Below are positions 1 to 64,000 of a stretch of 64,000 nucleotides of DNA, piece after piece (the first letter of the stretch is position 1; every line of letters begins with the position of its first letter). Below the pieces are notes generated by a model. That model saw only the letters and a program-made list of their open reading frames with translations, made no database searches and was not told the DNA's origin. Source of the DNA: an uncultured Sphingomonadaceae bacterium. GTDB lineage: Bacteria > Pseudomonadota > Alphaproteobacteria > Sphingomonadales > Sphingomonadaceae. The DNA lies in the NCBI GenBank assembly GCA_947488625.1, contig CANKZR010000004.1, positions 35,142-99,141 on the forward strand. Reading direction: 5' to 3'. The translations under genes were made by a program, and so were the position numbers.

Positions 1-1
1 A

Positions 2-10
2 GAGTGCCAA
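2..10 (+). promoter_or_regulatory. Right half of a CIRCE (HrcA operator) element, truncated by the window edge
   Basis: GAGTGCCAA 35 bp upstream of groES matches the right arm of CIRCE (TTAGCACTC-N9-GAGTGCTAA) with one substitution; the left arm would lie outside the window. Confidence 0.6.
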
Positions 11-45
11 ACCTGTAACAACTCAAACTGGAAGAGGTCATACTT

Positions 46-333
46 ATGGCATTCCGTCCGCTGCACGACCGCGTACTGGTCCGCCGCCTCGAAGCCGAAG
101 AAAAAACGGCCGGTGGCATCATCATCCCCGATAGCGCCAAGGAAAAGCCGAGCGAAGGCGAAATCGTCTCGGTTGGCGAAGGCACTCGCGACGATTCCGG
201 CAACCGCGTCGCTCTCGACGTCAAGGCCGGCGACCGTGTCTTGTTCGGCAAGTGGTCCGGCACCGAGGTCAAGATCGACGGTGAAGACCTGATCATCATG
301 AAGGAAAGCGACATCATGGGTGTGCTGGGCTGA
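46..333 (+). CDS. groES: Co-chaperonin GroES
   Basis: [14 protein letters not shown]...[15 protein letters not shown] signature; RBS GAGG upstream; precedes groEL. Confidence 0.99.
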
Positions 334-353
334 TCTGCCCGCGCACGACCTGA

Positions 354-2051
<1,698 letters not shown>

Positions 2052-2087
2052 GCCCGACGCCAACCGTCTTACCGACGCAATAGAACG

Positions 2088-2119
2088 GGGCCGGAGAGAG
2101 CGATCTCTCCGGCCCTTTT
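2088..2119 (+). terminator. Rho-independent terminator of groESL
   Basis: GGGCCGGAGAGA-GCGA-TCTCTCCGGCCC perfect 12-bp stem followed by TTTT. Confidence 0.9.
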
Positions 2120-2173
2120 CTTTTGCCCGCACTCCCCTAGTCTGCGCATCGTTGATCAAGGGAAACCCGGAAT

Positions 2174-4024
2174 ATGAAACGTCTTGCCGCGCTCTTACTT
2201 GCCTCCGCCGCGCTGACCGGATGCGTCACCGCCAATGCCGAAATGGCCAATGCCAATATCGCGACAATCGAATGCACCCAGACCCAGGACGAGTGCATCA
2301 ATGCGTGGTTCGACGACAGGTTCGCAGAATTGCTCGCCTTCAGTCCGATCTTGCAGACCGGGCTCGGCCTCAAATCCGATTACGACAAGATCGACGACAT
2401 GAGCGTGGCCGGCATGGAAGCCGAGCGCGCATGGTGGCAATCCACGCTGGCCGAGATGGAAGCGAATTTCGATTACGCGGCGCTTTCGGATGAGGCGAAG
2501 ACAAGCTGGGACATGTGGACCTTCCGCGCCGAGCAGGCACAGGCTGCCGCGCAGTTCCGGCAGCAGGAGTTCGTGCTGCACCAGATGGGCACCGGCCACA
2601 CGAACCTGCCTACCTTCCTGATGAACCAGCACCGCGTTGCGAACGAGGCGGACATGGTTGACTATATCGCCCGGATCGGCGGCATCTCCACGGCACTGGA
2701 CCAGTTGCTGGAACGCGCACAGGCCAATGCCGCAGCGGGCACGCGTCCGCCCCGGTTTGCCTACGACGCGGTGATCGACGAATCGCGCAAGTTGACCACC
2801 GGCGCTCCGTTCGACGATGGGGAGCCATCGGCGCTCTGGTCAGCGACCGAGGAACGCCTCGCCAGCCTGGTGGAAAACGATGCCATCACGCCATCGCGCG
2901 CTGCCGAATTGCGGACGCAGGCCCGCGCGGCTCTCACCGGCGAACTGGCACCCGCCTATGCCCGGATCATCGACTGGTACACCCGCGACCGCGCCAATGC
3001 CGAAGCCGAAGCGCGCGGCGTCAGCGCGCTCGCAAATGGCGCGGAATTCTACAATTACAGACTTGGCGTCATGACCACGACCGACATGACTGCCGATGAA
3101 ATCCACCGGATCGGGCTCTCCGAAGTCGCGCGCATCCGAGGCGAGATGGAAACGATAAAGCAGCAGGTGGGCTTCGAAGGCAGTCTGCAGGAGTTCTTCG
3201 CCTTTGTCCGCGAGGACGAGCAGTTCGTGTATCCGAACAACGATGCTGGCGCGCAGATGTATATCGACCAGGCGAAGGAGCATCTGGCGTTTATCAACAC
3301 CCGCCTGCCAGATTTCTTCGGCACGCTGCCTGCCGCCCCGCTGGAAGTCCGCCGGGTGGAGCCTTTCCGCGAACAGGATGGGTCTGCCCAGCACTACCAG
3401 ACCGGATCAGTCGATGGCTCCCGTCCCGGTATCTACTACGCCCACCTCTCGGACATGAACGCCATGCCGATTCCGCCGCTGGAGGTGATCGCCTATCACG
3501 AAGGCAATCCCGGGCATCACATGCAGCTATCCATCGCGCAGGAGCTGACCGGGATCCCGAAGTTCCGTTCGCAAGGATATTACCTGTCGGCATTCAGCGA
3601 AGGCTGGGCGCTGTATTCGGAGATACTGGCGAAGGAAATGGGCGCTTACGAGAATCCCTATTCGGACTTCGGCCGCCTGACGACGGAGATGTGGCGGGCG
3701 ATCCGGCTGGTGGTGGACACAGGCATCCATTCCAAGGGCTGGACCGAGCAACAGGCTGTCGACTTCTTCCAGGAAAATTCGCCCATGCCCGAAACGACAT
3801 CGCGCACCGAGGTGCAGCGCTATTTCGTGATGCCGGGCCAGGCAACCAGCTACAAGATCGGCATGCTGAAGATACAGGAACTGCGCGCCCATGCCGAAGA
3901 TGAGCTGGGCGAGGCCTTCGACATTCGCGGCTTCCACGATACCGTGCTGGGCGGCGGATCGATGCCGCTCAACATCCTGGAAGAACGCGTGAACGACTGG
4001 ATCGCCAGCGTGCAGGAAAGCTGA
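2174..4024 (+). CDS. DUF885 family lipoprotein (putative metallopeptidase-like)
   Basis: Lipobox LTGC; AYHEGNPGHHMQ, EGWALYSE and PGQATSYKIG motifs typical of DUF885. Confidence 0.9.
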   Translation: MKRLAALLLASAALTGCVTANAEMANANIATIECTQTQDECINAWFDDRFAELLAFSPILQTGLGLKSDYDKIDDMSVAGMEAERAWWQSTLAEMEANFDYAALSDEAKTSWDMWTFRAEQAQAAAQFRQQEFVLHQMGTGHTNLPTFLMNQHRVANEADMVDYIARIGGISTALDQLLERAQANAAAGTRPPRFAYDAVIDESRKLTTGAPFDDGEPSALWSATEERLASLVENDAITPSRAAELRTQARAALTGELAPAYARIIDWYTRDRANAEAEARGVSALANGAEFYNYRLGVMTTTDMTADEIHRIGLSEVARIRGEMETIKQQVGFEGSLQEFFAFVREDEQFVYPNNDAGAQMYIDQAKEHLAFINTRLPDFFGTLPAAPLEVRRVEPFREQDGSAQHYQTGSVDGSRPGIYYAHLSDMNAMPIPPLEVIAYHEGNPGHHMQLSIAQELTGIPKFRSQGYYLSAFSEGWALYSEILAKEMGAYENPYSDFGRLTTEMWRAIRLVVDTGIHSKGWTEQQAVDFFQENSPMPETTSRTEVQRYFVMPGQATSYKIGMLKIQELRAHAEDELGEAFDIRGFHDTVLGGGSMPLNILEERVNDWIASVQES

Positions 4025-4028
4025 GGGT

Positions 4029-4577
4029 CTATTCCTCCGGCGTTGGTGTGCCGGGATTAACCTGCGCCTCGAACTCAGGCACTTCACGACCCGCGGCCTC
4101 GGCCTCGGTGCTTGCCACGCCGTTTGCGTCGATATCCTGGATCAGCCAGCGCATCTCGTCGATCTCGCGGCGCTGGGCGCGGATGATATCGTTCGCCAGC
4201 TTGCGGACCCGCACGTCCTCGATGCCCGCGCGCTCGCTGGTGAGGATCGCGATGGAATGGTGCGGGATCATGGCGGACATGTATTCTCTGTCGTCGATCG
4301 TGGTCTGGCTGCGCACCAGGAACAGCGACAAGGCGAAAGTCACCACGGCCACGCCGATGATGATCCAGTTTTTTACCTTGTTCTTGTACATACCCCACAT
4401 GAAGGCCAGCATCACCACGGCCATCACCGCACCCATGACGAACATCATCCAGAAGCGCGTTTCGCTCCAGAACACGTGATCGATGACATAGGTGTTGAGA
4501 TACATCAGTCCGAACATGATAACGGTTGATGTGCCCACCATGGCCATGAAACGCTTGTAGTTGCCTTCGTTCTGCAT
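4029..4577 (-). CDS. DUF305 domain membrane protein (copper-locus associated)
   Basis: Three N-terminal TM segments, then MIPHHSIAILTS...IIRAQRREI DUF305 helices. Confidence 0.8.
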   Translation of the reverse strand: MQNEGNYKRFMAMVGTSTVIMFGLMYLNTYVIDHVFWSETRFWMMFVMGAVMAVVMLAFMWGMYKNKVKNWIIIGVAVVTFALSLFLVRSQTTIDDREYMSAMIPHHSIAILTSERAGIEDVRVRKLANDIIRAQRREIDEMRWLIQDIDANGVASTEAEAAGREVPEFEAQVNPGTPTPEE

Positions 4578-4595
4578 AGTGATTGTTCCTTCCTC

Positions 4596-4868
4596 TTATC
4601 TCTTGGCCTTGGCGAACAAATCCACCAGCTCCCCGAACTTGGCGCGCTGTTCAGCTTCATCACCCGATGCAATAGCCTCTGCCACGCAGTGCGAGGCGTG
4701 GGTCTTGAGGATCTCGTCCTCTGCCTTTGCCAGCGCGGCCTTCACCGCCTGAATCTGGTGCAGGATATCGATGCAATACCGGTCCTCCTCCACCATTCGC
4801 GTGATGCCGCGCACCTGCCCCTCAATGCGACCAAGGCGATTTTTCAAGGCTATGGTTTGCTGCGGCAT
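4596..4868 (-). CDS. csoR: CsoR/RcnR-family metal-sensing repressor (Cu(I)-type C-H-C ligands)
   Basis: RLGRIEGQVRGI..YCIDILHQIQAVKAAL...HASHCV; start reassigned to ATG 4868 (MPQQT) within the longer ORF in the track. Confidence 0.9.
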   Translation of the reverse strand: MPQQTIALKNRLGRIEGQVRGITRMVEEDRYCIDILHQIQAVKAALAKAEDEILKTHASHCVAEAIASGDEAEQRAKFGELVDLFAKAKR

Positions 4869-4887
4869 GCACTTTCGTCCTCTTGAA

Positions 4888-4904
4888 ATACCCCCCCAGG
4901 GTAT
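4888..4904. promoter_or_regulatory. Putative CsoR operator between divergent csoR and copA
   Basis: ATACCCCCCCAGGGTAT: ATAC...GTAT inverted ends around a C/G tract, the known CsoR/RcnR operator architecture. Confidence 0.75.
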
Positions 4905-4917
4905 GTAACTCGATGCC

Positions 4918-6669
4918 ATGAAACAACCCCCCAGCTTTTCACGTCGCGGATTTATCGGAACAGGCGCCCTTGCTGCCGCCGGTCTGGCCGTTCCTGCATG
5001 GGCGCAAGGACAGTCTCTGACCCACGCCCGGCGTGGTTTCGGAGAGGTGACGGGCGACGTTATCGATCTCTCCATTGACCGGCACCACTTCAGCACCGGC
5101 GGGCGTAGCGGACACGCCATCGCCGTGAACGGCAGCGTGCCCGGACCGCTGGTGCGCCTGCGCGAAGGGCAGGACGTGGTGCTCAACGTCACCAACAACC
5201 TGGACGAGGACAGCTCCATTCACTGGCACGGGCTGCTGCTGCCGTTCCAGTTCGACGGGGTGCCGGGCGTCAGCTTTCCCGGCATCCGTCCGGGGGAGAC
5301 GTTCCAGTACCGCTTCCCTGTTCGCCAGAACGGCACATACTGGTGGCACAGCCATTCGGGTCTCCAGGAACAGGCCGGGCATTACGGCCCCATTGTGATC
5401 GATGCCGCAGAGCCTGACCCGCGCTATGACCGCGACTACGTAGTGCTGCTGAGCGAGTTTACCCCGCGCCATCCGCACGAGATTGCGCGCAAGCTGATGG
5501 TGGGGGAGCATTACTTCAACCGCCAGATGATGACGGTAGGCAACGGCGAAATGAGCCTGGAAGACCGCCTGATGTGGGGCGCAATGCGGATGAACCCGCG
5601 CGACATTTCGGATGTCACCGGCGCGACCTACACCTTCCTCGTCAACGGTCACGGCCCGGCGGACGATCTGGAATTCCAGTTCAATCCGGGAGAGCGGGTG
5701 CGGCTGCGGATCATCAACGGCTCTGCCATGACATTCTTCAACGTGCGTATTCCCGGCGTGCCGATGCAGGTGATCGCGGCGGACGGACAGGAAGTCGATC
5801 CCGTCGCGGTCGACGAGTTCCAGATCGGCACTGCCGAAACCTACGACGTGATCGTGACCCCGCCCGATGGCAGCCATGCTTTCGTGGCCGAGGCGATGGA
5901 CCGTTCGGGCATGGGGATCGCCAGTCTCACTTCACACGCCGGACACCGCGCCACACCCCCGCCGCTGCGCGAGCCGGTGACGCTGACCATGGCCGATATG
6001 GGCATGGGCGGCATGGACCATGGCTCAATGGATCATGCCACGATGGATCATGCAGGTCATGGCGGGATGGATATGAGCGATGACAATACGGGTGCCATGG
6101 ACCACTCGATGCGCGATACCTCGTTGTTACCGCCCGATGTGAAGGTCGGCCCCGGGATCGATATGGTTGCCCCCATGCCGGTGGACCGGATGGATTTTCC
6201 CGGCCTCGGTCTCGACACCGTGCCCCACCGTGTGCTGCGCTATACCGATCTGAAAGCGAGGAACGCCAATCCGCATCGCATGCCGACGCGCAGCATGGAA
6301 ATACATCTCACCGGCAACATGGAACGCTACATGTGGTCGTTCGATGGCAAGCAGTTCAGCGCCGTATCCGACGACCCCATTCGCTTCGGCTATGACGAAC
6401 GGGTCCGCGTGAAACTCGTGAACGACACCATGATGGCCCACCCCATCCACCTGCATGGCCATTTCTTCGAACTGGTGAACGGCGCAGGGATGATGAACCA
6501 GCCGCTGAAGCACACGGTGGTGGTGCAACCCGGCAGCACGGCGACCTTCGACCTTACAGCGAACGAGCCGGGCGACTGGGCCTTTCACTGCCACCTGCTC
6601 TATCACATGCACGCAGGCATGATGCAGACTGTTACCGTGCGCCCCTTCCCCGAAGAGGGAGAGGCGTGA
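4918..6669 (+). CDS. copA: Copper-resistance multicopper oxidase CopA (Tat-exported)
   Basis: Twin-arginine SRRGFIG; HWHG, WWHSH, HPIHLHGH and HCHLLYHM copper motifs; Met/His-rich insert. Confidence 0.97.
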   Translation: MKQPPSFSRRGFIGTGALAAAGLAVPAWAQGQSLTHARRGFGEVTGDVIDLSIDRHHFSTGGRSGHAIAVNGSVPGPLVRLREGQDVVLNVTNNLDEDSSIHWHGLLLPFQFDGVPGVSFPGIRPGETFQYRFPVRQNGTYWWHSHSGLQEQAGHYGPIVIDAAEPDPRYDRDYVVLLSEFTPRHPHEIARKLMVGEHYFNRQMMTVGNGEMSLEDRLMWGAMRMNPRDISDVTGATYTFLVNGHGPADDLEFQFNPGERVRLRIINGSAMTFFNVRIPGVPMQVIAADGQEVDPVAVDEFQIGTAETYDVIVTPPDGSHAFVAEAMDRSGMGIASLTSHAGHRATPPPLREPVTLTMADMGMGGMDHGSMDHATMDHAGHGGMDMSDDNTGAMDHSMRDTSLLPPDVKVGPGIDMVAPMPVDRMDFPGLGLDTVPHRVLRYTDLKARNANPHRMPTRSMEIHLTGNMERYMWSFDGKQFSAVSDDPIRFGYDERVRVKLVNDTMMAHPIHLHGHFFELVNGAGMMNQPLKHTVVVQPGSTATFDLTANEPGDWAFHCHLLYHMHAGMMQTVTVRPFPEEGEA

Positions 6670-7748
6670 TGCGCGCGTTTCTACTGGCAGGCGCCGCCTT
6701 TCTCGCAATCCCTGCCGCGGCACAGGATCACTCCGGCCATGCCGGACACGAAGCGCCTGTGCAGGAGGAGACGGACCACTCCGCGCATGAAGCGATGGAC
6801 CATTCGCAGCATACGATGGAAGACCCCGAAGAACCCGTTGTGGATCATGGGGAGTATCGGGGAATGGATCATTCCACCATGGATCACTCGCAGATGGGTC
6901 ATGGCGAAATGGACCACTCGACGATGGATCACTCGACGATGAACCACGGCGAGGTGGATCACTCCCAGATGGATCATGGCGATCACGCTGACATGGAAAT
7001 TCCTGCCGGACCGCCGCCGCCCCGCGCCTTCGAAAGACCGCGCCATGCAGCCGAGATGTTCTTCGACGCCGATCGCCTCGCCGCAGCACGCGCCTACAAC
7101 CGCATCGCGCATGGCAATATGACCACCGGCATGGTGCTGGCCGAACGGGTGGAAGCGCGCGTAGCCGATGGGCACGACGAGTTTCTCTGGGATGTCAGTG
7201 CCTGGTACGGTACATCGCTCGACAAGATCGTGTTCAAGAGTGAGGGCGAAGGCGAATTTGGCAGCGGCGAGGTGGAAGATGCGGAAATGCAGCTTCTATG
7301 GGGCCACGCCATCGGACCGTTCACCGACTTGCAGGCGGGCATGCGCGTGGACGTGGAGCCCGAAACCACCGCGCACCTGGCCGTAGGTGCGGCGGGCCTT
7401 GCGCCCTACATGATCCATTTCGATGCCGCCGCTTTCCTCTCCGACGAAGGCGATCTGACCGCGCGGGTCGAGGCAGAACACGATATGAGGTTTACGCAAA
7501 AGCTGATCCTGCAACCGCGCGTGGAAGCCGAATTGTCGGCGCAGGACATTCCCGAACGCGGGGTGGGCGCCGGACTTTCGAAGATCGAAGTGGGCGCGAG
7601 GCTCCGCTACGAAATCGTGCCCGAGTTCGCGCCCTACGTGGGCGTGGAATACGAGGCCGCGACCGGCCGGACGGCGGATTATATCCGCGCCGCCGGGGAT
7701 GACCCCGACGGCGTTTCGATATTGCTAGGCGTGCGCTTCTGGTTCTGA
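6666..7748 (+). CDS. copB: Copper-resistance outer-membrane protein CopB
   Basis: Overlaps the copA stop; signal peptide, His/Met-rich N-terminus, YEIVPEFAPYVGV motif, C-terminal aromatic WF. Confidence 0.93.
   Translation: MMRAFLLAGAAFLAIPAAAQDHSGHAGHEAPVQEETDHSAHEAMDHSQHTMEDPEEPVVDHGEYRGMDHSTMDHSQMGHGEMDHSTMDHSTMNHGEVDHSQMDHGDHADMEIPAGPPPPRAFERPRHAAEMFFDADRLAAARAYNRIAHGNMTTGMVLAERVEARVADGHDEFLWDVSAWYGTSLDKIVFKSEGEGEFGSGEVEDAEMQLLWGHAIGPFTDLQAGMRVDVEPETTAHLAVGAAGLAPYMIHFDAAAFLSDEGDLTARVEAEHDMRFTQKLILQPRVEAELSAQDIPERGVGAGLSKIEVGARLRYEIVPEFAPYVGVEYEAATGRTADYIRAAGDDPDGVSILLGVRFWF
6864..6983 (+). repeat. Eight tandem 15-bp units encoding (M/V)(D/G/N)Hxx in copB
   Basis: atggatcattccacc / atggatcactcgcag / atgggtcatggcgaa / atggaccactcgacg / atggatcactcgacg / atgaaccacggcgag / gtggatcactcccag / atggatcatggcgat. 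Confidence 0.85.
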
Positions 7749-7755
7749 CGAACCG

Positions 7756-10038
7756 TCAGCCACCCATCCGGCTGCGCTGGGCTGCCTCGACCTGTTCTGC
7801 AGTCCATTCCACCGGATATTGCGTCTGCGGGTTGAACACGTCGCCCCGGTAGTTGGCCGCTTCGGCGGCAGCGATTTCCTCGGCGGTCAGGTGTTCGCTG
7901 GGCTCCAGCGCGAAGACGTCGATCCCGCGGGCGATCTCGGTGGCGTAGATGCGGCCGTTGTACCAGTAGGCAGACCAGTACCCGCCGGTAACCAGCTGAT
8001 CGTCATCAATCGGACCGCGATCGAAATAGGCGATCTCGAAAGGGTTTGCGGGATCGGTAAAATCGATCACCGAAACGCCGCCCTGGTACCAGGCCTGCAC
8101 GAAGATGTTACGCCCCGGCACCGGGATGATGGAGCCGTTGTGCGCCACGCAGTTCTCGGTGTCGCCCTGCGGTGCGGGCAGCTTGAAGGTGCCGCGATAT
8201 TCCAGCTGTCCATCCACGATGGCGTAGAAGGCGTTGGCACCCCATTCGCGCGGGTCGGTCGCCTGGCAACGCGGACGACCGCCGCCGCCCCATTCGTCGG
8301 TGAACAGCACGATATCGCCAGTGTTGTTGAACGTGGCGGAATGCCAGTAGGCAAAACCGGGGTCCACCACCTCGTCCTTCCGCACCGGGTTCAGCGGGTC
8401 GGAGATATCGAAGATGATGCCGTTGCCCGAACACGCTCCTGCCGCAAGGTTCAGCGAGGGGAACACGGTAATGTCGTGGCACTGGTCGGTACGGCGGGTT
8501 TCCTGCGTCTCGTCGCCATGATCGCCCCCCTGCCACAGGCCAGCCAGTCGCCCGGTTTCCGCATCGGCGAACACGGCGGGGCTAGATACTATGCGCGACA
8601 GTGAAGGATCGGCCAGCGGAATTTCCACCACGTCGATACGGAACAATGCAGTGCGTTCATCGCCCGGCACATCGCCGATGCAGATGTCCAGTTCCTCGGT
8701 TTCGCGCACGGAGCCCGTGCCGGAATTGTAGACGATCAGGCTGTCATCGGTGCGCGTGACGATGGAATGGGTGTGGCTGCCCCGGCAGGTCTGCACCTGT
8801 CCCACCTGCACCGGTCGGGTGATGTCGGAAATATCGAAGACGCGCAGGCCGCGGAAACGGTCTTCGCTCACGCGGTCGGTCACCCCTTCGAGGCCGCAGT
8901 CGGTCCGCCCGCGCGTTTCCTCCACGCTCATGATGAGAAGATCGCCCGCGATCGAGACATCACCCTGTCCGCCTGGACACACGACCGAGCTGACCAGCTG
9001 CGGCACACCGTCCGCGCCAAGGCGGTAGGCGTTAAAACCGTGGTAGTTGCCGGCCACCATCAGGTCGCCCGCAAAGGCGAGATCGGTGTTGGAGAAGCTG
9101 AGCATTCCGCCACGCTGGGCGTAGCGACGCTCATCCTCCTCGGTTTCAGGATCGCGAATGACCGATGCGGCCATTTCGGCATGGTCCGCGTGGTCTGCGT
9201 CTCCAGCGTCATGCTCCATGTCGCTGTCGGCTTCTCCTTCAACCTCTTCCTCGTCGGAAAGGATTTCCGGACGCAGCCCGGCAGGGTTCTCCGGATCGAA
9301 GAAGCCTGCAGGTTTGCGCAGGAAGGCGACGTGGCGAAGGTTGCTGATCGCTTCGCCCGCATCGAATACGCCCGCGGCCAGCGTGGCGCGTGGATCGTCG
9401 GAAAGGCTGGCGAGGAAGGCGTTCATCCGCTCAATCTCGGCGTTCTGGTCGTTCACAACCTCGCTGGTGAATTCGTACATCACCGGATCTGCCGCGGTAC
9501 CCCGCTGGCTGTGAAGTTCTTCCACCATGGTGATCGCGCCCTGGTGGTGACGCACCATCATTTCCAGGAACAGGCGATCGAAATTGGTGCCGCGAGCCGC
9601 CTCCAGTGCTGCAAGTTGTTCAGGTGTTGCCATACCCACCATGCCCGAATGCGCGGCGTGCCCCATGCCCGCCATGTCCAGCGGTTCGCTGCGGTCGGAC
9701 AGCCAGCCGCGCATGAATTCGATCTCGTCTTCCTGCGACGCATCGATCCGGCCTGCCACGGCGAGTATCTCCGGCGTGTTGGTGCGATCTTCCACCAGCG
9801 CCGCCATGTCCACGGCTTGCTGATGGTGCACGATCATCCCCTGCATGAAAGTGACGTCCGCCGGGGAGTAGGCGTTGCGCGCAAGTTGCCTTGCCTCGTC
9901 CTCGCTCAGCGTGCGCGGTGCCTGGCCGATGCCGCCGGGCTGTACGATAGTCACATCTTGCGCGGAAGCCGTGGCGGCACTGGCTAGAAGGATAGCCGCG
10001 AGCGATGCTCCTGACGACAGGCGAAAGCGATTGGTCAT
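7756..10038 (-). CDS. Secreted DUF305 + LVIVD-repeat (beta-propeller) fusion protein
   Basis: Signal peptide from MTNRFRL (ATG 10038); two MxxHH DUF305 motifs; GLRVFDISD and GVSVIDFTDP LVIVD-type repeats. Confidence 0.75.
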   Translation of the reverse strand: MTNRFRLSSGASLAAILLASAATASAQDVTIVQPGGIGQAPRTLSEDEARQLARNAYSPADVTFMQGMIVHHQQAVDMAALVEDRTNTPEILAVAGRIDASQEDEIEFMRGWLSDRSEPLDMAGMGHAAHSGMVGMATPEQLAALEAARGTNFDRLFLEMMVRHHQGAITMVEELHSQRGTAADPVMYEFTSEVVNDQNAEIERMNAFLASLSDDPRATLAAGVFDAGEAISNLRHVAFLRKPAGFFDPENPAGLRPEILSDEEEVEGEADSDMEHDAGDADHADHAEMAASVIRDPETEEDERRYAQRGGMLSFSNTDLAFAGDLMVAGNYHGFNAYRLGADGVPQLVSSVVCPGGQGDVSIAGDLLIMSVEETRGRTDCGLEGVTDRVSEDRFRGLRVFDISDITRPVQVGQVQTCRGSHTHSIVTRTDDSLIVYNSGTGSVRETEELDICIGDVPGDERTALFRIDVVEIPLADPSLSRIVSSPAVFADAETGRLAGLWQGGDHGDETQETRRTDQCHDITVFPSLNLAAGACSGNGIIFDISDPLNPVRKDEVVDPGFAYWHSATFNNTGDIVLFTDEWGGGGRPRCQATDPREWGANAFYAIVDGQLEYRGTFKLPAPQGDTENCVAHNGSIIPVPGRNIFVQAWYQGGVSVIDFTDPANPFEIAYFDRGPIDDDQLVTGGYWSAYWYNGRIYATEIARGIDVFALEPSEHLTAEEIAAAEAANYRGDVFNPQTQYPVEWTAEQVEAAQRSRMGG

Positions 10039-10190
10039 GTAGTGCGATCCCGAAACTGTTTTCATTCGATACCTTTAGGAGCGACAAAGCGCGCCCTCGT
10101 CAAGCCGGTACCTTCGATCAGTGGCCCGCTTGTCGTGCACCGAGCCAGGGCGTAGTTTGCTCCAGTAGACAGAGCGAGGGGAAGGTGTTC

Positions 10191-10988
10191 ATGCGCAATG
10201 GTATCATCGCGAGCGTCCTGCTGCTGGGCCTAACGGCCTGTGCGGAGGAGCCGCAACCTGCTGGCCCAGAAACCGCCGACTATTCGGCGCGGCAATACAT
10301 GCAGGCGATCAACGATATCGCGCGCATGGATGATCGTCAGTATGACGATGCGCGAAAGCCGGGCGAGCTGCTGGCGTTTGCTCGGATCGACAAGGGCGAG
10401 GTGGTTGGCGACTATATAATGGGCGGCGGTTATCTCACCCGGCTGCTGGCAACAGCCGTGGGCGCAGACGGAAAAGTCTATGCCTTCCAGCCGGAGGAAT
10501 TCATCGCTTTCAGGCCGGAGTATGCCGCGGAGCAGGATGCCGCCGTTGCGCCCTATTCCGATATCGACGGCAATCCGGTGAACGTTTTCCCGCTGCGCGG
10601 TCCGATTGCAGAGCCGGGTTGGCCCGAACCGCTCGACAGTTTAATCACGGTAATGAATTTCCACGATCTCTACATCGCGCAAATGCCCGAAGGCACGGCG
10701 GATCAGGCGGTGCAAATGCTCTACAATGCGCTGAGACCCGGCGGAACGCTGGTGGTGGTGGATCACCTGGCCGTAGAAGGCGGCGGCGTGGACGCGGCCG
10801 ACCAGTTGCACCGGATGGACAAACAGATGGCACTGGATGCATTGACGGGTGTCGGCTTCGTCTTGGAGGCGGAATCCGATCTCTATTCCCGGCCCGGCGA
10901 TCCACGTGACTCCAACGTGTTCGACCCAGCCATTCGCGGGAACACCGACATGTTTGCCTGGCGCCTGCGCAAGCCGAACGCGGACTGA
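10191..10988 (+). CDS. Class I SAM-dependent methyltransferase-like lipoprotein
   Basis: Start MRNGII with lipobox LTAC; VVGDYIMGGGYLTR motif I; LRPGG motif. Confidence 0.75.
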   Translation: MRNGIIASVLLLGLTACAEEPQPAGPETADYSARQYMQAINDIARMDDRQYDDARKPGELLAFARIDKGEVVGDYIMGGGYLTRLLATAVGADGKVYAFQPEEFIAFRPEYAAEQDAAVAPYSDIDGNPVNVFPLRGPIAEPGWPEPLDSLITVMNFHDLYIAQMPEGTADQAVQMLYNALRPGGTLVVVDHLAVEGGGVDAADQLHRMDKQMALDALTGVGFVLEAESDLYSRPGDPRDSNVFDPAIRGNTDMFAWRLRKPNAD

Positions 10989-11067
10989 TTAAGCGCGCCT
11001 TTTTCCGGCACGATTCGGTTGCCTGCCCGTTGTTGAGTCTCAACATCAATTGCAGGAGAGCAAAGCA

Positions 11068-11475
11068 ATGAAAGTCCCGCACAAAGCCCACGTCGCCCTC
11101 GTCGATGGAGAGCGATTCGTGCTGTTGCGCAACGACGGACAGATTTTCGAGCCCAAGCTTTCAAAAGTTGCAGAACCCAAACTCGACCCCACCAATTTCA
11201 GCGCCGGTGTGAAGCATCAGGACCATGCCGGCCAGATTGCCGGCAACACCGATCTCAATGAACTGGCTCACGGCGCTGCCGCTGCCGAATGGCTGAATGC
11301 CAAGGCCATCGCGAACGAGATCGACGAGCTTCTGATCGTGGCCGACCCGAAGACCCTGGGTGAAATGCGGCGGCACTATCACGTCGAACTGGAAAAGCGT
11401 CTGGTTGGTGAATTGGACAAGGCACTGACCCATGAACCGTTGGAGAAAATCGGCAAGGTTCTGGCCAACGCCTGA
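11068..11475 (+). CDS. Host-attachment family protein (baeRF12-like)
   Basis: ALVDGERF...LLIVADPKTLGEMRRHY..V...LVGELDKALT pattern; RBS GGAG upstream. Confidence 0.75.
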   Translation: MKVPHKAHVALVDGERFVLLRNDGQIFEPKLSKVAEPKLDPTNFSAGVKHQDHAGQIAGNTDLNELAHGAAAAEWLNAKAIANEIDELLIVADPKTLGEMRRHYHVELEKRLVGELDKALTHEPLEKIGKVLANA

Positions 11476-11604
11476 TCCCTGCAAACGCCCCAAAACGGCC
11501 ACACCGACTCGGTACATCGTCAATTCCGCGCGATTCGTCGCGCGGGATTGTTATTCCCTATGCGATTAAGCATTTGCTAAGCACGTTTCAGGCAATCTCG
11601 CTTC

Positions 11605-12675
11605 ATGGATAAATCGGTGATCGCACGCATAGTTGCTCTTTTCGCCCTGATGCTTACTCCGCTGGCGGCAACGTCTGCGGGTGCACAGGATTTCGAATCC
11701 GCGTTTGACAGTGCCTTCGGCACCGAGGTTCGGGAACCGCCGGAGATCATTGCGAGGCCCAGCACGCCGCTGGAAAGGCGAATCGCCCAGATCGCCGATG
11801 GCAGTGATGGGCGTATCGGCGTAGCTGCAATCGACCTTGTCAGCGGCGAAGAGGTCTCCGTTCTGGGAGACCAGCGCTTCCCCATGGCTTCCACCAGCAA
11901 GATCGCCATTGCCGCTACCTTCCTTGAAGGAGTGGATCGGGGTCGCTGGAGCCTGACCAGTGAATTCCCGCTGATGTGGGCAGTTCGCTCCCCGCGCTTT
12001 TCCACCGCCGTGGCCCCGGTACGTGCGGGCGAACACATGCCTGCTCTCCAGCTTATCGACCTGATGATCACGCGAAGTTCCAACCCGGCAACCGATGCGC
12101 TGCTGGCAGCAGTGGGCGGCCCGTCTGCCGTGAACGACTGGGCCCGGCGCGCAGGGCTGACGGATTTCAGTCTCGACCGCGATATCGCCACTCTTGTTCG
12201 CGACGATGGCGAGTTCGATCCCACCTATCACATCGACCCCCGCGACAGCGCCACGCCGCAAACGATGGTGCGTCTGTTGGCAGGCATCTACCAGGGCGAA
12301 TGGCTGAGCCCGCAGAGCCGCGAAGTCATTCTTGATGCCATGGAACGGTGCCGCACGGGCCGTCGCCGTATACCCGCGATGATCCCCAGCGAGGCGACCG
12401 TTGCGCATAAGACCGGCACGCTGAACCGCATGGCTGGCGATATCGGTATCGTCGAGATGCCCGATGGCCGTGCAATTGCCCTTGCCATCTTCGTTACCGG
12501 TCAGAGCGCGTCACAGGCGGACGAGAACCGCAACAAGGCCGAGGCTCGTAGGCGCCGCGACGCACGTATCGCCTCGATCGCGCGCGCGCTTTACGATGGT
12601 TTTGCCGAACAGGCCGAAGCGCGCCGCTTCGCAAACGCCAGCCATTCTTCGACCGGTTCGGCGGCTGCGCGATAG
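11605..12675 (+). CDS. Class A beta-lactamase-fold serine hydrolase lacking Glu166
   Basis: SxxK (STSK), SSN, KTG; omega-loop DRDIATLV instead of DRxExxLN. Confidence 0.8.
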   Translation: MDKSVIARIVALFALMLTPLAATSAGAQDFESAFDSAFGTEVREPPEIIARPSTPLERRIAQIADGSDGRIGVAAIDLVSGEEVSVLGDQRFPMASTSKIAIAATFLEGVDRGRWSLTSEFPLMWAVRSPRFSTAVAPVRAGEHMPALQLIDLMITRSSNPATDALLAAVGGPSAVNDWARRAGLTDFSLDRDIATLVRDDGEFDPTYHIDPRDSATPQTMVRLLAGIYQGEWLSPQSREVILDAMERCRTGRRRIPAMIPSEATVAHKTGTLNRMAGDIGIVEMPDGRAIALAIFVTGQSASQADENRNKAEARRRRDARIASIARALYDGFAEQAEARRFANASHSSTGSAAAR

Positions 12676-12710
12676 CCCGGATTAACTGCGAACTCGTGCA
12701 GACAAAGAAA

Positions 12711-12740
12711 AAGGGCGCCGCCATTGCTGGCCGCGCCCTT
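12711..12740. terminator. Bidirectional terminator between convergent genes
   Basis: AAGGGCGC...GCGCCCTT stem flanked by an A-run and a T-rich run. Confidence 0.65.
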
Positions 12741-12772
12741 CGTCTTTTTGAGGCTTGAAAGCCGTAGACCGA

Positions 12773-13036
12773 TTACTCGGCTTCGTTGGCTTCGGCTTCC
12801 ATTTCGGCGCCGGCTTCCTGCATTTCTTCGCCAGCAGCGGACATGCCTTCTTCCATTTCCATTTCAGCTTCCATGGTGGCAGCTTCGAGGTCCTGCTCAA
12901 CGGCTTCAGCATTGGCTTCGGTGTCGGCAGCAGCGCTTTCAGCGGTTGCTTCTGCAGCGTCTTCGGTGCCTTCCGAGCAAGCGGCCAGGGTGAGAGCGCC
13001 AGCAGCTGCGGCGGCGACGAGAACGATCTTACGCAT
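12773..13036 (-). CDS. Small acidic, Ala/Glu-rich lipoprotein
   Basis: MRKIVLVAAAAAGALTLAAC lipobox, low-complexity E/A tail. Confidence 0.75.
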   Translation of the reverse strand: MRKIVLVAAAAAGALTLAACSEGTEDAAEATAESAAADTEANAEAVEQDLEAATMEAEMEMEEGMSAAGEEMQEAGAEMEAEANEAE

Positions 13037-13260
13037 AGGTATAAATCCCTTGAATTGCATAGTTTGGGGTGTGGCAAGTGCCTTTCCCGAAGCCAACCTT
13101 TCCGCTGGCTCTGTTGCCTAAATAAGGCCACAATTGAGGCTGCGCAAGGAGAATGTGGCACAATTGCGGCGAACCGAGGGCAGGAATAAGGCAAAACCAT
13201 CGAGAGCAAGACGCTTCTTTGATGCTTACAGGCGCGCCATGCTCGTGCTAGCAGGCGCGC

Positions 13261-16113
13261 ATGGCCGACAAACAGCATCTCTACCTGGTCGATGGATCGG
13301 CCTATATCTTTCGCGCTTATCATCGCCTCCCGCCGCTGACGAACCCCGAGGGGACACCTGTCGGCGCGGTCTATGGCTATACGACCATGCTCTGGAAGCT
13401 GGCGGAGGATCTCGATAAGGCCGTAGGACCGACGCACCTCGCCGTTATTCTCGACAAGTCGAGCCAGAGCTTTCGCAACGAAATCTACAGCGAGTACAAG
13501 GCCAACCGGCCGCCCCCGCCCGACGACCTGGTGCCGCAATTCCCGCTGATCCGTGACGCGACCCGCGCCTTCAGCCTGCCATGCATCGAGGAACCCGATG
13601 TGGAGGCAGACGACATGATCGCCACCTATGCCCGCGCCGCCCAACGCGAAGGCTGGGACGTTACCATCGTATCGTCGGACAAGGATTTGATGCAGCTTGT
13701 GGGCGAGGTGGACGGCGCGAAGATCGACATGCTCGACACCATGAAAAACGCGCGCATCTATATCGAGGAAGTAGAAGAGAAATTCGGCGTGCCGCCGGGA
13801 AAGGTAGGTGACGTTCTCGCGCTGATGGGCGATTCGGTAGACAATATTCCCGGTATCTTCGGCGTCGGTCCCAAAACCGCCAGCAAGCTGATCGTAGAAC
13901 ACGGCAGCCTGACGGCCGCGCTCGATTCTGCGGAGGGGATGAAGAAGTCCAAGCTGAAGGAACGCCTTGTCGAACATCGCGCGGATGCCGAACTGTCGCG
14001 CATTCTCGTGACCCTGAAGGAAGACTGTGAACTTCCCCAGCCGCTTGATGATTTCAAGCTGGATGGCGTGCCCACCGAACCGCTGGCCGCATTTCTCGAA
14101 ACGCACGGCTTTTCCAGCCTGCTGCGGCGTCTCGATGCCGGAAACGGCAGCCCCGACCGCGCGAATGACCTGAACCCTGCCAAGGCGGACAAGCAGGGAG
14201 CGGAAGCATCGTCCGACGGCAACCGCCAGCCCATGCCCGAATGGCCTGCCGTCGATCGCTCGCAATATGAATGCGTACAGACGATCGAAAGACTAGAAGC
14301 ATGGGTGGCCCGCGCCTTCGCCGCGCGTCTGGTGGCGGTCGATACCGAGACCAGCGATCTGGACGCGATGGCCTGCGATCTCGTCGGCTTCAGCCTCGCG
14401 CTCGGACCCAACGATGCCTGCTACGTGCCGCTGGATCACTTCGGCGGCGATGGGGGCAGCGACGACATGTTCGCCGACAGGCCGCAGCAGGTGGACCGCG
14501 CGGCGGCCCTTGCCGCGATCAAGCCGCTGCTGGAAAGCGATGCGGTGCTGAAGGTGGGGCAGAACGTCAAATACGATATCAACGTGCTGAAACGCTGCGC
14601 GGGTATCGACCTTGCGCCGGTGCACGACACCATGATCATCAGTTTCGACATGGATGCAGGCCGCATGCTGGATGGCATTGGCGGCGGGCACGGCATGGAC
14701 GAACTGGCAGAGCGTCACCTCGGCCACACCTGCCTGAAATTCAAGGATATCTGTGGCACGGGCAAGAAGGCGATCCCCTTCGGCCAGGTGCCGCTGGACA
14801 GGGCAACCGAGTACGCGGCCGAAGATGCCGACGTGACCTGGAGGCTTTTCCAGCACCTGCATCCGCGCATGCCACTGGAAGGCGCTACGCGCATTTACGA
14901 GCGGGTCGATCGCCCGCTGATTCCCGTGGTCGCTGCGATGGAGCGCGAAGGCATCAAGGTGGACCGCGCGGCCCTGTCGCGCCTGTCGGAACAGTTTGCC
15001 GAGACCACTGCCCGGATCGAGAAGGAAATCCACGAACAGGCGGGCGAGCAATTTACCATCGGCAGCCCTAAGCAGCTGGGCGATATCCTGTTCGACAAGA
15101 TGGGCTACAAGGGTGGCCGCAAGGGCAAGAGCGGGCAGTATTCAACCGATCAGGCGATCCTTGAAAAGCTCAGCCAGCAAGGCGCAACCATCGCCGACAA
15201 GGTGCTGGAGTATCGCCAGCTTTCCAAGCTGAAGAGCACCTACACAGATGCTCTCCAAGAGGCGATAAACAGCGAAACCAGCCGTGTGCATACCTCCTAT
15301 TCGCTGGTCGGCGCGCAGACCGGGCGATTGTCCTCCACCGATCCCAACTTGCAGAACATTCCCATCCGCACAGAAATCGGTCGCGAGATTCGCAAGGCCT
15401 TCGTGCCGGAGGAAGGCAACGTGCTGCTCGCGGCGGACTATTCGCAGATCGAATTGCGGCTGGCCGCGCACATGGCCGATGTGCCCGAACTGAAGGAAGC
15501 CTTCGCGCAAGGTGAGGACATCCACGCCCGCACGGCGAAGGAAATGTACGGCAAGGTGGACCGCGACACGCGTGCGGCGGCCAAGACCATCAACTTCGCC
15601 ATCCTCTACGGCATTTCACGATGGGGGCTGGCAGGGCGTCTTGGCGTGGAGCCCGACGAGGCGCAGGAGGTGATCGACACCTATTTCAAGCGCTTCCCCG
15701 GCATCCAGAACTATATGCACAAAACGCTAGAGAGCGTGCGGGCCAAGGGCTATTCAGAGACACTGTTCGGCCGCAAGACATGGTTTCCGCGCATCGGATC
15801 GAAGAATCAGAACGAGCGGCAGGGCAGCGAGCGCGCGGCGATCAACGCGCCCATTCAGGGCAGCAGCGCCGATATCATCAAGCGCGCCATGGTCCGCATG
15901 TTGCCCGCGCTGACAGAAGCCAACCTGCCCAATGTTCGCATGTTGCTTCAGGTGCATGACGAACTGGTGTTCGAATTGCCGGAAGGCGATGTGGCCGCAG
16001 CGTCCCCGGTGATCGAGAAAGTCATGGCAGAGGCAGCCTCGCCAGCCGTGGAACTCAGCGTGCCGCTGGGTATCGAGATCGGCACGGGGGCAAGCTGGGA
16101 CGCAGCGCACTGA
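13261..16113 (+). CDS. polA: DNA polymerase I
   Basis: 5'-3' exonuclease LVDGSAYIFRAY; polymerase motifs DYSQIELR, KTINFAILYG, QVHDEL. Confidence 0.99.
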   Translation: MADKQHLYLVDGSAYIFRAYHRLPPLTNPEGTPVGAVYGYTTMLWKLAEDLDKAVGPTHLAVILDKSSQSFRNEIYSEYKANRPPPPDDLVPQFPLIRDATRAFSLPCIEEPDVEADDMIATYARAAQREGWDVTIVSSDKDLMQLVGEVDGAKIDMLDTMKNARIYIEEVEEKFGVPPGKVGDVLALMGDSVDNIPGIFGVGPKTASKLIVEHGSLTAALDSAEGMKKSKLKERLVEHRADAELSRILVTLKEDCELPQPLDDFKLDGVPTEPLAAFLETHGFSSLLRRLDAGNGSPDRANDLNPAKADKQGAEASSDGNRQPMPEWPAVDRSQYECVQTIERLEAWVARAFAARLVAVDTETSDLDAMACDLVGFSLALGPNDACYVPLDHFGGDGGSDDMFADRPQQVDRAAALAAIKPLLESDAVLKVGQNVKYDINVLKRCAGIDLAPVHDTMIISFDMDAGRMLDGIGGGHGMDELAERHLGHTCLKFKDICGTGKKAIPFGQVPLDRATEYAAEDADVTWRLFQHLHPRMPLEGATRIYERVDRPLIPVVAAMEREGIKVDRAALSRLSEQFAETTARIEKEIHEQAGEQFTIGSPKQLGDILFDKMGYKGGRKGKSGQYSTDQAILEKLSQQGATIADKVLEYRQLSKLKSTYTDALQEAINSETSRVHTSYSLVGAQTGRLSSTDPNLQNIPIRTEIGREIRKAFVPEEGNVLLAADYSQIELRLAAHMADVPELKEAFAQGEDIHARTAKEMYGKVDRDTRAAAKTINFAILYGISRWGLAGRLGVEPDEAQEVIDTYFKRFPGIQNYMHKTLESVRAKGYSETLFGRKTWFPRIGSKNQNERQGSERAAINAPIQGSSADIIKRAMVRMLPALTEANLPNVRMLLQVHDELVFELPEGDVAAASPVIEKVMAEAASPAVELSVPLGIEIGTGASWDAAH

Positions 16114-17222
16114 TGAACGACATGCTGACCCCGCTACGCGACGCCGTGCCCGACCACTTGGAGGCATGGCTGGTGGCCGCGCTGGCCGCCTTCATCGGGG
16201 TGCTCGTGGCATTGCTGGTGCACCGCATCCTGTTCGGCATCTTGCGCAAGGTTGCCAGCGCCAGCCACAGCCAGGCGGACAACGTGGTGGTGCGTCATCT
16301 CGCCCGCCCCAGCAAGTGGGCCATGGTGGCACTGGGCCTGGTGCTGGCCGCGCGAGAAGTGCCGATTCTCGATTCCGCGTGGGAGAGAATCGCCGGTTTC
16401 GTGATGCCCGCGCTGATTGGCTGGATCGCCCTTTCTATCATGCGCGCGCTGGTTGCGGCGATGGAACTGCGCGCCGATATCGACGTGGCCGACAATCTGC
16501 AGGCACGCCGCCGCCGCACAAGGCTCGCCATCTTCAGCCGCATCGGGACCTTCCTGATCGTCTTCGTCACCGTCGGGCTGATGCTGCTGTCGATACCCGG
16601 CGTGCGCGATATCGGGGTGACGCTGATGGCCTCCGCCGGGCTTGCCGCGCTGGCCGTGGGTGCAGCGGCGCAACCGGCACTGAAAGCATTGATCGGCGGC
16701 CTGCAAATGGCGCTGACAGAGCCTATCCGTATCGACGATGTCGTTATCATCGATGGCGAGTGGGGCAGGATAGAGGATATTCGCACCACCTATGTTGTCG
16801 TGCGCATCTGGGACGAACGGCGGCTGGTGGTTCCGGTCAGCAAGTTCCTGGAAGAGACATTTCAGAACTGGACCCGCAAGGGATCGGAATTGCTCGGCAC
16901 GGTTTTTCTGCACTTGGACCCGCTGGCCGATGTCGAGCGGCTACGCGCTGAATTCGAACGGCAGGTGGAGGCCAATCCCCTATGGGACAAGCGCGTAAAG
17001 GGCGCGCAGGTTACCGATACGACACTCGATTCGATGGAGCTTCGCCTGCTGATGAGCGCGCGCAACGCTTCCGATGCTTTCGACCTCAGGTGCCAGATCC
17101 GCGAGGCGATGCTGGCCTTCATCCGTGCCGAGATGCCCGAAGCCATTGCCATGCGCCGGGTGGCCTCCGCCACCGAAGCATTGTGGGAAACGGGCGAAGC
17201 GGGGATGGATACCGGGAATTAG
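16113..17222 (+). CDS. Small-conductance mechanosensitive channel (MscS family)
   Basis: PIRIDDVV..GEWGRIEDIRTTYVVVRIWDERRLVVP..F...FQNWT motif after TM helices. Confidence 0.9.
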   Translation: MNDMLTPLRDAVPDHLEAWLVAALAAFIGVLVALLVHRILFGILRKVASASHSQADNVVVRHLARPSKWAMVALGLVLAAREVPILDSAWERIAGFVMPALIGWIALSIMRALVAAMELRADIDVADNLQARRRRTRLAIFSRIGTFLIVFVTVGLMLLSIPGVRDIGVTLMASAGLAALAVGAAAQPALKALIGGLQMALTEPIRIDDVVIIDGEWGRIEDIRTTYVVVRIWDERRLVVPVSKFLEETFQNWTRKGSELLGTVFLHLDPLADVERLRAEFERQVEANPLWDKRVKGAQVTDTTLDSMELRLLMSARNASDAFDLRCQIREAMLAFIRAEMPEAIAMRRVASATEALWETGEAGMDTGN

Positions 17223-17480
17223 GCTAGTTTGTTTTTCGCACCTGCCTCCGCAGGTGCGTCCTCGCTAGATGCGCAGCAAGCTGCGCCGCTGCGGGCGGCC
17301 ATTCGGCCTTGCGGTCCGCCAGGCGCGGACCGTCTCCCGCTCAAAGGCTCCTCAATCGCGCGAGTTTTGGTCGCCACCAGCAACCGACAGCGCGCGACTG
17401 CGCAGCCCCCAGGTGCCCCACAGCGAGGCGGAGGGAATAGCACCCAGGACGCTCCGACGGAGGACGGAGCGAAAAGCAAA

Positions 17481-19787
<2,307 letters not shown>

Positions 19788-19914
19788 AGCTGTCCTGTCC
19801 TTTTGGGTGTCTGTGTTCCAGCGGACCTAGGAAGCGCCCGCTGCTATTGCAAACAGGCAGGGTGGCAGAAGGTGCCGAAAAAACGCAAGACGACGGCCTT
19901 GGAACAGCGCCAAG

Positions 19915-19946
19915 AAAAAAGGCCCGGTCGTTGCCGACCGGGCCTT
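19915..19946 (-). terminator. Rho-independent terminator of the candidate sRNA
   Basis: AAGGCCCGGTCG-GCAA-CGACCGGGCCTT on the minus strand, ending in a T6 run. Confidence 0.85.
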
Positions 19947-19978
19947 GAAGTTTTGGGAGAGGATGCCTGAAAGGCAGG
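19915..19978 (-). ncRNA. Candidate ~65-nt trans-acting sRNA with CU-rich anti-SD motif (SuhB/alpha-r8-like)
   Basis: Minus strand: promoter CTTGCG-N17-GCATAT (20012-19984), hairpin TGCCT-TTC-AGGCA, single-stranded TCCTCTCCC, 12-bp terminator stem and T6. Confidence 0.55.
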
Positions 19979-20246
19979 GAGACATATGCTGCGAATCGCT
20001 CGATCTCGCAAGTGCGAAAAGAGCATCGCCTGTTGCATCCGCTGCAACTGATCGACTTATTTGTTTTCTAACAGTGCGTTATATGCTGACATAGATGTCA
20101 GTCCGCGTTTAAATTGAATCTTGAATCACCTTTTGGAAGCGGAAATGCTGCATTGCGCCAATTTGCGGGGTTCGATGGTGACATCGGCGTCGCTTCGCAT
20201 TATTGCGCTGGCACCACCCGCACCGACCACAAACAGGGATGCCGCG

Positions 20247-20966
20247 ATGCAGAAACTCTTTCCTTCCGCCGAAGCCGCTTTGGAGGGCGTGCTGCACGAT
20301 GGCATGCTGATAGCCAGCGGGGGCTTCGGCCTGTGCGGCATTCCGGAGCGTCTGCTGAAGGCCATCCAGGACAGCGGCGTGAAGGACCTTACCTTCGCCA
20401 GCAACAATGCCGGGATCGACAACGAGGGCATCGGCATGCTGCTGCGCTCCAAGCAGGTGAAGAAGATGATCTCCAGCTACGTTGGCGAGAACAAGGAGTT
20501 TGAGCGCCAGTATCTTTCCGGAGAGCTGGAGGTGGAATTCTGCCCGCAAGGCACACTCGCCGAACGCATGCGCGCTGGCGGTGCTGGCATTCCTGGCTTC
20601 TACACCAAGACGGGCGTGGGCACGCAGGTTGCGGAGGGCAAGGAAGTGAAGAGCTTCGAGACCCGGGACGGGTCTGAGGACTTTATTCTGGAGCGCGGCA
20701 TTTTCGCCGACCTTTCCATCGTCAAGGCGTGGAAGGCGGACGAGACCGGCAACCTGATGTTCCGCAAGACGGCACGCAATTTCAATCAGCCCGCCGCCAC
20801 CTGCGGCAAGGTCTGCGTCGTGGAGGTGGAGGAGATCGTCCCGGCAGGCTCGCTCGACCCCGATTGCATTCACCTGCCCGGCGTGTTCGTGAACCGCATG
20901 GTGGTGGGCGCGCCTTACGACAAGAAGATCGAATTCGTCACGACTCGCGAACGGGAGACCGCATGA
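20247..20966 (+). CDS. scoA: 3-oxoacid CoA-transferase subunit A
   Basis: [32 protein letters not shown] and RKTARNFN motifs. Confidence 0.93.
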
Positions 20967-21628
20967 TGGCCCAGGATACAAATGTGCAGTCGAAGGGCTG
21001 GGACCGCAACCAGATGGCGGCGCGCGCCGCAAAAGAGCTGGAAGACGGCTATTACGTCAACCTGGGCATCGGCATCCCCACCCTTGTGGCGAACCATATT
21101 CCCGACGGCATGCAGGTAACGCTGCAAAGCGAGAACGGCATGCTGGGCATCGGCCCCTTCCCTTACGAGGGCGAAGAGGATGCCGATCTCATCAACGCGG
21201 GCAAGCAGACCATCAGTGAACTGCCGCACTCCGCCTATTTCGACAGTGCCACCAGTTTCTCCATGATCCGCGGCGGGCATATCGACCTCACCGTACTGGG
21301 CGCGATGGAAGTGGCCCAGAACGGCGACATCGCCAACTGGATGATCCCTGGCAAGATGGTGAAGGGCATGGGCGGCGCGATGGACTTGGTTGCCGGGGTC
21401 AAGAAGATCATCGTGGTGATGGAGCACACCAGCAAGCACGGTGATCCCAAGTTCATTCCCGAATGCACCCTACCACTGACCGGCACCAACGTGGTGGACA
21501 TGATCATCACCGATCTCGCCGTGTTCCAGCGCCCCGATCATGACAGTCCGTTCAAGCTGGTGGAACTCGCCCCCGGCGTGAGCGCAGAGGAAGTGGCCGA
21601 GAAGACCACCGCGCACTACGAAAGCTGA
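20963..21628 (+). CDS. scoB: 3-oxoacid CoA-transferase subunit B
   Basis: [13 protein letters not shown], catalytic [14 protein letters not shown]; ATGA overlap with scoA. Confidence 0.93.
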
Positions 21629-21647
21629 GCCACGCCTTCTTATAGGC

Positions 21648-22010
21648 GTGCGCCTGGTCTGGATCGCCGGCTTCGTGATCGGCGCGCGCAACCATGCGGC
21701 AGACGTACTGGGCCGAGGCTGGCTGCCCTACGATTACGCGCCGCTGGCGCTCAACTGGTTCTGGACCATGCTGCTGCCGCTGGACGTTCTCGTCGGCGCG
21801 CTGCTGGCACTGCGGCAGCGGGCGGGCGTTGTGCTGGGCGTGATCGTAATCCTGGCCGATGTCGCCGTGAACAGCTGGTACGCCTACCGCACGGACTGGC
21901 TCGATCTGTTTCGCGCGCTGCAATGGCAAAGCCTATTCTGCGGCTTCGTGATCGGTACCGCGCCTTACCTCTGGCAACGCCAGACGGAAAGGCTCACGCA
22001 AGACCGCTAG
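21648..22010 (+). CDS. Hypothetical membrane protein
   Basis: About four hydrophobic segments; GC-rich codon usage; no recognised family. Confidence 0.55.
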   Translation: MRLVWIAGFVIGARNHAADVLGRGWLPYDYAPLALNWFWTMLLPLDVLVGALLALRQRAGVVLGVIVILADVAVNSWYAYRTDWLDLFRALQWQSLFCGFVIGTAPYLWQRQTERLTQDR

Positions 22011-22046
22011 CTGCAATTGCGCTTGACGATCCTTCCTTTGTCGTGC

Positions 22047-22066
22047 ATTTCTGAAATTACAGAAAT
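22047..22066. promoter_or_regulatory. Palindromic operator 1 (putative GbsR/MarR site)
   Basis: ATTTCTG-AAATTA-CAGAAAT directly upstream of the regulator start. Confidence 0.75.
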
Positions 22067-22087
22067 AGAGAAAGGCGTACCCGAGTC

Positions 22088-22636
22088 GTGCGAGTGACCG
22101 ACATCCCCGAAGCCGAAGCCTTCATTCTTCACTGGGGGGAAATGGGCTCGCACTGGGGTGTGAACCGCTCGGTGAGCCAGGTTCATGCGCTGCTCTACCT
22201 GTCGGACAAACCGCTGCATGCCGAGGAGATTTGCGACACGCTGGGCCTCGCGCGCAGCAATGTCTCCACCGCACTTAAGGAATTGCAGGGCTACGGAATC
22301 GTGCGCCGCCAGCACGTGATCGGCGACAGGCGCGATCATTTCGTCGCCGAAACGGACCTGTGGGAAATGCTGATGCGCATCACGGTGGAGCGCAAGAAGC
22401 GCGAGATCGACCCTACCCTGGCCACGTTGGCGGACCTTTCGGCGAAGTTGGAGGGACGCAAGGATGTCCCGCCCCATATCGCGGAACGGATCGGACGCAT
22501 GCACACCTTCATGGGCACGCTGACCGGCTGGTTTGACGATGTGCGCAAGCTGCCCAAGGGCACACTTGTCACCCTGATGAACCTGGGTGGCAAGGTCGCC
22601 CGCTTCATCCCCGCCCGGAAGCAGGGCGACAGCTAA
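22088..22636 (+). CDS. GbsR/MarR-family transcriptional regulator
   Basis: FILHWGEMGSHWGVNRSVSQVHALLY...LGLARSNVSTALKEL..G winged HTH. Confidence 0.88.
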   Translation: MRVTDIPEAEAFILHWGEMGSHWGVNRSVSQVHALLYLSDKPLHAEEICDTLGLARSNVSTALKELQGYGIVRRQHVIGDRRDHFVAETDLWEMLMRITVERKKREIDPTLATLADLSAKLEGRKDVPPHIAERIGRMHTFMGTLTGWFDDVRKLPKGTLVTLMNLGGKVARFIPARKQGDS

Positions 22637-22686
22637 CTACTGACATGAAAGGATCAATTGCCATGACTGCCGATCCACGCGATAGT

Positions 22687-22706
22687 ATTTCTGAATTTAC
22701 AGAAAT
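22687..22706. promoter_or_regulatory. Palindromic operator 2 (19/20 identical to operator 1)
   Basis: ATTTCTG-AATTTA-CAGAAAT, overlapping ATG 22705. Confidence 0.7.
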
Positions 22707-23211
22707 GACAGACGAAGAAATGTCGCAGCTGATCGGCTCGCTTTTCCGGGCAATCGGCTGGGGCGCTTTCGCCGGCGGCGGCTTTTTCCTTATCCTGACT
22801 ATCCCGGCGGCAATGCTTGGGATCGTCAACACAGGAAAGCCTGCCGCGTTGCTGTTCGCAATATTCCCGCTCGCAGTCGCTTTGGCAGGCACCGCGATCG
22901 GCATGATCGTGATTGGCCTCCCACTCACCGCCCTTCTGCGCCACTTTCGGCGCGAACAAGCTCCAACCTATGCGCGTGTGGGCATGGTCGCTGGTGGCCT
23001 GCTGCCATTCACGATTCTTAGTCTAGCTAAAGGGACTGACAGTGCTGCCCTCGCCTTGAGCCTTTTCTTCGGATTATTCGGCACAATTGCCGGAGGCGTT
23101 ACCGGGAACATCTGGGGCGAGTTTCGCGAGTCACGCTACGCTTTTGATACGCCGCCGGAAGACGATGAACCTTACGCGCCAACCAACCCCTTCCACGACA
23201 TGATTTACTAA
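22705..23211 (+). CDS. Hypothetical four-TM membrane protein
   Basis: Hydrophobic segments; start uncertain (22645, 22663 or 22705). Confidence 0.55.
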   Translation: MTDEEMSQLIGSLFRAIGWGAFAGGGFFLILTIPAAMLGIVNTGKPAALLFAIFPLAVALAGTAIGMIVIGLPLTALLRHFRREQAPTYARVGMVAGGLLPFTILSLAKGTDSAALALSLFFGLFGTIAGGVTGNIWGEFRESRYAFDTPPEDDEPYAPTNPFHDMIY

Positions 23212-23225
23212 GCAGGAGAAGTACG

Positions 23226-23600
23226 ATGACCGAACTGAGCTATTTCGCCTATCTCTTCATCGCCATTGCCCTGACGGGCTGGGTGGCGCGCACGCTGAGC
23301 GTGAACGGGGAGGTGTTCCTGGTCGATTGCTTCGGCCATGACGAAGTGCTGGCGCGCAGCACCAATCACCTGCTGGTGGTGGGGTTCTACCTCGTCAACG
23401 TGGGCTTCATCCTGCTGACGATCAGCCTTGGCGCAGAGCCGACCACGCTGGCAGAAGCCATCCGTTTCGTGGCGACCAAGGTCGGGCTGGCGGTCTTGGT
23501 GCTGGGATGCTGGCACTTCTTCAACATGCAGATGATCGCCCGCTACGGCCACAAGGTAGGCCGCTGGGTGCGCGAGAACCACGGGGCGAAACCTGCCTGA
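23226..23600 (+). CDS. Conserved hypothetical three-TM protein
   Basis: RBS GGAG; TNHLLVVGFYLVNVG motif. Confidence 0.75.
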   Translation: MTELSYFAYLFIAIALTGWVARTLSVNGEVFLVDCFGHDEVLARSTNHLLVVGFYLVNVGFILLTISLGAEPTTLAEAIRFVATKVGLAVLVLGCWHFFNMQMIARYGHKVGRWVRENHGAKPA

Positions 23601-23627
23601 CACATCGGACCTCGCAGATGACGAAAG

Positions 23628-23655
23628 GGCGGCTCCATTGCGGGGCCGCCTTTTT
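23628..23655 (+). terminator. Rho-independent terminator
   Basis: GGCGGCTCC-ATTGC-GGGGCCGCC-TTTTT. Confidence 0.8.
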
Positions 23656-23682
23656 CGTATATGCCTCTGATCGGGAGAGCAC

Positions 23683-24960
23683 ATGAAAACACGCAAGGCA
23701 TCGCCGACACTGGCACTGGTGGTGATCGCATCGATTGCCACGGTCGGCTTTATCGACCGGATCGTCGTGAATGTGCTGGTGGAACCCGTGAAGGCCGAAT
23801 TCGACCTTTCCGACACGCAGGTTTCGCTGATGGCATGGGCCTTTGCGCTGCTGAACATCGTCGCAGGACTGGTGGTAGCGCGCATCGCCGAGCGTGTGCG
23901 ACGCCTGACGCTGATCTCCTTCGGCGCGATATTCTGGTCCGTCGCCACCGCGGCCTGCGGCTGGGCGGGGAGCTGGGTGCAGTTGCTGGTGGCGCGGATG
24001 GGCGTGGGACTTGGAGAAGCCATCGGGCTTCCGGGCAACCAGTCCGTGGTGGCTGACTACTTTCCCGCCAACCGGCGCGGCTTCGCCATCTCCTGCCTTC
24101 TCCTTTCCCCGCCCCTTGGCGCATTCATCGGCTTCGTCGGCGGGGGCTGGATCGCGCAGGAATTCGGCTGGCGGATGACCTTTCTGATCGCTGCGATACC
24201 GGGGCTGGTAATGGGGTTCGTGGCGTGGTTCTTCATTGCCGAGCCCAAGCGCGGACAGCACGATCCCGGCGCCAGCGAGGATGTGCCCCCGATCTCCGCG
24301 GTGTTTGCGCGCCTGTTCCGCCTGCCCAGCACGCGCAATCTGGTGATCGGATCGGCACTGGCGGCGATGCTGGGTTTCGGCCTCAACTTCTTCTTCGCTT
24401 CCCTGATGGTCCGCGAATTCGGCGTCGGGCTGGCGGAGGCGGGGCTTTACGCTGGCGTGATCGCCAGCCTGCCCGCGGCGCTATCGGTGGTGGGCAGCGG
24501 CTGGCTGGGCGACAGGCTTGGCGCGAAAAACCCGCGCGCCTACGCACTCATCCCCGCAGTCTCGCTGGCGATCGGCGCGCCGCTCTATGCCTTTGCCATC
24601 ACGCGCACGGACTTGTCGCAATTGCTGGGTCTGGTCAGCATCGCGACGTTCCTCAATTTCGGCTTTCTAGGGATCACCTACGCCACTTTGCAGAACCTGA
24701 TGCACCCCCGAATGCGCGCGACAGCGGCGGCGATACTCAACGGCGTTTACGGCGTAGCGGGCGGGCTTGGCCCTTCGCTGCTGGGCCTGCTTAGCGATGG
24801 GCTTTCGACAGAATATGGCGCAGCGCGGGGCCTCGCGATCGCCATGGGCATAAGCGGTCTTGGCTATCTCTGGGCGTCGGCACATTACTTCATGGCGGCG
24901 CGGCGGCTGCCTGCCGATATGGATAGCGTCAGAACGCCCGAGCACCTGCGCAAAACCTGA
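23683..24960 (+). CDS. MFS transporter (spinster-like)
   Basis: FIDRIVVNVL, ARMGVGLGEAIGLP and DYFPANRRGFA motifs; about 12 TM segments. Confidence 0.88.
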   Translation: MKTRKASPTLALVVIASIATVGFIDRIVVNVLVEPVKAEFDLSDTQVSLMAWAFALLNIVAGLVVARIAERVRRLTLISFGAIFWSVATAACGWAGSWVQLLVARMGVGLGEAIGLPGNQSVVADYFPANRRGFAISCLLLSPPLGAFIGFVGGGWIAQEFGWRMTFLIAAIPGLVMGFVAWFFIAEPKRGQHDPGASEDVPPISAVFARLFRLPSTRNLVIGSALAAMLGFGLNFFFASLMVREFGVGLAEAGLYAGVIASLPAALSVVGSGWLGDRLGAKNPRAYALIPAVSLAIGAPLYAFAITRTDLSQLLGLVSIATFLNFGFLGITYATLQNLMHPRMRATAAAILNGVYGVAGGLGPSLLGLLSDGLSTEYGAARGLAIAMGISGLGYLWASAHYFMAARRLPADMDSVRTPEHLRKT

Positions 24961-25038
24961 TCGCAAACAGGGCGCGACGTCAGGTCGATAGGCGGATGGC
25001 GCGGCCTGATGCCGCCCGGGCCGCCATCACACCGGATC

Positions 25039-26259
25039 TCAGGTAAGCGCTGCCTTCAGATCTTCTGCCAGATTTGTGCGCTCCCATGGGAACAGATCCC
25101 CCTCGGCCTTGCGACCAAAATGGCCGTAGGCTGCGCTGGTCTGGTAGATCGGCTTGTTGAGGCCAAGATAGGTGCGAATGCCGCGCGGGGTCAGCCCGCC
25201 CAGCTTCTCGATACCGCGAATGGCATCCTCGATCGCGTCGTCGGCAACGGTGCCCGTGCCATGGGTATCGACATAGAGCGACAACGGCTCCGACACGCCG
25301 ATGGCATAGGCGATCTGGATTGTGCAACGCGTGGCGAGGCCGGCGGCAACCACGTTCTTCGCCAGGTGGCGGGTGATGTATGCAGCAGAACGGTCCACCT
25401 TGGTGGGGTCCTTGCCGCTGAATGCGCCGCCGCCATGCGGAGCGGCACCGCCGTAGGTGTCGACGATGATCTTGCGCCCGGTCAATCCGGCATCGCCATC
25501 GGGTCCGCCGATCACGAACTTGCCCGTGGGGTTGATGTGCCAGGCGGTATCGTCCGACAGGAAACCGTCGGGCAGGATCTTGCCGACCACGCCCTTCACA
25601 TATTCGTGCAGCTCGGCTTCCTTGTCGCCTTCGTCATACCCTTCGGCATGCTGGGTGGAGACGACAACTGCCGTGCAGGCCACGGGCTTGCCGTTTTCGT
25701 AGCGCAGCGTCACCTGGCTCTTGCTGTCCGGTTCCAGGAACGGCGCGGTCCCGTTCTTGCGATCGGAAGCCATGCGTTCCAGGATCTTGTGGCTGTAATC
25801 GATAGGCGCGGGCATCAGGTCGGGCGTCTCGTTGCAGGCAAAGCCGAACATGATGCCCTGGTCGCCAGCGCCTTCATCCTTGTTGGAGCCGTCGCTGCCT
25901 GCATCCACGCCCTGCGCAATATCCGCGCTTTGCGGGTGGAGGTGATTGACGAAGGTCAGGTCGCCCCAGTGAAAGCCGGACTGCTCGTAGCCAATGGCCT
26001 TTACAGTCTCGCGCACGGCCTTCTCGATCTGGGCCTTGGCGCCGATTTCCCAGTTGCCGTCGGCGTCGATCATGCCCTTCCCGCGAACTTCACCGGCCAG
26101 CACTACGTTGTTAGTGGTGGTAAGCGTTTCACATGCCACGCGCGCTTCAGGATCCTTCGACAGGAAAAGGTCGACCACGGCATCGGAAATCTGGTCGGAA
26201 ACCTTGTCGGGATGGCCTTCGGAAACGCTTTCGGAGGTGAACAGGTAGGATTGGCGCAT
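25039..26259 (-). CDS. metK: S-adenosylmethionine synthetase
   Basis: [35 protein letters not shown]; start at MRQSYLF. Confidence 0.98.
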
Positions 26260-26308
26260 GTTGGAGATTGCCTTCTCTTTGGGAAATCGACTGGTCTGAC
26301 GGGCGGCC

Positions 26309-27901
26309 CTAGCTGGCCTGCCGACGCATGGCAATAAACCCAGCGAGCATGAATACAAGCGACCACGCAAGAGGAAGCAGGTTCCCGATACGGGCGAAAA
26401 GCGTCGGCTCCCTCGCGGGCGGAACGACGGTATCGATCCGGTCCTGCACGTGTCGGCCAAGATGCTGTCGCACGACGCCACGCGCGTCGATCACGGCGCT
26501 GATGCCGGTAGTTGTGGCGCGCAGCACGGGCAGGCCCTCTTCTATCGCCCGCATGCGTGCCTGCGCCAGGTGCTGCGGCGGGCCGAAGGCACCGAACCAG
26601 CCATCGTTCGAGGGATTGAAAATGTAATCGGGCCGGTCTCGCGGATCGACCACTTCGCCAGAGAAAACGATCTCGTAGCAGATCTGCACGCCCGCCCTGC
26701 CATGTTCGCCAAGGTCAAGCGTACGCGGGCCGGGGCCGGGCCAGAAGTCGATGGAGCCTGCCACCAGTCGCGACAGGCCCAGCGGCTCCAGCCATTCGCG
26801 CATCGGCAGGTATTCGCCGTACGGCACCAGGTGCGCCTTGGCATAACCGCCCAGCAGTTCGCCGTTTTCATCCACTGCAGTTACGGCATTGCGCGCGCCT
26901 GCCGCACGCAGCCAACCACTCTCGTCTGCTTCGATTTCAAGGTCAACAGCGCCGGTCAGCAGCACGCTGCCCTCCCCCACGCTCGCTCCCAGGCGGCGGC
27001 GAGCATAGGCGGGGCTACCAAGCGCCGTGGTCCGATCGTAATAGCGCTGCGGATAGCCTTCGCGCAGGTAATCCACCATGCCGCTTTCGGGCCAGAGCAC
27101 GATGCGCGGCGCATCACTGTCATCGAGGCGAGGTGACAGCCTGGCCAGGCGACCGAAGTTGGCTTCGTAGAATTGCGGGTTGGACAACGTGGGCTGACGG
27201 ATATCGGGCTGGGCGATGGTGACCAGCAACTTACCCTGCCCCGCCTCGCCTGCCGGCCAATACATGCCTGCCACCAGCAACACGGCGGTTGCACCGCCCG
27301 CCAGCCAGTTGCGTTCGCGCGCCAGCAGCACCAGCGCGCAGCCAAGCGTGACGGCCAGACCAGAAAGCGCATAGGTGCCCAGGACAGGCGACAGTGCAGC
27401 CAGGCCGGGGCGATCGAACGGGCCAAGCAAGACCATGCCGAACGGGTTCCAAGCATAGCCTGTGAACACCCAGCCGCGCATCCACTCGGTCACGATCCAC
27501 GCGCCACCGAACACGAGGGCAAAGCCCCAGCTCGAGCCGGTCTTCACGATAATGCGAGCCACCATCGCCGCCAGTGCGGGATAGACGGCGAGGTAGAGCG
27601 CCAGCAGGGGCACGGCGATCCAGCCCAGCATTGCGGGCATTTCAGCCTGGTAGGTAAAAGCCGTGGCGATCCAGTTGTTGCCAAGCGTGAAATGCGCCAC
27701 GCCGAACAGCCAGCCAAGCTGGAAGGCCCGCACCCAGCTTCTTGCGCGCGCAGCCAGCAGGGCAAATAGGCCGACGGCCAGCAAGGCAATCGGCCAAAGC
27801 CCCAACGGCTGAAACCCGAGGGCAGACAACAGGCCCAGCGCCAGCGCGGCTATGCGCGGGTGCGCATCAATTTTGCGAAAAAGGGAAAGCCCGCTGGCCA
27901 T
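26309..27901 (-). CDS. lnt: Apolipoprotein N-acyltransferase
   Basis: [14 protein letters not shown] and QICYE nitrilase triad motifs; start codon uncertain. Confidence 0.95.
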
Positions 27902-27945
27902 CGCTGCCTGGTCCTGCCGAGCCGGTCTTGCCTTTACCCTGCTTG

Positions 27946-28692
27946 TCAGCTGACGGCTTCGAGCGCCTCTCCGCCATCATCCTCGTCCGACTTCTTGCGG
28001 CGCGATCGGGCGGCAGGTTTGCGCTTGGGCTTTGCATCCTCGTCCTCCGAGGCGCGCGCGATGGCAGGCGGCAGCATGTTCGGATCGAGGCTGCCGTCGT
28101 CGTTCACCTGGTCATCCGCGTCCTTGCGCTTGCGGGCGGCAGGCTTGCGTGCAGGCGCCTTGCGAGGCTTCCTTGGCTTTTCGTCACCGGCATCGCGGGT
28201 GAAGGGATTCTCGTCATCCTCCTGGTCGCCAGAGGTGCCTTCGACGCCTTCTTCGAAATCGTCATCGTTGTCGCGACGATTACGCGGGTTCGAGCGACGC
28301 GAGCGACCACGATCGTTCCGATCATTGCGGTCGCCGCGATCGCTACGCTCATTGCGATCGTCATCATCGTTATCGTCGTCGTCGTCGGAATTGTCGGACC
28401 CGCGCTCGGCATTGCGCCGGGCCTGGGCCTCTTCCTTCTGCGCCTTGTTATCGGCGAGAACGCGGAAATAGTGATCCGCGAACTGAAGGTAATATTCGGT
28501 CTGGACCCGGTCGTCGTTCAGCTGCGCTTCGCTCGCCAGCTTCTTGTACTTTTCCAGCATCTGCGGGGCATTGCCACGCGCGCGGGAATCGATCCGGTTG
28601 TTGGACAGGTTGCCACCGCCACCGCCTCCGCTACGGTTGTTGTTATTGTTACCGCGGCCGCGACGACGATTGTTGTTCCGATTGCTATTCAA
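27946..28692 (-). CDS. DUF4167 domain protein
   Basis: RARGNAPQMLEKYKKLA.EAQ..DDRV..EYYLQFADHYFRVL followed by an acidic disordered tail. Confidence 0.9.
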   Translation of the reverse strand: MNSNRNNNRRRGRGNNNNNRSGGGGGGNLSNNRIDSRARGNAPQMLEKYKKLASEAQLNDDRVQTEYYLQFADHYFRVLADNKAQKEEAQARRNAERGSDNSDDDDDNDDDDRNERSDRGDRNDRNDRGRSRRSNPRNRRDNDDDFEEGVEGTSGDQEDDENPFTRDAGDEKPRKPRKAPARKPAARKRKDADDQVNDDGSLDPNMLPPAIARASEDEDAKPKRKPAARSRRKKSDEDDGGEALEAVS

Positions 28693-28898
28693 GGGCTATT
28701 CGCTTCCTCAAGTCTGGCTGCGGACAAAGCCGTCTCGCCATTTGATCCCTCGTGAATACAGCATGCCACGAGGCATTCCTTATCCCTTACATCTGCCCTA
28801 TTCGTATTCTGATCAGTCGCGCTGCGGCCGTATCGCCGCTGAGCTGGCAAATGTTGGGGTTCGGTCCAGCGCCTTGCGCCGTGGACCTGTTGTTAGAG

Positions 28899-29756
28899 TT
28901 AGCCACTCGATTCGTCTTTGCCAAGCCTTAATCGCAGTAAAAGCGCTCTGTCGCGCTGGCCCAGGTCCTTGTGTGCGGTTGCGGCAAAGCCATGTACGTA
29001 CGCGATTTGCGCGACTTGTTCGGCCTGTGTCGCCCCGATTTCGAGTACGGCGGCCCCGCTTTTCGTCAACAGTTGCGGCAACCGGGGGATCAGTATCTTG
29101 TAGTCGTCAAGACCGTCCGGGCCTGCAAAAAGCGCGCTCGCGGGTTCGTAATCGCGCACATCGGGGTCGAGCTCGGCATCGCTTTCGACATAGGGCGGAT
29201 TGGCGATGACGAGGTCGAACTGGCCAAGATCGTCGGCCCAGCCGGGTGTCGTCCAGTCAGCAAGGCGGATGTTCGCCCTGTCAGATAGGCCAAGGCTGGC
29301 GGCGTTCTTGCGCGCCACTTCCAACGAGCTCGCCGACGCATCTATGCCAACGCCTTCCGCTTCCGGCAGTTCGGCCAACAGGGTAAGCAGCAGCGCGCCC
29401 GATCCCGTCCCGCAATCCAGTATACGCCGCGCATCAGGTGCCGCGTTCAATGCGGTCTGGACTACGCACTCGCTATCGGCGCGAGGGACAAGGACATCGG
29501 GCGTTACGGCAAATGGCCGCCCGTAAAATTCCTGGAAGCCGCAGATATAGGCAATGGGTTCTCGCGCTGCGCGGCGCTCTATCAACGGGGCGAAACCAGC
29601 GGGGGTAGTGTCCTGCATATGTCGCAGAAGGACGTCGGAACGCGCAACACCAAGCGCATGGGCCATCAGCAATTCGGCATCCAGCCGCGCGGTGTCGCTG
29701 GTGGCAGAGAGACGCAAGGCTGCCTCGCGAATGGCACTCGCTACCGTGTCAGCCAT
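28899..29756 (-). CDS. prmC: Release factor glutamine methyltransferase
   Basis: [10 protein letters not shown] and NPPY motifs; follows prfA. Confidence 0.95.
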
Positions 29757-30816
29757 CCATCGCGGAGAGGCGCTTGGCCTCGTCCTCCGCGATCAGGGCG
29801 TCGACCATTTCGCCAAGGCCGGTGCCTTCCAGCACTTCGGGCAGCTTGTGCAGCGTCAGCCCGATGCGGTGATCGGTCACGCGGCCTTGCGGGAAATTGT
29901 AGGTACGGATGCGTTCGGAACGGTCGCCGCTGCCCACCATCGCCTTGCGCGCCTCGGCCTCCGCCCCTTGCGCCTCGTCGCGGGTCTTTTCGTATAATCG
30001 CGCGCGCAGCACCTGCATCGCCTTCTCGCGGTTCTTGTGCTGGCTGCGCCCGTCCTGGCAGGTGACGACGAGGCCGGAGGGCTCATGCGTGATGCGGATC
30101 GCGCTGTCGGTGGTGTTCACGTGCTGGCCACCCGCCCCGCTGGCGCGGTAGGTGTCCACCTTGAGGTCGGTCGGGTCGATATGGATGTCCACCTCATCCG
30201 GCTCTGGCAGCACGGCGACGGTTGCGGCACTGGTGTGGATGCGCCCGCCGCTCTCGGTAACGGGCACGCGCTGCACACGGTGCACGCCGCTTTCGAACTT
30301 CAGCTTGGCGAACACGCCCGTGCCCTTGATATTGGCCACCACTTCCTTGAACCCGCCGACTTCGGCCGTGTTCATGCTGACAGGCTCCACCTTCCAGCCC
30401 TGCTCCGCGGCGTATTTCTCGTACATACGATAGAGATCGCCCGCGAACAGCGCGGCCTCGTCCCCGCCGGTGCCCGCGCGGATTTCCAGCATGGCGGGGC
30501 GCGCATCGGCGCTGTCGCGCGGCAGCATGGCGAGGGAGAGCTTGCGCTCGGCCTCGGGCAGTTGCTTGCGGAGCGTTTCAAGCTCCTCCTCCGCCATCGC
30601 CTTCATTTCGGGGTCGGATAGCATGTCCTCCAGCCCCTCGATTTCCTCACGCATGGCGGAAACTTCGGCAGCGATCTGCGCGACAGGCTCAAGTTCGGAA
30701 TAGTCGCGACTGGCCTGGACGAATTCGTCGCCCTCTAGCTGGCCAGACGCCATGCGCGCCTCAAGCTCGGCAAAGCGGTTCGCGATCTGGCGCAGGCGTT
30801 CGGCTGGGATGGTCAA
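29749..30816 (-). CDS. prfA: Peptide chain release factor 1
   Basis: PVT anticodon motif ([14 protein letters not shown]) and GGQ motif. Confidence 0.98.
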
Positions 30817-32057
30817 TTTAGGCGATCCAAAATTTCAGCCAGACGCGGATCGATATTTCCATCAGCGCTTAGGCCGTGACCATCGGATGAACACTTGAAG
30901 ATAGCTTCAGCCCCTCGTTTCACAGCCTTATCGTATCGCTTGCGAGGCGAGCCCGTGGCTACCATTTCTGCAACAAAGCCTTCATCGCGTAAGGTGCTGA
31001 GCACAAACCAAGCGTGCGATTGGGCATTTGGCGTATCATCCTCGACCACGACGATCACATCCGCAGGCGCTTCAACCCTTTCACCAACCAGCATCGCCAG
31101 CCGCTCGATCCCCGCGGCCCAGCCGACCGCAGGCGTAGGCGCACCACCCAGGCTTTCCATCAACCCGTCGTAGCGCCCACCGCCGAGGATAGTGCTCTGG
31201 CTGCCCAGCGCATCCGCCGCTGCCGAACCCTCGTCGGGAATGAACTCGAACGCCGTGTGGCGATAATAGTCGAGGCCGCGCACGAGGCTTTCGGCCCGCA
31301 TCCACTTCACGCCCGCTGCATCCAGCCCGCTGGTCACGGCATCGAAGAAGGCAGTTGCCTCGTCCGACAGGAATGCGTCGATCTTGGGCGCATCGGCCAC
31401 GAATTTCCGGTCGCGGTGATCCTTGCTGTCGAGAATGCGCAGCGGGTTCTTTTCAAGACGCTCCTGCGAATCTTCGGAGAGTTTGCCCTTCACCGCGCTG
31501 AAATACTCTACCAGCGCCGCGCGCCATGCCTCGCGGCTGTCGCCATCGCCCAGCGTGTTAAGGTGCAGGGTCACGCCCTCGATGCCCAGTTCCTTCAGCA
31601 ACTGGTCGGCCATGGCCAGCAGTTCCACGTCCGCCTGCGGTTCGGCGGCGCCGATGATCTCGGCATCGATCTGGTGGAACTGGCGATAGCGGCCCTTCTG
31701 CGGGCGCTCGTACCGGAACAGCGGGCCGTGCGTGCCCACCTTCAGCGGCGCGTGCTGCTGCCAGCCGTTGGTGAGATAGGCGCGGGCGATGCCAGCGGTG
31801 AATTCCGGGCGCAGCGTCAGCGATTCCTGCCCACGATCCTCGAAGGAATACATCTCTTTCGACACCACATCGGTGGTTTCACCGATCGCGCGGCTGAACA
31901 CCTCGGTCTTTTCGAACACCGGCATTTCCACCCGGCGGAAACGGTACAGCTTGCGCACCCGCTCGAACGTCTCGACGACGAAGGCGAAAGCCTCCGCCTG
32001 CGCGCCGAAAATGTCCTGCGTGCCTCTGATAGCCTGGGGCGTTTTGGTCTTGCTCAT
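30813..32057 (-). CDS. hisS: Histidine--tRNA ligase
   Basis: [29 protein letters not shown] and GGGRYDGL motifs. Confidence 0.97.
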
Positions 32058-32254
32058 GGGAGGAGGCCTTTAGGGGGCGCGTCAATTCCCCGCAACATTT
32101 CCCCGCACCTCCTGTCGGGACGAGTGGCAGCGCAGGGGCGATTCAATTACAGCGCGGCCTTTTCTTTCCCAAATTGCGCGGCTAGGTGCCCGCCAAGATT
32201 CAACAAGGGCCCGGGTTGGGGAGAGCAACGGCGCCCGCATGACAAGGTAGAGCA

Positions 32255-32797
32255 ATGCGCATCGAACATATCCCGGTTGGCGACAGTCCTCCCGATAGCC
32301 TTAACGTCGTCATCGAGGTGCCCACCGGCGGCGAACCGGTGAAGTATGAATTCGACAAGGCCAGCGGCGCTTTGTTCGTGGATCGCATCCTGCACACCCC
32401 CATGCGCTATCCCGCCAATTACGGCTTCGTGCCGCACACGCTTTCGCCCGATGGCGACCCGCTGGATGCGCTGGTGATTGCCCGCTCCCCCTTCATGGCC
32501 GGCTGCGTGGTGCGCGCGCGCCCTATCGGCGTGCTGAACCTGGAAGATGAGCACGGCGGTGACGAGAAACTGATCTGCGTACCGGTGGACACCACCTTCC
32601 CCTACTATTCGGATGTAGGCGAGACGAAGGACCTGCCATCGATCATCTTCCAGCAGATCGAACACTTCTTCACCCACTACAAGGATCTTGAAAAGGAGAA
32701 GTGGGTGCGCGTTGGCGAATGGGGCGACGCTGCCGAGGCGAAGCAGGTGACGATCGAGGCGATCGAGCGTTACGAGGCGAACAAGAAGAACGGTTAG
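32255..32797 (+). CDS. ppa: Inorganic pyrophosphatase (family I)
   Basis: YPANYGFVPHTLSPDGDPLD motif. Confidence 0.97.
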   Translation: MRIEHIPVGDSPPDSLNVVIEVPTGGEPVKYEFDKASGALFVDRILHTPMRYPANYGFVPHTLSPDGDPLDALVIARSPFMAGCVVRARPIGVLNLEDEHGGDEKLICVPVDTTFPYYSDVGETKDLPSIIFQQIEHFFTHYKDLEKEKWVRVGEWGDAAEAKQVTIEAIERYEANKKNG

Positions 32798-32892
32798 GGT
32801 TTGATTGTTTGTTTATCGAAGCCGCCTCCGCGGTTTCGAAAACAGACAATTCCCGTAAACCCGACGCTGCCTGACACTTCAACCCAAGCGTG

Positions 32893-34251
32893 TCACTCAA
32901 CCGGGCGCGCAGAATCCAGCAGGTCTTTCGCCTGTTCGGGATCGCTGGCGCGCTCCTCTTCCACCATGCGGGCGATCTCGTCTTCGGGACCCACATCTTC
33001 GTCCACGACCGTTCTTGCAGGACGGGGCGACGGTGTCGGGGCGGGTGCCTCTCGCTGCCTGGAAGTGACGCCCTCGCCAATATTCTCGAACGGCAAGGAG
33101 GCGGTGCGCTGGTCGAAGCGCAGGCGGTAGATCGGTTCGGGCAGGGCAAAACCGGCATCTTCCAGCGCCGTCTTGCAGGTGGCGATGGCGCGACTGCGGG
33201 CCTTGTGCCAATCGGTCTTTTCCTGGTCCACCCAGCCGAGGAAGCGCAGCACCACGTTGGAATCGCCAACCTGTGCGATGCGCACTTCGGGAGTGGGATT
33301 ATCCAGCACGAAGTCCAGCCCGGCCAGCGTATCGCGCCCAAGTCGACGCGCAGCCTCGGCATCGTCGTCCGCATCCACTCCCAGCTCGAATTCGAAGCGG
33401 CGCTGCGGATTGCGCGTGTAGTTTAGAATAACCGCCTTGAAGACGGTGGAATTTGGAATGCGCAGGTGGTTGCCGTCCAGCGTCATCAACACCGTGGCCC
33501 GACTGGTCAGCCGGATCACGCGGCCTTCATGCGCCTCGATAACGACATGATCGTTGGCGCGGAACGGCTGGCGCAGGCTCATCATCAGCGAGGCGACGTA
33601 GTTCTCTACCGTGTCGCGCATGGCAAAGCCCAGGGCTATGCCGATCACGCCCGCACCGCCCAGAACCGCGCCCATCAGCGCACCTGCACCGATCATGTCG
33701 AGCGCGATGACAATGCCCACCACGACGAAAATGAAACGGATCGCGCTGACGATCAGCTCCGCGAGGAAACCGTTAGGCGCAACGCGGCGCCAAAGTCCGC
33801 TTAAGGATGCGAGAAAGTAGCCGAACGCGGCGATCAGCAGGGCGACAAGCAGCGCTGCCCCCGCCAGCGGCACCATGCGGGTGAGTTGCTCCACCCGGTC
33901 GCCGAGACCGCCGATCCCTTCCTCGAAGTTGACCGAGACATCGCGTTCGATACCGTTTTCTACGGTGGCGACGCCCTCGACGCCGGTGGCGATTGCCTCG
34001 GCGCGGGCAGCGGCCTCGTCGTCAGGCGCGGTGCCGGACAGGATGACAACGCCTTCGCGCACGCTGACGTCCACCTGCGCCAGGCTGGGCACGTTGGCGA
34101 AAATATCCGCAAGCCGCTCCTCTATCCGCCCGTCGTCGCCGGCGGCCTGGTCCATTCCGATCGAGCCTGCCTCGGGCGCAGGCGTGGTCGCCTCCGCTGG
34201 TTCGGCAGCATCGGGCAGCAACGCCGCGGCGGGGGCCTGCGATGCCAGCAA
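32893..34251 (-). CDS. BON-domain MscS-family mechanosensitive channel
   Basis: Periplasmic BON (VSVREGVVILSG...GVATVEN) then MscS core (QPFRANDHV, HLRIPN). Confidence 0.85.
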   Translation of the reverse strand: MLASQAPAAALLPDAAEPAEATTPAPEAGSIGMDQAAGDDGRIEERLADIFANVPSLAQVDVSVREGVVILSGTAPDDEAAARAEAIATGVEGVATVENGIERDVSVNFEEGIGGLGDRVEQLTRMVPLAGAALLVALLIAAFGYFLASLSGLWRRVAPNGFLAELIVSAIRFIFVVVGIVIALDMIGAGALMGAVLGGAGVIGIALGFAMRDTVENYVASLMMSLRQPFRANDHVVIEAHEGRVIRLTSRATVLMTLDGNHLRIPNSTVFKAVILNYTRNPQRRFEFELGVDADDDAEAARRLGRDTLAGLDFVLDNPTPEVRIAQVGDSNVVLRFLGWVDQEKTDWHKARSRAIATCKTALEDAGFALPEPIYRLRFDQRTASLPFENIGEGVTSRQREAPAPTPSPRPARTVVDEDVGPEDEIARMVEEERASDPEQAKDLLDSARPVE

Positions 34252-34300
34252 TCCCAGCAGCAGCGCGGCGACAAGGCGGCGTAGATTCTTCAGGAAATTC

Positions 34301-34714
34301 TCAGAGCAGCGAAGCGACGGCCTTGAAGCCGAAGGTCAGCGCGGCGGGCAGGCCAAGGGCCGTTGCCCACATCAGCGCGACTTCACGCCTGAAATCCGGG
34401 GCCAGCGTCGGATTGGCGGCCTGCGCATCGGAAAGCTCACGCCAGCGCATCTCGAACCAGCGCGCCGCCGGAATAATCGCCGCCACCAGCACCACCAGTG
34501 CCATATAGGGCAGCAGCGAACCGTTGCCGGTCTTGAGCTCCTTCATCGTCAGGAAAATATGCAGGCCGGTATAGACCAGCAGGCCATAGGCGACATGATT
34601 GCTGATCTTGCGGCGCCAATCGAGCTTTTGTTCGGCTCCGGTGCGCGCGCTTTCGTGGCGCGCTCCCTGTTGTCGCACGCTGCGTATCCGCGATGTGTCG
34701 AGTGCCTTGTTCAT
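34301..34714 (-). CDS. Hypothetical membrane protein
   Basis: MNKALDT start; three TM segments. Confidence 0.65.
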   Translation of the reverse strand: MNKALDTSRIRSVRQQGARHESARTGAEQKLDWRRKISNHVAYGLLVYTGLHIFLTMKELKTGNGSLLPYMALVVLVAAIIPAARWFEMRWRELSDAQAANPTLAPDFRREVALMWATALGLPAALTFGFKAVASLL

Positions 34715-34897
34715 CAGGCTTTCCTCTCTCTTTTCCCGACTCGCAGGTATTTCACTTATCGCAGGTTCATGCAAGGTCGCTAACCCTGCGCTCATCCTAA
34801 AGTACCAATTCGCGCCGGATGCCATGCACGAAACTTGCCAAACACCCTTCAAAGCGTGCCCGTTCATGCTAGATGCCCCAGATGCAAAGGATTGGCC

Positions 34898-35713
34898 ATG
34901 AACGCGCTTGACGACGAATTTCTCGACGAGGAGGCACTTGCCGAGGCGATGGCCGAAGCGCCGTCCAACGCCGCGCCCGACCTGCCGGAAACCGGCGGCC
35001 TCGAAGTTGTCTCCATCGCCAAGAGCTATGACAAGAGAGCGGTCCTTTCCGATATATCGCTCACCGTGGCGAAGGGCGAGGTGCTGGGCCTGCTGGGTCC
35101 GAACGGCGCGGGCAAAACCACCTGCTTCTATTCGATCATGGGGCTGGTGAAGCCCGATAGCGGACGCATCCTGATGGATGGCGTGGACGTGACAAAGCTG
35201 CCCATGTATCGCCGCGCGATCCTGGGGCTGGGCTACCTGCCGCAGGAAACCAGCATCTTTCGCGGCATGACGGTGGAACAGAACATCCGCTGCGTGCTGG
35301 AAATGGTGGAGCCGGACAGGACCACCCGAGAAGCGGAGCTGGAACGATTGCTGGAGGAATTCCACATCACCCGCCTGCGCGACAGCGCCGCCATGGCGCT
35401 TTCAGGTGGTGAACGCCGCCGCTGCGAAATCGCCCGTGCACTGGCGGCGAAACCCTCCATCATGCTGCTGGACGAGCCGTTCGCCGGGATCGATCCGCTG
35501 TCGATCAGCGATATCCGCGATCTGGTGAAAGACCTGAAGCGGCGCGGCATCGGCGTACTGATCACCGATCACAACGTGCGCGAGACGCTCGATATCGTCG
35601 ATCGCGCCTGCATCATCTACGGCGGGCAGGTGCTGTTCGCCGGCAGCCCGCAGGAACTGGTGGCGGACGAGAACGTGCGCCGCCTGTATCTTGGCGAGGG
35701 CTTTGAATTGTGA
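34898..35713 (+). CDS. lptB: LPS export ABC ATPase LptB
   Basis: GPNGAGKTT, LSGGERRR and TDHNVRETL motifs; upstream of rpoN. Confidence 0.96.
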   Translation: MNALDDEFLDEEALAEAMAEAPSNAAPDLPETGGLEVVSIAKSYDKRAVLSDISLTVAKGEVLGLLGPNGAGKTTCFYSIMGLVKPDSGRILMDGVDVTKLPMYRRAILGLGYLPQETSIFRGMTVEQNIRCVLEMVEPDRTTREAELERLLEEFHITRLRDSAAMALSGGERRRCEIARALAAKPSIMLLDEPFAGIDPLSISDIRDLVKDLKRRGIGVLITDHNVRETLDIVDRACIIYGGQVLFAGSPQELVADENVRRLYLGEGFEL

Positions 35714-35751
35714 TGCCTTTCCGGCAATGATCTGCGGATGGGGGGTCTGAT

Positions 35752-37194
35752 ATGGCTCTGGGGCCACGGCTAGACCTCAGGCAGTCGCAATCGCTGGTGA
35801 TGACGCCGCAGTTGCAGCAGGCGATCAAGCTGCTGGCGCTGTCCAACCTGGAGATCGAGACCTTCATAGGGGACGCGCTGGAAAGCAACCCGCTGCTGGA
35901 AGCCGGCGAAATGCGCGCGGAGGATCGCGATGCCGCCCCCGAAAGCGAGGAGCCGCAACTCGCCGATTCCACCGCTGCCGACGGAAACGAGGCGCTGGAT
36001 ATCGACGCAGGCGCACTGGATACAGACCGCGATACAGGTGATTGGTCTGCCGATGCGGCAGGCGGCGGCGCCGAAGCGCCCGATCTCGAGAACCGCAGCA
36101 ATGAAGAACTCTCGCTGGCGGATCACCTCGATGCGCAAGTGGGCGCGGCCTCTCCCGACACGCAGACCGAATTCATCGCCCGCCACATCATCGGCCTGCT
36201 CGACGAGACCGGCTACCTCTCTATCGACTTGCGCGAAATTGCCGCCAATCTCGACGTGCCGCTGGCGCGCGTGGAAGCGGCGCTGGAGGTGGTGCAATCG
36301 CTCGACCCCACCGGGATCGGCGCGCGCACGCTGTCCGAATGCCTGATGCTGCAGGCCAGGGAAGCGGACCGTTACGATCCATGCATGGAAGTGCTGATCA
36401 ACAACCTCGAATTGGTCGCCAAGGGCGCGTTCGCGCACCTCAAGCGCATCTGCGACGTGGATGACGAGGATTTTGCCGAGATGCTGGCAGAATTGCGCGA
36501 GTACGATCCCAAACCCGGCTGCAAGTTCGGCGGCGGCACAACCGGCGCGGTGGTGCCCGATGTGCTTTTGTCAGCCAAAGGCGAAGGCTGGGACATCCAG
36601 ATCAACGAGGCGACCCTGCCGCGACTGGTGGTGAACCGCAGCTATTATGTCGAGCTTCGCCAGGGTTGCACGTCGAAGGACGCGAAAGGCTGGCTGAGCG
36701 AGAAGCTGGCCGATGCCAACTGGCTGATAAAGGCGCTGGACCAGCGGCAGAAGACCATCCTCAAGACCGCCGCCGAGATCGTGAAGCAACAGGACGGTTT
36801 TTTCCGCAAGGGCGTCTCCGAACTGCGCCCGCTTACGCTGAAGACCGTGGCCGAGGCAATCGAGATGCATGAAAGCACCGTCAGCCGCGTCACCAGCAAC
36901 AAGTTCCTCCACTGCGAACGCGGCACGTTCGAGCTGAAGTACTTCTTCACCTCCGGCGTAGGCGGCGGCACCGATGGCGAAGGCGCGAGCGCGGAAGCGG
37001 TGAAAGCCCGCATCAAGGCCCTGACCGATGCCGAAGACCCGAAGAAAATCCTGTCGGACGACAAGCTGGTGGAACTGCTGAAAGCCGAAGGCTTCGACCT
37101 GGCGCGCCGGACGGTGGCGAAATACCGCGAGGCTATCGGGATCGGCTCAAGCGTGCAGAGGCGGCGGGCGAAGAAGTTGCAGGCCATGGGGTGA
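35752..37194 (+). CDS. rpoN: RNA polymerase sigma-54 factor
   Basis: MTPQLQQAIKLL, HESTVSRVT and RpoN box ARRTVAKYRE. Confidence 0.98.
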   Translation: MALGPRLDLRQSQSLVMTPQLQQAIKLLALSNLEIETFIGDALESNPLLEAGEMRAEDRDAAPESEEPQLADSTAADGNEALDIDAGALDTDRDTGDWSADAAGGGAEAPDLENRSNEELSLADHLDAQVGAASPDTQTEFIARHIIGLLDETGYLSIDLREIAANLDVPLARVEAALEVVQSLDPTGIGARTLSECLMLQAREADRYDPCMEVLINNLELVAKGAFAHLKRICDVDDEDFAEMLAELREYDPKPGCKFGGGTTGAVVPDVLLSAKGEGWDIQINEATLPRLVVNRSYYVELRQGCTSKDAKGWLSEKLADANWLIKALDQRQKTILKTAAEIVKQQDGFFRKGVSELRPLTLKTVAEAIEMHESTVSRVTSNKFLHCERGTFELKYFFTSGVGGGTDGEGASAEAVKARIKALTDAEDPKKILSDDKLVELLKAEGFDLARRTVAKYREAIGIGSSVQRRRAKKLQAMG

Positions 37195-37229
37195 TTGAGG
37201 ATTGGCCGGCCCCCTCGCCTCTGCAAATC

Positions 37230-38063
37230 TCAAACGATGCATGATCGCAGGCTAGTGACGACTTCGGTGACCAGTTCAGGATCAAGATCCCTACGCCAGC
37301 ATACATAGGCCGGGAATTCAAAGCGCGGGGCATCTTCGACAATCGCCAGTCGGCCATCGTCGATCATTGGCTGCACAACTTTTGCAGGCATGTACCCCGC
37401 CATTTCCTGCCGCATCAGCCACTGTGCCGAGCGACTGCCAAGGTCCAGTACCAGGCCAGCTTGAGGCGCTATATCAAGCCGCGACGCGATCTCCACATCC
37501 AGCGCCCGGCCCCAATCGATGCGTACGTAATTTTCTCGCCATTGCGCCGGATTGCAGCCCGCCACCAGTATCAGTTGATCGTCGAACAGCGGTTCCGCGC
37601 CGATATCGCGGCGAAACACGGGATCATGCAGCACGACGATATCCAGCACGCCTTCTGCAAGGTCGCGATTGAGGCGCGCGCGAGCGCCTGCCGTGGTTCG
37701 CAGGGCGAGATCGGGGAGCTGGGCGCGAACAACGGCCAACCAGTCCATCAACAGACCATCCCAGAGGAAATACTGCCCTCCGAAGGATATGGAACGCGAA
37801 AACCGTTCTGGCAGGGCGACATCGTGCTGCGCATACTCCCAGGCCCGAACGGCCTGCTGCGCGGGACCGACGAATTTTCGTCCGCCGGAAGTAAGCTGAC
37901 ACCCGCGCCTGTCACGAACGAACAGCTGCGTCCCCAGGCGGTTCTCCAATTGCTTGATACGCTCGGTAACGCTGGAGGGAGAGGCGTTAACCCGTTGCGC
38001 GGCACCTGCAAAGCTGCCCGTGGCTGCTGCTGCAAGGAAGGTTCGGAGGGTCGTGATATCCAT
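37230..38063 (-). CDS. LysR-family transcriptional regulator
   Basis: LRTFLAAAATGSFAGAAQRV...SSVTERIKQLENRLGTQLF HTH. Confidence 0.92.
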   Translation of the reverse strand: MDITTLRTFLAAAATGSFAGAAQRVNASPSSVTERIKQLENRLGTQLFVRDRRGCQLTSGGRKFVGPAQQAVRAWEYAQHDVALPERFSRSISFGGQYFLWDGLLMDWLAVVRAQLPDLALRTTAGARARLNRDLAEGVLDIVVLHDPVFRRDIGAEPLFDDQLILVAGCNPAQWRENYVRIDWGRALDVEIASRLDIAPQAGLVLDLGSRSAQWLMRQEMAGYMPAKVVQPMIDDGRLAIVEDAPRFEFPAYVCWRRDLDPELVTEVVTSLRSCIV

Positions 38064-38164
38064 TGAATTTGGATATTCCGAAGATGATCTTATGACAATC
38101 CCGTTTTACGGAATGCTCTGATCGCTCTAATTTGCTGACAACTGATTTGATAATGGAACAGCAA

Positions 38165-38689
38165 ATGAAATCTTACCTCACCATGACCGCAGCGTTGCTG
38201 GGTACGGCGCTCTCTTCGACTGCGATCAGCGCGCAGGCAAACCCGGCTCAATCCGAAATCGTCGTCACCGCAGAACACCAGCGGGACTGGAACCGCGGCA
38301 AGCAGATCGAGACCAGCGGACTTGAGGATCTCTCCAAGGCGCAGGAAAAACTCGCTCGCTACAATGCGGAACGCGCCGATGCGCAAACGGCGCGCGATGC
38401 GGCGCAGGATCGTGTCGATGGTGCCCGCTCAGGCTTCGAGGCCCAAGTGGCGCAAGCCACGAATGTTACCAATCCCGACAGGGCTCGTGACTCCGGTCGC
38501 GATATCAAGAAATTCGCGGATGACTGGGAGAATTTCGACGACCAGTTACGCGTGGCCGAAAGGGATCTGGAACGCGCAACCAACAGGCAAAGCGACGCGC
38601 AGGAAGACTACGACAAGGCGCAAGCTGCCGTCGATCTCGGACGGACGATGATGGCCGAGGCCGAACGTCGCAGTTCAAATCGCGATTGA
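38165..38689 (+). CDS. Secreted coiled-coil hypothetical protein
   Basis: Signal peptide, EIVVTA motif, heptad-rich A/E/R/D body; divergent from the LysR gene. Confidence 0.7.
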   Translation: MKSYLTMTAALLGTALSSTAISAQANPAQSEIVVTAEHQRDWNRGKQIETSGLEDLSKAQEKLARYNAERADAQTARDAAQDRVDGARSGFEAQVAQATNVTNPDRARDSGRDIKKFADDWENFDDQLRVAERDLERATNRQSDAQEDYDKAQAAVDLGRTMMAEAERRSSNRD

Positions 38690-38731
38690 TCCAATGCTTG
38701 CAAATCGTCGCTTCAATTCACGAAGCGAGAG

Positions 38732-38880
38732 GAATCACTGGAGCTGATACGTTTCCCTTTCGAAGGTGCCGAATACCCGGAAGTTAAGGCAAATCGCGTG
38801 TTGCAAGGAAGACTCACCCACAAAGTCTTAACACGGGAAACGCTTTGTTAACCTTTTTCGGTGAGAAATTGCGTGGTTAA
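38732..38880. promoter_or_regulatory. ctrA promoter region with GANTC (CcrM) sites and TTAA half-sites
   Basis: GAATC 38732 and GACTC 38811; TTAA at 38784, 38828, 38848 and 38877. No exact TTAA-N7-TTAA full site seen. Confidence 0.45.
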
Positions 38881-38939
38881 TAACGGGCAACACCTCCTGG
38901 TCGGAGGAAACCTGTGGGGACACGAAGGGGTTCAATAAG

Positions 38940-39641
38940 ATGCGCGTGCTTTTGATCGAAGACGAGCCGACAACGGCGAAGGCAATCGAGCTGATGCTCA
39001 CCACCGAAGGCTTCAACGTCTACTCGACGGACCTTGGCGAAGAAGGCCTCGATCTGGGCAAGCTGTATGATTACGATATCATCCTGCTCGACCTGAACCT
39101 GCCCGACATGCACGGCTATGACGTGCTGAAGAAGCTGCGCGTCGCCAAGGTGCAGACGCCGGTCCTGATCCTTTCCGGTATTGCCGAGATGGACAGCAAG
39201 ATCCGTTCGTTCGGCTTCGGCGCCGACGACTACGTGACCAAGCCTTTCCACCGTGACGAACTGGTTGCCCGCATCCACGCCGTCGTGCGCCGTTCGAAGG
39301 GCCACAGCCAGTCGATCATCCGCACCGGCAAGCTGGCCGTGAACCTCGATGCCAAGACTGTCGAAGTCGATGGCGCCCGCGTTCACCTGACGGGCAAGGA
39401 ATATGCGATGCTGGAACTGCTCAGCTTGCGCAAGGGCACCACGCTGACCAAGGAAATGTTCCTCAACCACCTGTATGGCGGCATGGACGAACCGGAACTC
39501 AAGATCATCGATGTGTTCATCTGCAAGCTGCGCAAGAAGCTTTCCAGCGCCTGCGGCGGCGACAACTACATCGAAACCGTCTGGGGCCGCGGCTACGTGC
39601 TGCGCGATCCCGATGCTGTTGAAGAAACCGAAGCCGCGTGA
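38940..39641 (+). CDS. ctrA: Cell-cycle response regulator CtrA
   Basis: MRVLLIEDE..., LLDLNLPDM and [12 protein letters not shown], near-identical to the alphaproteobacterial CtrA pattern. Confidence 0.97.
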
Positions 39642-39685
39642 TGCGAAGGACCTAATACTCCAGTCTCCTGGACGGGAGAATGAAG

Positions 39686-39716
39686 GCCCCGGAAGTTTCG
39701 CGCTTCCGGGGCTTTT
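39686..39716 (+). terminator. Rho-independent terminator of ctrA
   Basis: GCCCCGGAAG-TTTCGCG-CTTCCGGGGC-TTTT. Confidence 0.85.
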
Positions 39717-39774
39717 GCGTGCTGCTTTGAAAAAATGCTTCCCTGCATTTCAAACGCGTGCGCAGTATCTCTGC

Positions 39775-40878
39775 ATGAAAACGATTCTCTTCGGCATCAA
39801 GACCTTGCTTGCCGCCATCGCCATCGCCCTCACCCCCTTCGCCTTAACGGCGCAGGTAAGCGATTACGACGAGGACATTGCCTTCGTTGTCGATGTGCTT
39901 CGCACCGATTATGCGGGTTGGGAGGCCAAGACTGCCGACGGCGGGCAGGCCGAGTTCGAACGCGAACTTGCCCGGGCGCGGCAGCGCATCGCCGAAAATC
40001 CGGAAGCGCGTATGTGGGCTATAGGTGCTTTGCTGGACTGGTTCGCGGATGACCACCTTGGCCTGCGTTCGAACATCGTATCACCTGCCAATCCCTGGGC
40101 GCAGAACAGTGATCCCGGACAAGCGCGTGACTTCAGCCCGCCGCCGGGCAATGAATTCGCGTTCAGCCGCCTATCGTCCGATACGGTGATGCTGCGCGTC
40201 CCCACGTTCAATATCGGCTATCTTGAAGAGTTCGAAGCCCTGCTGGAAGAACACCACGAAACGATTACGTCGACGCCCAACCTGCTGATCGATCTGCGCG
40301 GCAACGATGGCGGTTCGGACCAGATGTATTCGCGCTTGATGAGCTATCTCTACACGCGTCCAATCTACCAGATAGGTGTCGAACTGCGCGATACGCCGCG
40401 TAACCTCGCGGCGCTGCAGGCCAATGTCGACAGCGGGGAGTATCCGGAAGAGGTGCAAGAATTCGTGCAGCATGTGCTGGCACGCGCCGCGGCGTCCGAA
40501 AGCGACTACGTCTCCCTTTCGGAGAACGGCTTCGAGATCGTTACCTACCCGCAGGTCTACGAGTACCCGGCGCGCGTGGGCATCCTGGCTGAAGGCGCAG
40601 GCTCTTCCGGGGACCAGTTCGCGATCGATGCCCGCGCCAGTCGCAAGGTCACCCTCCTGGGAGGACCGACGGCGGGTGTGATCGACTATTCGAACGTCAT
40701 CACGGCACCGTCACCGTCGGGCGACTTCGCGCTTGCCTGGCCGATGACGCGGTCCATGCGCCTTCCCGAAGAACCATTCGACAACGTCGGCGTGCAGCCC
40801 GACGTGCCTTTCCCCGCTGGCGGAGTGGCGGATGAAATCGCCTGGGCGCAAGCCTGGCTGGAGCGGCAGGCTGACTGA
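39775..40878 (+). CDS. S41-family peptidase, secreted
   Basis: LLIDLRGNDGG, GAGSSGDQF and GGPTAGVIDY motifs; signal peptide MKTILF. Confidence 0.8.
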   Translation: MKTILFGIKTLLAAIAIALTPFALTAQVSDYDEDIAFVVDVLRTDYAGWEAKTADGGQAEFERELARARQRIAENPEARMWAIGALLDWFADDHLGLRSNIVSPANPWAQNSDPGQARDFSPPPGNEFAFSRLSSDTVMLRVPTFNIGYLEEFEALLEEHHETITSTPNLLIDLRGNDGGSDQMYSRLMSYLYTRPIYQIGVELRDTPRNLAALQANVDSGEYPEEVQEFVQHVLARAAASESDYVSLSENGFEIVTYPQVYEYPARVGILAEGAGSSGDQFAIDARASRKVTLLGGPTAGVIDYSNVITAPSPSGDFALAWPMTRSMRLPEEPFDNVGVQPDVPFPAGGVADEIAWAQAWLERQAD

Positions 40879-40889
40879 AGTCCGCGCAA

Positions 40890-42101
40890 TCAGCTCGATT
40901 TCAAACCCTGCAAATCCAGCCCGCTGGGCTCCTGAAACAGGCGCAGGCCGAACTCGGGCAGGATGGCAATCAGGTGATCGAATACGTCGGCCTGTATCCG
41001 CTCGAACTCTTTCCAGTCGGTGGTGTCAGTGAAACAGTATATTTGCAGCGGCAACCCTTGCGGCGTCGGGTCCAGCTGACGAACGAGCAGGGTGAAGCCT
41101 ACCCCCTTCAGTTCCGGGTGGGCGCGCAGGTAGGCCACCACATATGCCCGGAAAGTGCCGATATTGGTGATCCGTCTGGCGTTGACGGGGTTTGCATCGC
41201 TGGTCAGTTCCCGGGCGTTCCAGCTGGCGAGTTCCTCGTCCTTGTCGGCAAGATAGTTTGACAGCAGGCGGAAGCGGCGCAGGTCGTTCACCTCTTCGGG
41301 TTTCAGGAAGCGGACGGAATTCTGGTCGAGCGGCAGGGCGCGCTTGATCCGCCGCCCGCCAGCATCCTTCATCCCGCGCCAGTTCTTGTAGCTGTCGGAA
41401 ATCAGCCTGTGCGTGGGAATAGTGGTGATGGTCTTGTCGAAATTCTGCACCTTCACGGTGTGCAACGCGATATCGATCACGTCGCCATCAGCATTCATCG
41501 ACGGCATATCGATCCAGTCGCCCACGCGCAGCATGTCATTGCTGGAAAGCTGGACAGAGGCGACAAGCGATAGGATCGTATCCTTGAACACCAGCAGCAG
41601 CACGGCCGCCATCGCGCCGAGACCGGACAACAGCAGCAGCGGCGATTGCTCGATCAGCGCGGCAATCGCCAGGATCGCGCCGGCGCAATAGACGATGATC
41701 TTGAGCACCTGAACATAGCCCTTGATCGGCTTGTTTTTCGCCTGAGGCTGGCGATTGTAGATCTCGTTGATGTAATCCAGCGCCTTGCTGATCGCCATCG
41801 CCACGCTCAGCACGACGCAGGCCATGGCGATATTGTGCACCAGCGTGCGCACGGTCGGATAAAGGTGTGGCACCAGTTCAATGCCATTGGCCACGATCAG
41901 CAGCGGCGCGACCGTGGCGAGGCGCGCGGCGGCCCTGTCCGCCGTCCGCGAGCGCGTATCGAGGAATGGCGCCGCCAGCTGCAGGATCACTTTCTTGAGA
42001 AGGAAGTTCACCGCCAGTGCCACCAGCGCCAGGCCAGCCAGGCCAAGTGCCGATTGCGCCCAGACCGGTTGCGCGTTGAAAAGCGTGATTGCAGGTTCCA
42101 T
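40890..42101 (-). CDS. MscS-family (YbdG/MscM-like) mechanosensitive channel
   Basis: LLVFKDTILSLVASVQL, DIALHTVKVQNFDKTITTIPT and RRIKR motifs. Confidence 0.9.
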   Translation of the reverse strand: MEPAITLFNAQPVWAQSALGLAGLALVALAVNFLLKKVILQLAAPFLDTRSRTADRAAARLATVAPLLIVANGIELVPHLYPTVRTLVHNIAMACVVLSVAMAISKALDYINEIYNRQPQAKNKPIKGYVQVLKIIVYCAGAILAIAALIEQSPLLLLSGLGAMAAVLLLVFKDTILSLVASVQLSSNDMLRVGDWIDMPSMNADGDVIDIALHTVKVQNFDKTITTIPTHRLISDSYKNWRGMKDAGGRRIKRALPLDQNSVRFLKPEEVNDLRRFRLLSNYLADKDEELASWNARELTSDANPVNARRITNIGTFRAYVVAYLRAHPELKGVGFTLLVRQLDPTPQGLPLQIYCFTDTTDWKEFERIQADVFDHLIAILPEFGLRLFQEPSGLDLQGLKSS

Positions 42102-42211
42102 ACCAGAGCGCGCCTAGCCGAGAGCGTGGCCGCTGCTCAACCCCCGGCCCGCGCAACCATCTGCAGATGGCGGCTGGACAAGACCCGCCTGCCCCCTCTA
42201 GCGAGCGCAGC

Positions 42212-42913
42212 ATGACAGCCCACAAGGACGGCGATCCCACCACGCTCAACCGGCTTTATGGCCGCTCCGTCGGCAAGCCTCTGCGCGCCCAGCAGCAGGA
42301 CCTTGTCGATAGCTTCCTGCCGAAGATATCCGTTCCAATCGAAGGACCGGTTACGGCAGAGCGCCTGTTCGGCGAAGATTGCCCGCTGCATTTCGAAATC
42401 GGTTTCGGCGGCGGCGAGCATCTTGCCTACCGGGCGGACCTGCTGCCCAACCACGGATTTATCGGTGCAGAGCCCTTCACCAACGGTGTGGCACAGGCGT
42501 TGACGCATGTGCGCGATGGGAAGCTGGCCAACGTACGTCTTCATGCCGGGGACGCGCTGGAAGTACTCGGCCGCGTGCCGGACGGCGCGCTGACCATGGC
42601 CTACCTGCTGCACCCCGACCCCTGGCCCAAGGCGCGCCATGCCAAGCGGCGCATGATGAACGACGGACCGGTGCAGATGATTGCCGACAAGCTCAAGCCC
42701 GGCGGCGAATTCCGCTTTGGCACCGATCACCCGGTCTACGTGCGCCATGCGCTGATGGTAATGCGCCGTTTCACCGATGTGTTCGAATGGGTGGCAGAGG
42801 GACCGGACGCCTTCCGAAATCGCCCCTCAGGCTGGTGCGAAACCCGTTACGAGAACAAGGCGCGCACCAAGATGGGGCACGAGGTCTGGTACTTTCGATT
42901 CAGACGACGCTAA
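42212..42913 (+). CDS. trmB: tRNA (guanine-N7)-methyltransferase
   Basis: EIGFGGGEH, IGAEPF, HPDPWPKARHAKRR and TRYE motifs. Confidence 0.95.
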   Translation: MTAHKDGDPTTLNRLYGRSVGKPLRAQQQDLVDSFLPKISVPIEGPVTAERLFGEDCPLHFEIGFGGGEHLAYRADLLPNHGFIGAEPFTNGVAQALTHVRDGKLANVRLHAGDALEVLGRVPDGALTMAYLLHPDPWPKARHAKRRMMNDGPVQMIADKLKPGGEFRFGTDHPVYVRHALMVMRRFTDVFEWVAEGPDAFRNRPSGWCETRYENKARTKMGHEVWYFRFRRR

Positions 42914-43040
42914 AGTACGAAATCATTGTAAAACAATGTACTTAGCAGATTCACCTTACGCTAGAATTGCCTCCATTTCGCCCCTTTTTCCGCTTGCGTG
43001 ATTGCCCGGTGATTGCCAGAAAAGGGACACGAGGTTTCGG

Positions 43041-44252
43041 ATGGCAACAGGAAAAATCACGAAAAAATCGATAGATGCGCTGGAGCCAAGCAGCTCGAGC
43101 CAGCTCCTTTGGGATACGGACCTCAAAGGATTCGGTGCGAAAATCACTCCAGCCGGCTCGATATCCTATGTGCTGCAGTTCCGAATGGGCGGCCGTGAAG
43201 CTCGAACAAGACGCTATACTATCGGGGCGCACGGGTCGCCGTGGACACCGACGACAGCGAGAGTGGAGGCGGAACGCCTTCAGTTACTAATTGCGCAAGG
43301 TATCGACCCTGTAGACGATGATAAGCAGAGGCGCCGCGAAGCCGTCGATCTCGCATTCGACAACTATGCGTCGCATTTCGCTCGGTCCTGCAAGGGTGTT
43401 GGCTGGGCGAGGCTCGTTGAACGCGTCATCCGGCTTTACCTTGAACCGGTTATCGGAAAAAAGCCGCTTCCCCGAGTTTCGAGGCCGGATATCGTAGCCG
43501 TCCTGGACAATATGCCCGAGCATCAGGTTGCCAATCGCCGGAATGTCTTTGCGGTGATGCGGCGCCTATTCCGATGGGCTGTCAGTCGTGGCGATATCGA
43601 GCGCAGTCCCATGGAGGGAATGGAGGCACCACCGCCGGTAAGGCCGCGGGATCGCTGGCTACAGGACGACGAGCTTCGACACATCTGGGAAGCAGCTCCC
43701 GATTGCTATCTTTGCTTTGGTCCAATTGTCCGCTTGCTCATTGCGACAGGGCAACGCCGCGAAGAGGTTTCAGGAATACATTGGCAAGAGGTTGATCGGA
43801 AAGACCGGTTTTGGACGCTGCCAGGTTCACGAACAAAGAATAATGAACCAAACGCGATCCCACTGAACGACCTTGCCGTTGCCGAACTCGATCGGCAGGC
43901 AGGCGGCGCGAACTGGCCGAAGAAAGGGCGCGTTTTTGCCACGTCAAGCGGGGCAGGTTTTACCGGCTACGCCAAGGGCAAGAAGAAACTGGACGGTCTC
44001 ATAGAGCAAAAGCTTGGTGAGCCATTGCAACCCTGGCGCCTGCACGATCTTCGGCGCACGCTTGCGACCAACTTCCAGCGCCTCGGCGTTCGCTTCGAGG
44101 TTACAGAGGCAGTTTTGAACCATGTCAGCGGCTCAAGAGCAGGCGTTGCAGGAATCTACCAGCGCCACGACTGGAAAGACGAGAAGAGAGAAGCGCTCGA
44201 TGATTGGAATGAGCATCTGGTCCAGATACTGAACGGCTCCGAACAGACTTGA
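43041..44252 (+). CDS. int: Tyrosine recombinase/integrase with N-terminal arm-binding (DUF4102-type) domain
   Basis: LLWDTDLKGFG...YTIGAHG arm domain; catalytic TGQRREE, TKN, HDLRRT, LNH and Y (GIYQRH). Confidence 0.95.
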   Translation: MATGKITKKSIDALEPSSSSQLLWDTDLKGFGAKITPAGSISYVLQFRMGGREARTRRYTIGAHGSPWTPTTARVEAERLQLLIAQGIDPVDDDKQRRREAVDLAFDNYASHFARSCKGVGWARLVERVIRLYLEPVIGKKPLPRVSRPDIVAVLDNMPEHQVANRRNVFAVMRRLFRWAVSRGDIERSPMEGMEAPPPVRPRDRWLQDDELRHIWEAAPDCYLCFGPIVRLLIATGQRREEVSGIHWQEVDRKDRFWTLPGSRTKNNEPNAIPLNDLAVAELDRQAGGANWPKKGRVFATSSGAGFTGYAKGKKKLDGLIEQKLGEPLQPWRLHDLRRTLATNFQRLGVRFEVTEAVLNHVSGSRAGVAGIYQRHDWKDEKREALDDWNEHLVQILNGSEQT

Positions 44253-44285
44253 AGCATACGCTTGAGGAGCCATGGCTTGCAAATC

Positions 44286-44891
44286 TCAGGTCGATCCCTG
44301 TTCCGCGAGCACTGCAATCAGCCGGGAGACGTTCGCGAGGCATTGGTCATGATATCGCCTTAGTGCCTGGACGCGCTTTGACGGAGTCGCCAAAGCACTG
44401 CCCTCCAGCTCCGCAAGCGCCTCCAGAGCGTTTGGCAGGACGTCAGGCTCCAGCCTTCTTACGATGTGCAATCGGTCGCTAATCAGGTCGACCGTCTGCC
44501 TTAGAAATCTGTTTTCCGAACCCAAGGCAAAAATCGAAAAAACATCGCCAACGCGGTCAGCGTAGGTGTCGATCGGTGCGGCTAGATCAGCCGTGTCGAT
44601 TTTCCGTGGTGCTGGATCGGCCACGCTTTCCAAGAGAAGAACATTTACTGCGAGCATGTCGCGCAACGAATGTTCGGTCAGGAGCGTGACCCGGTACCCC
44701 TCGCCAGGGGTCAGATCGACAAGACCTTCGCCGACAAGTTGATTGAGGCTGTCTCGCACAGGTGTCATGCTGACACCGAACTCGTCTGCCAATCGCATCG
44801 CTTCGAGTTTCTGGCCGATCGGCCAAGTACCCTCCATCAATGCCCTTTTCAGGCGGCGATAGGTCGGTTCCAGGACGTGTGCGGGGCTCAT
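44286..44891 (-). CDS. GntR-family transcriptional regulator
   Basis: LADEFGVSMTPVRDSL..L..EGLV wHTH; ATGA overlap with phyH. Confidence 0.88.
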   Translation of the reverse strand: MSPAHVLEPTYRRLKRALMEGTWPIGQKLEAMRLADEFGVSMTPVRDSLNQLVGEGLVDLTPGEGYRVTLLTEHSLRDMLAVNVLLLESVADPAPRKIDTADLAAPIDTYADRVGDVFSIFALGSENRFLRQTVDLISDRLHIVRRLEPDVLPNALEALAELEGSALATPSKRVQALRRYHDQCLANVSRLIAVLAEQGST

Positions 44892-45754
44892 CTCTTGGAG
44901 CGACGAGCTTCCGCAAATTCATGGACAGCTGCAAGCTGCTCGGGCCGAAGCGCATCGGTAGCCTGCGGATAATTGGCTACCTCTTCACCGAGCAGAATGG
45001 ATGGACACTGACCTTCGTAGTTCCCAAGATTCGGTCGGTGCTGCGCATAACCTGCCAATTCAGCAAGTTCGGGCGGAAAATTTCGCGCGACCTCTGGCGG
45101 ATATGCCAGCCAAAGGTTCTCGTACGGCTTGAGCCAGCCGAGGCTGTAGCCGATCACAACGCCGCGTCGGACGTCTTCGGTCGAGTTTGGTCCAGCACCG
45201 TGCACGGTCGAACCAAGAAAGCAGATCGCATCACCTGGCTTGCTTGCCGCAACAATCGGATCACCAAGTTGATCGAGGCTCTCGACAGGACGTTTATGTG
45301 TCCCGGGATAGATGCGGGTCGCGCCGTTGGATGAGTTGAAGTCGGTGAGCGGCCAAATGACATTGAGCAGATATTCGTGTTCACCCTTGGCACCGGCCCA
45401 CATGTCGTGATCACAATGCGGGAACTGTTCGATCTCGCCGGGATGAATGGCGATTGCCTGGGCAACGTTAAGCTGAATTCGGTCGCAAGCCTTACCGAGG
45501 ACTTCGCGGGCCAGCGAAAGGATGAGAGGCTGCAGAACAAGGTCACAGGCCCAGCGTGAGCGGCGCAACAAACTACCGAAACGCTTCGTGCGAAACCCGT
45601 AGAAATCGCCGTGACCCATAGGGGTTTCGGTAAAATCCCGTTCAAGATCTGCATCGAGCGCCGCGATGCTGCTCTGAGGAAGGAGGTCCGGAATGATGCA
45701 ATAGCCATCCTTCTGTAGCCGTTCGAGCCAATCGATTGATTTGATATCGCTCAT
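44888..45754 (-). CDS. phyH: Phytanoyl-CoA dioxygenase-family Fe(II)/2-oxoglutarate oxygenase
   Basis: HxD (PHCDHDMW), NGATRIYPGTH and distal His (STVHGAG); ATGA overlap with luxI. Confidence 0.85.
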   Translation of the reverse strand: MSDIKSIDWLERLQKDGYCIIPDLLPQSSIAALDADLERDFTETPMGHGDFYGFRTKRFGSLLRRSRWACDLVLQPLILSLAREVLGKACDRIQLNVAQAIAIHPGEIEQFPHCDHDMWAGAKGEHEYLLNVIWPLTDFNSSNGATRIYPGTHKRPVESLDQLGDPIVAASKPGDAICFLGSTVHGAGPNSTEDVRRGVVIGYSLGWLKPYENLWLAYPPEVARNFPPELAELAGYAQHRPNLGNYEGQCPSILLGEEVANYPQATDALRPEQLAAVHEFAEARRSKR

Positions 45755-46377
45755 GACACCACCTCCGATGCCGCCTCGGCGACCCGGTAGACACCTTTTC
45801 GATAGATACCGCCGCGAGCGAGATCGTCCGGCGTGTCGCAATCTATATCGATCTGCAGTGCGACAAGGTCCTCACCGTCAATCCTGCAGCCGCCGCCAAG
45901 TGTGCGACATTGCCAGCCGAAGCTTTCGATTTGGCGGAACCAAACTCTATTGGCCACAGCGGTGTAGCCCGACAGTCCGGTCTTTAGGGCATGCTCGGCA
46001 AGCGCGGTCACAAGTTGGTCGCGTGCCGTGCGGCGCTCAAACCGCGAGAGCGTGGGTTCGATGCAGAAACGCGTGATCTCGCGAAAATCGGACCGAGAGG
46101 GTATCGGACCATCACACAGACAAGGGAATAGCTCCCCGAGAATGTGAGCGCCGTCAGTCCGCAAAAGGCGCGCTGAAGCGCGATGACGGCCTTCTCCGTC
46201 GGTCAGCACCAAATAGCTCGCATCGGGCGTATCGAACTGGTCGATCTCGTATGCATCATCCAAAACGGGAACATCCCATTTGAGAAGATCGACGAATACC
46301 CGCTTGCGCGCCTCGAACATTACGCGAAGTGCTGGATCCGAAGGGCAAGCTTGGAGAGAAACTGGGGAGTGTTGCAT
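45751..46377 (-). CDS. luxI: Acyl-homoserine lactone synthase (LuxI family)
   Basis: RKRVFVDLLKW, EIDQFD, ARLL and EITRFC conserved LuxI residues; start 46377 (AGGT RBS) or 46416. Confidence 0.93.
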   Translation of the reverse strand: MQHSPVSLQACPSDPALRVMFEARKRVFVDLLKWDVPVLDDAYEIDQFDTPDASYLVLTDGEGRHRASARLLRTDGAHILGELFPCLCDGPIPSRSDFREITRFCIEPTLSRFERRTARDQLVTALAEHALKTGLSGYTAVANRVWFRQIESFGWQCRTLGGGCRIDGEDLVALQIDIDCDTPDDLARGGIYRKGVYRVAEAASEVVS

Positions 46378-46578
46378 GGCGGCTACCTGGCGATTTGAAG
46401 ACAGGTCGCCATTCACCAGATCGGGGCGATCGCAGACATACCAAGAACTGGGGATGCTGCGACTTTGGGGTGCTCATAATCGTGTCATCGGACGCAGTCG
46501 CACCGGCGAGCTCGCTCTGTTCTGTTCCTCTCTTCAAATCTTAATCAGCCAATTTACGGGCCTTGGCGACGTGAAACC

Positions 46579-47004
46579 TCAATTGGGCACAACGACCTTA
46601 TGCCCGTAAAGCGCGTCGATGATGGGGCACTCGGGAACGTCGCCGCCGTCGCACTGAGCCGAGACATCGGCAAGCGTTCGCTCGAGCTTCTTCAGGTCAA
46701 TAATTTTCTGCCGAACGCTCGCTAGATGGCCGTCAGTCAACTCTAAAACCTCACCACAGCTGTAGTCGTGAGAATCGACGAGAGTGAGCAGACTCATGAG
46801 CTCTCCGATCGAGAAGCCGAGATCACGGCCACGCAGGATGAAACCAAGCCGCGCTTGGTCATCGCGCGAATAGAGCCTGTGCCCGCTGGCCGTGCGCTCG
46901 GGCGGCTTCAGCAGACCGATCTTTTCATAATAGCGAATGGTCTCAAGGTTGCAGCCTGACCGATTGGCCAGTTCGCCTCGCTTGATCATTTTTGATGTCG
47001 TCAT
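46579..47004 (-). CDS. merR: MerR-family Hg(II)-type regulator
   Basis: ETIRYYEKIGLL HTH; three cysteines at positions equivalent to MerR C82/C117/C126 (YSCG, AQCD, PECP); start may be 46989. Confidence 0.88.
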   Translation of the reverse strand: MTTSKMIKRGELANRSGCNLETIRYYEKIGLLKPPERTASGHRLYSRDDQARLGFILRGRDLGFSIGELMSLLTLVDSHDYSCGEVLELTDGHLASVRQKIIDLKKLERTLADVSAQCDGGDVPECPIIDALYGHKVVVPN

Positions 47005-47025
47005 ATGCCGCGTGCCAATTTGTGC

Positions 47026-47056
47026 TTGAACCTGTAGTGACTACAGAGATTATATT
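47026..47056 (+). promoter_or_regulatory. MerR-type promoter/operator with 19-bp spacer
   Basis: -35 TTGAAC (47026-31), 19 bp containing the palindrome CTGTAG-TGA-CTACAG, -10 TATATT (47051-56). Confidence 0.88.
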
Positions 47057-47063
47057 GAACTCC

Positions 47064-47426
47064 ATGGCCGATCAAACGCAAAAGACCTCCCAGAGATTGT
47101 TGGCGAGCGGTGGCGCATTAAGTGCGGTTTTTGCAGCCTCCTGCTGCATTGCTCCGCTGCTCCTGTTGAGCCTCGGCGTCAGTGGCGCGTGGATCGGCAA
47201 TCTGACCGCGCTCGAACCCTATAAGTGGATCTTTATTGCCGTAGCGGTCGCTTGTCTGGGCCTTGGATTTTGGCATGTTCATTCCCGAAAAGTCGAGACT
47301 TGTGAGGACAGTACATATTGCGCGCGTGCTGAAGCGGGCCCGATCCTAAAAAGCGCCCTGTGGCTGGCAACCGCCTTGGTTGCTGCCTCGGCCACGGTCG
47401 ATTGGTGGGCGCCGCATTTTTATTAG
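47064..47426 (+). CDS. merT: MerT-like mercury transporter
   Basis: ASCCIAP TM cysteine pair, ALEPYKW, second Cys pair CEDSTYC; ATG about 8 nt after the -10 suggests a leaderless mRNA. Confidence 0.88.
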   Translation: MADQTQKTSQRLLASGGALSAVFAASCCIAPLLLLSLGVSGAWIGNLTALEPYKWIFIAVAVACLGLGFWHVHSRKVETCEDSTYCARAEAGPILKSALWLATALVAASATVDWWAPHFY

Positions 47427-47437
47427 GAGTTAGACGG

Positions 47438-47785
47438 ATGAAAAAAACAATGATTGCCGTTGCTGCCGGATTGGCCATCGCCGGAGCAGGCATTGGGGCA
47501 GCGACGCTCATGCCGCAGTCCTCGAACGAGAAAACCGCTCAAAGTGCTGAAACGCTGCAAACGGCAAGCTTCGCGGTTGAAAATATGACCTGCGCGACCT
47601 GTCCGATCACGGTGCGGCGCGCAATGGAAGGCGTTGCAGGTGTGCATGATGTGACAATCGATTACGAAGCCAAGACTGCTACAGCGCATTTCGATCCTGC
47701 CAAAACCACCATGCGCGACATCGCCACTGCTTCGACCGAGGCAGGCTATCCTGCCCAAACACAATTTAGCGGGACCGACCTCTGA
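47438..47785 (+). CDS. merP: MerP-like periplasmic heavy-metal-binding protein
   Basis: Signal sequence; HMA motif NMTCATCP; C-terminal AGYP. Confidence 0.85.
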   Translation: MKKTMIAVAAGLAIAGAGIGAATLMPQSSNEKTAQSAETLQTASFAVENMTCATCPITVRRAMEGVAGVHDVTIDYEAKTATAHFDPAKTTMRDIATASTEAGYPAQTQFSGTDL

Positions 47786-48003
47786 TGCAATTACAATCCA
47801 CGCTCACGTGCCCTCAGTGCGGACACCAGGAAATCGAAACCATGCCGACCGACGCATGCTGGTTTTTCTACGACTGCAAGGGCTGCGGAATGAAGCTGAA
47901 ACCCAATGCAGGCGACTGCTGTGTCTTCTGTTCGTTCGGCACAGTGCCTTGCCCGCCAATTCAAGAAGCGCGTGCCAATGGCACAAGCGTTGAATGCTGC
48001 TGA
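47785..48003 (+). CDS. Small Cys-rich GDCCVxC-domain protein
   Basis: CPQC, CWFFYDCKGC, GDCCVFCSFGTVPCPP and terminal CC; translationally coupled to merP. Confidence 0.85.
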   Translation: MQLQSTLTCPQCGHQEIETMPTDACWFFYDCKGCGMKLKPNAGDCCVFCSFGTVPCPPIQEARANGTSVECC

Positions 48004-48013
48004 GGTCAATGAC

Positions 48014-49372
48014 ATGAACGAACGCAGCTTCGATCTTATCGTACTCGGCGTCGGAATGGCGGCGGTGAATGCCGCGAACAAATGCGCCGCTGCGGGTTGG
48101 TCGGTCGCAGTGGTTGACGAACTTCCCTATGGCGGCACCTGCGCGCTGCGCGGCTGCGACCCCAAAAAGATGCTGCGGCGAGGCGCCGAAATCATCGATG
48201 GAGCTCGGCTGATGCAGGGCAAGGGTATTGAACCGAATGATATCGCGATCAACTGGGCTGATCTCATCGCCTTCGCTCAGAGCTTTACCGACAGAATGCC
48301 CGAGAAGATCGAGGGCGGTCTCGACAGTAACGGCGTCACCACGCTTCACGGGACGGCGCAATTTGCTGGCGAAGACACGATCGAAATCGAGGGCCAAGGG
48401 CGGTTTCAAGCCAACAATATCCTGATCGCGACTGGCGCCAAGCCCCGCCCTGTGGATATTCCAGGTGCCGAACACCTCACCAACAGCACCGAATTCATGC
48501 GGATGGACGCCCTCCCGAAGCGTATATTGTTTATCGGCGGCGGGTTCGTCTCGTTCGAGTTCGGTCATATCGCTGCACGAGCTGGCAGCGAGGTGCAGAT
48601 CATTAATCGCGGTGACAGGCCATTGAAGGCCTTTGACACAAACCTCGTCGAAAAGCTTTTACCACGAGGTGAGGAAATTGGGGTGGGATTGCGTCGGCGC
48701 ACATCGCTGAAATCTATCGCCACTGACGGCGTCGAATTCATCGTCACTGTCGAAAAGAATGGTGAAACCGAAGACTTGCACGCCGATCTGGTCGTGCACG
48801 GTGCGGGACGCGTGCCTGAAATCGATCGCCTGAACCTGAGCGCTGCCAATATCGAGGCGGGAGACAAGGGAATAGCAGTCAATGAATATTTGCAGAGCCT
48901 GTCCAACCCGAAAATCTACGCCGCAGGCGATGCGGCCAACACGCACGGGCCTCCGTTGACACCTGTCGCAGTATTCGAAGGCAAGGTCGCTGCCTCCAAC
49001 ATGCTCAAGGGCAATCAGACCAAGCCAGACTATCGCGGCGTGCCCAGCGCTGTGTTTACAATTCCGGAATTAACCCGCGTCGGAATGCTCGAAGAAGAAG
49101 CAGAGGAAGCCGGTCACAATATCCGCGTCGCGGAAAACGACACAGGCAATTGGTATTCCAATCTTCGCGTTGGCGAGACCTGTGCTGCCACCAGAATTAT
49201 CATCGATAAAGACACCGACACTATCCTCGGCGCGCATCTGTTTGGACCCGAATACGGGGAGATTATCAATTTCTTCGGCCTTGCAATGAGGCTGTCACTG
49301 ACAACTCGAGATCTGAAGAAATTGGTCGCGGCCTACCCCTCGGTTGGCTCGGATTTAGGGTCCATGCTGTAA
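48014..49372 (+). CDS. Class I pyridine nucleotide-disulfide oxidoreductase, not a canonical MerA
   Basis: Redox motif GGTCALRGCDPKK and GGGFVSFE; no NmerA domain and no C-terminal vicinal Cys pair (ends YPSVGSDLGSML). Confidence 0.85.
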   Translation: MNERSFDLIVLGVGMAAVNAANKCAAAGWSVAVVDELPYGGTCALRGCDPKKMLRRGAEIIDGARLMQGKGIEPNDIAINWADLIAFAQSFTDRMPEKIEGGLDSNGVTTLHGTAQFAGEDTIEIEGQGRFQANNILIATGAKPRPVDIPGAEHLTNSTEFMRMDALPKRILFIGGGFVSFEFGHIAARAGSEVQIINRGDRPLKAFDTNLVEKLLPRGEEIGVGLRRRTSLKSIATDGVEFIVTVEKNGETEDLHADLVVHGAGRVPEIDRLNLSAANIEAGDKGIAVNEYLQSLSNPKIYAAGDAANTHGPPLTPVAVFEGKVAASNMLKGNQTKPDYRGVPSAVFTIPELTRVGMLEEEAEEAGHNIRVAENDTGNWYSNLRVGETCAATRIIIDKDTDTILGAHLFGPEYGEIINFFGLAMRLSLTTRDLKKLVAAYPSVGSDLGSML

Positions 49373-49526
49373 TCTGCTCGATACCAGCTGTTGATCGTCG
49401 GCTTCTGGTGAAGACGTTAGCTGCTTGCATGGTTTGGGGCGTAGAATATTCACTTTCCATCGAGCTTGATGGTCAGCAATTGACGGCCTCCGAGAGGTTC
49501 CGGCCTTAGAGCTTCTGTTTCGCCAA

Positions 49527-50279
49527 TCATCCCGCATCGCGCCATCGGATGATATCGGAAAACCCGATCAGACCATCGAACAGCGCCGAAACGATCAAAG
49601 ATTGCTTACAGTGAACCTGATAGCGTTCTCGCGCCATTTTGAGATGCTGGATTACTGTTTCGGTCGCAATCCCAAGGATCATGGCCGTCTCGGCTGAGGT
49701 CTTGCCTCGTGCGACCCACAGAAGACATTCGCGCTGCCGGTCGCTCAGGACAGGCACGGATTCGTCGGATTGAGCTGAGCCCAGTCCCAGTGCACAGCTC
49801 AGTGCGAGCGTACCGACCATTTCTGCGACCGCAAAGCGACTGTGTGGCAGGTCTCGGTCGGGGCAGACCGCAAATGTACACGTTCCGCGCGCAAGACCGG
49901 GCAAATGTCGCGGGACAGTGTAGCCATCACCGATTCCGCATTCGCGCCCCACCGCCAGCATCTGGCGATCACCGCGAGTTAGCGGGATCAGTTCGCCCAG
50001 TGAGCCCCACGCAAAGCCGACAAACGACTTGTCGCAGGCTCGCCGGACCGGATCCTGTCCGGCCAGATCGAACCCGACATACACCTTGGCCCATTCGTCG
50101 GGATAATCATGCAGGAGCAAACCGGGAGCCTCGCACGATCCTGAACGCAGCTCGAGGCTCAAGGCGAAGTGGTCGAAGCCAAGCCGCCGACAGACTTGCT
50201 TCAGCGCCTGGTCGAGTTCCTCGTCTGACTGGACATTGACCAGTTCGGATGCGAATTCCTCCGCGAAATAAGCCTGCAT
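49527..50279 (-). CDS. luxR: AHL-binding LuxR-family regulator
   Basis: YPDEW..Y...DPV, FAW and G autoinducer-binding residues; HTH LSDRQRECLLWVARGKTS. Confidence 0.93.
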   Translation of the reverse strand: MQAYFAEEFASELVNVQSDEELDQALKQVCRRLGFDHFALSLELRSGSCEAPGLLLHDYPDEWAKVYVGFDLAGQDPVRRACDKSFVGFAWGSLGELIPLTRGDRQMLAVGRECGIGDGYTVPRHLPGLARGTCTFAVCPDRDLPHSRFAVAEMVGTLALSCALGLGSAQSDESVPVLSDRQRECLLWVARGKTSAETAMILGIATETVIQHLKMARERYQVHCKQSLIVSALFDGLIGFSDIIRWRDAG

Positions 50280-50559
50280 AGCCCTGCCCGTCCGATCGGC
50301 AGGGCGCTATCCAACACGCCGCCGTCCGATCGCCTGCTGGTGGCCAGTCCCGGCGCTTCCATTGCACCGGTTCCGGCTGCTGCAGTTGCGCCCCCGAAGG
50401 TCGGGTTCCTTGCGGCGTCGGTCGCGAGATGCAGATCGCGCCACAAGGAGAGGCATAACGACTTCAGCGAATTTGGGATGACTTTGCAAGGACGTAGGCC
50501 TGATATTCGTCTGGCCTGTGACTGGTAGGCCAGCCGGGCGAATACGATTTCGACGCCAG

Positions 50560-51174
50560 TTAATTCGCACAACGCTTGCCCCGTGAGGGATTGAGCAATT
50601 CACGATAACCCTCAGCCGCCATGCGATGCGCTTCGGCGACGAGGCGCTGTGTCTGCCGGCGATGCGATGATGTTTTCCAGTCGATCGCGCGGCCCGCTTT
50701 GAGGCCTGGATAGATCAGTGCCTTGGCGAGCTCTTGCAATGTCACCTGCTTGGGTGAAGCGTCTTCGAGCAGATCGAGAATGGCAAGCAGGATGCTCAGC
50801 CTGTAGCGTTTGTAAGCAGATGGCTTGAGGAGCCGATGGTGCGCCTTTGTCGCCGCGCCCTCTTTCGACCGGTGGAATTCACTGAGAGCTGCTACGCGGA
50901 CACCAAGATCGGCATCGTCGGGGACGACATAGCCATCAATGCCGGGAGATGGCTCGCGCGCCAACAGGACGCGGTGACGATTTCGCGTATCGGAAACCAC
51001 CATGTGCTGTCCGGCATCGTTCTCGTGCTGGGCAATCACCTTGCACTCAGCCAATGTGCCTCTGATTCCGGCAAGGTCCCGGGCGCCGCCAGCCACGATA
51101 ACGACGCTTGCGTTCGCATCGCTTCTCCAGATCGCCGGGCTGTCTGTGGCCGAAACACTCGGATCGAACGGGAA
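50560..51174 (-). CDS. fseA: DUF2285 (RovC/FseA-type) DNA-binding domain, +1 frame of an FseA-like fusion
   Basis: AILD...LQELAKALIYP...WKTSSHRRQTQRL.AEAHRM..EGYRELL; frame is open up to the slippery site and has no RBS-linked ATG of its own. Confidence 0.75.
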   Translation of the reverse strand, partial: FPFDPSVSATDSPAIWRSDANASVVIVAGGARDLAGIRGTLAECKVIAQHENDAGQHMVVSDTRNRHRVLLAREPSPGIDGYVVPDDADLGVRVAALSEFHRSKEGAATKAHHRLLKPSAYKRYRLSILLAILDLLEDASPKQVTLQELAKALIYPGLKAGRAIDWKTSSHRRQTQRLVAEAHRMAAEGYRELLNPSRGKRCAN

Positions 51175-51355
51175 ATTCTAGGCCCCATGACCGAGCTATT
51201 CGCCGCGCGGCGGATGGTTTCTTGTCGCCGGTATCGCGCGAATGAAGTCTGGCATATTGATCCTTGTACGCCGGATTGCGTCGCAGGAATTCCTGCGCGA
51301 AGTCCGAAAAATCGAAGTCGCCTGTACCAGTATCGTCGGCAGATGATTGAGCCAT
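51047..51355 (-). CDS. DUF6499 domain (Msi172-like), zero frame of an FseA-like fusion
   Basis: Strong RBS AAGGAGG; FAQEFLRRNPAY..QY motif followed by SWGLEFP. Confidence 0.75.
   Translation of the reverse strand: MAQSSADDTGTGDFDFSDFAQEFLRRNPAYKDQYARLHSRDTGDKKPSAARRIARSWGLEFPVRSECFGHRQPGDLEKRCERKRRYRGWRRPGPCRNQRHIG
51170..51190 (-). other. Putative +1 programmed ribosomal frameshift site
   Basis: TCA.TGG.GGC.CTA.GAA.TTT.CCC matches TGG.GGV.NTN.NNN.TTT.CSY; UUU-to-UUC slippage lands in the DUF2285 frame. Confidence 0.8.
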
Positions 51356-51747
51356 AGAGCACCTCCTTTCGGCTCGGATGGCTAGCGCCGCGGGATAACA
51401 GCGGACATTCCAAGCATGTGGAGGGGCCCTCCCCAGTACTAGGCATGTGAGTGCCCTATATCGGCGCGACCGCAACGCCGGGCGGGTATCATGATGCCTC
51501 GAAAATGGAGACACTTGCCCCTTGCAAGCTGCTTTTGTCTTGGGCACATTCGACCCGCGCGGTTTGAAACTCTGGCGCCGACCGCGTGGATATTTCCGCC
51601 AGCCATCATGCACGCCGGTCCGCTCAAGGCCCGGCGGCCCAACCGGTCAAGGGACGTCGATACCTCCTGAACGGCGGCACAGTACTGGATCCCGCACTCG
51701 GCTTGCGATGAGGAGCCGCCGATTGCGGTTGCCTCCCAGTCCATTGC

Positions 51748-52329
51748 ATGAACCAGCTTTCTGCCGACACCCGGCGAGACGATCATCAACTATCGAGCTC
51801 CGCGCTGCGAACCCCGGCACCGCAAGCTCGGGTAAGCTCGCCCTGCCCGCTCGACGCCCTGTACCGCCGAGAGAGCGCATGCCTGCTTGCCTATTTTTCG
51901 CGCTGCGTCGGTCGTGAGCGAGCCCGCGATCTGGTTCAGGACGTTTTCGTGCGCGCTGCGACCAGCCCGCAACTGACAGATCTCCGGAACCCGGCAGGAT
52001 TTCTATTCCGGATCGCTCGCAACCTGCTGGTCGATGAAGCCCGCAGACAGAAATGCCGCATCAGGACGGTGCCACTGGTCGAAAACACCGATGCGCCGTG
52101 CTGCGCCGAGCAGGAGGACAGAATTGAGGTGGAAGAGACGACCGGGCGCTTCGAGACCGCGTTGGCGCAGTTGCCCGAGAAAACGGCGGGCATCTTCAGG
52201 ATGAACCGCTTCGAGAAAAAATCCTACCGTCAGATCCACCAAGAGTTGGGCATCGCGCTGCCGACAGTCGATTATCACATGATGAAAGCGCTCGCGCATC
52301 TTCGCACGGTTTTCGCTGATCGCGCCTGA
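51748..52329 (+). CDS. FecI-like ECF sigma factor
   Basis: Region 2 DLVQDVFVR...FLFRIARNLLVD; region 4 LPEK...F.M.R...SY..I...LGI...TV.YH. Confidence 0.85.
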   Translation: MNQLSADTRRDDHQLSSSALRTPAPQARVSSPCPLDALYRRESACLLAYFSRCVGRERARDLVQDVFVRAATSPQLTDLRNPAGFLFRIARNLLVDEARRQKCRIRTVPLVENTDAPCCAEQEDRIEVEETTGRFETALAQLPEKTAGIFRMNRFEKKSYRQIHQELGIALPTVDYHMMKALAHLRTVFADRA

Positions 52330-52452
52330 TTGAGCGCGACAGATTTAACGCACAAAGATCAGGCTTTGCAAATTTAATTTCATTTGAAACTAAGGTGCTC
52401 GTGAATGCCTGCGTCATTCCCTGTGGCGACATAATCGCAACAGATCAGGGAG

Positions 52453-54816
52453 ATGACAATGCAATCGACAATCCGGACAATTACGGCGCTCTTGGCAGGA
52501 ACCGCCCTGGCAGGCTTTTCTTCGCCGCTTCTCGCCCAATCCGCAGGGCCGCCCCAGAGTGAAGTCGATGAAGTGCAGGACGATCATTCGGATGTCGCCA
52601 GCGGGGACAACGCGATCGTCGTTACAGGAACGCGGATCCGGGGCGCGCGGATCATTGGCGATACAATTTCGCTCGACCGCGAGGCGATCGTCGAAGCGGG
52701 CCAGATCGATCTGGGCGAAGCGATCCGGACACTTCCGCAGAACTTTTCCGGCGGGCAAAATCCAGGTATTGGATCAGGCGCAGGGTTCGCCAACAGCAAC
52801 GTAAATTCGGCCTCAAGCGCAAATCTGCGCGGTCTCGGACCAGATGCGACGCTGACACTCCTCAACGGCCACCGGCTACCCTATGATTCCGCTTTTGCAG
52901 GGGTCGACATTTCATCCATCCCGCTCGCGGCGGTCGACCGGATTGAAATCGTTCCGGACGGAGCCTCGGCCCTCTACGGTTCAGATGCGGTCGCGGGCGT
53001 GGTCAATGTAATCCTTCGCCGCGATTTTGAAGGCATCACGACATCCGCGCAGATCGGCGCAAGCACGGATGGCGGCAATTTCCGCCAGCAGGCCGATATA
53101 GTGGCGGGCACGCGCTGGAGCGGGGGCGGGTTCTTCGTCGCTTACGATTTTGCAAACAATTCGGCGATCGAGGCTGGCCAGCGCTCCTATGCCAGCTCGC
53201 TTGATCCGGAGACCACGCTCTTCCCCTCGCAGCAACGCCATGCCGTTACGCTTTCGGCACATCACGAACTCGCGCCCGGCCTCGAGGCCAGTATCGACGC
53301 GCTTTATTCAAGCCGAAGCTCAACGCTCGTGGCCGCATCATCGGCATTTCGATCGGAAGCCGATCCGGAGGTGGAATCCTATACGCTCGCCCCGTCACTG
53401 AAATTCGACGTCGCAGGAGACTGGCAGGCAACAGTGCTGGGAGTGTTCGGCCGCGACCGGACGCACTACCGGACCGCCTTCGCGCTGCAGGACGGGTCGT
53501 CGAGCGTGACCGAGGGGTGTTTTTGCAATGAGGTTTTCTCACTCGAAGCGGGTCTGGAGGGTCCGCTGTTCACGCTTCCCGGAGGCGAGGCGCGTCTGGC
53601 TGTCGGCGCGGGTCTGCGAAACAACACGCTCGATTTCAGCCGCAGCGAAGCGGGAAATTTACTGATCGCTTTCGACAAGACGCAGCGCGCGCGTTTCGCC
53701 TATGGCGAACTCTTCCTGCCGGTCGTTTCGCCGCGTAATGCAATCGATGGAGTCGCCGAGCTGACCCTTTCGGCGGCGGCGCGTCACGAAGATTATCCAG
53801 GCCTCGATCAACAGACGACGCCGCGCTTTGGTTTGAGCTACGCACCGGTCGAAGGGCTGACGTTGCGCGGCAGCTGGGCGCGCTCGTTCAAGGCTCCGAC
53901 CCTCTTTCAGCGTTTCATACCCTATCAGACCATTCTGCTGCCAGCGGCCGTATTCGGCGCCGGAGCGGGGTCCGACACGGTGTTTTTCACAAGCGGCGGC
54001 AATCCGGACGTGACATCGGAACGCGCGCGCAGCTGGACCGCCGGTGTGGAGCTGCAGCCGGTCGCCATTCCCGAACTGACGATTTCGGCCACTTGGTACG
54101 ACATTCGCTATCAAGACCGGGTGGTGCGACCGATTGCGGGCTCGATTGCGGCTGCTTTCCGCGACCCGGGGTTTGCAAACCTGATCGATTTCTCTCCCGA
54201 TCCGACAACTTTATCCGAGCTCATTACTGGATCGCTATTCGGTCTCGAAAACTTCTCGGGCTCCCCCTACGATCCCGCCAATGTTGCCGCCTTTGTCGAC
54301 AACCGGAACAGAAACGTTGCGGTTTGGGCCATCGAAGGCGTGGATGCGAGGATCGCCTGGAACCAGAACCTGGGCGACGAACAGTCACTTTCCTTCGATC
54401 TCTCGGGCAGCTTCCTCGATAGCCAGCAACAGGTCACGCCCGATCTGTCCGAGGTTCAGCTAGCCGGAACGGTTTTCAATCCACCACGCTACCGTGCGCG
54501 GGGCACGGCGCGCTATCAGTCTGGCGGGTTCGCGGCCAATATCGCCGCCAACTATATCGGCGCGCTGCGCGACCGCCGCTTCGAGGAAGAGCGCCGCCTT
54601 TCGCCCAGCGCCACGGTCGATCTCGGCCTGAGCTATGAAATTGTTCGCGGTGAGAGCCGCGAACCAGGCCTCGAAATCTCGCTCACGATCCAGAACCTGT
54701 TCGACGAAGAACCCGAAACGCTCGGCCAGACCGGGCCGACGGACACACCCTATGATTCAACCAATTATTCGCCGATCGGGCGGTTCGTCACCTTCGGCAT
54801 CCGGAGGCACTGGTGA
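52453..54816 (+). CDS. TonB-dependent receptor (lasso-cluster associated)
   Basis: Signal peptide, IVVTGTR TonB box, NLRGLG..TLTLLNG plug, YGSDAVAGVVN, C-terminal W; no STN domain. Confidence 0.93.
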   Translation: MTMQSTIRTITALLAGTALAGFSSPLLAQSAGPPQSEVDEVQDDHSDVASGDNAIVVTGTRIRGARIIGDTISLDREAIVEAGQIDLGEAIRTLPQNFSGGQNPGIGSGAGFANSNVNSASSANLRGLGPDATLTLLNGHRLPYDSAFAGVDISSIPLAAVDRIEIVPDGASALYGSDAVAGVVNVILRRDFEGITTSAQIGASTDGGNFRQQADIVAGTRWSGGGFFVAYDFANNSAIEAGQRSYASSLDPETTLFPSQQRHAVTLSAHHELAPGLEASIDALYSSRSSTLVAASSAFRSEADPEVESYTLAPSLKFDVAGDWQATVLGVFGRDRTHYRTAFALQDGSSSVTEGCFCNEVFSLEAGLEGPLFTLPGGEARLAVGAGLRNNTLDFSRSEAGNLLIAFDKTQRARFAYGELFLPVVSPRNAIDGVAELTLSAAARHEDYPGLDQQTTPRFGLSYAPVEGLTLRGSWARSFKAPTLFQRFIPYQTILLPAAVFGAGAGSDTVFFTSGGNPDVTSERARSWTAGVELQPVAIPELTISATWYDIRYQDRVVRPIAGSIAAAFRDPGFANLIDFSPDPTTLSELITGSLFGLENFSGSPYDPANVAAFVDNRNRNVAVWAIEGVDARIAWNQNLGDEQSLSFDLSGSFLDSQQQVTPDLSEVQLAGTVFNPPRYRARGTARYQSGGFAANIAANYIGALRDRRFEEERRLSPSATVDLGLSYEIVRGESREPGLEISLTIQNLFDEEPETLGQTGPTDTPYDSTNYSPIGRFVTFGIRRHW

Positions 54817-56963
54817 CAATCATACTGCTTGCCGCCGCTCTTTCGCAGACGATCGTGCCGACGACATATATCGATCCTGGCGACCAGGACCCGTGTGCTT
54901 TGTTCGATGAAACGCCGAGCAGCGCGCAAGCGCAAAGATCGGCATTCACGCTCGACGACCAGGTCCGGATTGCGGACATTGGCAGGGCAGCTCCGACCGG
55001 CGCGCCTTCGGCGTTCGAAATCTCGCCCGATGGCGAACGGATCGCTTTTGTTGTGAAGCGCGCAAACCCGCAAGCCAATGCGTATTGCCTGAGGCTCGTG
55101 GTGACCACGATGGATGGAAGCGAGACTGAAACCGAAATTGACACGGGCGGTGAGTTTATCCGGGATGACTTTCCGCTCCGCGATTTTCCGGCGATCATGG
55201 GTGGCTGGGACAGGCCCAATGCGCCCCGCTGGTCTCCTGATGGCGCACGCATCGGCTATCTCAAGCGCATCGATGGTTCGACGCAGGTATGGATTGCCGA
55301 TCCAGCGGGCGAAGCGCCCCCGCATCGGGCAACGGCCATGCCCGACGATGTCGACCGCTTTGCCTGGACGGCTGACGGCGACGGGCTCATCGTGCAAACA
55401 CGTCCGGGTATTCGCCAGCAGGCGGAAGCAATTGCGCAAGAGGCTGCGCGAGGCTTCCTGTTTGACGATCGCTTCTCCCCGCAATTTGCCGACTGGCCGA
55501 TCCCGACTGGTGAGATTGTCCCGGAATATGCCTTCGTGGCCCTCGGCGATGGCAGCGTCCGCCCGGCGACAGACGGCGAGGTCGAGCTTCTTGTTCCCCA
55601 CCGGCCTGGCACTCTGCCTGCGCAAGCACGCGAAAATGCCGCAGGGCCGGATGGATATGCGGCGTGGCTTGAGCCCAAGCATCCCGACCGGCTGATAAGT
55701 CGCTCGCGCATCGCAGTGATGCAGCCCGGCGGCAGCCGGATCTCGTGCAATGCGGAGGCGTGCGAAGGGGTCCGCCAACTGTGGTGGGCAGCCGAAGGCC
55801 GGACCTTGCTCGCTCTTCAGGGAACGGGCGGGGCGAACAGCCAGATGGCGATCCTGCGCTGGGATATGGAGGAGGACCAGCCCCGCTCGCTGCTGACAAC
55901 CGATGACGTTCTGATCGGGTGCAGCCCATTTGGAAACGAACTGGTCTGCGCGCGCGAAGGGGCTGCGAGGCCGAGGCGCATCGTCGCAATCGATATCCGA
56001 ACGGGCGCCGAGCGGGTGGTCTACGACCCCAATCCGGACCTTGCGAACGCAGTTTTCGGAACCGTGCAGCGGCTCCGGTTTCGCAATGCATATGGTTCGG
56101 AAAGCTTCGCAGATCTTGTCTTGCCGCCCGATCACATACCGGGGCAGCAACACCCATTGGTGGTCGTGCAATACACCAGCGACGGGTTCCTGCGCGGCGG
56201 GACCGGCGACGAAGTGCCGATCCACCCGCTGGCGAACCGCGGCTTTGCTGTGCTCAGTTTTGATCGCCCGACCTTCTCGGCTGCGGCGCTCGCCGCAACG
56301 AGTGAAGAGGAGCTTGTCCGCGCCAACCGCGCCGACTGGATCGACCGCCGCAGAGTGCAGTCGTCCCTGGAGATCGCGCTCGAGCTCGCCATCGAGACAG
56401 GCGCGGTCGATGCAGGGCGGATGGGTATTAGCGGTTTCAGCGACGGCGGATCGACAGTGCAGTGGGCTCTTATCAACTCGGACCTGTTCCAAGTGGCCTC
56501 CATGGGATCGTGCTGCGAAGATATGTATTCCTATCCGACGGCAGCCGGGCCGCGCTTCACGGATTTCGTTCGCGCGATGGGCTACCGCCATTTCGAGCCC
56601 GGGACCGAAGAATTCTGGAAACCCATGTCGCTCATCCTCAATGTCGACACGGTAGATGTGCCGATCCTCATCCAGACCGGCGACAGCGAATATGAAGGCG
56701 GCCTCGATGTAATAGAAACCTATTCGCATCGCGGGCGGGCCATCGAACTTTACGTGCTGGAGAACGAAACGCATATGAAATGGCAGCCCGCGCACCGGCA
56801 GGCGATCTACGAGCGATCGACCGAATGGTTCGAGTTCTGGCTGATGGATCGTATCAACTGCGATCCGGCACGAGCGCAGCAATACCGGCGGTGGAGCGCG
56901 ATGGAAGGCGCCCCCTCCCCCGAAGAGTTGCAATGTTTCGAGGGTCAATCCTCAATGCCATGA
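54813..56963 (+). CDS. Lasso peptide isopeptidase (AtxE2-like, S9 prolyl oligopeptidase fold)
   Basis: PRWSPDG propeller motifs, GFLRGGTGDEVPI, nucleophile GFSDG, His motif ETHMKWQPAHR; GTGA overlap with the receptor gene. Confidence 0.88.
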   Translation: MTIILLAAALSQTIVPTTYIDPGDQDPCALFDETPSSAQAQRSAFTLDDQVRIADIGRAAPTGAPSAFEISPDGERIAFVVKRANPQANAYCLRLVVTTMDGSETETEIDTGGEFIRDDFPLRDFPAIMGGWDRPNAPRWSPDGARIGYLKRIDGSTQVWIADPAGEAPPHRATAMPDDVDRFAWTADGDGLIVQTRPGIRQQAEAIAQEAARGFLFDDRFSPQFADWPIPTGEIVPEYAFVALGDGSVRPATDGEVELLVPHRPGTLPAQARENAAGPDGYAAWLEPKHPDRLISRSRIAVMQPGGSRISCNAEACEGVRQLWWAAEGRTLLALQGTGGANSQMAILRWDMEEDQPRSLLTTDDVLIGCSPFGNELVCAREGAARPRRIVAIDIRTGAERVVYDPNPDLANAVFGTVQRLRFRNAYGSESFADLVLPPDHIPGQQHPLVVVQYTSDGFLRGGTGDEVPIHPLANRGFAVLSFDRPTFSAAALAATSEEELVRANRADWIDRRRVQSSLEIALELAIETGAVDAGRMGISGFSDGGSTVQWALINSDLFQVASMGSCCEDMYSYPTAAGPRFTDFVRAMGYRHFEPGTEEFWKPMSLILNVDTVDVPILIQTGDSEYEGGLDVIETYSHRGRAIELYVLENETHMKWQPAHRQAIYERSTEWFEFWLMDRINCDPARAQQYRRWSAMEGAPSPEELQCFEGQSSMP

Positions 56964-58673
56964 CCGGGCCCAGTTCTCGGCCTCGGCTAGATCGAGAAGC
57001 CGGTAGATGGTCGATCCATCAAGCGACGTGTCGAGTTCAAATGCGGCTTCGACACTTGCGCGGTCGAGCAATCCATTCCGTGCGATCAGGCCATCGAGCA
57101 ACAATTCGCGAAGGGCGCTTCGATGGTGGTGGAACGCGAGGCGGATGAAGCTGTCTGGTCCTGATTTGGAGGTGCGTGCCAACAGGCTCTGCGGAAGGTC
57201 AGCGGCAAAAGCATCGCGCGCGAGCGCACGGTTGCGACCGCCTTCGACCCACAGCCATGTGGGGATACCCAGGCACAATTCGAGCAGAGGCTGGCTCATG
57301 AGTGGTGAGAAGCGTTCAGGCCCGACGCCAAGCCCGTGAACATGGTGCTGGGCGCGCATGATCAGGGCAAGATGATCGTGTTTACCTCCATGCTGGCCGA
57401 CATCGATATCGAGCCAGGGTGTTACGGGGTCCAACGCCTCGTCCAATGCGAGATGATCGGCAAGCAGGCGCCGGTCGCAAGGCCATTCGCCGCCTGGGCG
57501 GCGCACCAAACGCTTTAAGGTCGCCTTGACCATGGCAGGTAAATCGCAGCCGGTAACCCGGCACATGTCGAGCAGGGTTGCGACCGCACCGCGTCCGGGT
57601 CCCTCGACACGCAAGCGGTCGACGACCGGCGCCGCTGAATGAAGAAAGCAGAACAGATTGTCGCCAGCATTGCCATCGAAGACGATCCGCGCTCCGAGGT
57701 CACCTGCGGCATCGGCGAGCAACGCGTCGATGGTAGACAGAAACGAACTGCGGCTCGGGCGCGGAAGACCGACCGAGGCGCTGACCCGGGGATCGAAACG
57801 CATAGGATCGTAAATCCGCTCGGCATATTCTGCACCCAGGTGCTTAGCCAGAAGGCGAGCATAGTCCCGCTCGTCGCCGCTTCTGTCCGCTGTCGCGAGC
57901 GTGACGCAGGAAATCGGTTCTTGCGCCCGCGTAAGCGCGGCGCAGACGAGGGAAGAGTCGACGCCGCCCGACACCGCCACTGCCACGGGTCCAAGCTCGT
58001 CGGCCCATGCGCCCATGACACGGATCGCCACTTTGCGAAGTTGCGATCTCGCTTCACCATAGGAGGGCGATTGTCTGCCCGGCAGGAACTGCTGCGCGCG
58101 CCAGACTGGGAATTCTTCGGGATCGCAAGCCGCCGGATAAGTCAAGGCACCTGGCCGTAGCTCGTGGACACCGGTCAGACAGGTTTGTCTCCTGCGCAAT
58201 TCGGCACGCGTCAAAAAACTGCCCAGAGAACCCCATGATATACTCATTCTCTTTGCGCAGGCCTGCTCGAGAAGTTTCGGATCAGAGGTGAGCAGCACGT
58301 GGGTCGTCGTCACCAGTCGGTAGATCGGGACCAGTCCGGAAGGATCCGGCATCACGGCCAAATCGCAGCGATCACGATCGGGTATGATCGCCAGGTAGGC
58401 ACCCCAGAAGTTTGCGGCGAGGTCGGCGGCGAGCGTTTCAGCGGAGTGCGTGCCCATCTCCGGCAGCTGATAAACACGCTGCGACGTGGCTCCGGCGAAG
58501 AGGGTGCCGATCACACATCCAGCAGAGCCAAGATCGGCAACATTCGTGCCTTTCGCTATCCAGAGCCGCGGGAGATCGCCGCACAGATCCTGCAGGCTCG
58601 GCATCATCTGCAGCCGAGGAGACGCCCCCGATTTCCGGCGCGGTACAGCGAGAGCAAAGCGCTGTGGCGTCAT
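56952..58673 (-). CDS. Lasso peptide cyclase (C protein, asparagine synthetase-like)
   Basis: VSGGVDSS ATP-pyrophosphatase loop, FDGNAGDNLF, SPLMSQPLLELCL.IP, R.LAR.AF...LP; ATG 58673 overlaps the B stop. Confidence 0.9.
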   Translation of the reverse strand: MTPQRFALAVPRRKSGASPRLQMMPSLQDLCGDLPRLWIAKGTNVADLGSAGCVIGTLFAGATSQRVYQLPEMGTHSAETLAADLAANFWGAYLAIIPDRDRCDLAVMPDPSGLVPIYRLVTTTHVLLTSDPKLLEQACAKRMSISWGSLGSFLTRAELRRRQTCLTGVHELRPGALTYPAACDPEEFPVWRAQQFLPGRQSPSYGEARSQLRKVAIRVMGAWADELGPVAVAVSGGVDSSLVCAALTRAQEPISCVTLATADRSGDERDYARLLAKHLGAEYAERIYDPMRFDPRVSASVGLPRPSRSSFLSTIDALLADAAGDLGARIVFDGNAGDNLFCFLHSAAPVVDRLRVEGPGRGAVATLLDMCRVTGCDLPAMVKATLKRLVRRPGGEWPCDRRLLADHLALDEALDPVTPWLDIDVGQHGGKHDHLALIMRAQHHVHGLGVGPERFSPLMSQPLLELCLGIPTWLWVEGGRNRALARDAFAADLPQSLLARTSKSGPDSFIRLAFHHHRSALRELLLDGLIARNGLLDRASVEAAFELDTSLDGSTIYRLLDLAEAENWARSWH

Positions 58674-59275
58674 ACGACCAATATCGGCGTATACCGCAGC
58701 ACTTCCTCGGCAGTATCGTTGAGCACGGCATCGCCTTGCTGGACCCAGCAATGGGCGCCGAACGGATCGCTTCGGACGCCGATAACGATATGGGTGTGGA
58801 TATCGCGCCGGGCTAGCCGCAGCGCTAGCGCAATCGAGCGCGGCAAGCAGCGATCTGCTGCACTGCGCAGGAGCCGGGCGTGTTCAAAGGCGCGAAGCTC
58901 CATAGCCCGCTCGGTGCCACTTGTATCACTGGTCACCAGCGGGCCTTTCAGGCTTTTCAGCTCCAGCAGGACTTCGCGGAAAGAACGCGCTGCAATTCGG
59001 CGCTCGACTCGGCGCTGGGTCCAGATTGCCGCAGAAACGCGGGCAAGCCGAAAGGGCCCTTCATGGATCTCCGGCGAAACAATACGCGGTCTGGTCCATT
59101 CAGGTGGGCGCGGGAAAGCGGTTGGTTGATACCAGTCTTGGCCCTCAACCTGGGCGCGAAAAGCCTCCTCGCGAGGCGCTGGCAGCTGAAAGTAGCGATC
59201 TTGCGCAATGTCGAGAAAAACGAACCTGCCGCTGCATTCGGCCCAGGCGATATCGCTGTTGCTGAACTCGGTCAC
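58670..59275 (-). CDS. Lasso peptide B protein (leader peptidase, transglutaminase-like)
   Basis: FVFLDIAQDRY N-terminus; catalytic RCLPRS, FGAHCWV and LND. Confidence 0.9.
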   Translation of the reverse strand: MTEFSNSDIAWAECSGRFVFLDIAQDRYFQLPAPREEAFRAQVEGQDWYQPTAFPRPPEWTRPRIVSPEIHEGPFRLARVSAAIWTQRRVERRIAARSFREVLLELKSLKGPLVTSDTSGTERAMELRAFEHARLLRSAADRCLPRSIALALRLARRDIHTHIVIGVRSDPFGAHCWVQQGDAVLNDTAEEVLRYTPILVV

Positions 59276-59295
59276 GGCGGTAGGATCGCAGCGAA

Positions 59296-59323
59296 GGGGC
59301 GCGGCCCTGCAAGGGCGCGCCCC
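59296..59323 (-). terminator. GC-rich hairpin between lasso precursor and B gene
   Basis: GGGGCGC-G-GCCCT-GCA-AGGGC-GCGCCCC; no U-tract. Confidence 0.6.
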
Positions 59324-59334
59324 CCCCGCGAGGC

Positions 59335-59472
59335 TCAGTCTTCGGCGAGGCCGGTCGCGTAGGACAACCGGCCGCTGCTCACATCGATATCGAACAGGGC
59401 GTTGCCCTTGGTCTCCACCGAGGCTTGGCCGAGATCGATAACCTCATCCTGGATATGCTCAAAATCCTTCAT
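59335..59472 (-). CDS. Lasso peptide precursor (45 aa): leader MKDFEHIQDEVIDLGQASVETK + core GNALFDIDVSSGRLSYATGLAED
   Basis: Hand-translated (below the ORF-track cutoff); RBS AGGAG; IDLG.AS.ET.G leader motif with Thr at -2, Gly1 and Asp8. Confidence 0.93.
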   Translation of the reverse strand: MKDFEHIQDEVIDLGQASVETKGNALFDIDVSSGRLSYATGLAED

Positions 59473-59545
59473 GATTCACTCCTGTGGTTGGTATCGCGAC
59501 TCAATTGTCGCGAGAAGAGAGTGATCGCGTGAGGAAATTCAGGCC

Positions 59546-59568
59546 AACTTATAATGAAATTATAAATT
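59546..59568. promoter_or_regulatory. AT-rich inverted repeat upstream of the lasso precursor
   Basis: AACTTATAAT-GAA-ATTATAAATT (9/10 arm match) 74 bp upstream of the ATG. Confidence 0.55.
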
Positions 59569-59801
59569 CCGCTTGGGTGGAAGATGCGACCGGGAGATGG
59601 AAACACCCGTTGGCGAGTGTATCGATACTTTTAGCGTTTCGCCTGGACATCTGTATCGGCGCCCGGTCGCCAGGAACTTGCATTCCCGCACCAGTATTAC
59701 GCTGAAACACGACTGGTGCAAAGGGACCGTAAAGTTACGTAGGCCAGCAATTCACGCGAAACGATAGATGTTTAGCGTGACAAAGCCGGGTACTCGATCC
59801 T

Positions 59802-60038
59802 CTACTGGTCTGGTTTGGCGGCGGCTCGCCTGCGCAATCGCGCGAAGTCCCTGTCGCTCGCAATGAACCGCTCCAGCATTGGCGAGACGAGAAGAGCGGG
59901 ATCCGGAGCGTTCTCCGGTGTCCCGCCATTTATCACGCGGGCATATTCGGCCAGCTTGCGATGCAGCCGGACCGGTATCTCGACGGTCAGCTTGACTGTT
60001 TTTTGATCCTCGATGTCGGATAGCTTCAGGCGGGTCAT
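59802..60038 (-). CDS. DUF2274 domain protein (last gene of trb operons)
   Basis: LKL..IED.K.VKLTVE....L...L..YA...PMLERFIASDRDF; ATGA overlap with trbI. Confidence 0.85.
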   Translation of the reverse strand: MTRLKLSDIEDQKTVKLTVEIPVRLHRKLAEYARVINGGTPENAPDPALLVSPMLERFIASDRDFARLRRRAAAKPDQ

Positions 60039-61210
60039 GAGCGGCTGTCCAGGATAATATCGCGCGTTACCAGAACGCGCACCGGGTAACCGGGGCGGAT
60101 CGTCAATGTCGGACGGATGGCAAGCTCGCGAGAGACAACCTGCTCGCCCACCTGGTTGACGCTGTCCTGACCTCCCCGGCGCACGGCACGCAGCAAATCG
60201 CTGTCGCCTCCCGGACCAAGCTCGCCGCCGATACCTAGTAGAGTCGAGACCAGCGCTGCCTTGAACACACCGCCCCAATGATAGTCGACGCCGTCTTCCA
60301 GTCCGGCATAGCCTGCCGGATCGACCGCAGGCTGGCGCTCGAGAACCAGCGAGCGCCCGTCGGGCAGGATCAGGCGATTCCATGCCAGCAGCACGCGGCG
60401 CTCGCCGAAGCCGACATCGGACGCATAATCGCCGATAAGGCGCGCGCCCTGGGGAATAAGCAGAATCCGCCCGGTGAGGCTGTCATAGACATTCTGCGTG
60501 ACTTGCGCGGTCACAAGGCCGGGCTGGTCTGACCGGACGCCGGTGATAAGCGCCGCAGGAATGACCGAGCCTGCCTGAAGCACTGCATCCGTCGGCGCCG
60601 CGGCGAGCTGCTGCAATGCAGCGGTGCGCCGATCGGCCGGGCGGTCGAGGAAAGCGGGCGCAGATCTCACGGCCTCGGTCGCGGTCACAGGCTGCGATGC
60701 GTTCGAACTGGCTGTTGGCGGTGCATCGGTGCTTGAAACCGCCGTAGCGCCCGCAAAGAACAGCGCGCTGGCACGGGCCGCTTCGCGCTCCTGCTCGATG
60801 CGCTGACGCGCTGCCTCTGCGGGACTTATTCCCTGCGTCTGCGGCGGCGCGGGCTGCGATCCGACTGGTGGAAGCGCAGCGACAGCTCCGCGATCCTGGG
60901 CATTGAGGATGGGCTCGCCGAGATCGCCGGGAAGCGACGGGCCGAGACGCGGAACCTGCGAATAGTCGCTCGGGCCCGACGCAAGACCGTCGGCGACCGC
61001 CACTGTTTCGGTTCCAAAAAGCTCATCCGGCCCTGCCTCCGAGACCGGTTGCAGGGCGTAAATCATCGCGCCGCCGACCAGCGTCAGAGCGGCGGCGCTG
61101 GCGATGCCGATGGCTTTGCGCGAGAGGCGAACGACGCGCGGCCCCTCACCGCGCAAGCGAACGATGGATTCAGCATCAGCAGGCCGGTCCGGTTCGGATT
61201 CACTGTTCAT
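60035..61210 (-). CDS. trbI: Conjugal transfer protein TrbI (VirB10)
   Basis: LQAGSVIPAALITG, IPQGARLIG, GYAGLEDGVDYHW and PTLTIRPG motifs. Confidence 0.95.
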   Translation of the reverse strand: MNSESEPDRPADAESIVRLRGEGPRVVRLSRKAIGIASAAALTLVGGAMIYALQPVSEAGPDELFGTETVAVADGLASGPSDYSQVPRLGPSLPGDLGEPILNAQDRGAVAALPPVGSQPAPPQTQGISPAEAARQRIEQEREAARASALFFAGATAVSSTDAPPTASSNASQPVTATEAVRSAPAFLDRPADRRTAALQQLAAAPTDAVLQAGSVIPAALITGVRSDQPGLVTAQVTQNVYDSLTGRILLIPQGARLIGDYASDVGFGERRVLLAWNRLILPDGRSLVLERQPAVDPAGYAGLEDGVDYHWGGVFKAALVSTLLGIGGELGPGGDSDLLRAVRRGGQDSVNQVGEQVVSRELAIRPTLTIRPGYPVRVLVTRDIILDSRS

Positions 61211-62205
61211 GACCGGCCCCACGCCCGATTGGTGATTTTGACCCGAACCTGCCTGCGCCTGGCACCAAGCCGCAGTTCGGCCTTCTCGAACAGGCGGTCC
61301 ACAATCAGATAGCGGCCCGAAACGCGGTAGTTGACCAGCTCCGCCTGCCCATCCTCGCCGACGACGAAAAACGGCGGCATTTCACCTTGCGCAATATCGG
61401 GCGGAAATTCGATCAGGGTGCGCTGCCCGTCATCGAATATCCGCACCGGCCGCCAGTCGGGCCTATCGCCCGAAATCCGGTAGTCGAAGTTGAGATTCTC
61501 GACCGCGAAACCGCTTGCAACGGGCGCGGCGCGCGCTGCGTCCTCTTCGGCCCGGCGAAGAGCGATCAGTTCATCTGCCGGATAGCTCCAGCTGACCGAC
61601 GCCATATAGACACTGGGATTGGCCCGCAGTTCGACATGATAGGTTCGCCGATCGGTGTTGATCACGAGATTGGTCGTAATATCGGGCCGGGTGGGTTTCA
61701 CGAGGATGTGGACGCGCGCCGCCTCGCCCGTCCCGCTCATCGTATCGCCGATCATCCAGCGCACCGTATCGCCAGCGGCAACCGGTCCGGGACCGACGAG
61801 CTTTTCGCCCTCCTGCAATGCGATATCGGTGACCTGGCCCGGCTTGGTATAGACCTGAAACAGAGCGCCCTCGCTATAGGGATAGCGCTGGATCGCATTG
61901 TCGAATCCGACGTCGTCGGGCTCGACCCGTGCGGCATCGTTTGCCGCTCCCACTTGGCTCTGGGGATCAGGGGCAGGTCCAGAGCCAGGGGAGCGGCGCG
62001 CGGCAGTGGGGGAGGCCTGCCGCGAACTGAAAAGGAGAGAAATACCGATGTTGTCTTGCAGGACCGGGAAAGCCCCTGCGAGCGCGCCCAATGCTTCGAT
62101 TGACGCCGCCGCCTGCGGGGCAGGTGTCGCAGCGACAGGCGCGGCAAGAGCGAGCGAGACAAGGCCGAAAAAGCCGATCGTGGGAAGTGCATGCGAGCGG
62201 GACAT
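61207..62205 (-). CDS. trbG: Conjugal transfer protein TrbG (VirB9)
   Basis: VAAGDTVRW, TNLVINTDRRTYH, MASVSW.YP and LVNYRV motifs. Confidence 0.93.
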   Translation of the reverse strand: MSRSHALPTIGFFGLVSLALAAPVAATPAPQAAASIEALGALAGAFPVLQDNIGISLLFSSRQASPTAARRSPGSGPAPDPQSQVGAANDAARVEPDDVGFDNAIQRYPYSEGALFQVYTKPGQVTDIALQEGEKLVGPGPVAAGDTVRWMIGDTMSGTGEAARVHILVKPTRPDITTNLVINTDRRTYHVELRANPSVYMASVSWSYPADELIALRRAEEDAARAAPVASGFAVENLNFDYRISGDRPDWRPVRIFDDGQRTLIEFPPDIAQGEMPPFFVVGEDGQAELVNYRVSGRYLIVDRLFEKAELRLGARRRQVRVKITNRAWGRS

Positions 62206-62885
62206 CAGCCGAGCTCCTTTGACCAGTTGATGGAAGTGACGAAAATTCCGAGCGGGTTTCTGCGAAGCGCATCCGCGTTGGTTGGTGGCTGGACGGCGAT
62301 GCCCAAAATCGCGGTCCAGCGGCTCGTCTCGGCAAGCGAGCCGTCACGGTAGCGGCGCTCGATCCAGGCCACGCGGAAGCTCCTCGGCGAGGCGCGGATG
62401 ACGCTTGTGACATCGACCGCAACCTGTTCGCGGCCGATCGCGGCGAACGGATCGCTGCGCCGAGCATAGTCGTTGAGCGCCAGCGCGCCTTTGTCGCTGG
62501 CAAAGTCATAGGCTGACAGCCAATTCTCGCGCACCACGACCGGATCGTCAGGAATGGCGCGCACGTTTTCGATAAACCGGGCAAGATGGAACGCGATCTG
62601 GGGATCGCTTGGGTCGAATGCGACATTGGCAGGCGCAACGCTGCGCGCTTCGCCGAGCTTGTTCACCTCGACCACCCAGGGAACGATGGTTCCCCGCGCA
62701 TTCTGCCAGACGAGACTGCCAGTCAGGATTCCCGATAATCCAAGCGCACCGAAAAACGCATAGCGCCAGCTTCTCGCCTGAATGCGCGCCGAACCGATGC
62801 GATCGTCCCAGACCTGGGCCGCGCGCTGGTAAGGTGTCTCGGCTTGCGGTGTCTTACCGTATCGGATCGAAGGGCGTTTAAACAT
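62205..62885 (-). CDS. trbF: Conjugal transfer protein TrbF
   Basis: ETPYQRAAQVWDDRIGSAR, DPVVVRENW and RNPLGIFV..INWS motifs. Confidence 0.95.
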   Translation of the reverse strand: MFKRPSIRYGKTPQAETPYQRAAQVWDDRIGSARIQARSWRYAFFGALGLSGILTGSLVWQNARGTIVPWVVEVNKLGEARSVAPANVAFDPSDPQIAFHLARFIENVRAIPDDPVVVRENWLSAYDFASDKGALALNDYARRSDPFAAIGREQVAVDVTSVIRASPRSFRVAWIERRYRDGSLAETSRWTAILGIAVQPPTNADALRRNPLGIFVTSINWSKELG

Positions 62886-62891
62886 GAGGCG

Positions 62892-64000
62892 TCAGTCCTT
62901 TTCCTGAGTGTCGATGGAAGCGCCTGCGCCGTGCCCGTCGCCAGAGCGAACGGTGTGCGCGGCAAGCGACGCTGAATGTCCAAGAGACTGTCGCTGCTTC
63001 ATGGATTTCGCCCAGCTCGGCGGGCCGTTTTCGGACGCTGGCGAAGACGGCGGCGAGGAGGCGACCCGGCCACCCATATTGCTGGCTGCTGCACGCGCAC
63101 CTTCGCGAAAATTTCGTTTGGCGCTATCCGCCGCCTTACGCAGAGGTGAGAGGGCAGCACCGCCTGCGGCGCGTCCGACACTCGCCATGCCGCCTGCAAC
63201 CGCACCGCCGCCGCTCTTGCCTGCCGAACCTGTTGCGTAGGCCATGGTGGCACCTCCAGCAGCGCGCGATGCGCCACTGGCGACCGAGGATGCTGCGCTG
63301 GCTACAGCGCCGCCCGCAAGCTTGGCACCGGCAATGCCGCCGACGGCTGCCCCGCCGGCCAGCACAGCGGTGCCTGCCGCGGCCCCTGCGCCGAGCTGGG
63401 GGCCGCCTGCGACGATGCCGTTGGCGATACCGGGACCGAATATGCCGAGCCCGAGCAGGGTAAGACTGGCGAGCACGATCGCCAGCGCGTCTTCGATGGT
63501 CGGGTCGCCCGGGATGGCGCTGGTAAACTCAGCGAAAAGCGTCGAGCCGATCCCGATAATCACGGCGAGCACGAGTACTTTGATCCCTGAGGAGACGACA
63601 TTGCCCAGCACGCGCTCGGCCATGAAAGCGGTCTTGCCGAACAGGCCGAAAGGGATGAGCACGAAGCCTGCAAGCGTCGTCAGCTTGAATTCGATGAGCG
63701 TCACGAAGAGCTGGATCGACAGAATGAAGAAGGCGATGACCACCAAGGCCCAGGCCACCAGCAGGATGATGATCTGCAGAAAGTTCTCGAAGAAGCTTAT
63801 ATAGCCGAGCAGATCGGCCATCGACGCAAGCAAAGGCGCGGCAGCATCGATACCGACCTGCGCGACCCGGCCCGGCTGCAGCAGATCGGCTGCGCCAACG
63901 CCAGAACCGCTGGCCTTGAGGCCAAGTCCGGCAAAGCTTTGAAATATGATATTGGCCAGCGCGCTCCAATTGCCGATGATATAGGCGAAGATTCCGACGA
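62892..64000 (-). CDS. trbL: Conjugal transfer protein TrbL (VirB6), 5' part beyond the window
   Basis: IQLFVTLIEFKLTTLAGFVL.PF...KT.F.AERVLG, GPGIANG..GGPQLGAG and an A/G-rich tail; frame open to the window edge. Confidence 0.93.
   Translation of the reverse strand, partial: VGIFAYIIGNWSALANIIFQSFAGLGLKASGSGVGAADLLQPGRVAQVGIDAAAPLLASMADLLGYISFFENFLQIIILLVAWALVVIAFFILSIQLFVTLIEFKLTTLAGFVLIPFGLFGKTAFMAERVLGNVVSSGIKVLVLAVIIGIGSTLFAEFTSAIPGDPTIEDALAIVLASLTLLGLGIFGPGIANGIVAGGPQLGAGAAAGTAVLAGGAAVGGIAGAKLAGGAVASAASSVASGASRAAGGATMAYATGSAGKSGGGAVAGGMASVGRAAGGAALSPLRKAADSAKRNFREGARAAASNMGGRVASSPPSSPASENGPPSWAKSMKQRQSLGHSASLAAHTVRSGDGHGAGASIDTQEKD

Follow-up and report, generated by a model that had tools for sequence, protein, structure and literature searches.

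Isopeptidase-type lasso peptide clusters have an "almost constant" architecture (GntR-A-B-C//isoP-TBDR-sigma/anti-sigma), which is siderophore-like, and their function has been described as enigmatic (2022 review; PMC9266682). The control chain of ICEMlSymR7A, from Mesorhizobium, runs from TraR/TraI quorum sensing to a +1-frameshifted FseA and then to RdfS. FseA has a DUF6499 part with an EFLRRN motif, WGL at the +1 frameshift site, and DUF2285 (PMC10359603). In Sphingomonadaceae, Gan et al. (2015) found that luxI is followed by phyH and that this pair sometimes adjoins virB or trb genes; gntR, lasso genes, TonB receptors, and FseA do not feature in their survey (PMC4288048).

We analyzed a stretch of 64,000 nucleotides from an uncultured Sphingomonadaceae bacterium (the window). 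The region considered here belongs to an integrative conjugative element (ICE) inserted at the 3' end of trmB. It comprises the 17 kb nearest the integrase, and the integrase end of this element occupies 42.9-64 kb. From the gene calls (open reading frames, Pfam, and NCBIfam), the layout is int, gntR, phyH, luxI, the mer operon, luxR, fseA, ECF sigma, TonB receptor, isopeptidase, lasC-B-A, DUF2274, and trbI-G-F-L. The first-pass annotation had placed a complete lasso set here with an FseA-like activator, luxR, luxI, phyH, gntR, and an integrase, and all of these are present, but it overlooked the mer operon. In marine sphingomonads, the gene set for making, taking up, and cutting a lasso peptide is both a fixed and a swappable part of this ICE family and is always joined to the quorum-sensing and FseA genes. 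This fixed association is a first genomic handle on the purpose of these peptides.

The left junction covers the 3' end of the chromosomal trmB (42089-42913, plus strand) and the trmB-int spacer (42800-43001). At about 42.8 kb, the DNA identity between the window and the relatives L002 and L003 steps from 70-80% to 91-100%; the element genes of relatives are 98-99% identical, while host trmB is just 70-78% identical. The tyrosine integrase (43002-44252, plus strand; Pfam Arm-DNA-bind_3, Phage_int_M, and Phage_integrase) is at the same end, beside trmB, in L002, L003, L004, and L110 as well. The right end of the element falls beyond the window, so no att direct repeat could be defined. There is no tRNA gene in the window; the element adjoins the 3' end of trmB instead. 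The other side of the region is the distal end of a P-type trb operon (59802-64000, minus strand; Pfam TrbL, VirB8, CagX, TrbI, and DUF2274), with trbL (cut by the window's end), trbF, trbG, trbI, and the DUF2274 gene (59802-60038, minus strand); in relatives, TrbK, TrbJ, and TrbE come next.

The fseA gene (50560-51355, minus strand) encodes DUF6499 and DUF2285, with Pfam Trans_reg_dom and RovC_DNA-bd in two overlapping frames. From reading the frames, they meet at TGGGGCCTAGAATTTCCCG (WGLEFP|FDP, +1), with the programmed +1 frameshift at 51161-51187, and the frameshift site, UGGGGNCUNGAAUUUCCN, is kept in 17 sequence variants among relatives. The DUF6499 part carries the motif FAQEFLRRN, and these features match those described for FseA (PMC10359603). 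Genes for LuxR, LuxI, and a tyrosine integrase are further features that the window shares with ICEMlSymR7A, as is a P-type trb operon that ends in trbI-DUF2274, and one relative (L014) has an RdfS-like HTH_17 gene, DUF2840, TraF, SLT, and a DUF3363 relaxase. Unlike in ICEMlSymR7A, fseA-luxR-luxI-phyH-gntR all share one orientation beside int, fseA and trb are separated by a lasso unit, and integration is at trmB rather than at a tRNA gene; nor did we identify QseM or QseC for the window's element.

The quorum-sensing genes are luxR (49527-50279; Pfam Autoind_bind and GerE), which encodes a LuxR/TraR-type receptor for acyl-homoserine lactone (AHL), and the overlapping genes luxI (45751-46416; Pfam Autoind_synth), the AHL synthase, phyH (44888-45841; Pfam PhyH), a dioxygenase, and gntR (44286-44891; Pfam GntR). 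All four are on the minus strand, and luxI-phyH-gntR span 44286-46416. luxR is the best-conserved gene of the block (63-98% identity over ICE-type loci). The merR-merT-merP-merA operon between luxI and luxR (46579-49372; Pfam MerR, MerT, HMA, and Pyr_redox_2) is a recent cargo insertion: it is missing from this site in L004, L016, L006, and L110, and the luxI-luxR gap in L005 and L011 is filled by other cargo. Isopeptidase-type lasso clusters are canonically regulated by a GntR protein (PMC9266682), and in those clusters gntR precedes the precursor gene, whereas gntR in the window is 14 kb from the precursor, beyond luxI-phyH, and it is trbI-DUF2274 that precedes the precursor.

The lasso unit belongs to the benenodin/subterisin family of isopeptidase-type clusters. 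The precursor gene lasA (59335-59472, minus strand; NCBIfam lasso_benenodin, 45.2 bits, cutoff 33) encodes MKDFEHIQDEVIDLGQASVETK/GNALFDIDVSSGRLSYATGLAED, with Thr at -2, Gly1, and Asp8. It is followed on the same strand by lasB (58670-59275; Pfam Transglut_core3, NCBIfam lasso_biosyn_B2), the leader protease, and lasC (56952-58673; Pfam Asn_synthase), the cyclase, which overlap by ATGA. On the plus strand are the FecI-like ECF sigma gene (51748-52329; Pfam Sigma70_r2 and r4_2), the TonB-dependent receptor (52453-54816; Pfam Plug and barrel), and an AtxE2-family lasso peptide isopeptidase (54813-56963; NF033523, 764 bits, cutoff 400), whose gene overlaps that of the receptor by 4 nt. The isopeptidase aligns with AtxE2 (PDB 5TXC, E = 4.6e-125) at the catalytic Ser, Glu, and His, and Ser543/Glu626/His654 are invariant across 16 homologues. 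The precursor residues, the fused B, the Asn-synthetase-like C, the convergent isopeptidase with its Ser-Glu-His triad, the adjacent receptor, and the FecI-like sigma are all as in the clusters for astexins (with AtxE2), benenodin, subterisin, sphingonodin, and sphingopyxin. These clusters also share the lack of an ABC exporter. The first-pass annotation described the gene set as exporting the peptide, but the unit at this locus contains no exporter gene, nor does it encode an inner-membrane importer or permease. Subterisin occurs in the culture supernatant even though its cluster has no exporter (PMC11006600).

Unlike the canonical clusters, the window's unit lacks FecR (the 124-bp gap between the sigma and receptor genes is too small for a FecR gene), its receptor has no STN signalling domain by Pfam, its sigma gene is divergent from fseA, luxR-luxI-phyH are attached, and the unit is inside an ICE. 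The receptors of FecR-type clusters have 844-861 amino acids and an STN domain, while ICE-type receptors have 784-790 amino acids and no STN. The sigma genes of FecR-type lasso clusters are homologues of the window's ECF sigma gene (35-64% identity), and all matches of this ECF sigma to NCBIfam ECF families are under the equivalog cutoffs. We conclude that the ICE lineage has lost the FecR anti-sigma factor and the signalling domain of the receptor but has kept an orphan sigma gene, back to back with fseA. Pyoverdine/FpvA/FpvR/PvdS and FecA/FecR/FecI likewise bring together a secreted molecule, a TonB-dependent receptor dedicated to it, and an ECF sigma; as in those loci, the lasso molecule and its receptor co-vary as types, and the canonical lasso clusters have the full STN-FecR-sigma chain. 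Because STN and FecR are missing, such a surface-signalling loop cannot run in the window. Unlike in the pyoverdine and Fec systems, the lasso molecule is destroyed by the isopeptidase instead of being recycled, and we found no link to iron or another metal for the window's unit.

We compared the locus to its relatives. The metagenome sample retained the 80 loci closest to the window, which over-represents the ICE type, and loci were annotated by tblastn with a limited set of queries. In every relative with FseA at least 42% identical and a readable lasA side, lasA-B-C//isoP-TBDR-sigma//fseA-luxR are at the same site. (These are L002, L003, L004, L007, L006, L010, and L110, with FseA identities of 99%, 98%, 67%, 50%, 49%, 48%, and 42%.) TrbI-DUF2274 precedes the lasso unit in six of these seven, and L003 is trb-less. 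Another locus, L001 (FseA 100% identical), is on a 7.7-kb contig and has the same gene order as far as the contig extends. Isopeptidases of 57-61% identity have the same layout around them, and for one of these, 961 collection blocks from several species contain the identical protein. The remaining cargo (mer, ars, and nitrate genes) differs among the relatives. The first-pass annotation had proposed such a neighborhood survey and envisaged that homologous ICE backbones might usually lack the lasso genes; instead, all relatives with FseA identities of 42-100% and a readable lasA side carry them.

That annotation also allowed that the lasso unit might be passive cargo, which would have landed once in a hotspot behind trbI-DUF2274 and have no functional tie to the element. 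The region does accept cargo, as the mer insertion illustrates; lasso clusters of the same type occur off ICEs too; and unrelated genes occupy the site after DUF2274 in distant trb elements (LysR, IS21, and BREX in one, and a toxin-antitoxin pair, type I restriction-modification, and a retron in another). Nevertheless, we consider passive cargo very unlikely because the association is fixed and only outgroups (FseA 35% identical; TrbI about 52% identical) are without the lasso genes. The nearest lasso-less relative that we found, with FseA 35% identical, has the classical fseA-rdfS-traF layout. Also arguing against passive cargo, the site and its content are kept down to FseA of 42% identity while other cargo turns over, the linkage to the quorum-sensing genes and DUF2285 outlasts three rearrangements, and the lasso and trb genes have similar GC3 values (0.65-0.71 and 0.70-0.72, respectively).

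For isopeptidases of the window's clade, DUF2274-trbI follows in 13 of 24 evaluable lineages, luxI-phyH is carried in 18/22, and FseA in 19/25. Across all 67 isopeptidase lineages, luxI-phyH is within 10 kb in 29 of the 47 that could be evaluated and DUF2285 in 24/50, so the luxI-phyH pair described by Gan et al. (2015), with gntR, is linked to isopeptidase-type lasso units as well. The lasso genes with luxR-luxI-phyH-gntR, often with DUF2285/FseA, are found in three gene orders, and the order luxR-luxI-phyH-gntR is unchanged across all three. These blocks also occur on plasmids of sphingomonads and in chromosomal islands that lack trb: p2, a plasmid of Novosphingobium ES2-1, has the quorum-sensing and lasso block without FseA or trb, and the block persists without a type IV secretion system in L029-type remnants and in L053 and L079, beside mreB and flagellar genes. 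The canonical version of the lasso cluster is found on plasmids too (for example, pCHQ1 of Sphingobium UT26). The lasso genes, luxR-luxI-phyH-gntR, and the frameshift-controlled fseA are one inherited composite block that is ancestral to the window's ICE family, and luxR-luxI-phyH-gntR are evolutionarily at least as much part of the lasso unit as of the ICE. The co-location described by the first-pass annotation, of a lasso module inside the control core of an ICE, stands, but it is better put the other way around: conjugative elements carry a composite quorum-sensing/FseA/lasso block.

Within this block, the receptor plug and barrel, the isopeptidase, lasC, lasB, and the core peptide of lasA (52650-59400) swap as one cassette between near-identical backbones. 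Outside the cassette, the window and L038 are 92-100% identical at the DNA level at 49.4-52.7 kb and 91-97% identical from 59.6 kb on, with a transition bin of 84% at 59.3 kb, whereas within the cassette, DNA identity is 63-78% or undetectable. The proteins are 95% identical in the backbone and 60% identical in the cassette. The cassette of L038 is nearest to that of L004 (86%), and both of these loci retain the window-type leader but have a different core peptide. Backbone and cassette divergence are correlated (r = 0.81, 210 pairs), and cassettes are exchanged in situ instead of disappearing, both of which also argue against passive cargo.

As in bacteriocin-immunity cassettes, the peptide, the receptor, and the enzyme that destroys the peptide are swapped together. 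Competition and addiction modules are common on mobile elements. The peptide might harm element-free cells, with the isopeptidase and receptor conferring immunity through import and destruction and favoring carriers and new transconjugants. The absence of an exporter-type immunity gene would fit as well. But for immunity, a producer would need the opposite of a dedicated importer, and we know of no report of antimicrobial activity for the characterized isopeptidase-type lasso peptides, so we consider this explanation very unlikely too. That the function of these peptides has been called enigmatic (PMC9266682) also weighs against it.

A structured RNA motif of 85-89 nt (59584-59672, minus strand) lies 112 nt ahead of the lasA ATG, with the same orientation as lasA. 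It has 25 pairs, of which 14 show compensatory changes (23 distinct sequences); 95.1% of cells are paired, as compared to 85.2% in shuffles (0/500 reach 95.1%) and 32-37% in slid controls. The covariance model (R1) scores 92.7 bits on the window's motif, and Rfam contains no match to it at E ≤ 1. The motif is before lasA in the ICE type and before the sigma gene in canonical clusters, and in three lineages (L016, L055, and L079) it precedes fseA or luxR. Between the divergent fseA and sigma genes, alignment of 13 diverged loci identified a conserved block (51509-51745) that is not an open reading frame and contains CTGGCG-N19-CGCCAG at 51572-51602. RNAalifold predicts 44 pairs in this block, but the covariation term is only -0.2, so its structure is unproven. 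The block is probably a shared control region; we identified neither a lux box nor an FseA box.

Our preferred reading, to which we give a probability of roughly 55%, is that the peptide is a density-controlled, type-specific "private" shared molecule, and that the lasso unit serves as a core accessory function under regulation shared with the ICE and is not a switch dedicated to excision or transfer. In its favor are the fixed position of the unit, its absence only from outgroups, the broader linkage to the quorum-sensing genes and DUF2285, the persistence of the block without a type IV secretion system, the cassette exchange, the loss of surface signalling, and the RNA motif as a cis element common to lasA, sigma, and fseA; the lack of an exporter and of an inner-membrane importer speaks against it. 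When cells are dense, LuxR-AHL, possibly via FseA, GntR, and the orphan sigma, would turn on lasA-B-C and sigma-receptor-isopeptidase; regulation of the lasso genes by LuxR, FseA, GntR, or sigma is suggested by their linkage. The peptide would get into the medium, only cells with the matching receptor would take it up, and the isopeptidase would open it after import. The element would then carry the unit for its benefit to carriers of the same element type. The private molecule could act as a carrier, in the manner of a siderophore, or as a recognition signal; we know of no ligand, cargo, or metal binding for lasso peptides of this family.

Alternatively, the peptide could be a second, element-type-specific signal, as the first-pass annotation proposed. 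Peptide signalling gates conjugative elements of Firmicutes (RapI-PhrI of ICEBs1, cCF10/iCF10 of pCF10, and Rap-Phr of pLS20). By analogy, carriers would secrete the lasso peptide, neighbors with the matching receptor would import it, and its presence or cleavage would tune FseA-dependent excision and transfer, much like PhrI or, on enterococcal plasmids, the pheromone and inhibitor peptides. As in those systems, the window's element appears to encode both a small peptide and a component for taking it up, with linkage to the activator of the element and with polymorphic, specific alleles; pherotype systems typically show such cassette polymorphism on backbones that are nearly identical. Unlike in those systems, the peptide is a threaded lasso, the import is across the outer membrane only, there is a dedicated degrading enzyme, and no cytoplasmic receptor is known. 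The signal explanation is favored by the lasso unit being back to back with fseA in all class-I ICE-type loci, with the highly conserved block in between, and by the RNA motif ahead of fseA or luxR in three lineages; together, these hint that the coupling to ICE control is tighter than a shared good needs. The loss of FecR and STN could itself suggest rewiring to the element's own regulators. However, STN and FecR are the only recognizable signal transducer and the ICE type has lost them, which weakens this explanation; no transducer connects a periplasmic peptide to cytoplasmic LuxR or FseA. The missing exporter and permease, the block on p2 without FseA or trb, the survival of the block in islands that lost the secretion system, and canonical clusters with the same enzymes that are not on ICEs also speak against it. 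The fixed association holds up, but we think that signalling to the ICE is unlikely.

Expression data bear on both the private molecule and the signal. Across four RNA runs, coverage within the locus is highest over lasA-lasB. In a trb-less variant, lasA transcripts are abundant in its own RNA runs, which we read as independent expression and count against the signal. In favor of the signal, lasA-B-C follow trbI-DUF2274 and we found no intrinsic terminator between DUF2274 and lasA; there is no sigma-70 consensus there either. If the peptide is a private molecule, lasA-B-C would be under their own control region, including the 85-nt structured leader RNA. The leader region of lasA (59494-59565, minus strand) also has two palindromes that are invariant or nearly so across 12 diverged loci, TTATAAT-TTC-ATTATAA at 59549-59565 and TCGCGAC-N6-GTCGCGA at 59494-59513, which may be an operator, a -10 element, or hairpins.

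In one ICE family, a composite block of quorum-sensing genes, the activator gene fseA, and a lasso-peptide unit (sigma-receptor-isopeptidase plus lasC-B-A) is conserved and fixed in place. The comparisons also show that the block does not depend on the type IV secretion system in remnants of these elements, that the ICE type has lost surface signalling, that a specificity cassette is exchanged between elements, and that a cis-acting RNA motif is shared. We propose that the unit provides a quorum-controlled, type-specific shared molecule, which could be a siderophore-like carrier or a recognition signal (probability about 0.55).

We mapped the genes of the window from an ORF listing and from Pfam and NCBIfam scans. 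To the left are chromosomal genes (rpoN and others), the last of which is trmB (tRNA m7G methyltransferase, 42089-42913). The element adjoins the 3' end of this gene, as it does in four related loci (L002, L003, L004, and L110). It opens with the integrase gene int (43002-44252, + strand), followed by gntR (44286-44891), phyH (44888-45841), and luxI (45751-46416), all on the - strand; merR-T-P-A (46579-49372, mixed strands); and luxR (49527-50279) and fseA (50560-51355), both on the - strand. In the lasso unit, the genes for the ECF sigma factor (51748-52329), the TonB-dependent receptor (52453-54816), and the isopeptidase (54813-56963) are on the + strand, and lasC (56952-58673), lasB (58670-59275), and lasA (59335-59472) are on the - strand. 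DUF2274 (59802-60038) and then trbI, trbG, trbF, and trbL continue on the - strand up to the end of the window (64000). The rest of the element lies past 64000; relatives carry TrbK, TrbJ, and TrbE, as well as HTH_17, TraF, and a DUF3363 relaxase. The first-pass annotation had reported the lasso unit between DUF2274 and fseA, together with luxR, luxI, phyH, gntR, and int, and all of these are present. It had overlooked the mer operon, and it had the peptide being exported; there is no exporter gene in the region. A tRNA search returned no tRNA genes, so we rejected a tRNA-integrating ICE. Right after the stop codon of trmB (in the region 42800-43001) is an AT-rich, palindrome-like stretch of 34 bp.

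Every component of the locus is from a known family. The precursor encoded by lasA, MKDFEHIQDEVIDLGQASVETK/GNALFDIDVSSGRLSYATGLAED, belongs to the benenodin/subterisin family (45.2 bits for the NCBIfam benenodin family against a cutoff of 33; relatives match Pfam Subterisin). Its leader/core junction is ...SVETK/GNALFDID..., with Thr at -2, Gly1, and Asp8. Asp8 is invariant in 32/32 distinct homologous precursors, which also have Gly1 and a common leader (...(V/I)DLGxASxETK) and mostly end in Asp or Glu; the remainder differs. LasB is a transglutaminase-like leader protease (PF13471, E=1.5e-19; NF033537, 73 bits against a cutoff of 33) and LasC an Asn-synthetase-like cyclase (PF00733, E=2.3e-25), and their genes overlap by ATGA. 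By its sequence, the isopeptidase is unambiguously a member of the AtxE2 family (NF033523, 764 bits against a cutoff of 400; PDB 5TXC, E=4.6e-125). In the alignment to PDB 5TXC, its Ser543, Glu626, and His654 are placed at what we take to be the AtxE2 triad (Ser527, Glu610, and His638), and they are invariant in 16 sequences. The product is a predicted threaded lasso of 23 residues and a predicted substrate for linearisation by the isopeptidase. Against the near-identical copies L002, L003, and L029, DNA identity fell to 85-89% at 57900-58800, in the 5' portion of lasC and the 3' portion of lasB, and the receptor and integrase genes stayed at 98-100%, which is a local excess of divergence in the maturation genes.

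The published form of an isopeptidase-type cluster is GntR-A-B-C//isoP-TBDR-FecR-sigma (PMC9266682), and two of its defining traits, the sigma/anti-sigma pair and the GntR ahead of the precursor, are missing from the window. Canonical clusters have a sigma/anti-sigma pair at the receptor, whereas the window has only the receptor and the ECF sigma factor. Of the parts of FecA-FecR-FecI cell-surface signalling (STN, FecR, and ECF sigma factor), the window retains the sigma factor alone. FecR and the STN domain are absent from the window and from other ICE-type loci but present in L017, L019, L021, and L022. Similarly, gntR is 300-500 bp from lasA in canonical clusters, but in the window it is 14.4 kb away, behind luxI-phyH, and it is DUF2274 that precedes lasA.

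The hallmarks of FseA are a DUF6499 domain with EFLRRN, a DUF2285 domain, and a +1 frameshift beside WGL (PMC10359603), and the window's fseA matches them all. The gene occupies two frames, with a +1 shift at UGGGGCCUAGAAUUUCCCG; the product reads ...SWGLEFP up to the shift and FDPSV... after it, and it carries the DUF6499 motif FAQEFLRRN (EFLRRN) as well as DUF2285. The frameshift site is kept in 17 sequence variants among relatives. Like ICEMlSymR7A-type ICEs, the element has a LuxR/LuxI pair (Autoind_bind and GerE; Autoind_synth). We saw no lone short DUF2285 ORF (QseM-like) in 42.9-64 kb, and palindrome scans for candidate lux boxes or FseA boxes gave no common motif.

The lasso unit has a fixed place in this family. 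For close relatives we scanned genome contigs with FseA, and for deeper relatives we used protein look-ups. As identity to the window's FseA falls through 67, 50, 49, 48, and 42%, the layout is always TrbI-DUF2274-lasA-B-C//isopeptidase-receptor-sigma//fseA-luxR-luxI-phyH-gntR-(cargo)-int, and these relatives adjoin trmB wherever the flank is visible. (For the homologue at 77%, which sits at the end of a contig, the luxR side alone is readable.) The next homologue, at 35%, is in a classical arrangement, fseA-rdfS-like-DUF2840-traF-SLT-relaxase-traG, without lasso and quorum-sensing genes, and plasmids whose TrbI is about 52% identical have unrelated cargo behind DUF2274. The first-pass annotation would have given up its idea if related ICE backbones mostly lacked the lasso genes; because the layout is constant down to 42% FseA identity, this is false within the family and true only of these outgroups.

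The cargo around this layout differs between relatives. Some have nitrate-assimilation or ars/mer genes after luxR, others have a second receptor and mer between gntR and int, and the element of Porphyrobacter YT40 is cargo-free. In the window, the complete merR-merT-merP-merA set separates the quorum-sensing pair by 3.1 kb. Since relatives carry nitrate-assimilation or ars/mer genes in the same gap, the space between luxI and luxR is a cargo hotspot. That the lasso unit is itself plain cargo seems to us improbable, and less likely than either a shared molecule or a signal to the ICE. One copy of a widespread P0054-type element (L014, 12134-22000) has a truncated lasC joined to a RES/Xre pair and continuing into the relaxase-SLT-TraF-DUF2840-RepA-HTH_17 part of the ICE; an internal deletion took out lasB, lasA, and the trb genes.

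The element is mobile, and there is evidence that it has moved horizontally. The FseA scan gave only three close, near-identical loci, in metagenome-assembled genomes that carry the labels Erythrobacteraceae, Sphingopyxis, and Erythrobacter. In the latter two, identity is 98-99% for element genes but only 70-78% for the adjoining trmB, and DNA identity to relatives climbs steeply at about 42.8 kb. A near-identity DNA search against PLSDB plasmids gave only short trb and merT matches, and thus no close relative on a plasmid.

To survey the unit more widely, we chose homologues by isopeptidase similarity alone: from 2 look-ups, from 19 plasmid records (we inspected 10), and from 490 metagenome loci, of which we took the best 80. 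We mapped the loci by tblastn and clustered them into 67 lineages at 90% identity. This sample leans towards the window's relatives, and we allowed for this in reading the counts. DUF2274/TrbI follows lasA in 16 of 52 evaluable lineages (13/24 in the clade that is at least 50% identical to the window), gntR follows it in 21/52, and something else in 15/52. A luxI-phyH pair lies within 10 kb in 29/47 (18/22 in the clade), and an FseA-type DUF2285 gene is found in 24/50 (19/25 in the clade). FecR is present in 21/51 lineages, but in only 2/26 of the window's clade versus 19/25 of the more distant clade.

These genes occur in three orders. The first is that of the window. The second, seen in L047 and L053, is fseA-luxR-luxI-phyH-gntR-sigma-receptor-isopeptidase in one direction throughout; PP1Y plasmid Lpl is a case of this order that has FecR and is without FseA. 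The third, canonical order is sigma-FecR-receptor-isopeptidase//lasC-B-A-gntR-phyH-luxI-luxR//DUF2285, as in L021 and L082. Because the same gene content recurs in three orders, the quorum-sensing genes and gntR are evolutionarily part of the lasso unit, in a composite that was repeatedly held together. In the Asticcacaulis cluster, as in several clusters on sphingomonad plasmids, only the published form is seen, and several of the sphingomonad ones have F-type tra genes a few kb away. On plasmids and in trb-less islands (L017, L018, L019, L023, L024, L026, L048, and L056), a nucleotidyltransferase-HEPN gene recurs as a neighbour of the lasso block or the quorum-sensing block.

Eight close relatives (L003, L027-L030, L033, L044, and L061) match the window only as far as 59670, just past the lasA control region. 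They retain int, fseA, mer, and both the quorum-sensing genes and the lasso unit, and they have no trb genes. In L029, the one of the eight that we inspected, chromosomal genes follow the breakpoint (thioredoxin-TPR, Lon N-domain, MarC, and FolD). All eight look like decayed ICEs that kept the block. We looked for att direct repeats from the trmB junction to the breakpoint at 59670 and found none; deletion remnants are a better reading of these loci than a tandem island. In L053 and L079, the block lies beside mreB and flagellar genes. In four RNA data sets, which are assembled contigs of the trb-less variant by sequence, coverage of lasA and the 5' part of lasB is much deeper than that of lasC (for example, 150 versus 3-9). 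Since this deep coverage is seen without trb genes, lasA appears to be driven by a control region of its own, and the unit outlasts the conjugation genes.

A comparison with L038, a related locus, shows that part of the unit can be exchanged. The left flank, from luxR to 250 bp into the receptor gene, is 92-100% identical in DNA, and the right flank, which starts at about 59.6 kb, immediately upstream of lasA, and reaches trbL, is 91-97% identical. Between them, the receptor plug and barrel, the isopeptidase, lasC, lasB, and the lasA core are 63-78% identical or unalignable. One breakpoint is about 200-250 bp inside the receptor gene and the other is in the lasA leader; the cassette is at 52650-59400 in the window and at 5.9-10.3 kb in L038. 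At the protein level, the backbones are 95% identical and the cassettes 60%. The nearest cassette to that of L038 comes from L004 (86%). The backbones of these two loci are 79% identical, and both loci encode the core GAVGFYIDASGGQLVNSPGLLDE behind a window-like leader. Across 210 locus pairs, the divergence of backbone and cassette is correlated (r = 0.81), so the cassette is mostly inherited jointly with the backbone and is now and then replaced in place.

The interval between DUF2274 and lasA holds deeply conserved elements. No terminator or sigma-70 consensus was found there, and scans of two key intergenic regions for sigma-70 promoters and terminators gave nothing useful. The most striking of the conserved elements is an RNA motif of 85-89 nt with three helices (59584-59672, - strand, the sense of lasA). 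Over 23 distinct sequences, 95.1% of cells are paired, versus 85.2% in shuffles (0/500 reach 95.1%) and 32-37% in slid controls, and 14 pairs show compensatory changes. Rfam gave no match at E≤1 across 42.8-64 kb, motif included. Using a covariance model built from the motif itself, we located it in other loci (for instance L019 16831-16922, L021 7431-7520, and L016 6529-6616) and not in the lasso-less outgroups. The motif lies ahead of lasA in the FecR-less clade and PP1Y. Canonical FecR-type clusters, pCHQ1 among them, have it about 100-130 nt ahead of the sigma gene, and in L016, L055, and L079 it is ahead of fseA or luxR. Conserved palindromes 3' of the motif in the lasA leader (59494-59565; TTATAAT-TTC-ATTATAA and TCGCGAC-AATTGA-GTCGCGA) could serve as an operator, a -10 element, or hairpins. 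Another palindrome, GGGAAT-N4-GTTCC (59673-59687), is immediately upstream of the motif. Between fseA and the sigma gene, a non-coding block of 235 nt (51509-51745) is more conserved than the flanking genes and contains CTGGCG-N19-CGCCAG. We rejected a small ORF in this block, as the start codon is missing in L016 and L055, and a test of the block as a structured RNA gave negligible covariation.

The first-pass annotation suggested that the lasso peptide could be a signal to the control of the ICE. The lasso unit does adjoin fseA, and the RNA motif lies ahead of fseA or luxR in three lineages. However, we found no transducer, and the block also occurs without trb genes and without FseA. In contrast to peptide-pheromone control of the RapI-PhrI type, the region encodes neither an inner-membrane permease nor a peptide-binding regulator, Rap-like or otherwise. 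We therefore consider signalling to the ICE rather unlikely. The shared-molecule proposal fits best because it explains the link to quorum sensing and mobile elements, the presence of both an importer and an opening enzyme, the cassette types, and the retention of the unit without trb. The peptide would be produced at high density under element-encoded regulators and released; it would then be taken up again in a type-specific way and opened by the isopeptidase. A weapon-immunity role is less likely than the shared molecule or signalling and seems to us improbable.

A more speculative idea, and one that we doubt, is that the ICE uses the lasso peptide as a Gram-negative "pherotype" signal. The cassette type would mark the element type, and uptake by the matching receptor and opening by the isopeptidase would tune fseA and lasA together and in this way decide whether an element excises and transfers among neighbours that already have its type. 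Sensing of the input could involve the 85-nt leader RNA, the orphan ECF sigma factor, or both. If so, this would be a layer of peptide self-recognition above AHL sensing, and the first function assigned to isopeptidase-type lasso peptides.

The role of isopeptidase-associated lasso peptides has been an open question since 2013. It is still termed enigmatic (PMC9266682). In our literature searches, no paper connected lasso clusters of the isopeptidase type to ICEs, conjugation genes, FseA, or AHL genes; our coverage is incomplete and an earlier description is possible. Gan et al. (PMC4288048) describe luxI-phyH beside virB genes and do not mention lasso genes. A preprint on a Sphingopyxis granuli ICE concerns another element; lasso genes, FseA, and a TonB receptor go unmentioned in it.

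Our results tie isopeptidase-type clusters of sphingomonads systematically to AHL quorum sensing, FseA-type activators, and conjugative elements. One large ICE family bears a derived version without surface signalling; one specificity cassette, made up of the receptor, the isopeptidase, the maturation enzymes, and the core peptide, evolves and swaps as a unit; and a previously undescribed structured RNA motif goes with these clusters. For ICE biology, this is a conserved non-transfer function that is wired beside the master activator. Together, these four features (the quorum/FseA/conjugation link, the derived version, the cassette, and the RNA motif) make the question of the role directly testable: lasA should be under quorum-sensing or FseA control, uptake should be type-specific, and excision or transfer should be affected or unaffected. 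Cultured carriers include Porphyrobacter sp. YT40 (CP041222), Qipengyuania sp. SM2507, and Novosphingobium sp. PP1Y (plasmid Lpl), all three with a clean layout, as well as the strains that CP011344 and CP065229 come from.

We also note that phenanthrene degradation is lost in both quorum-sensing and lasso mutants, in two different strains. Quorum-sensing mutants of Croceicoccus naphthovorans lose it and have altered cell-surface hydrophobicity (PMC7432010), and a lasso (spgB) mutant of Sphingomonas BPH loses it and has altered biosurfactant production (PMC11006600).

What the first reader, a model, noticed from the sequence alone, without database searches (positions are those of the whole stretch)
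50560..51355. FseA-like transfer activator encoded through a +1 programmed ribosomal frameshift
Seen: a DUF6499-type ORF (ATG 51355, RBS AAGGAGG) contains TCA.TGG.GGC.CTA.GAA.TTT.CCC at 51190-51170. Slipping UUU to UUC enters the frame reading FPFDPSVSATDSPAIW... into the DUF2285 domain (stop 50560), which has no good start of its own. Predicted fusion is 61+203 = 264 aa. Established: Mesorhizobium msi172-msi171 produce FseA by +1 frameshifting at a SRV.TGG.GGV.NTN.NNN.TTT.CSY motif; six of seven codons match here. Inference: this is a low-efficiency recoding switch gating transfer of a sphingomonad ICE, which pipelines would annotate as two hypotheticals or a pseudogene.
Basis: partly seen in the sequence, partly recalled or inferred. 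Interest (0 to 1): 0.75.

Follow-up and report, generated by a model that had tools for sequence, protein, structure and literature searches.

The report
Frameshifted FseA-type ICE transfer activator
A regulator gene on a mobile element of marine sphingomonad-type bacteria is split into two reading frames and can only be made whole if the ribosome slips forward one base at a conserved UUU_C site; this is a real but already well-documented kind of recoding switch (FseA) that limits when the element transfers itself.

Summary
On the minus strand, ATG 51355 (RBS AAGGAGG) opens a 61-codon DUF6499 segment. It ends at TCA TGG GGC CTA GAA TTT CCC (51190-51170). The +1 frame from 51171 to stop 50560 encodes the middle and DUF2285 domains.

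The split is not an error or a dead gene:
- The block TGGGGNCTN-NNN-TTTY, the RBS and start, and the 56-codon spacing are kept in every close or moderately related homologue. These are 15 genome or assembly loci and about 25 metagenome variants, down to 34-48% protein identity.
- The substitution phase jumps by +1 exactly at the site.
- Five invariant residues lie between the site and the first possible +1-frame start codon.
- Only relatives at 38% identity or less are single ORFs, and they align without a gap to the predicted 264-aa fusion.

The gene sits about 8 kb inside an ICE inserted at the 3' end of trmB. The ICE order is integrase, luxI, mer, luxR, fseA, ECF sigma and lasso-peptide cluster, trb T4SS.

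This is the FseA (msi172-msi171) mechanism. The literature reports it in about 61% of 4709 curated homologues, so this is a new member of a known kind. Frameshift efficiency, the rdfS target and any QseM partner remain untested.

The parts
51362..51368 (-). Shine-Dalgarno AAGGAGG, 6 nt upstream of the fseA start codon
   Evidence: AAAGGAGG(T/G)GCT..ATG is invariant in all lineages compared.
51173..51355 (-). fseA 0-frame segment (msi172-like). It runs from ATG to the slippery TTT, 61 codons, and encodes the DUF6499 domain with the FAQEFLRRN motif.
   Evidence: PF20109, E 1.6e-15. The start lies exactly 56 codons before TGG in every lineage.
51170..51190 (-). +1 PRF site, TCA TGG GGC CTA GAA TTT CCC. 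It has a G-rich SD-like UGGGGC (the WG codons) and a slippery UUU_C at 51175-51172. A +1-frame TAG at 51180-51178 closes the +1 frame just upstream.
   Evidence: TGGGG-CT-GA-TTT is the only invariant block in a 130-nt alignment of 10 lineages. TTT makes up only 26% of Phe codons and TCA 8% of Ser codons in this window.
50560..51171 (-). fseA +1-frame segment (msi171-like). It has 203 codons plus the TAA stop. It contains the conserved FDP..PAIW linker, a beta-rich middle domain, and the DUF2285 extended-turn HTH.
   Evidence: PF10074, E 7e-19; invariant D64 P65 P73 A74 W76 .... Third-position substitution phase fits the +1 frame.
51047..51355 (-). Non-shifted 0-frame product, 102 aa: DUF6499 plus a non-conserved tail. 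It is the equivalent of Msi172.
   Evidence: The tail sequence and the stop position are not conserved: 2, about 16 and 41 codons after TTT in different lineages.
49527..50279 (-). LuxR/TraR-type AHL receptor immediately downstream of fseA on the same strand
   Evidence: Autoind_bind plus GerE. It is syntenic in all loci and 82-86% identical where FseA is 42-48%.
45751..46416 (-). LuxI-type AHL synthase, followed by phyH and gntR on the same strand. A mer operon separates it from luxR.
43002..44252 (+). Tyrosine integrase of the ICE. The left ICE border lies at about 42,900, the 3' end of trmB.
   Evidence: Identity to L002/L003 jumps from 62-87% to 96-100% at about 42,890-42,905.
60035..63833 (-). 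trbL-trbF-trbG-trbI genes of the conjugative type IV secretion system, with DUF2274 just downstream at about 59,802-60,035

Best explanation
This is an fseA gene, the master transcriptional activator of excision and transfer of an integrative and conjugative element (ICE). Its full-length product needs a programmed +1 ribosomal frameshift.

Proposed mechanism:
1. Ribosomes start at ATG 51355 and translate 61 codons of the DUF6499 domain.
2. With tRNA-Phe on UUU (51175-51173) in the P site, a fraction of ribosomes slip one base forward onto UUC.
3. Those ribosomes continue in the +1 frame through the FDP..PAIW linker, the middle domain and the DUF2285 DNA-binding domain to TAA 50560. The product is a 264-aa activator.
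4. Ribosomes that do not slip make a 102-aa DUF6499-only protein.

By analogy with ICEMlSymR7A, the frameshift keeps activator output low. The element, which is integrated at trmB and carries LuxR/LuxI, would then excise and transfer in only a few cells or only under strong quorum-sensing induction.

Shown here: the two-frame gene architecture, deep conservation of the site, the coding-phase switch, and the ICE and quorum-sensing context.

Inferred from the family: slippage by the ribosome rather than by RNA polymerase, low efficiency, activation of an rdfS-type promoter, and control by LuxR.
For: Architecture and domains.

Conservation of the split and of TGGGGNCTN-NNN-TTTY:
- It is present in L001-L012 and L018-L020, which include the cultured isolates Erythrobacter sp. 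AP23, Stakelama marina, Qipengyuania, Croceicoccus and Pelagerythrobacter.
- It is present in all but one of the metagenome variants that extend far enough to show the site; the exception, L108, has no fseA downstream.
- Codon variants (CTA/T/C/G; GAA/GAG/GAC/CGA/GTC; TTT C/T) leave the slippery core intact.

Start and spacing: the RBS and ATG are invariant and the ATG-to-TGG spacing is fixed at 56 codons.

Coding phase: most substitutions fall at 0-frame position 3 upstream and at +1-frame position 3 downstream. L019 gives [6,10,13] upstream and [65,35,27] downstream. L020 gives [14,6,21] and [72,34,31].

Shift window: the +1-frame TAG in this window and a 0-frame TGA two codons after TTT in L004/L005 confine the shift to GAA-TTT-CCC-GAT.

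Need for a shift: invariant residues D64, P65, P73, A74 and W76 lie upstream of the first +1-frame start, GTG 51096.

Fused relatives: single-ORF relatives align without a gap across the junction.

Not an artefact: no indel appears at the site in a roughly 750x assembly or in RNA-labelled assemblies.

Literature: FseA is made by a +1 PRF at UUUC after the WGL codons (UGGGGG), at 4-13% efficiency, and about 61% of 4709 homologues are split (PMC10359603, PMC4755241).

ICE context.
Against: - There is no direct evidence of the frameshifted protein or of its efficiency.
- No conserved stimulatory RNA structure flanks the site (consensus -3.7 kcal/mol). The 0-frame A-site codon CCC is not rare, at 35% of Pro codons. 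The only visible stimulators are therefore the slippery codon and the upstream G-run.
- The rdfS-type target operon is not in the window or within 10 kb in related loci, so the output of the switch is inferred.
- No QseM-like DUF2285 paralogue was detected in the window or within 10 kb in related loci.
- The AF2 model of the fusion is poor (pLDDT 59). Foldseek and HMMER found no significant PDB match, so fold-level kinship to RovC or QseM was not reproduced here.
Confidence: 0.88

Rival explanations
1. The gene is truly split. The DUF6499 protein (0 frame) and a DUF2285 protein are made separately, by internal initiation (for example GTG 51096) or by termination-reinitiation, and act as a non-covalent pair.
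For: ORF callers find a 178-aa GTG ORF at 50560-51096. FseA's DUF6499 and DUF2285 domains contact each other, and the free-standing DUF2285 protein QseM can bind DUF6499. Association in trans is therefore conceivable.
Against: - Five invariant residues (D64 P65 P73 A74 W76) and the conserved linker lie upstream of GTG 51096. In this window they are closed off upstream by TAG 51180-51178, so no start codon can reach them.
- There is no SD before GTG 51096.
- The 0-frame stop position varies from 2 to 41 codons after the site, so coupling geometry is not conserved, while the slippery block is invariant.
- Fused homologues exist and align without a gap.
- In Mesorhizobium the single fused polypeptide is the active form.
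Confidence: 0.05
2. The gene is a pseudogene, or the split is a sequencing or assembly error: a 1-nt deletion in an originally single fseA ORF.
For: One related copy, L018, carries a second frameshift inside DUF2285 and a truncated integrase. Decayed copies therefore do exist.
Against: - The same frame structure is found in more than 30 independent assemblies, including cultured isolates and a roughly 750x assembly.
- The downstream frame stays open and under purifying selection down to 34-48% identity.
- The rare codons TTT and TCA are fixed at the site.
Confidence: 0.02
3. The frame is restored at the RNA level, by RNA polymerase slippage at the TTTCCC run, rather than by the ribosome.
For: It was not directly excluded. 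Assemblies drop rare variants, and no raw RNA reads covered the site.
Against: - The homopolymer runs are only 3 nt long, whereas productive transcriptional slippage normally needs about 7 or more (established knowledge; reviewed in PMC5009743).
- RNA-labelled contigs across the site show no indel.
- The Mesorhizobium site was shown to act by tRNA-Phe UUU-to-UUC slippage.
Confidence: 0.03

Closest known systems
FseA (msi172-msi171) of Mesorhizobium japonicum R7A ICEMlSymR7A
   Same: - The N-terminal DUF6499 carries the xxEFLRRN helix and the C-terminal domain is DUF2285.
- The two ORFs are joined by a +1 PRF at UUU_C, directly after the WGL codons (UGGGGN).
- It lies on an ICE with a LuxR/LuxI quorum-sensing module and a Trb T4SS.
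   Different: - Gene order differs. Here fseA precedes luxR (and luxI) on the same strand. In R7A the operon is traI2-msi172-msi171, with a convergent qseM.
- No QseM-like paralogue or rdfS is seen nearby.
- The G-run is UGGGGC rather than UGGGGG.
- The hosts are marine Sphingomonadales (mainly Erythrobacteraceae; also Stakelama, Sphingomonadaceae), and the ICE inserts at trmB.
- Function is untested.
Split DUF6499 | DUF2285 pairs on sphingomonad plasmids (for example Blastomonas sp. RAC04 pBSY18_2 and Novosphingobium sp. PP1Y)
   Same: They share the two-ORF architecture, at 32-38% identity to the fusion. RefSeq annotates them as two separate genes.
   Different: On the plasmid the pair sits directly upstream of an 80-aa HTH protein, DUF2840, an S26 peptidase, a lytic transglycosylase, a T4CP and a MobF relaxase. 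That is an rdfS-traF-like transfer operon. In the window's ICE that operon is not adjacent.
Single-ORF FseA homologues (Sphingomonas spp. L014-L016; P0015-P0030) and RovC of Yersinia
   Same: They have the same two domains in one frame, and the junction aligns without a gap to the predicted fusion. Pfam names PF10074 after RovC.
   Different: They have no recoding. RovC regulates a T6SS rather than an ICE, and according to it lacks helix alpha-1. No significant sequence or fold match to RovC was obtained here.
prfB (RF2) +1 programmed frameshift
   Same: A P-site tRNA slips +1 on a slippery codon (CUU_U there, UUU_C here), and there is an upstream SD-like G-rich element.
   Different: prfB uses a 3-nt SD spacing and a slow in-frame UGA in the A site for autoregulation. 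Here the G-run ends 7 nt before UUU, and the A-site codon is an ordinary sense codon (CCC/CCU/UCU/CAU/CGU). The prfB comparison rests on established knowledge, not on a test made here.

Membership tests
FseA family (frameshifted excision activator) | N-terminal DUF6499 domain with the conserved 'AWEFLRRN'-type helix | tested here: met
   PF20109 scores E 1.6e-15 over residues 3-62. The motif FAQEFLRRN is present and identical in all lineages.
FseA family (frameshifted excision activator) | C-terminal DUF2285 extended-turn HTH domain | tested here: met
   PF10074 scores E 7e-19 over residues 143-254, against a gathering cut-off of 26.4 bits with 68.8 bits observed.
FseA family (frameshifted excision activator) | The two domains are joined through the conserved +1 PRF site: WGL codons (UGGGGN) followed by slippery UUU_C | tested here: met
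   UGG GGC CUA GAA UUU C lies at 51187-51172. It is conserved in all split relatives.
FseA family (frameshifted excision activator) | Interdomain Arg (EFLRRN) to Asp (DUF2285 helix 1) contact | tested here: inconclusive
   Both residues are present. The Asp (D194 in LLAILD) is invariant in A1. The AF2 model is too poor (pLDDT 59) to judge the contact.
FseA family (frameshifted excision activator) | Fold related to the RovC / QseM DUF2285 structures | tested here: inconclusive
   Foldseek against the PDB gave no match with E of 0.001 or below. phmmer and a profile search against the PDB gave none either.
FseA family (frameshifted excision activator) | A frameshifted full-length polypeptide is actually produced, at low percentage | not testable with these tools
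   This needs a reporter assay or mass spectrometry. The only available facts are the absence of RNA or DNA indels in assemblies.
FseA family (frameshifted excision activator) | Binds an inverted-repeat FseA box and activates the rdfS (excisionase) promoter | not testable with these tools
   No rdfS-like gene lies in the 21 kb of ICE inside the window or in the flanks of related loci. A plasmid relative does sit next to such an operon.
ICEMlSymR7A-type QS/antiactivation circuit | Resides on an ICE with a LuxR/LuxI quorum-sensing module | tested here: met
   The window holds an integrase, LuxI, LuxR and TrbLFGI. A mobile-element border lies at trmB.
ICEMlSymR7A-type QS/antiactivation circuit | An adjacent QseM antiactivator (a lone DUF2285 protein) with QseC | tested here: not met
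   No second DUF2285 hit appears in the six-frame ORFs of the window or of 20 loci within 10 kb either side. Small ORFs in the fseA-luxR gap have no Pfam hit. Sensitivity for a short divergent QseM is limited, and the rest of the ICE was not seen.

The most novel reading that the evidence does not exclude
This Sphingomonadales (mainly Erythrobacteraceae) ICE family may wire FseA differently from the Mesorhizobium paradigm.

- fseA heads the quorum-sensing block (fseA-luxR-luxI), with no adjacent QseM antiactivator. The +1 PRF would then be the main brake.
- FseA diverges much faster (42-48% identity) than its neighbour LuxR (82-86%). This could reflect element-specific promoter recognition.
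- The fseA upstream region is shared with a deeply conserved, roughly 185-nt element (51532-51716). That element looks like an undescribed structured leader RNA of the divergent ECF-sigma and lasso-peptide module. It could couple peptide sensing to ICE activation.
Probability: 0.15. Interest if true: 0.55.

Novelty: new member of a known kind. Interest (0 to 1): 0.28.

Why it matters
The case mainly matters for annotation.
- It is a clean example of a recoded gene that pipelines report as two hypothetical proteins (DUF6499 and DUF2285).
- It identifies the probable master switch of a trmB-integrating ICE family that is widespread in marine Sphingomonadales, mainly Erythrobacteraceae. That family carries mercury resistance and a lasso-peptide cluster.

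It adds no new principle. The FseA +1 frameshift and its wide distribution are already published.

The comparative data add modest value:
- They narrow the shift window to four codons.
- They show tolerated variants of the slippery context: UUU_U, and GAA/GAG/GAC/CGA/GUC before UUU.
- They show that no flanking RNA structure is conserved. This constrains models of how the site works.

Tried and rejected
- PDB searches by sequence. Both the single protein and the 13-sequence profile gave only chance hits.
- Fold comparison. The AF2 model from a 13-sequence alignment was poor (pLDDT 59.3). Foldseek against the PDB returned only weak glyoxalase-like matches to the middle beta domain and no RovC or QseM. 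The fold-level test is therefore inconclusive.
- Stimulatory RNA structure around the PRF site. None is conserved.
- Promoter and terminator scan of 49400-51800. It found no sigma-70-like site and one terminator-like hit, no more than chance. I found no convincing lux/tra box by eye in the aligned upstream regions.
- Search for a QseM-like second DUF2285. None was found.
- Reaching the rest of the ICE to find rdfS.
- The original PNAS 2015 paper is not held. The supplement of Jowsey 2023 does not list taxa.
- Megablast of 12 kb against plasmids gave only a merT fragment.
- Raw RNA-seq reads of a species that carries a close copy (X46, X47) laid no reads. Transcript strand and ends remain unknown.

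Full report
**Observation**

The minus strand of 50560-51355 was read directly.
- ATG 51355 is preceded by AAGGAGG at 51368-51362.
- The 0 frame gives a 102-aa product that ends at TGA 51047.
- The heptacodon TCA TGG GGC CTA GAA TTT CCC occupies 51190-51170.
- The +1 frame from 51171 reads PFDPSVSATDSPAIW... to TAA 50560.
- Pfam places PF20109 (DUF6499, now Trans_reg_dom) on residues 3-62 of the fusion. It places PF10074 (DUF2285, now RovC_DNA-bd) on residues 143-254.
- The +1 frame is closed by TAG 51180-51178 immediately before AAT TTC. Its first start codon, GTG 51096, lies 25 codons downstream and has no SD.
- The degenerate motif TGGGGNCTNGANTTTY occurs once in the window and in none of 100 shuffles.

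**Is the split real and selected?**

A protein search with the fusion returned 34 relatives.
- Those at 39-97% identity are all DUF2285-only ORFs whose upstream extensions read ...GHGA(L)NFPFDP, which is the +1 frame across the site. They come with partner DUF6499 ORFs that end SWGLEFP...
- Proteins carrying both domains in one frame appear only at 38% identity or less.

A scan of GTDB representative genomes gave 17 loci.
- tblastn shows a +1 frame change at query residue 60-62 in L001-L011. L012 is also split, at TGG GGG CTG GAC TTT C.
- L014-L016 (two Sphingomonas isolates and one unclassified Pseudomonadota MAG) are single ORFs reading RWGLVRLFDP.
- The split loci include cultured isolates of Erythrobacter, Stakelama, Qipengyuania, Croceicoccus and Pelagerythrobacter.

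Three intermediate relatives were fetched by exact-protein look-up: L018 at 88%, L019 at 72% and L020 at 67% identity.

In a 10-lineage DNA alignment the only invariant block is TGGGG-CT-GA-TTT. The Leu codon uses all four CTN forms.

A metagenome scan, launched for another purpose, added about 20 more distinct variants. All those with enough downstream sequence are split, with one exception: L108, a weak rearranged block match, has no fseA downstream. New tolerated forms are GAG TTT T, CGA TTT C, GTC TTT C and ACA TGG.

The RBS and ATG are invariant, and the ATG lies exactly 56 codons before TGG in every lineage except L012, where no such RBS-ATG motif was found.

**Coding-phase test**

Substitutions against the window were counted by phase.
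- For L019, the counts are [6,10,13] upstream of the site and [65,35,27] downstream.
- For L020, they are [14,6,21] upstream and [72,34,31] downstream.

The wobble position therefore moves from 0-frame position 3 to +1-frame position 3 at the site. This is what a protein read in two frames predicts. A pseudogene, or a 0-frame continuation, would not give this pattern.

**Locating the shift**

In this window the +1 frame carries a TAG that overlaps CTA GAA. In L004 and L005 the 0 frame stops two codons after TTT. Taken together, these confine the shift to GAA-TTT-CCC-GAT.

TTT accounts for only 26% of Phe codons, and TCA for 8% of Ser codons, in the window's genes. Both are nevertheless fixed at the site. 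This points to selection on the nucleotides themselves.

Residues D64, P65, P73, A74 and W76 are invariant in alignment A1. They lie between the site and GTG 51096, so they can only be translated after a shift. The predicted fusion aligns without a gap to single-ORF homologues across the junction, WGL-EFP-FDP against WGL-VRL-FDP.

**Artefact checks**
- The same sequence, without an indel, is present in many independent marine metagenomes.
- It is present in an isolate-like assembly at about 750x depth.
- It is present in three RNA-labelled assemblies that span the site. This is weak evidence, because they are contigs and DNA carry-over is possible.

**Mechanistic features**

No conserved secondary structure flanks the site (RNAalifold -3.7 kcal/mol). 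The 0-frame A-site codon is variable and not rare. The visible determinants are the slippery UUU_Y and the G-run 7 nt upstream. This agrees with the published description of the Mesorhizobium site: UUUC, a conserved G-rich region, and WGL encoded by an RBS-like UGGGGG, with 4-13% efficiency.

**Context**

The window is chromosomal up to trmB (42089-42913). This stretch includes rpoN, an lptB-like ABC ATPase, a response regulator and others.

Identity to the near-identical elements L002 and L003 jumps from 62-87% to 96-100% at about 42,900. That marks the left end of an ICE inserted at the 3' end of trmB in different hosts.

Reading inward from that end, the ICE carries:
- integrase, 43002-44252
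- gntR, phyH and luxI
- merR-merT-merP-merA
- luxR, 49527-50279
- fseA
- a divergent ECF sigma, a TonB-dependent receptor and an S9 peptidase
- a lasso-peptide C/B/precursor set
- DUF2274, then trbI-G-F-L

This order is conserved in all related loci. FseA is the most divergent gene of the block, at 42-48% identity, while LuxR is at 82-86%.

No second DUF2285 (QseM-like) ORF was found in the window or within 10 kb in 20 loci. No rdfS-like gene was found either.

Plasmid relatives are annotated by RefSeq as separate DUF6499 and DUF2285 genes. In Blastomonas pBSY18_2 the pair lies directly upstream of an HTH, S26 peptidase, lytic transglycosylase, T4CP and relaxase operon of the rdfS-traF type. 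This supports the family's role as a transfer activator.

**Comparison with what is known**

FseA of ICEMlSymR7A is made from msi172-msi171 by exactly this kind of +1 PRF. Jowsey et al. 2023 curated 4709 homologues from alpha-, beta- and gamma-proteobacteria. About 61% of them are split by the conserved site, and the authors note that such genes are routinely misannotated.

The present gene meets the sequence-level defining features: both domains, the EFLRRN helix, and the WGL-UUU_C site. Two tests could not be completed:
- Fold-level similarity to RovC or QseM could not be reproduced, because the model was poor.
- Functional features cannot be tested with these tools.

The gene is best filed as a new member of a known kind. 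It sits on a previously undescribed ICE lineage, mainly of Erythrobacteraceae. As far as the held literature shows, that lineage has a different local gene order and no adjacent antiactivator.

**Verdict**

- Confidence that full-length FseA needs a +1 frameshift at UUU_C: about 0.9.
- Confidence that it gates ICE excision and transfer: about 0.7, by homology only.
- Interest is low to moderate, because the phenomenon is published and common.

**Side finding: a conserved upstream element**

A roughly 185-nt element at 51532-51716, between fseA and the ECF sigma gene, is far more conserved than the flanking genes.
- It recurs, always about 320-380 nt upstream of the fseA ATG, in 43 of 119 metagenome 17-mer hits.
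- It has no Rfam match.
- Read on the + strand it folds into a 35-pair consensus with 98% of cells paired. Nine pairs show compensatory changes, against 3.2 in shuffles (0 of 500 shuffles reach the observed value). Many G-U pairs would be A-C mismatches on the other strand.
- The minus-strand fold is weaker: 25 pairs, 4 of them compensatory.

It may be an undescribed leader RNA of the ECF-sigma and lasso-peptide module. Its relation to fseA control is open.

Noticed in passing
window 51532-51716 (+ strand favoured): A roughly 185-nt intergenic element lies between fseA and the divergent ECF sigma gene. It is nearly invariant across lineages whose FseA is only 42-48% identical. There are 31 distinct variants. 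The predicted + strand structure has 35 pairs, 98% paired, with 9 pairs showing compensatory change against 3.2 in shuffles (0 of 500 shuffles reach the observed value). It has no Rfam match. It is a candidate undescribed leader or cis-regulatory RNA.
   Followed up: partly
window 51748-59472: A lasso-peptide module is carried as ICE cargo. Its parts are an ECF sigma (51748-52329), a TonB-dependent receptor (52453-54816), an S9 peptidase that may be a lasso isopeptidase (54813-56963), an Asn-synthase-like cyclase (56952-58751, minus strand), a transglutaminase-like B protein (58670-59275, minus strand), and a 45-aa subterisin-type precursor (59335-59472, minus strand; PF24178, E 1.9e-13).
   Followed up: partly
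window 46579-49372: A merR-merT-merP-(small ORF)-merA mercury-resistance operon is inserted between luxR and luxI. In relatives L006 and L011-L012, luxR and luxI are adjacent and no mer genes were found. In L007-L010 they are also adjacent and a different mer set sits next to the integrase.
   Followed up: partly
window 42880-42913 (trmB 3' end) and loci L002, L003, L020, L005, L007-L010: The ICE left border shows as a sharp identity step at about 42,900, from 62-87% in trmB to 96-100% in the element. The same insertion site next to trmB is used in several genera, which implies recent horizontal spread. No tRNA gene is present in the window.
   Followed up: partly
fseA versus luxR across loci L004-L011: FseA is the fastest-evolving gene of the conserved block, at 42-48% identity. 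The adjacent LuxR is 74-86% identical (82-86% in L004-L010) and the integrase 76-80%. This could reflect diversifying selection or module exchange. It was not analysed further.
   Followed up: no
locus L018 (ENA contig_17546), 9875-10694: This is a decayed relative. The PRF site is intact, but there is a second frameshift inside DUF2285, the integrase is truncated to 210 aa, and the luxI-phyH-gntR block is replaced.
   Followed up: no
window 51205-51739: In RNA-labelled run X25, one contig covers the conserved element plus the first roughly 150 nt of fseA at depth 64. The fseA body has depth 5. The contig ends sharply at 51739, with adapter sequence following, 9 nt before the ECF sigma ATG. 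This could be a discrete abundant transcript. Its strand is unknown.
   Followed up: no
window 19906-19982 (- strand): An Rfam hit to suhB/mmgR sRNA (RF00519) scores 58.8 bits, E 1.5e-9. It lies in the chromosomal part of the window.
   Followed up: no
window 51188-51190 and homologous positions: The codon before TGG is the rare Ser codon TCA (8% of Ser codons) in most lineages. TCG, ACA, CAC and CCC occur in others. This hints that the nucleotide constraint extends 5' of the G-run.
   Followed up: no

Follow-up and report, generated by a model that had tools for sequence, protein, structure and literature searches.

Several described lasso peptide systems bear comparison with the locus analysed here. 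Sphingopyxin II was reportedly described from Sphingopyxis alaskensis RB2256 by Hegemann et al. in Biopolymers in 2013, and benenodin-1, after which the NCBIfam family NF033522 is named, from Asticcacaulis benevestitus by Zong et al. in 2017. Subterisin, the namesake of Pfam family PF24178, is attributed to Sphingomonas subterranea (Kuroha et al., 2017), and astexin-2 and -3, together with the isopeptidase AtxE2, reportedly come from Asticcacaulis excentricus, in work credited to Maksimov and Link in 2013 and to Chekan et al. in 2016 (PDB 5txc and 5txe). Benenodin-1 has an 8-aa ring and was isolated with five tail residues missing (PMC13352647); the subterisin cluster, like the one reported below, has no ABC transporter (PMC11006600); and a hypothesis that involves isopeptidase, receptor and cargo release has been summarised elsewhere (PMC11006600, PMC9266682).

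The locus lies in a 64-kb stretch of DNA, which was analysed as a whole and is referred to as the window. We consider it very probable that its gene A encodes a class II lasso peptide precursor of the benenodin/subterisin/sphingopyxin-II family, the product of which would be made, imported and linearised in the way set out below. By its gene content the cluster is, to all appearances, a complete astexin-type layout, with A-B-C, a receptor and an isopeptidase (Table 1). This is the arrangement of astexin-2 and -3, in which an exporter is likewise absent, although the rings of the astexins span nine residues (Gly1-Asp9) and their cores are unrelated to the one in the window.

Table 1. Features of the lasso peptide module and of the surrounding element, with positions in the window.
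Feature	Position	Strand	Details
Tyrosine integrase	43002..44252		Integrative conjugative element (ICE)
LuxI-type synthase	45751..46416		ICE
LuxR/TraR-type regulator	49527..50279		ICE
FseA-like pair, overlapping ORFs	51613..50560		DUF6499 and DUF2285; second ORF in +1 frame
ECF-type sigma-70 factor	51748..52329	+	PF04542 and PF08281; TIGR02937 63.5 bits (cut-off 42.9)
Second copy of TAATTTCATT	52375..52384	+	In conserved block AAATTTAATTTCATTTGAAACTAAGGTG upstream of receptor gene
TonB-dependent outer-membrane receptor	52453..54816	+	PF00593 and PF07715; plug and barrel
Gene E, AtxE2-family lasso peptide isopeptidase	54813..56963	+	NF033523 764 bits (cut-off 400)
Gene C, Asn-synthetase-like lasso cyclase	56952..58673	-	573 aa; PF00733 90.4 bits, SGGVDS PP-loop
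Gene B, fused leader-binding and Cys-protease protein	58670..59275	-	201 aa; PF13471 70.5 bits, NF033537 73.4 bits
A-B intergenic GC-rich hairpin	59286..59331 (core stem 59324..59296)	-	59-nt spacer, 13-bp stem
Gene A, lasso precursor	59335..59472	-	45 aa; PF24178 and NF033522 matches, homologues
Shine-Dalgarno AGGAG	59479..59483	-	6 nt 5' of gene A ATG
Inverted repeat TCGCGAC-AATTGA-GTCGCGA	59494..59513	-	Upstream of RBS, inside presumed 5' leader
AT-rich palindrome TTATAAT-TTC-ATTATAA	59549..59565	-	Includes TATAAT and the 10-mer TAATTTCATT
DUF2274	59802..60038		ICE, beyond lasso module
trbI, trbG, trbF, trbL	60035..63833		ICE

The precursor gene and its predicted product

Translation of the minus strand from an ATG at 59472..59470 gives a 45-aa product, MKDFEHIQDEVIDLGQASVETKGNALFDIDVSSGRLSYATGLAED. 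It scores 50.6 bits against PF24178 (Subterisin; curated cut-off 27 bits), with residues 1-44 aligned to model positions 1-42, and 45.2 bits against NF033522 (benenodin family lasso peptide; curated cut-off 33 bits). When a profile of gene A homologues was run over all six frames of the window, the gene A ORF was the sole match (E=4e-32), the runner-up having E=0.45. Comparison with a relative (locus L002) shows four synonymous and no non-synonymous changes in the core codons, and the core of gene A evidently evolves under purifying selection. Taken together, the family HMM scores, the unique match and the synonymous-only changes in the core confirm that gene A is a genuine lasso precursor gene, far beyond a chance ORF. 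In a sequence search of the PDB the precursor drew nothing but a chance match to IF-1 (E=0.66); the file searched contains no lasso peptides of fewer than 20 aa.

The initial annotation had read a 45-aa minus-strand ORF with an AGGAG ribosome-binding site, directly upstream of the B and C genes and with a Thr at position -2 of its leader. Coordinates, translation and RBS position were all reproduced, and B and C are found next downstream on the same strand. The AGGA of the RBS shows no variation in 12 aligned loci. Both the Thr at -2 and the leader Gly at -8 are invariant in 20 homologues.

The first 22 aa of the precursor, MKDFEHIQDEVIDLGQASVETK, form the leader and the remaining 23 aa, GNALFDIDVSSGRLSYATGLAED, the core, which falls in class II since Gly comes first and Cys is absent. 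Within positions 7-9 the sole acidic residue is Asp8. Conservation was counted over 57 distinct 23-aa cores of the family: position 1 is Gly in all 57, position 8 is Asp in 55 (and Glu in one more), Gly occupies position 19 in 54 and position 12 in 48, Leu is found at position 14 in 41, and position 16 is Tyr or Phe in 39. Most residues at positions 22 and 23 are acidic (D or E), and those at 7 and 9 are either hydrophobic or vary across the family. Among 20 close homologues, the invariant residues are I12, D13, L14, G15, A17, S18, E20 and T21 of the leader, and G1 (G23 of the precursor), D8 and G12 of the core.

As Asp8 is near-invariant and there is no other acidic residue at positions 7-9, a predicted 8-residue ring from Gly1 to Asp8 is well supported as the only canonical option. 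The class II assignment, ring and core length proposed at the outset are thus backed by the counts for Gly1 and Asp8 and by the lack of Cys. The monoisotopic masses of the full-length core, calculated by hand as 2370.1 Da linear and 2352.1 Da cyclised, come to 2370.134 and 2352.123 Da when recomputed. The initial annotation had named Arg13, Leu14 and Tyr16 as candidate plugs; conservation is suggestive of Leu14 and the aromatic residue at position 16, rather than Arg13, as putative plugs. Trimming of the C-terminus is plausible, given that benenodin-1 was isolated five residues short and that the tail pattern G-[LI]-x-[DE]-[DE] is shared across the family.

Processing enzymes, isopeptidase and receptor

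B, C and the isopeptidase gene adjoin one another and look intact. B matches both Transglut_core3 (PF13471) and 'lasso peptide biosynthesis B2' (NF033537), and in 36 homologues C143 and H175 are invariant and D187 near-invariant. No PqqD/RRE Pfam match was found in residues 1-80 of B. In a confident AlphaFold2 model built from 36 homologues (pLDDT 89.7), three strands and one helix lead by way of a Pro-rich linker into the protease domain. Foldseek found nothing significant for this model in the PDB (best E=0.87), the weak matches being to papain-like or transglutaminase folds, to the lasso RRE TbiB1 (E=2.3, 39 columns) and to the CteB RRE, and a profile search of the PDB with the B alignment returned nothing meaningful. 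Leader binding by a reduced RRE in B is plausible.

The start of C was reassigned to the ATG at 58673, which overlaps the B stop as ATGA; the listed TTG is too far upstream. The same ATGA overlap of B and C occurs in annotated loci of the S. alaskensis type. Identity between C and its counterparts at syntenic loci is 38-88%.

Gene E is convergent with C, with a 12-nt overlap, and its GTG overlaps the stop of the receptor gene by 4 nt (GTGA). Its product can be aligned with AtxE2 (PDB 5txc) across residues 44-699, almost the full length (E=4.6e-125), and the GxSDG serine, D and H motifs are in register. Pfam comparison detected no STN signalling domain in the window receptor, and no ORF for a FecR anti-sigma factor was found in the 123-nt gap between the sigma and receptor genes. 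No ABC exporter is encoded between 51748 and 59800, nor is there a McjD-type immunity gene in the cluster.

Comparison with sphingopyxin II and other relatives

Of the described systems, sphingopyxin II allows the fullest comparison. The core GEALIDQDVGGGRQQFLTGIAQD, which we take to be that of sphingopyxin II, is encoded at two of the 19 loci recovered from genomes (L015 and L016). An exact look-up places its precursor in a syntenic cluster on CP000356.1 (a 3,345,170-bp record), presumably the S. alaskensis RB2256 chromosome, in keeping with the link between name and sequence. The window core and that of sphingopyxin II are identical at 12 of 23 residues, among them G1, D6, D8, V9, G12, R13, T18, G19, A21 and D23. 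The two precursors, of 44/45 aa, have the leader block VIDLG[QK]ASVETKG in common and belong to the same Pfam family, and in both clusters trbI-DUF2274 and A-B-C are followed by convergent E, receptor and sigma genes.

The two systems also differ. Their cores disagree at 11 of 23 positions, the putative plug region among them (LSY in the window, QQF in sphingopyxin II), and identity between the processing enzymes of the two clusters is 36-39% for B and 38% for C. S. alaskensis B, at 216-219 aa, has an N-terminal domain some 19-22 residues longer than that of window B; the short form (about 200-205 aa), found in over 100 homologues, is the usual one. In addition, the S. alaskensis cluster carries a FecR anti-sigma gene and an 856-aa STN-bearing receptor, whereas the window has neither, so the signalling logic of the window module may differ from the S. 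alaskensis version. Locus L021 has both the anti-sigma gene and an STN-bearing receptor. These features, which occur in some of the isopeptidase-associated clusters, are accessory rather than defining. On these comparisons the window peptide is, we judge, a homologue of sphingopyxin II and not the same compound.

Benenodin-1 resembles the window peptide in its family (NF033522), in its 8-residue Gly1-Asp8 ring (predicted in the window) and in having an isopeptidase in its cluster, but its core, GVGFGRPDSILTQEQAKPM, is unrelated to the window core beyond G1 and D8. The thermal switching of benenodin-1 between conformers is a feature that is not inferable for the window peptide. With subterisin the comparison is through the Pfam model PF24178, all 42 positions of which are matched by the window precursor.

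Candidate regulatory elements

The GC-rich hairpin between A and B is unexceptional in its folding energy (z=-1.5 with flanks, at 61% GC), and a scan for consensus terminators found none here, the hairpin being without a T-run. Yet each of the 13 loci compared has a stem of 10-17 bp directly 3' of the stop codon of A, and its retention despite unrelated sequence is good comparative evidence for a function of the hairpin. We consider it likely to be a partial terminator or a stabiliser that sets the stoichiometry of A to BC. An inverted repeat between A and B has reportedly been described for astexin-1 and the caulosegnins, with which the window hairpin agrees.

Upstream of gene A, three elements (the RBS, the inverted repeat and the AT-rich palindrome) are conserved over 12 loci, from Erythrobacteraceae to S. 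alaskensis. The motif GCG.C...GAGTCGC of the inverted repeat is kept in 12 of 12 loci, CP000356.1 included, and the repeat may form an RNA hairpin or serve as an operator. TTATA and TTATAA of the palindrome are invariant across the same number of loci, and the palindrome is a candidate -10 element or operator of the A-B-C unit. Its half-sites resemble TGATAAT/ATTATCA, but a reading as a Fur box was rejected because they are spaced 3 nt apart rather than 1. A consensus scan detected no sigma-70 promoter, and a permissive Rfam scan of 51500..60100 gave no matches, so neither the leader hairpin nor the A-B hairpin belongs to a known RNA family.

The 10-mer TAATTTCATT within the palindrome occurs twice in the window, against 0.02 copies expected, and in most related loci of the Erythrobacteraceae type the two copies are found again with no more than one mismatch. 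Its presence upstream of both gene A and the receptor gene suggests that production and uptake may be under shared control. Contigs from marine metatranscriptomes, with 90-95% identity to the window, extend without a break from a point just 5' of A through the hairpin into B. They would fit transcription with partial read-through in relatives, carry-over of DNA being an alternative.

A conjugative element as genomic context

A megablast search against a plasmid collection gave no match, and the rest of the window carries the housekeeping genes groEL, polA, lnt and rpoN. A plasmid location was rejected on these grounds, which point instead to a locus that is chromosomal and borne on an ICE. The element is entered from about 43 kb of the window; a scan of the window for a tRNA integration site found none.

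A leader-motif scan of species-representative genomes recovered 19 loci. In 17 of these, and in CP000356.1, the gene order is A-B-C, E, receptor and sigma, the contigs of the other two ending inside C. The longer arrangement, in which trbL-F-G-I-DUF2274 precedes A-B-C, convergent E, receptor and sigma, is found in 16 of the 19 loci and in at least ten genera, as well as in CP000356.1. One identical precursor is common to five genera. The lasso module is cargo of a Trb-type ICE. We know of no ICE context described for the astexins, and none of the top-ranked literature matches paired lasso peptides with ICEs.

Obligate linkage to such elements was considered and rejected: at locus L003 a module 86-98% identical to that of the window lies amid housekeeping genes, with no trb gene within 8 kb.

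Distribution of the family

The precursor has 18 close homologues, which share its leader. Among 1.84 billion representative proteins, a profile found 92 matches at E<=1e-3, 73 of them short precursors. A leader could be recognised in 62, and in 57 of these core position 8 is Asp. The exact 45-aa protein of the window has already been recorded from an NCBI assembly (P0019). An identical core behind slightly different leaders is found in Pacificimonas sp. (WP_460316968.1), in an Alteraurantiacibacter MAG, in a marine MAG labelled 'Sphingopyxis sp.' and in unclassified Erythrobacter (a cluster found on 646 contigs), and the core occurs in many marine metagenomes. Qipengyuania citrea has core variants ending in AEG or AEE, and its proteins, like those with the identical core, go under the NCBI name 'benenodin family lasso peptide'.

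What, then, can be said of the novelty of the peptide? Neither the core sequence, nor a 9-mer from it, nor a 9-mer from sphingopyxin II was found in the literature searched, and the sphingopyxins and subterisin are absent from the sequence table of PMC12427821. Literature matches pairing lasso peptides with names of Erythrobacteraceae are genome-mining mentions only. As far as we can tell, the peptide product of gene A is uncharacterised. The likeness to sphingopyxin II that the initial annotation had pointed to proved right, given the 12 of 23 identical core residues and the shared leader block, and extends to gene order in CP000356.1. Its further suggestion of a possible new member of that subfamily overstates the novelty: the peptide is a homologue with a differing core, but the family is already annotated and the identical core is present in several genera. 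The search for the core that it had called for turned up, in the literature covered, no report of a characterised identical core; that core is already in public sequence data. The window peptide is thus an additional member of a known, NCBI-annotated lasso family, and its novelty is low.

Proposed pathway and alternatives

As to threading, plugs, trimming and the physiological role of the window peptide, we infer the following course. The N-terminal beta-sheet domain of B would hold the conserved leader VIDLGQASVETK by way of Gly -8 and Thr -2, and B would cut after Lys-1 using Cys143, His175 and Asp187. C, in an ATP-dependent reaction, would adenylate the Asp8 side chain and couple it with the amine of Gly1, closing the ring about a tail that has already folded. 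A macrolactam of eight residues, with a tail of 15 residues threaded through it, is the expected product, of 2352.12 Da when cyclised at full length; Leu14 and Tyr16 would be the likeliest residues to flank the ring, and partial trimming of the acidic C-terminal residues is likely. The GC hairpin 3' of A would leave the A message in excess of the BC message. The TonB-dependent receptor may then re-import the threaded peptide, and the serine isopeptidase of AtxE2 type would reopen the Gly1-Asp8 bond. In such a cycle of production, import and linearisation, as has been proposed for astexins, the peptide would act not as an antibiotic but as a carrier for scavenging or signalling.

We think it quite improbable that the peptide is instead a narrow-spectrum, microcin-like antimicrobial, active against related Sphingomonadales and entering by way of the TonB-dependent receptors of its targets, with E and the receptor providing self-immunity or detoxification. 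Many lasso peptides of proteobacteria are indeed receptor-dependent antimicrobials (PMC13352647, PMC11006600). Toxin and immunity cargo would aid the spread of a conjugative element such as the one that houses the module, and the identical precursors in five genera also fit this reading. However, the cluster lacks both the ABC exporter and the McjD-type immunity gene, and the core is strongly acidic, with four D/E against one R. To our knowledge, no antimicrobial activity has been reported for the isopeptidase-linked astexins, sphingopyxins or benenodin-1. Very unlikely, too, is a passenger cluster, silent or in decay, from which the native host makes no mature peptide despite an intact precursor gene, for instance through a reduced B leader domain or an inactive promoter. 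The short B N-terminus with no RRE Pfam match and the failure of the sigma-70 scan to find a promoter are in keeping with such a passenger, as are the low yields obtained from the native A-B regions of relatives (PMC7549694); against it, the short B is the commoner form and keeps its catalytic residues, the core is by its codon changes under purifying selection, the promoter-region elements are conserved across genera, and contigs from RNA libraries of relatives cover A and B.

There is also the question of whether the precursor is processed differently, with a cut elsewhere than at Lys22|Gly23, or with a non-canonical ring closed through Asp6 or through Glu22/Asp23. Asp6 is a fairly common choice at its position, D or E being present in 34 of the 57 cores, but F, Y, G or Q stands there in many relatives, whereas D8 is near-invariant. 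The rings of lasso peptides comprise 7-9 residues, and one of six is too small for threading. Thr-2 and Gly+1 are moreover invariant. A recent report describes unusual ring structures (metanodin), but the ring of benenodin-1, which belongs to the NCBIfam family of the window precursor, comprises eight residues (PMC13352647), and we regard different processing as extremely improbable.

Implications

As a compound, the peptide would be one more congener of a well-studied family, and its use would lie mainly in serving as a scaffold or in setting plug and loop rules beside those of sphingopyxin II and benenodin-1. The most interesting part of the locus is the element-borne, apparently co-regulated layout of the whole module. 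One may go further and suppose that the module is a conserved, fixed-position cargo of a family of Trb ICEs of Sphingomonadales under quorum-sensing control, that its two arms are co-regulated through an operator containing TAATTTCATT, and that the peptide serves the element. The peptide might then be, for instance, a shareable scavenging or signalling molecule, which only carriers of the element could import and open. We consider this whole chain of suppositions unlikely; if true, it would provide a testable handle on the purpose of isopeptidase-linked lasso peptides. That the module has a fixed place beside the trb operon of conjugative elements in many Sphingomonadales, the sphingopyxin II producer among them, and that the identical core is widespread in marine Erythrobacteraceae and occurs in marine RNA libraries, could help to explain the role of lasso peptides linked to a receptor and an isopeptidase.

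The lasso module as cargo of a conjugative element

The lasso module, consisting of genes A-B-C, the isopeptidase gene E, the receptor gene and an ECF sigma factor gene, is carried as cargo by a Trb-type integrative conjugative element (ICE; see table). The junction running from trbL-F-G-I-DUF2274 to A-B-C is the same in 16 of the 19 related genome loci, and it recurs in CP000356.1, which carries the sphingopyxin II locus. In one related locus (L003), the lasso module occupies a chromosomal site outside any ICE. Genes C (-) and E (+) converge and share 12 nt at their 3' ends (window 56952..56963); a 4-nt overlap (ATGA or GTGA) is present in each of the pairs B/C, receptor/E and trbI/DUF2274.

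The PF20109 and PF10074 ORFs overlap by 50 nt, with the downstream ORF in the +1 frame, and the pair resembles an excision activator of the FseA type, one that requires programmed +1 frameshifting. In ICEMlSymR7A, the FseA-type excision activator is made via such frameshifting. The element encodes a LuxI-type synthase as well as a LuxR/TraR-type regulator, with the integrase on one side and the FseA-like genes on the other, which suggests that transfer is under quorum-sensing control.

Features of the element and the lasso module (window coordinates)
Feature	Position	Strand	Details
Trb-type ICE region	43002..64000		int 43002..44252; DUF2274 59802..60038; trbI/G/F/L 60035..63833
LuxI-type autoinducer synthase	45751..46416	-	
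LuxR/TraR-type regulator	49527..50279	-	
Overlapping ORF pair	50560..51613	-	PF20109 (DUF6499) upstream, PF10074 (DUF2285) downstream
10-mer TAATTTCATT	52375..52384	+	upstream of receptor gene
10-mer TAATTTCATT	59553..59562	-	upstream of A
Core stretch resembling repeat motif	59353..59403		core residues 2-17 of gene A
Inverted repeat TCGCGAC-N6-GTCGCGA	59494..59513	-	perfect 7 bp, just 5' of A's RBS

Upstream DNA elements

The 10-mer TAATTTCATT occurs twice in the 64 kb against an expectation of 0.02. Both copies sit inside conserved AT-rich blocks, and most Erythrobacteraceae-type loci have both as well, either exactly or with a single mismatch; the 10-mer is a candidate operator or promoter element shared by A and the receptor gene. 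The inverted repeat matches no Rfam family, and is kept as GCG.C...GAGTCGC in all 12 aligned loci, S. alaskensis among them.

Comparison with the S. alaskensis type

When the sigma factor and receptor region (51748..54816) is compared with positions 13683..18127 of the S. alaskensis-type cluster (L021), the latter has a sigma factor with a FecR anti-sigma factor, whereas the window has an ECF sigma factor without a FecR gene; likewise, the receptor is 787 aa without an STN signalling domain in the window, but 856 aa with STN in the S. alaskensis type. The S. alaskensis B protein has about 19-22 more residues in its N-terminal domain than the window B (58670..59275; residues 44-76). In an AF2 model of the latter, no more than three strands and one helix precede the Pro-rich linker, a predicted reduction of the leader-recognition domain; this short form of B is the commonest within the family.

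Precursor core and its distribution

The family profile also matches giant repeat proteins (P0056, P0057, P0063 and others) of 2,000-7,800 aa with a period of about 111 aa, via a repeated motif, DGLFDIDVSTGVVSYN, that is close to the lasso core NALFDIDVSSGRLSYA. The motif is probably a hairpin of cadherin-like repeats that has come to look like the core by convergence.

An identical 45-aa precursor with core GAVGFYIDASGGQLANSPGLLDE is present in related loci L009-L013 (match 8001..8126 of each). This precursor is common to Tsuneonella, Aurantiacibacter, Erythrobacter, Citromicrobium and Novosphingobium genomes and occurs on at least 1000 contigs. Such a distribution of one identical precursor across five genera indicates that the lasso module has spread horizontally in recent times.
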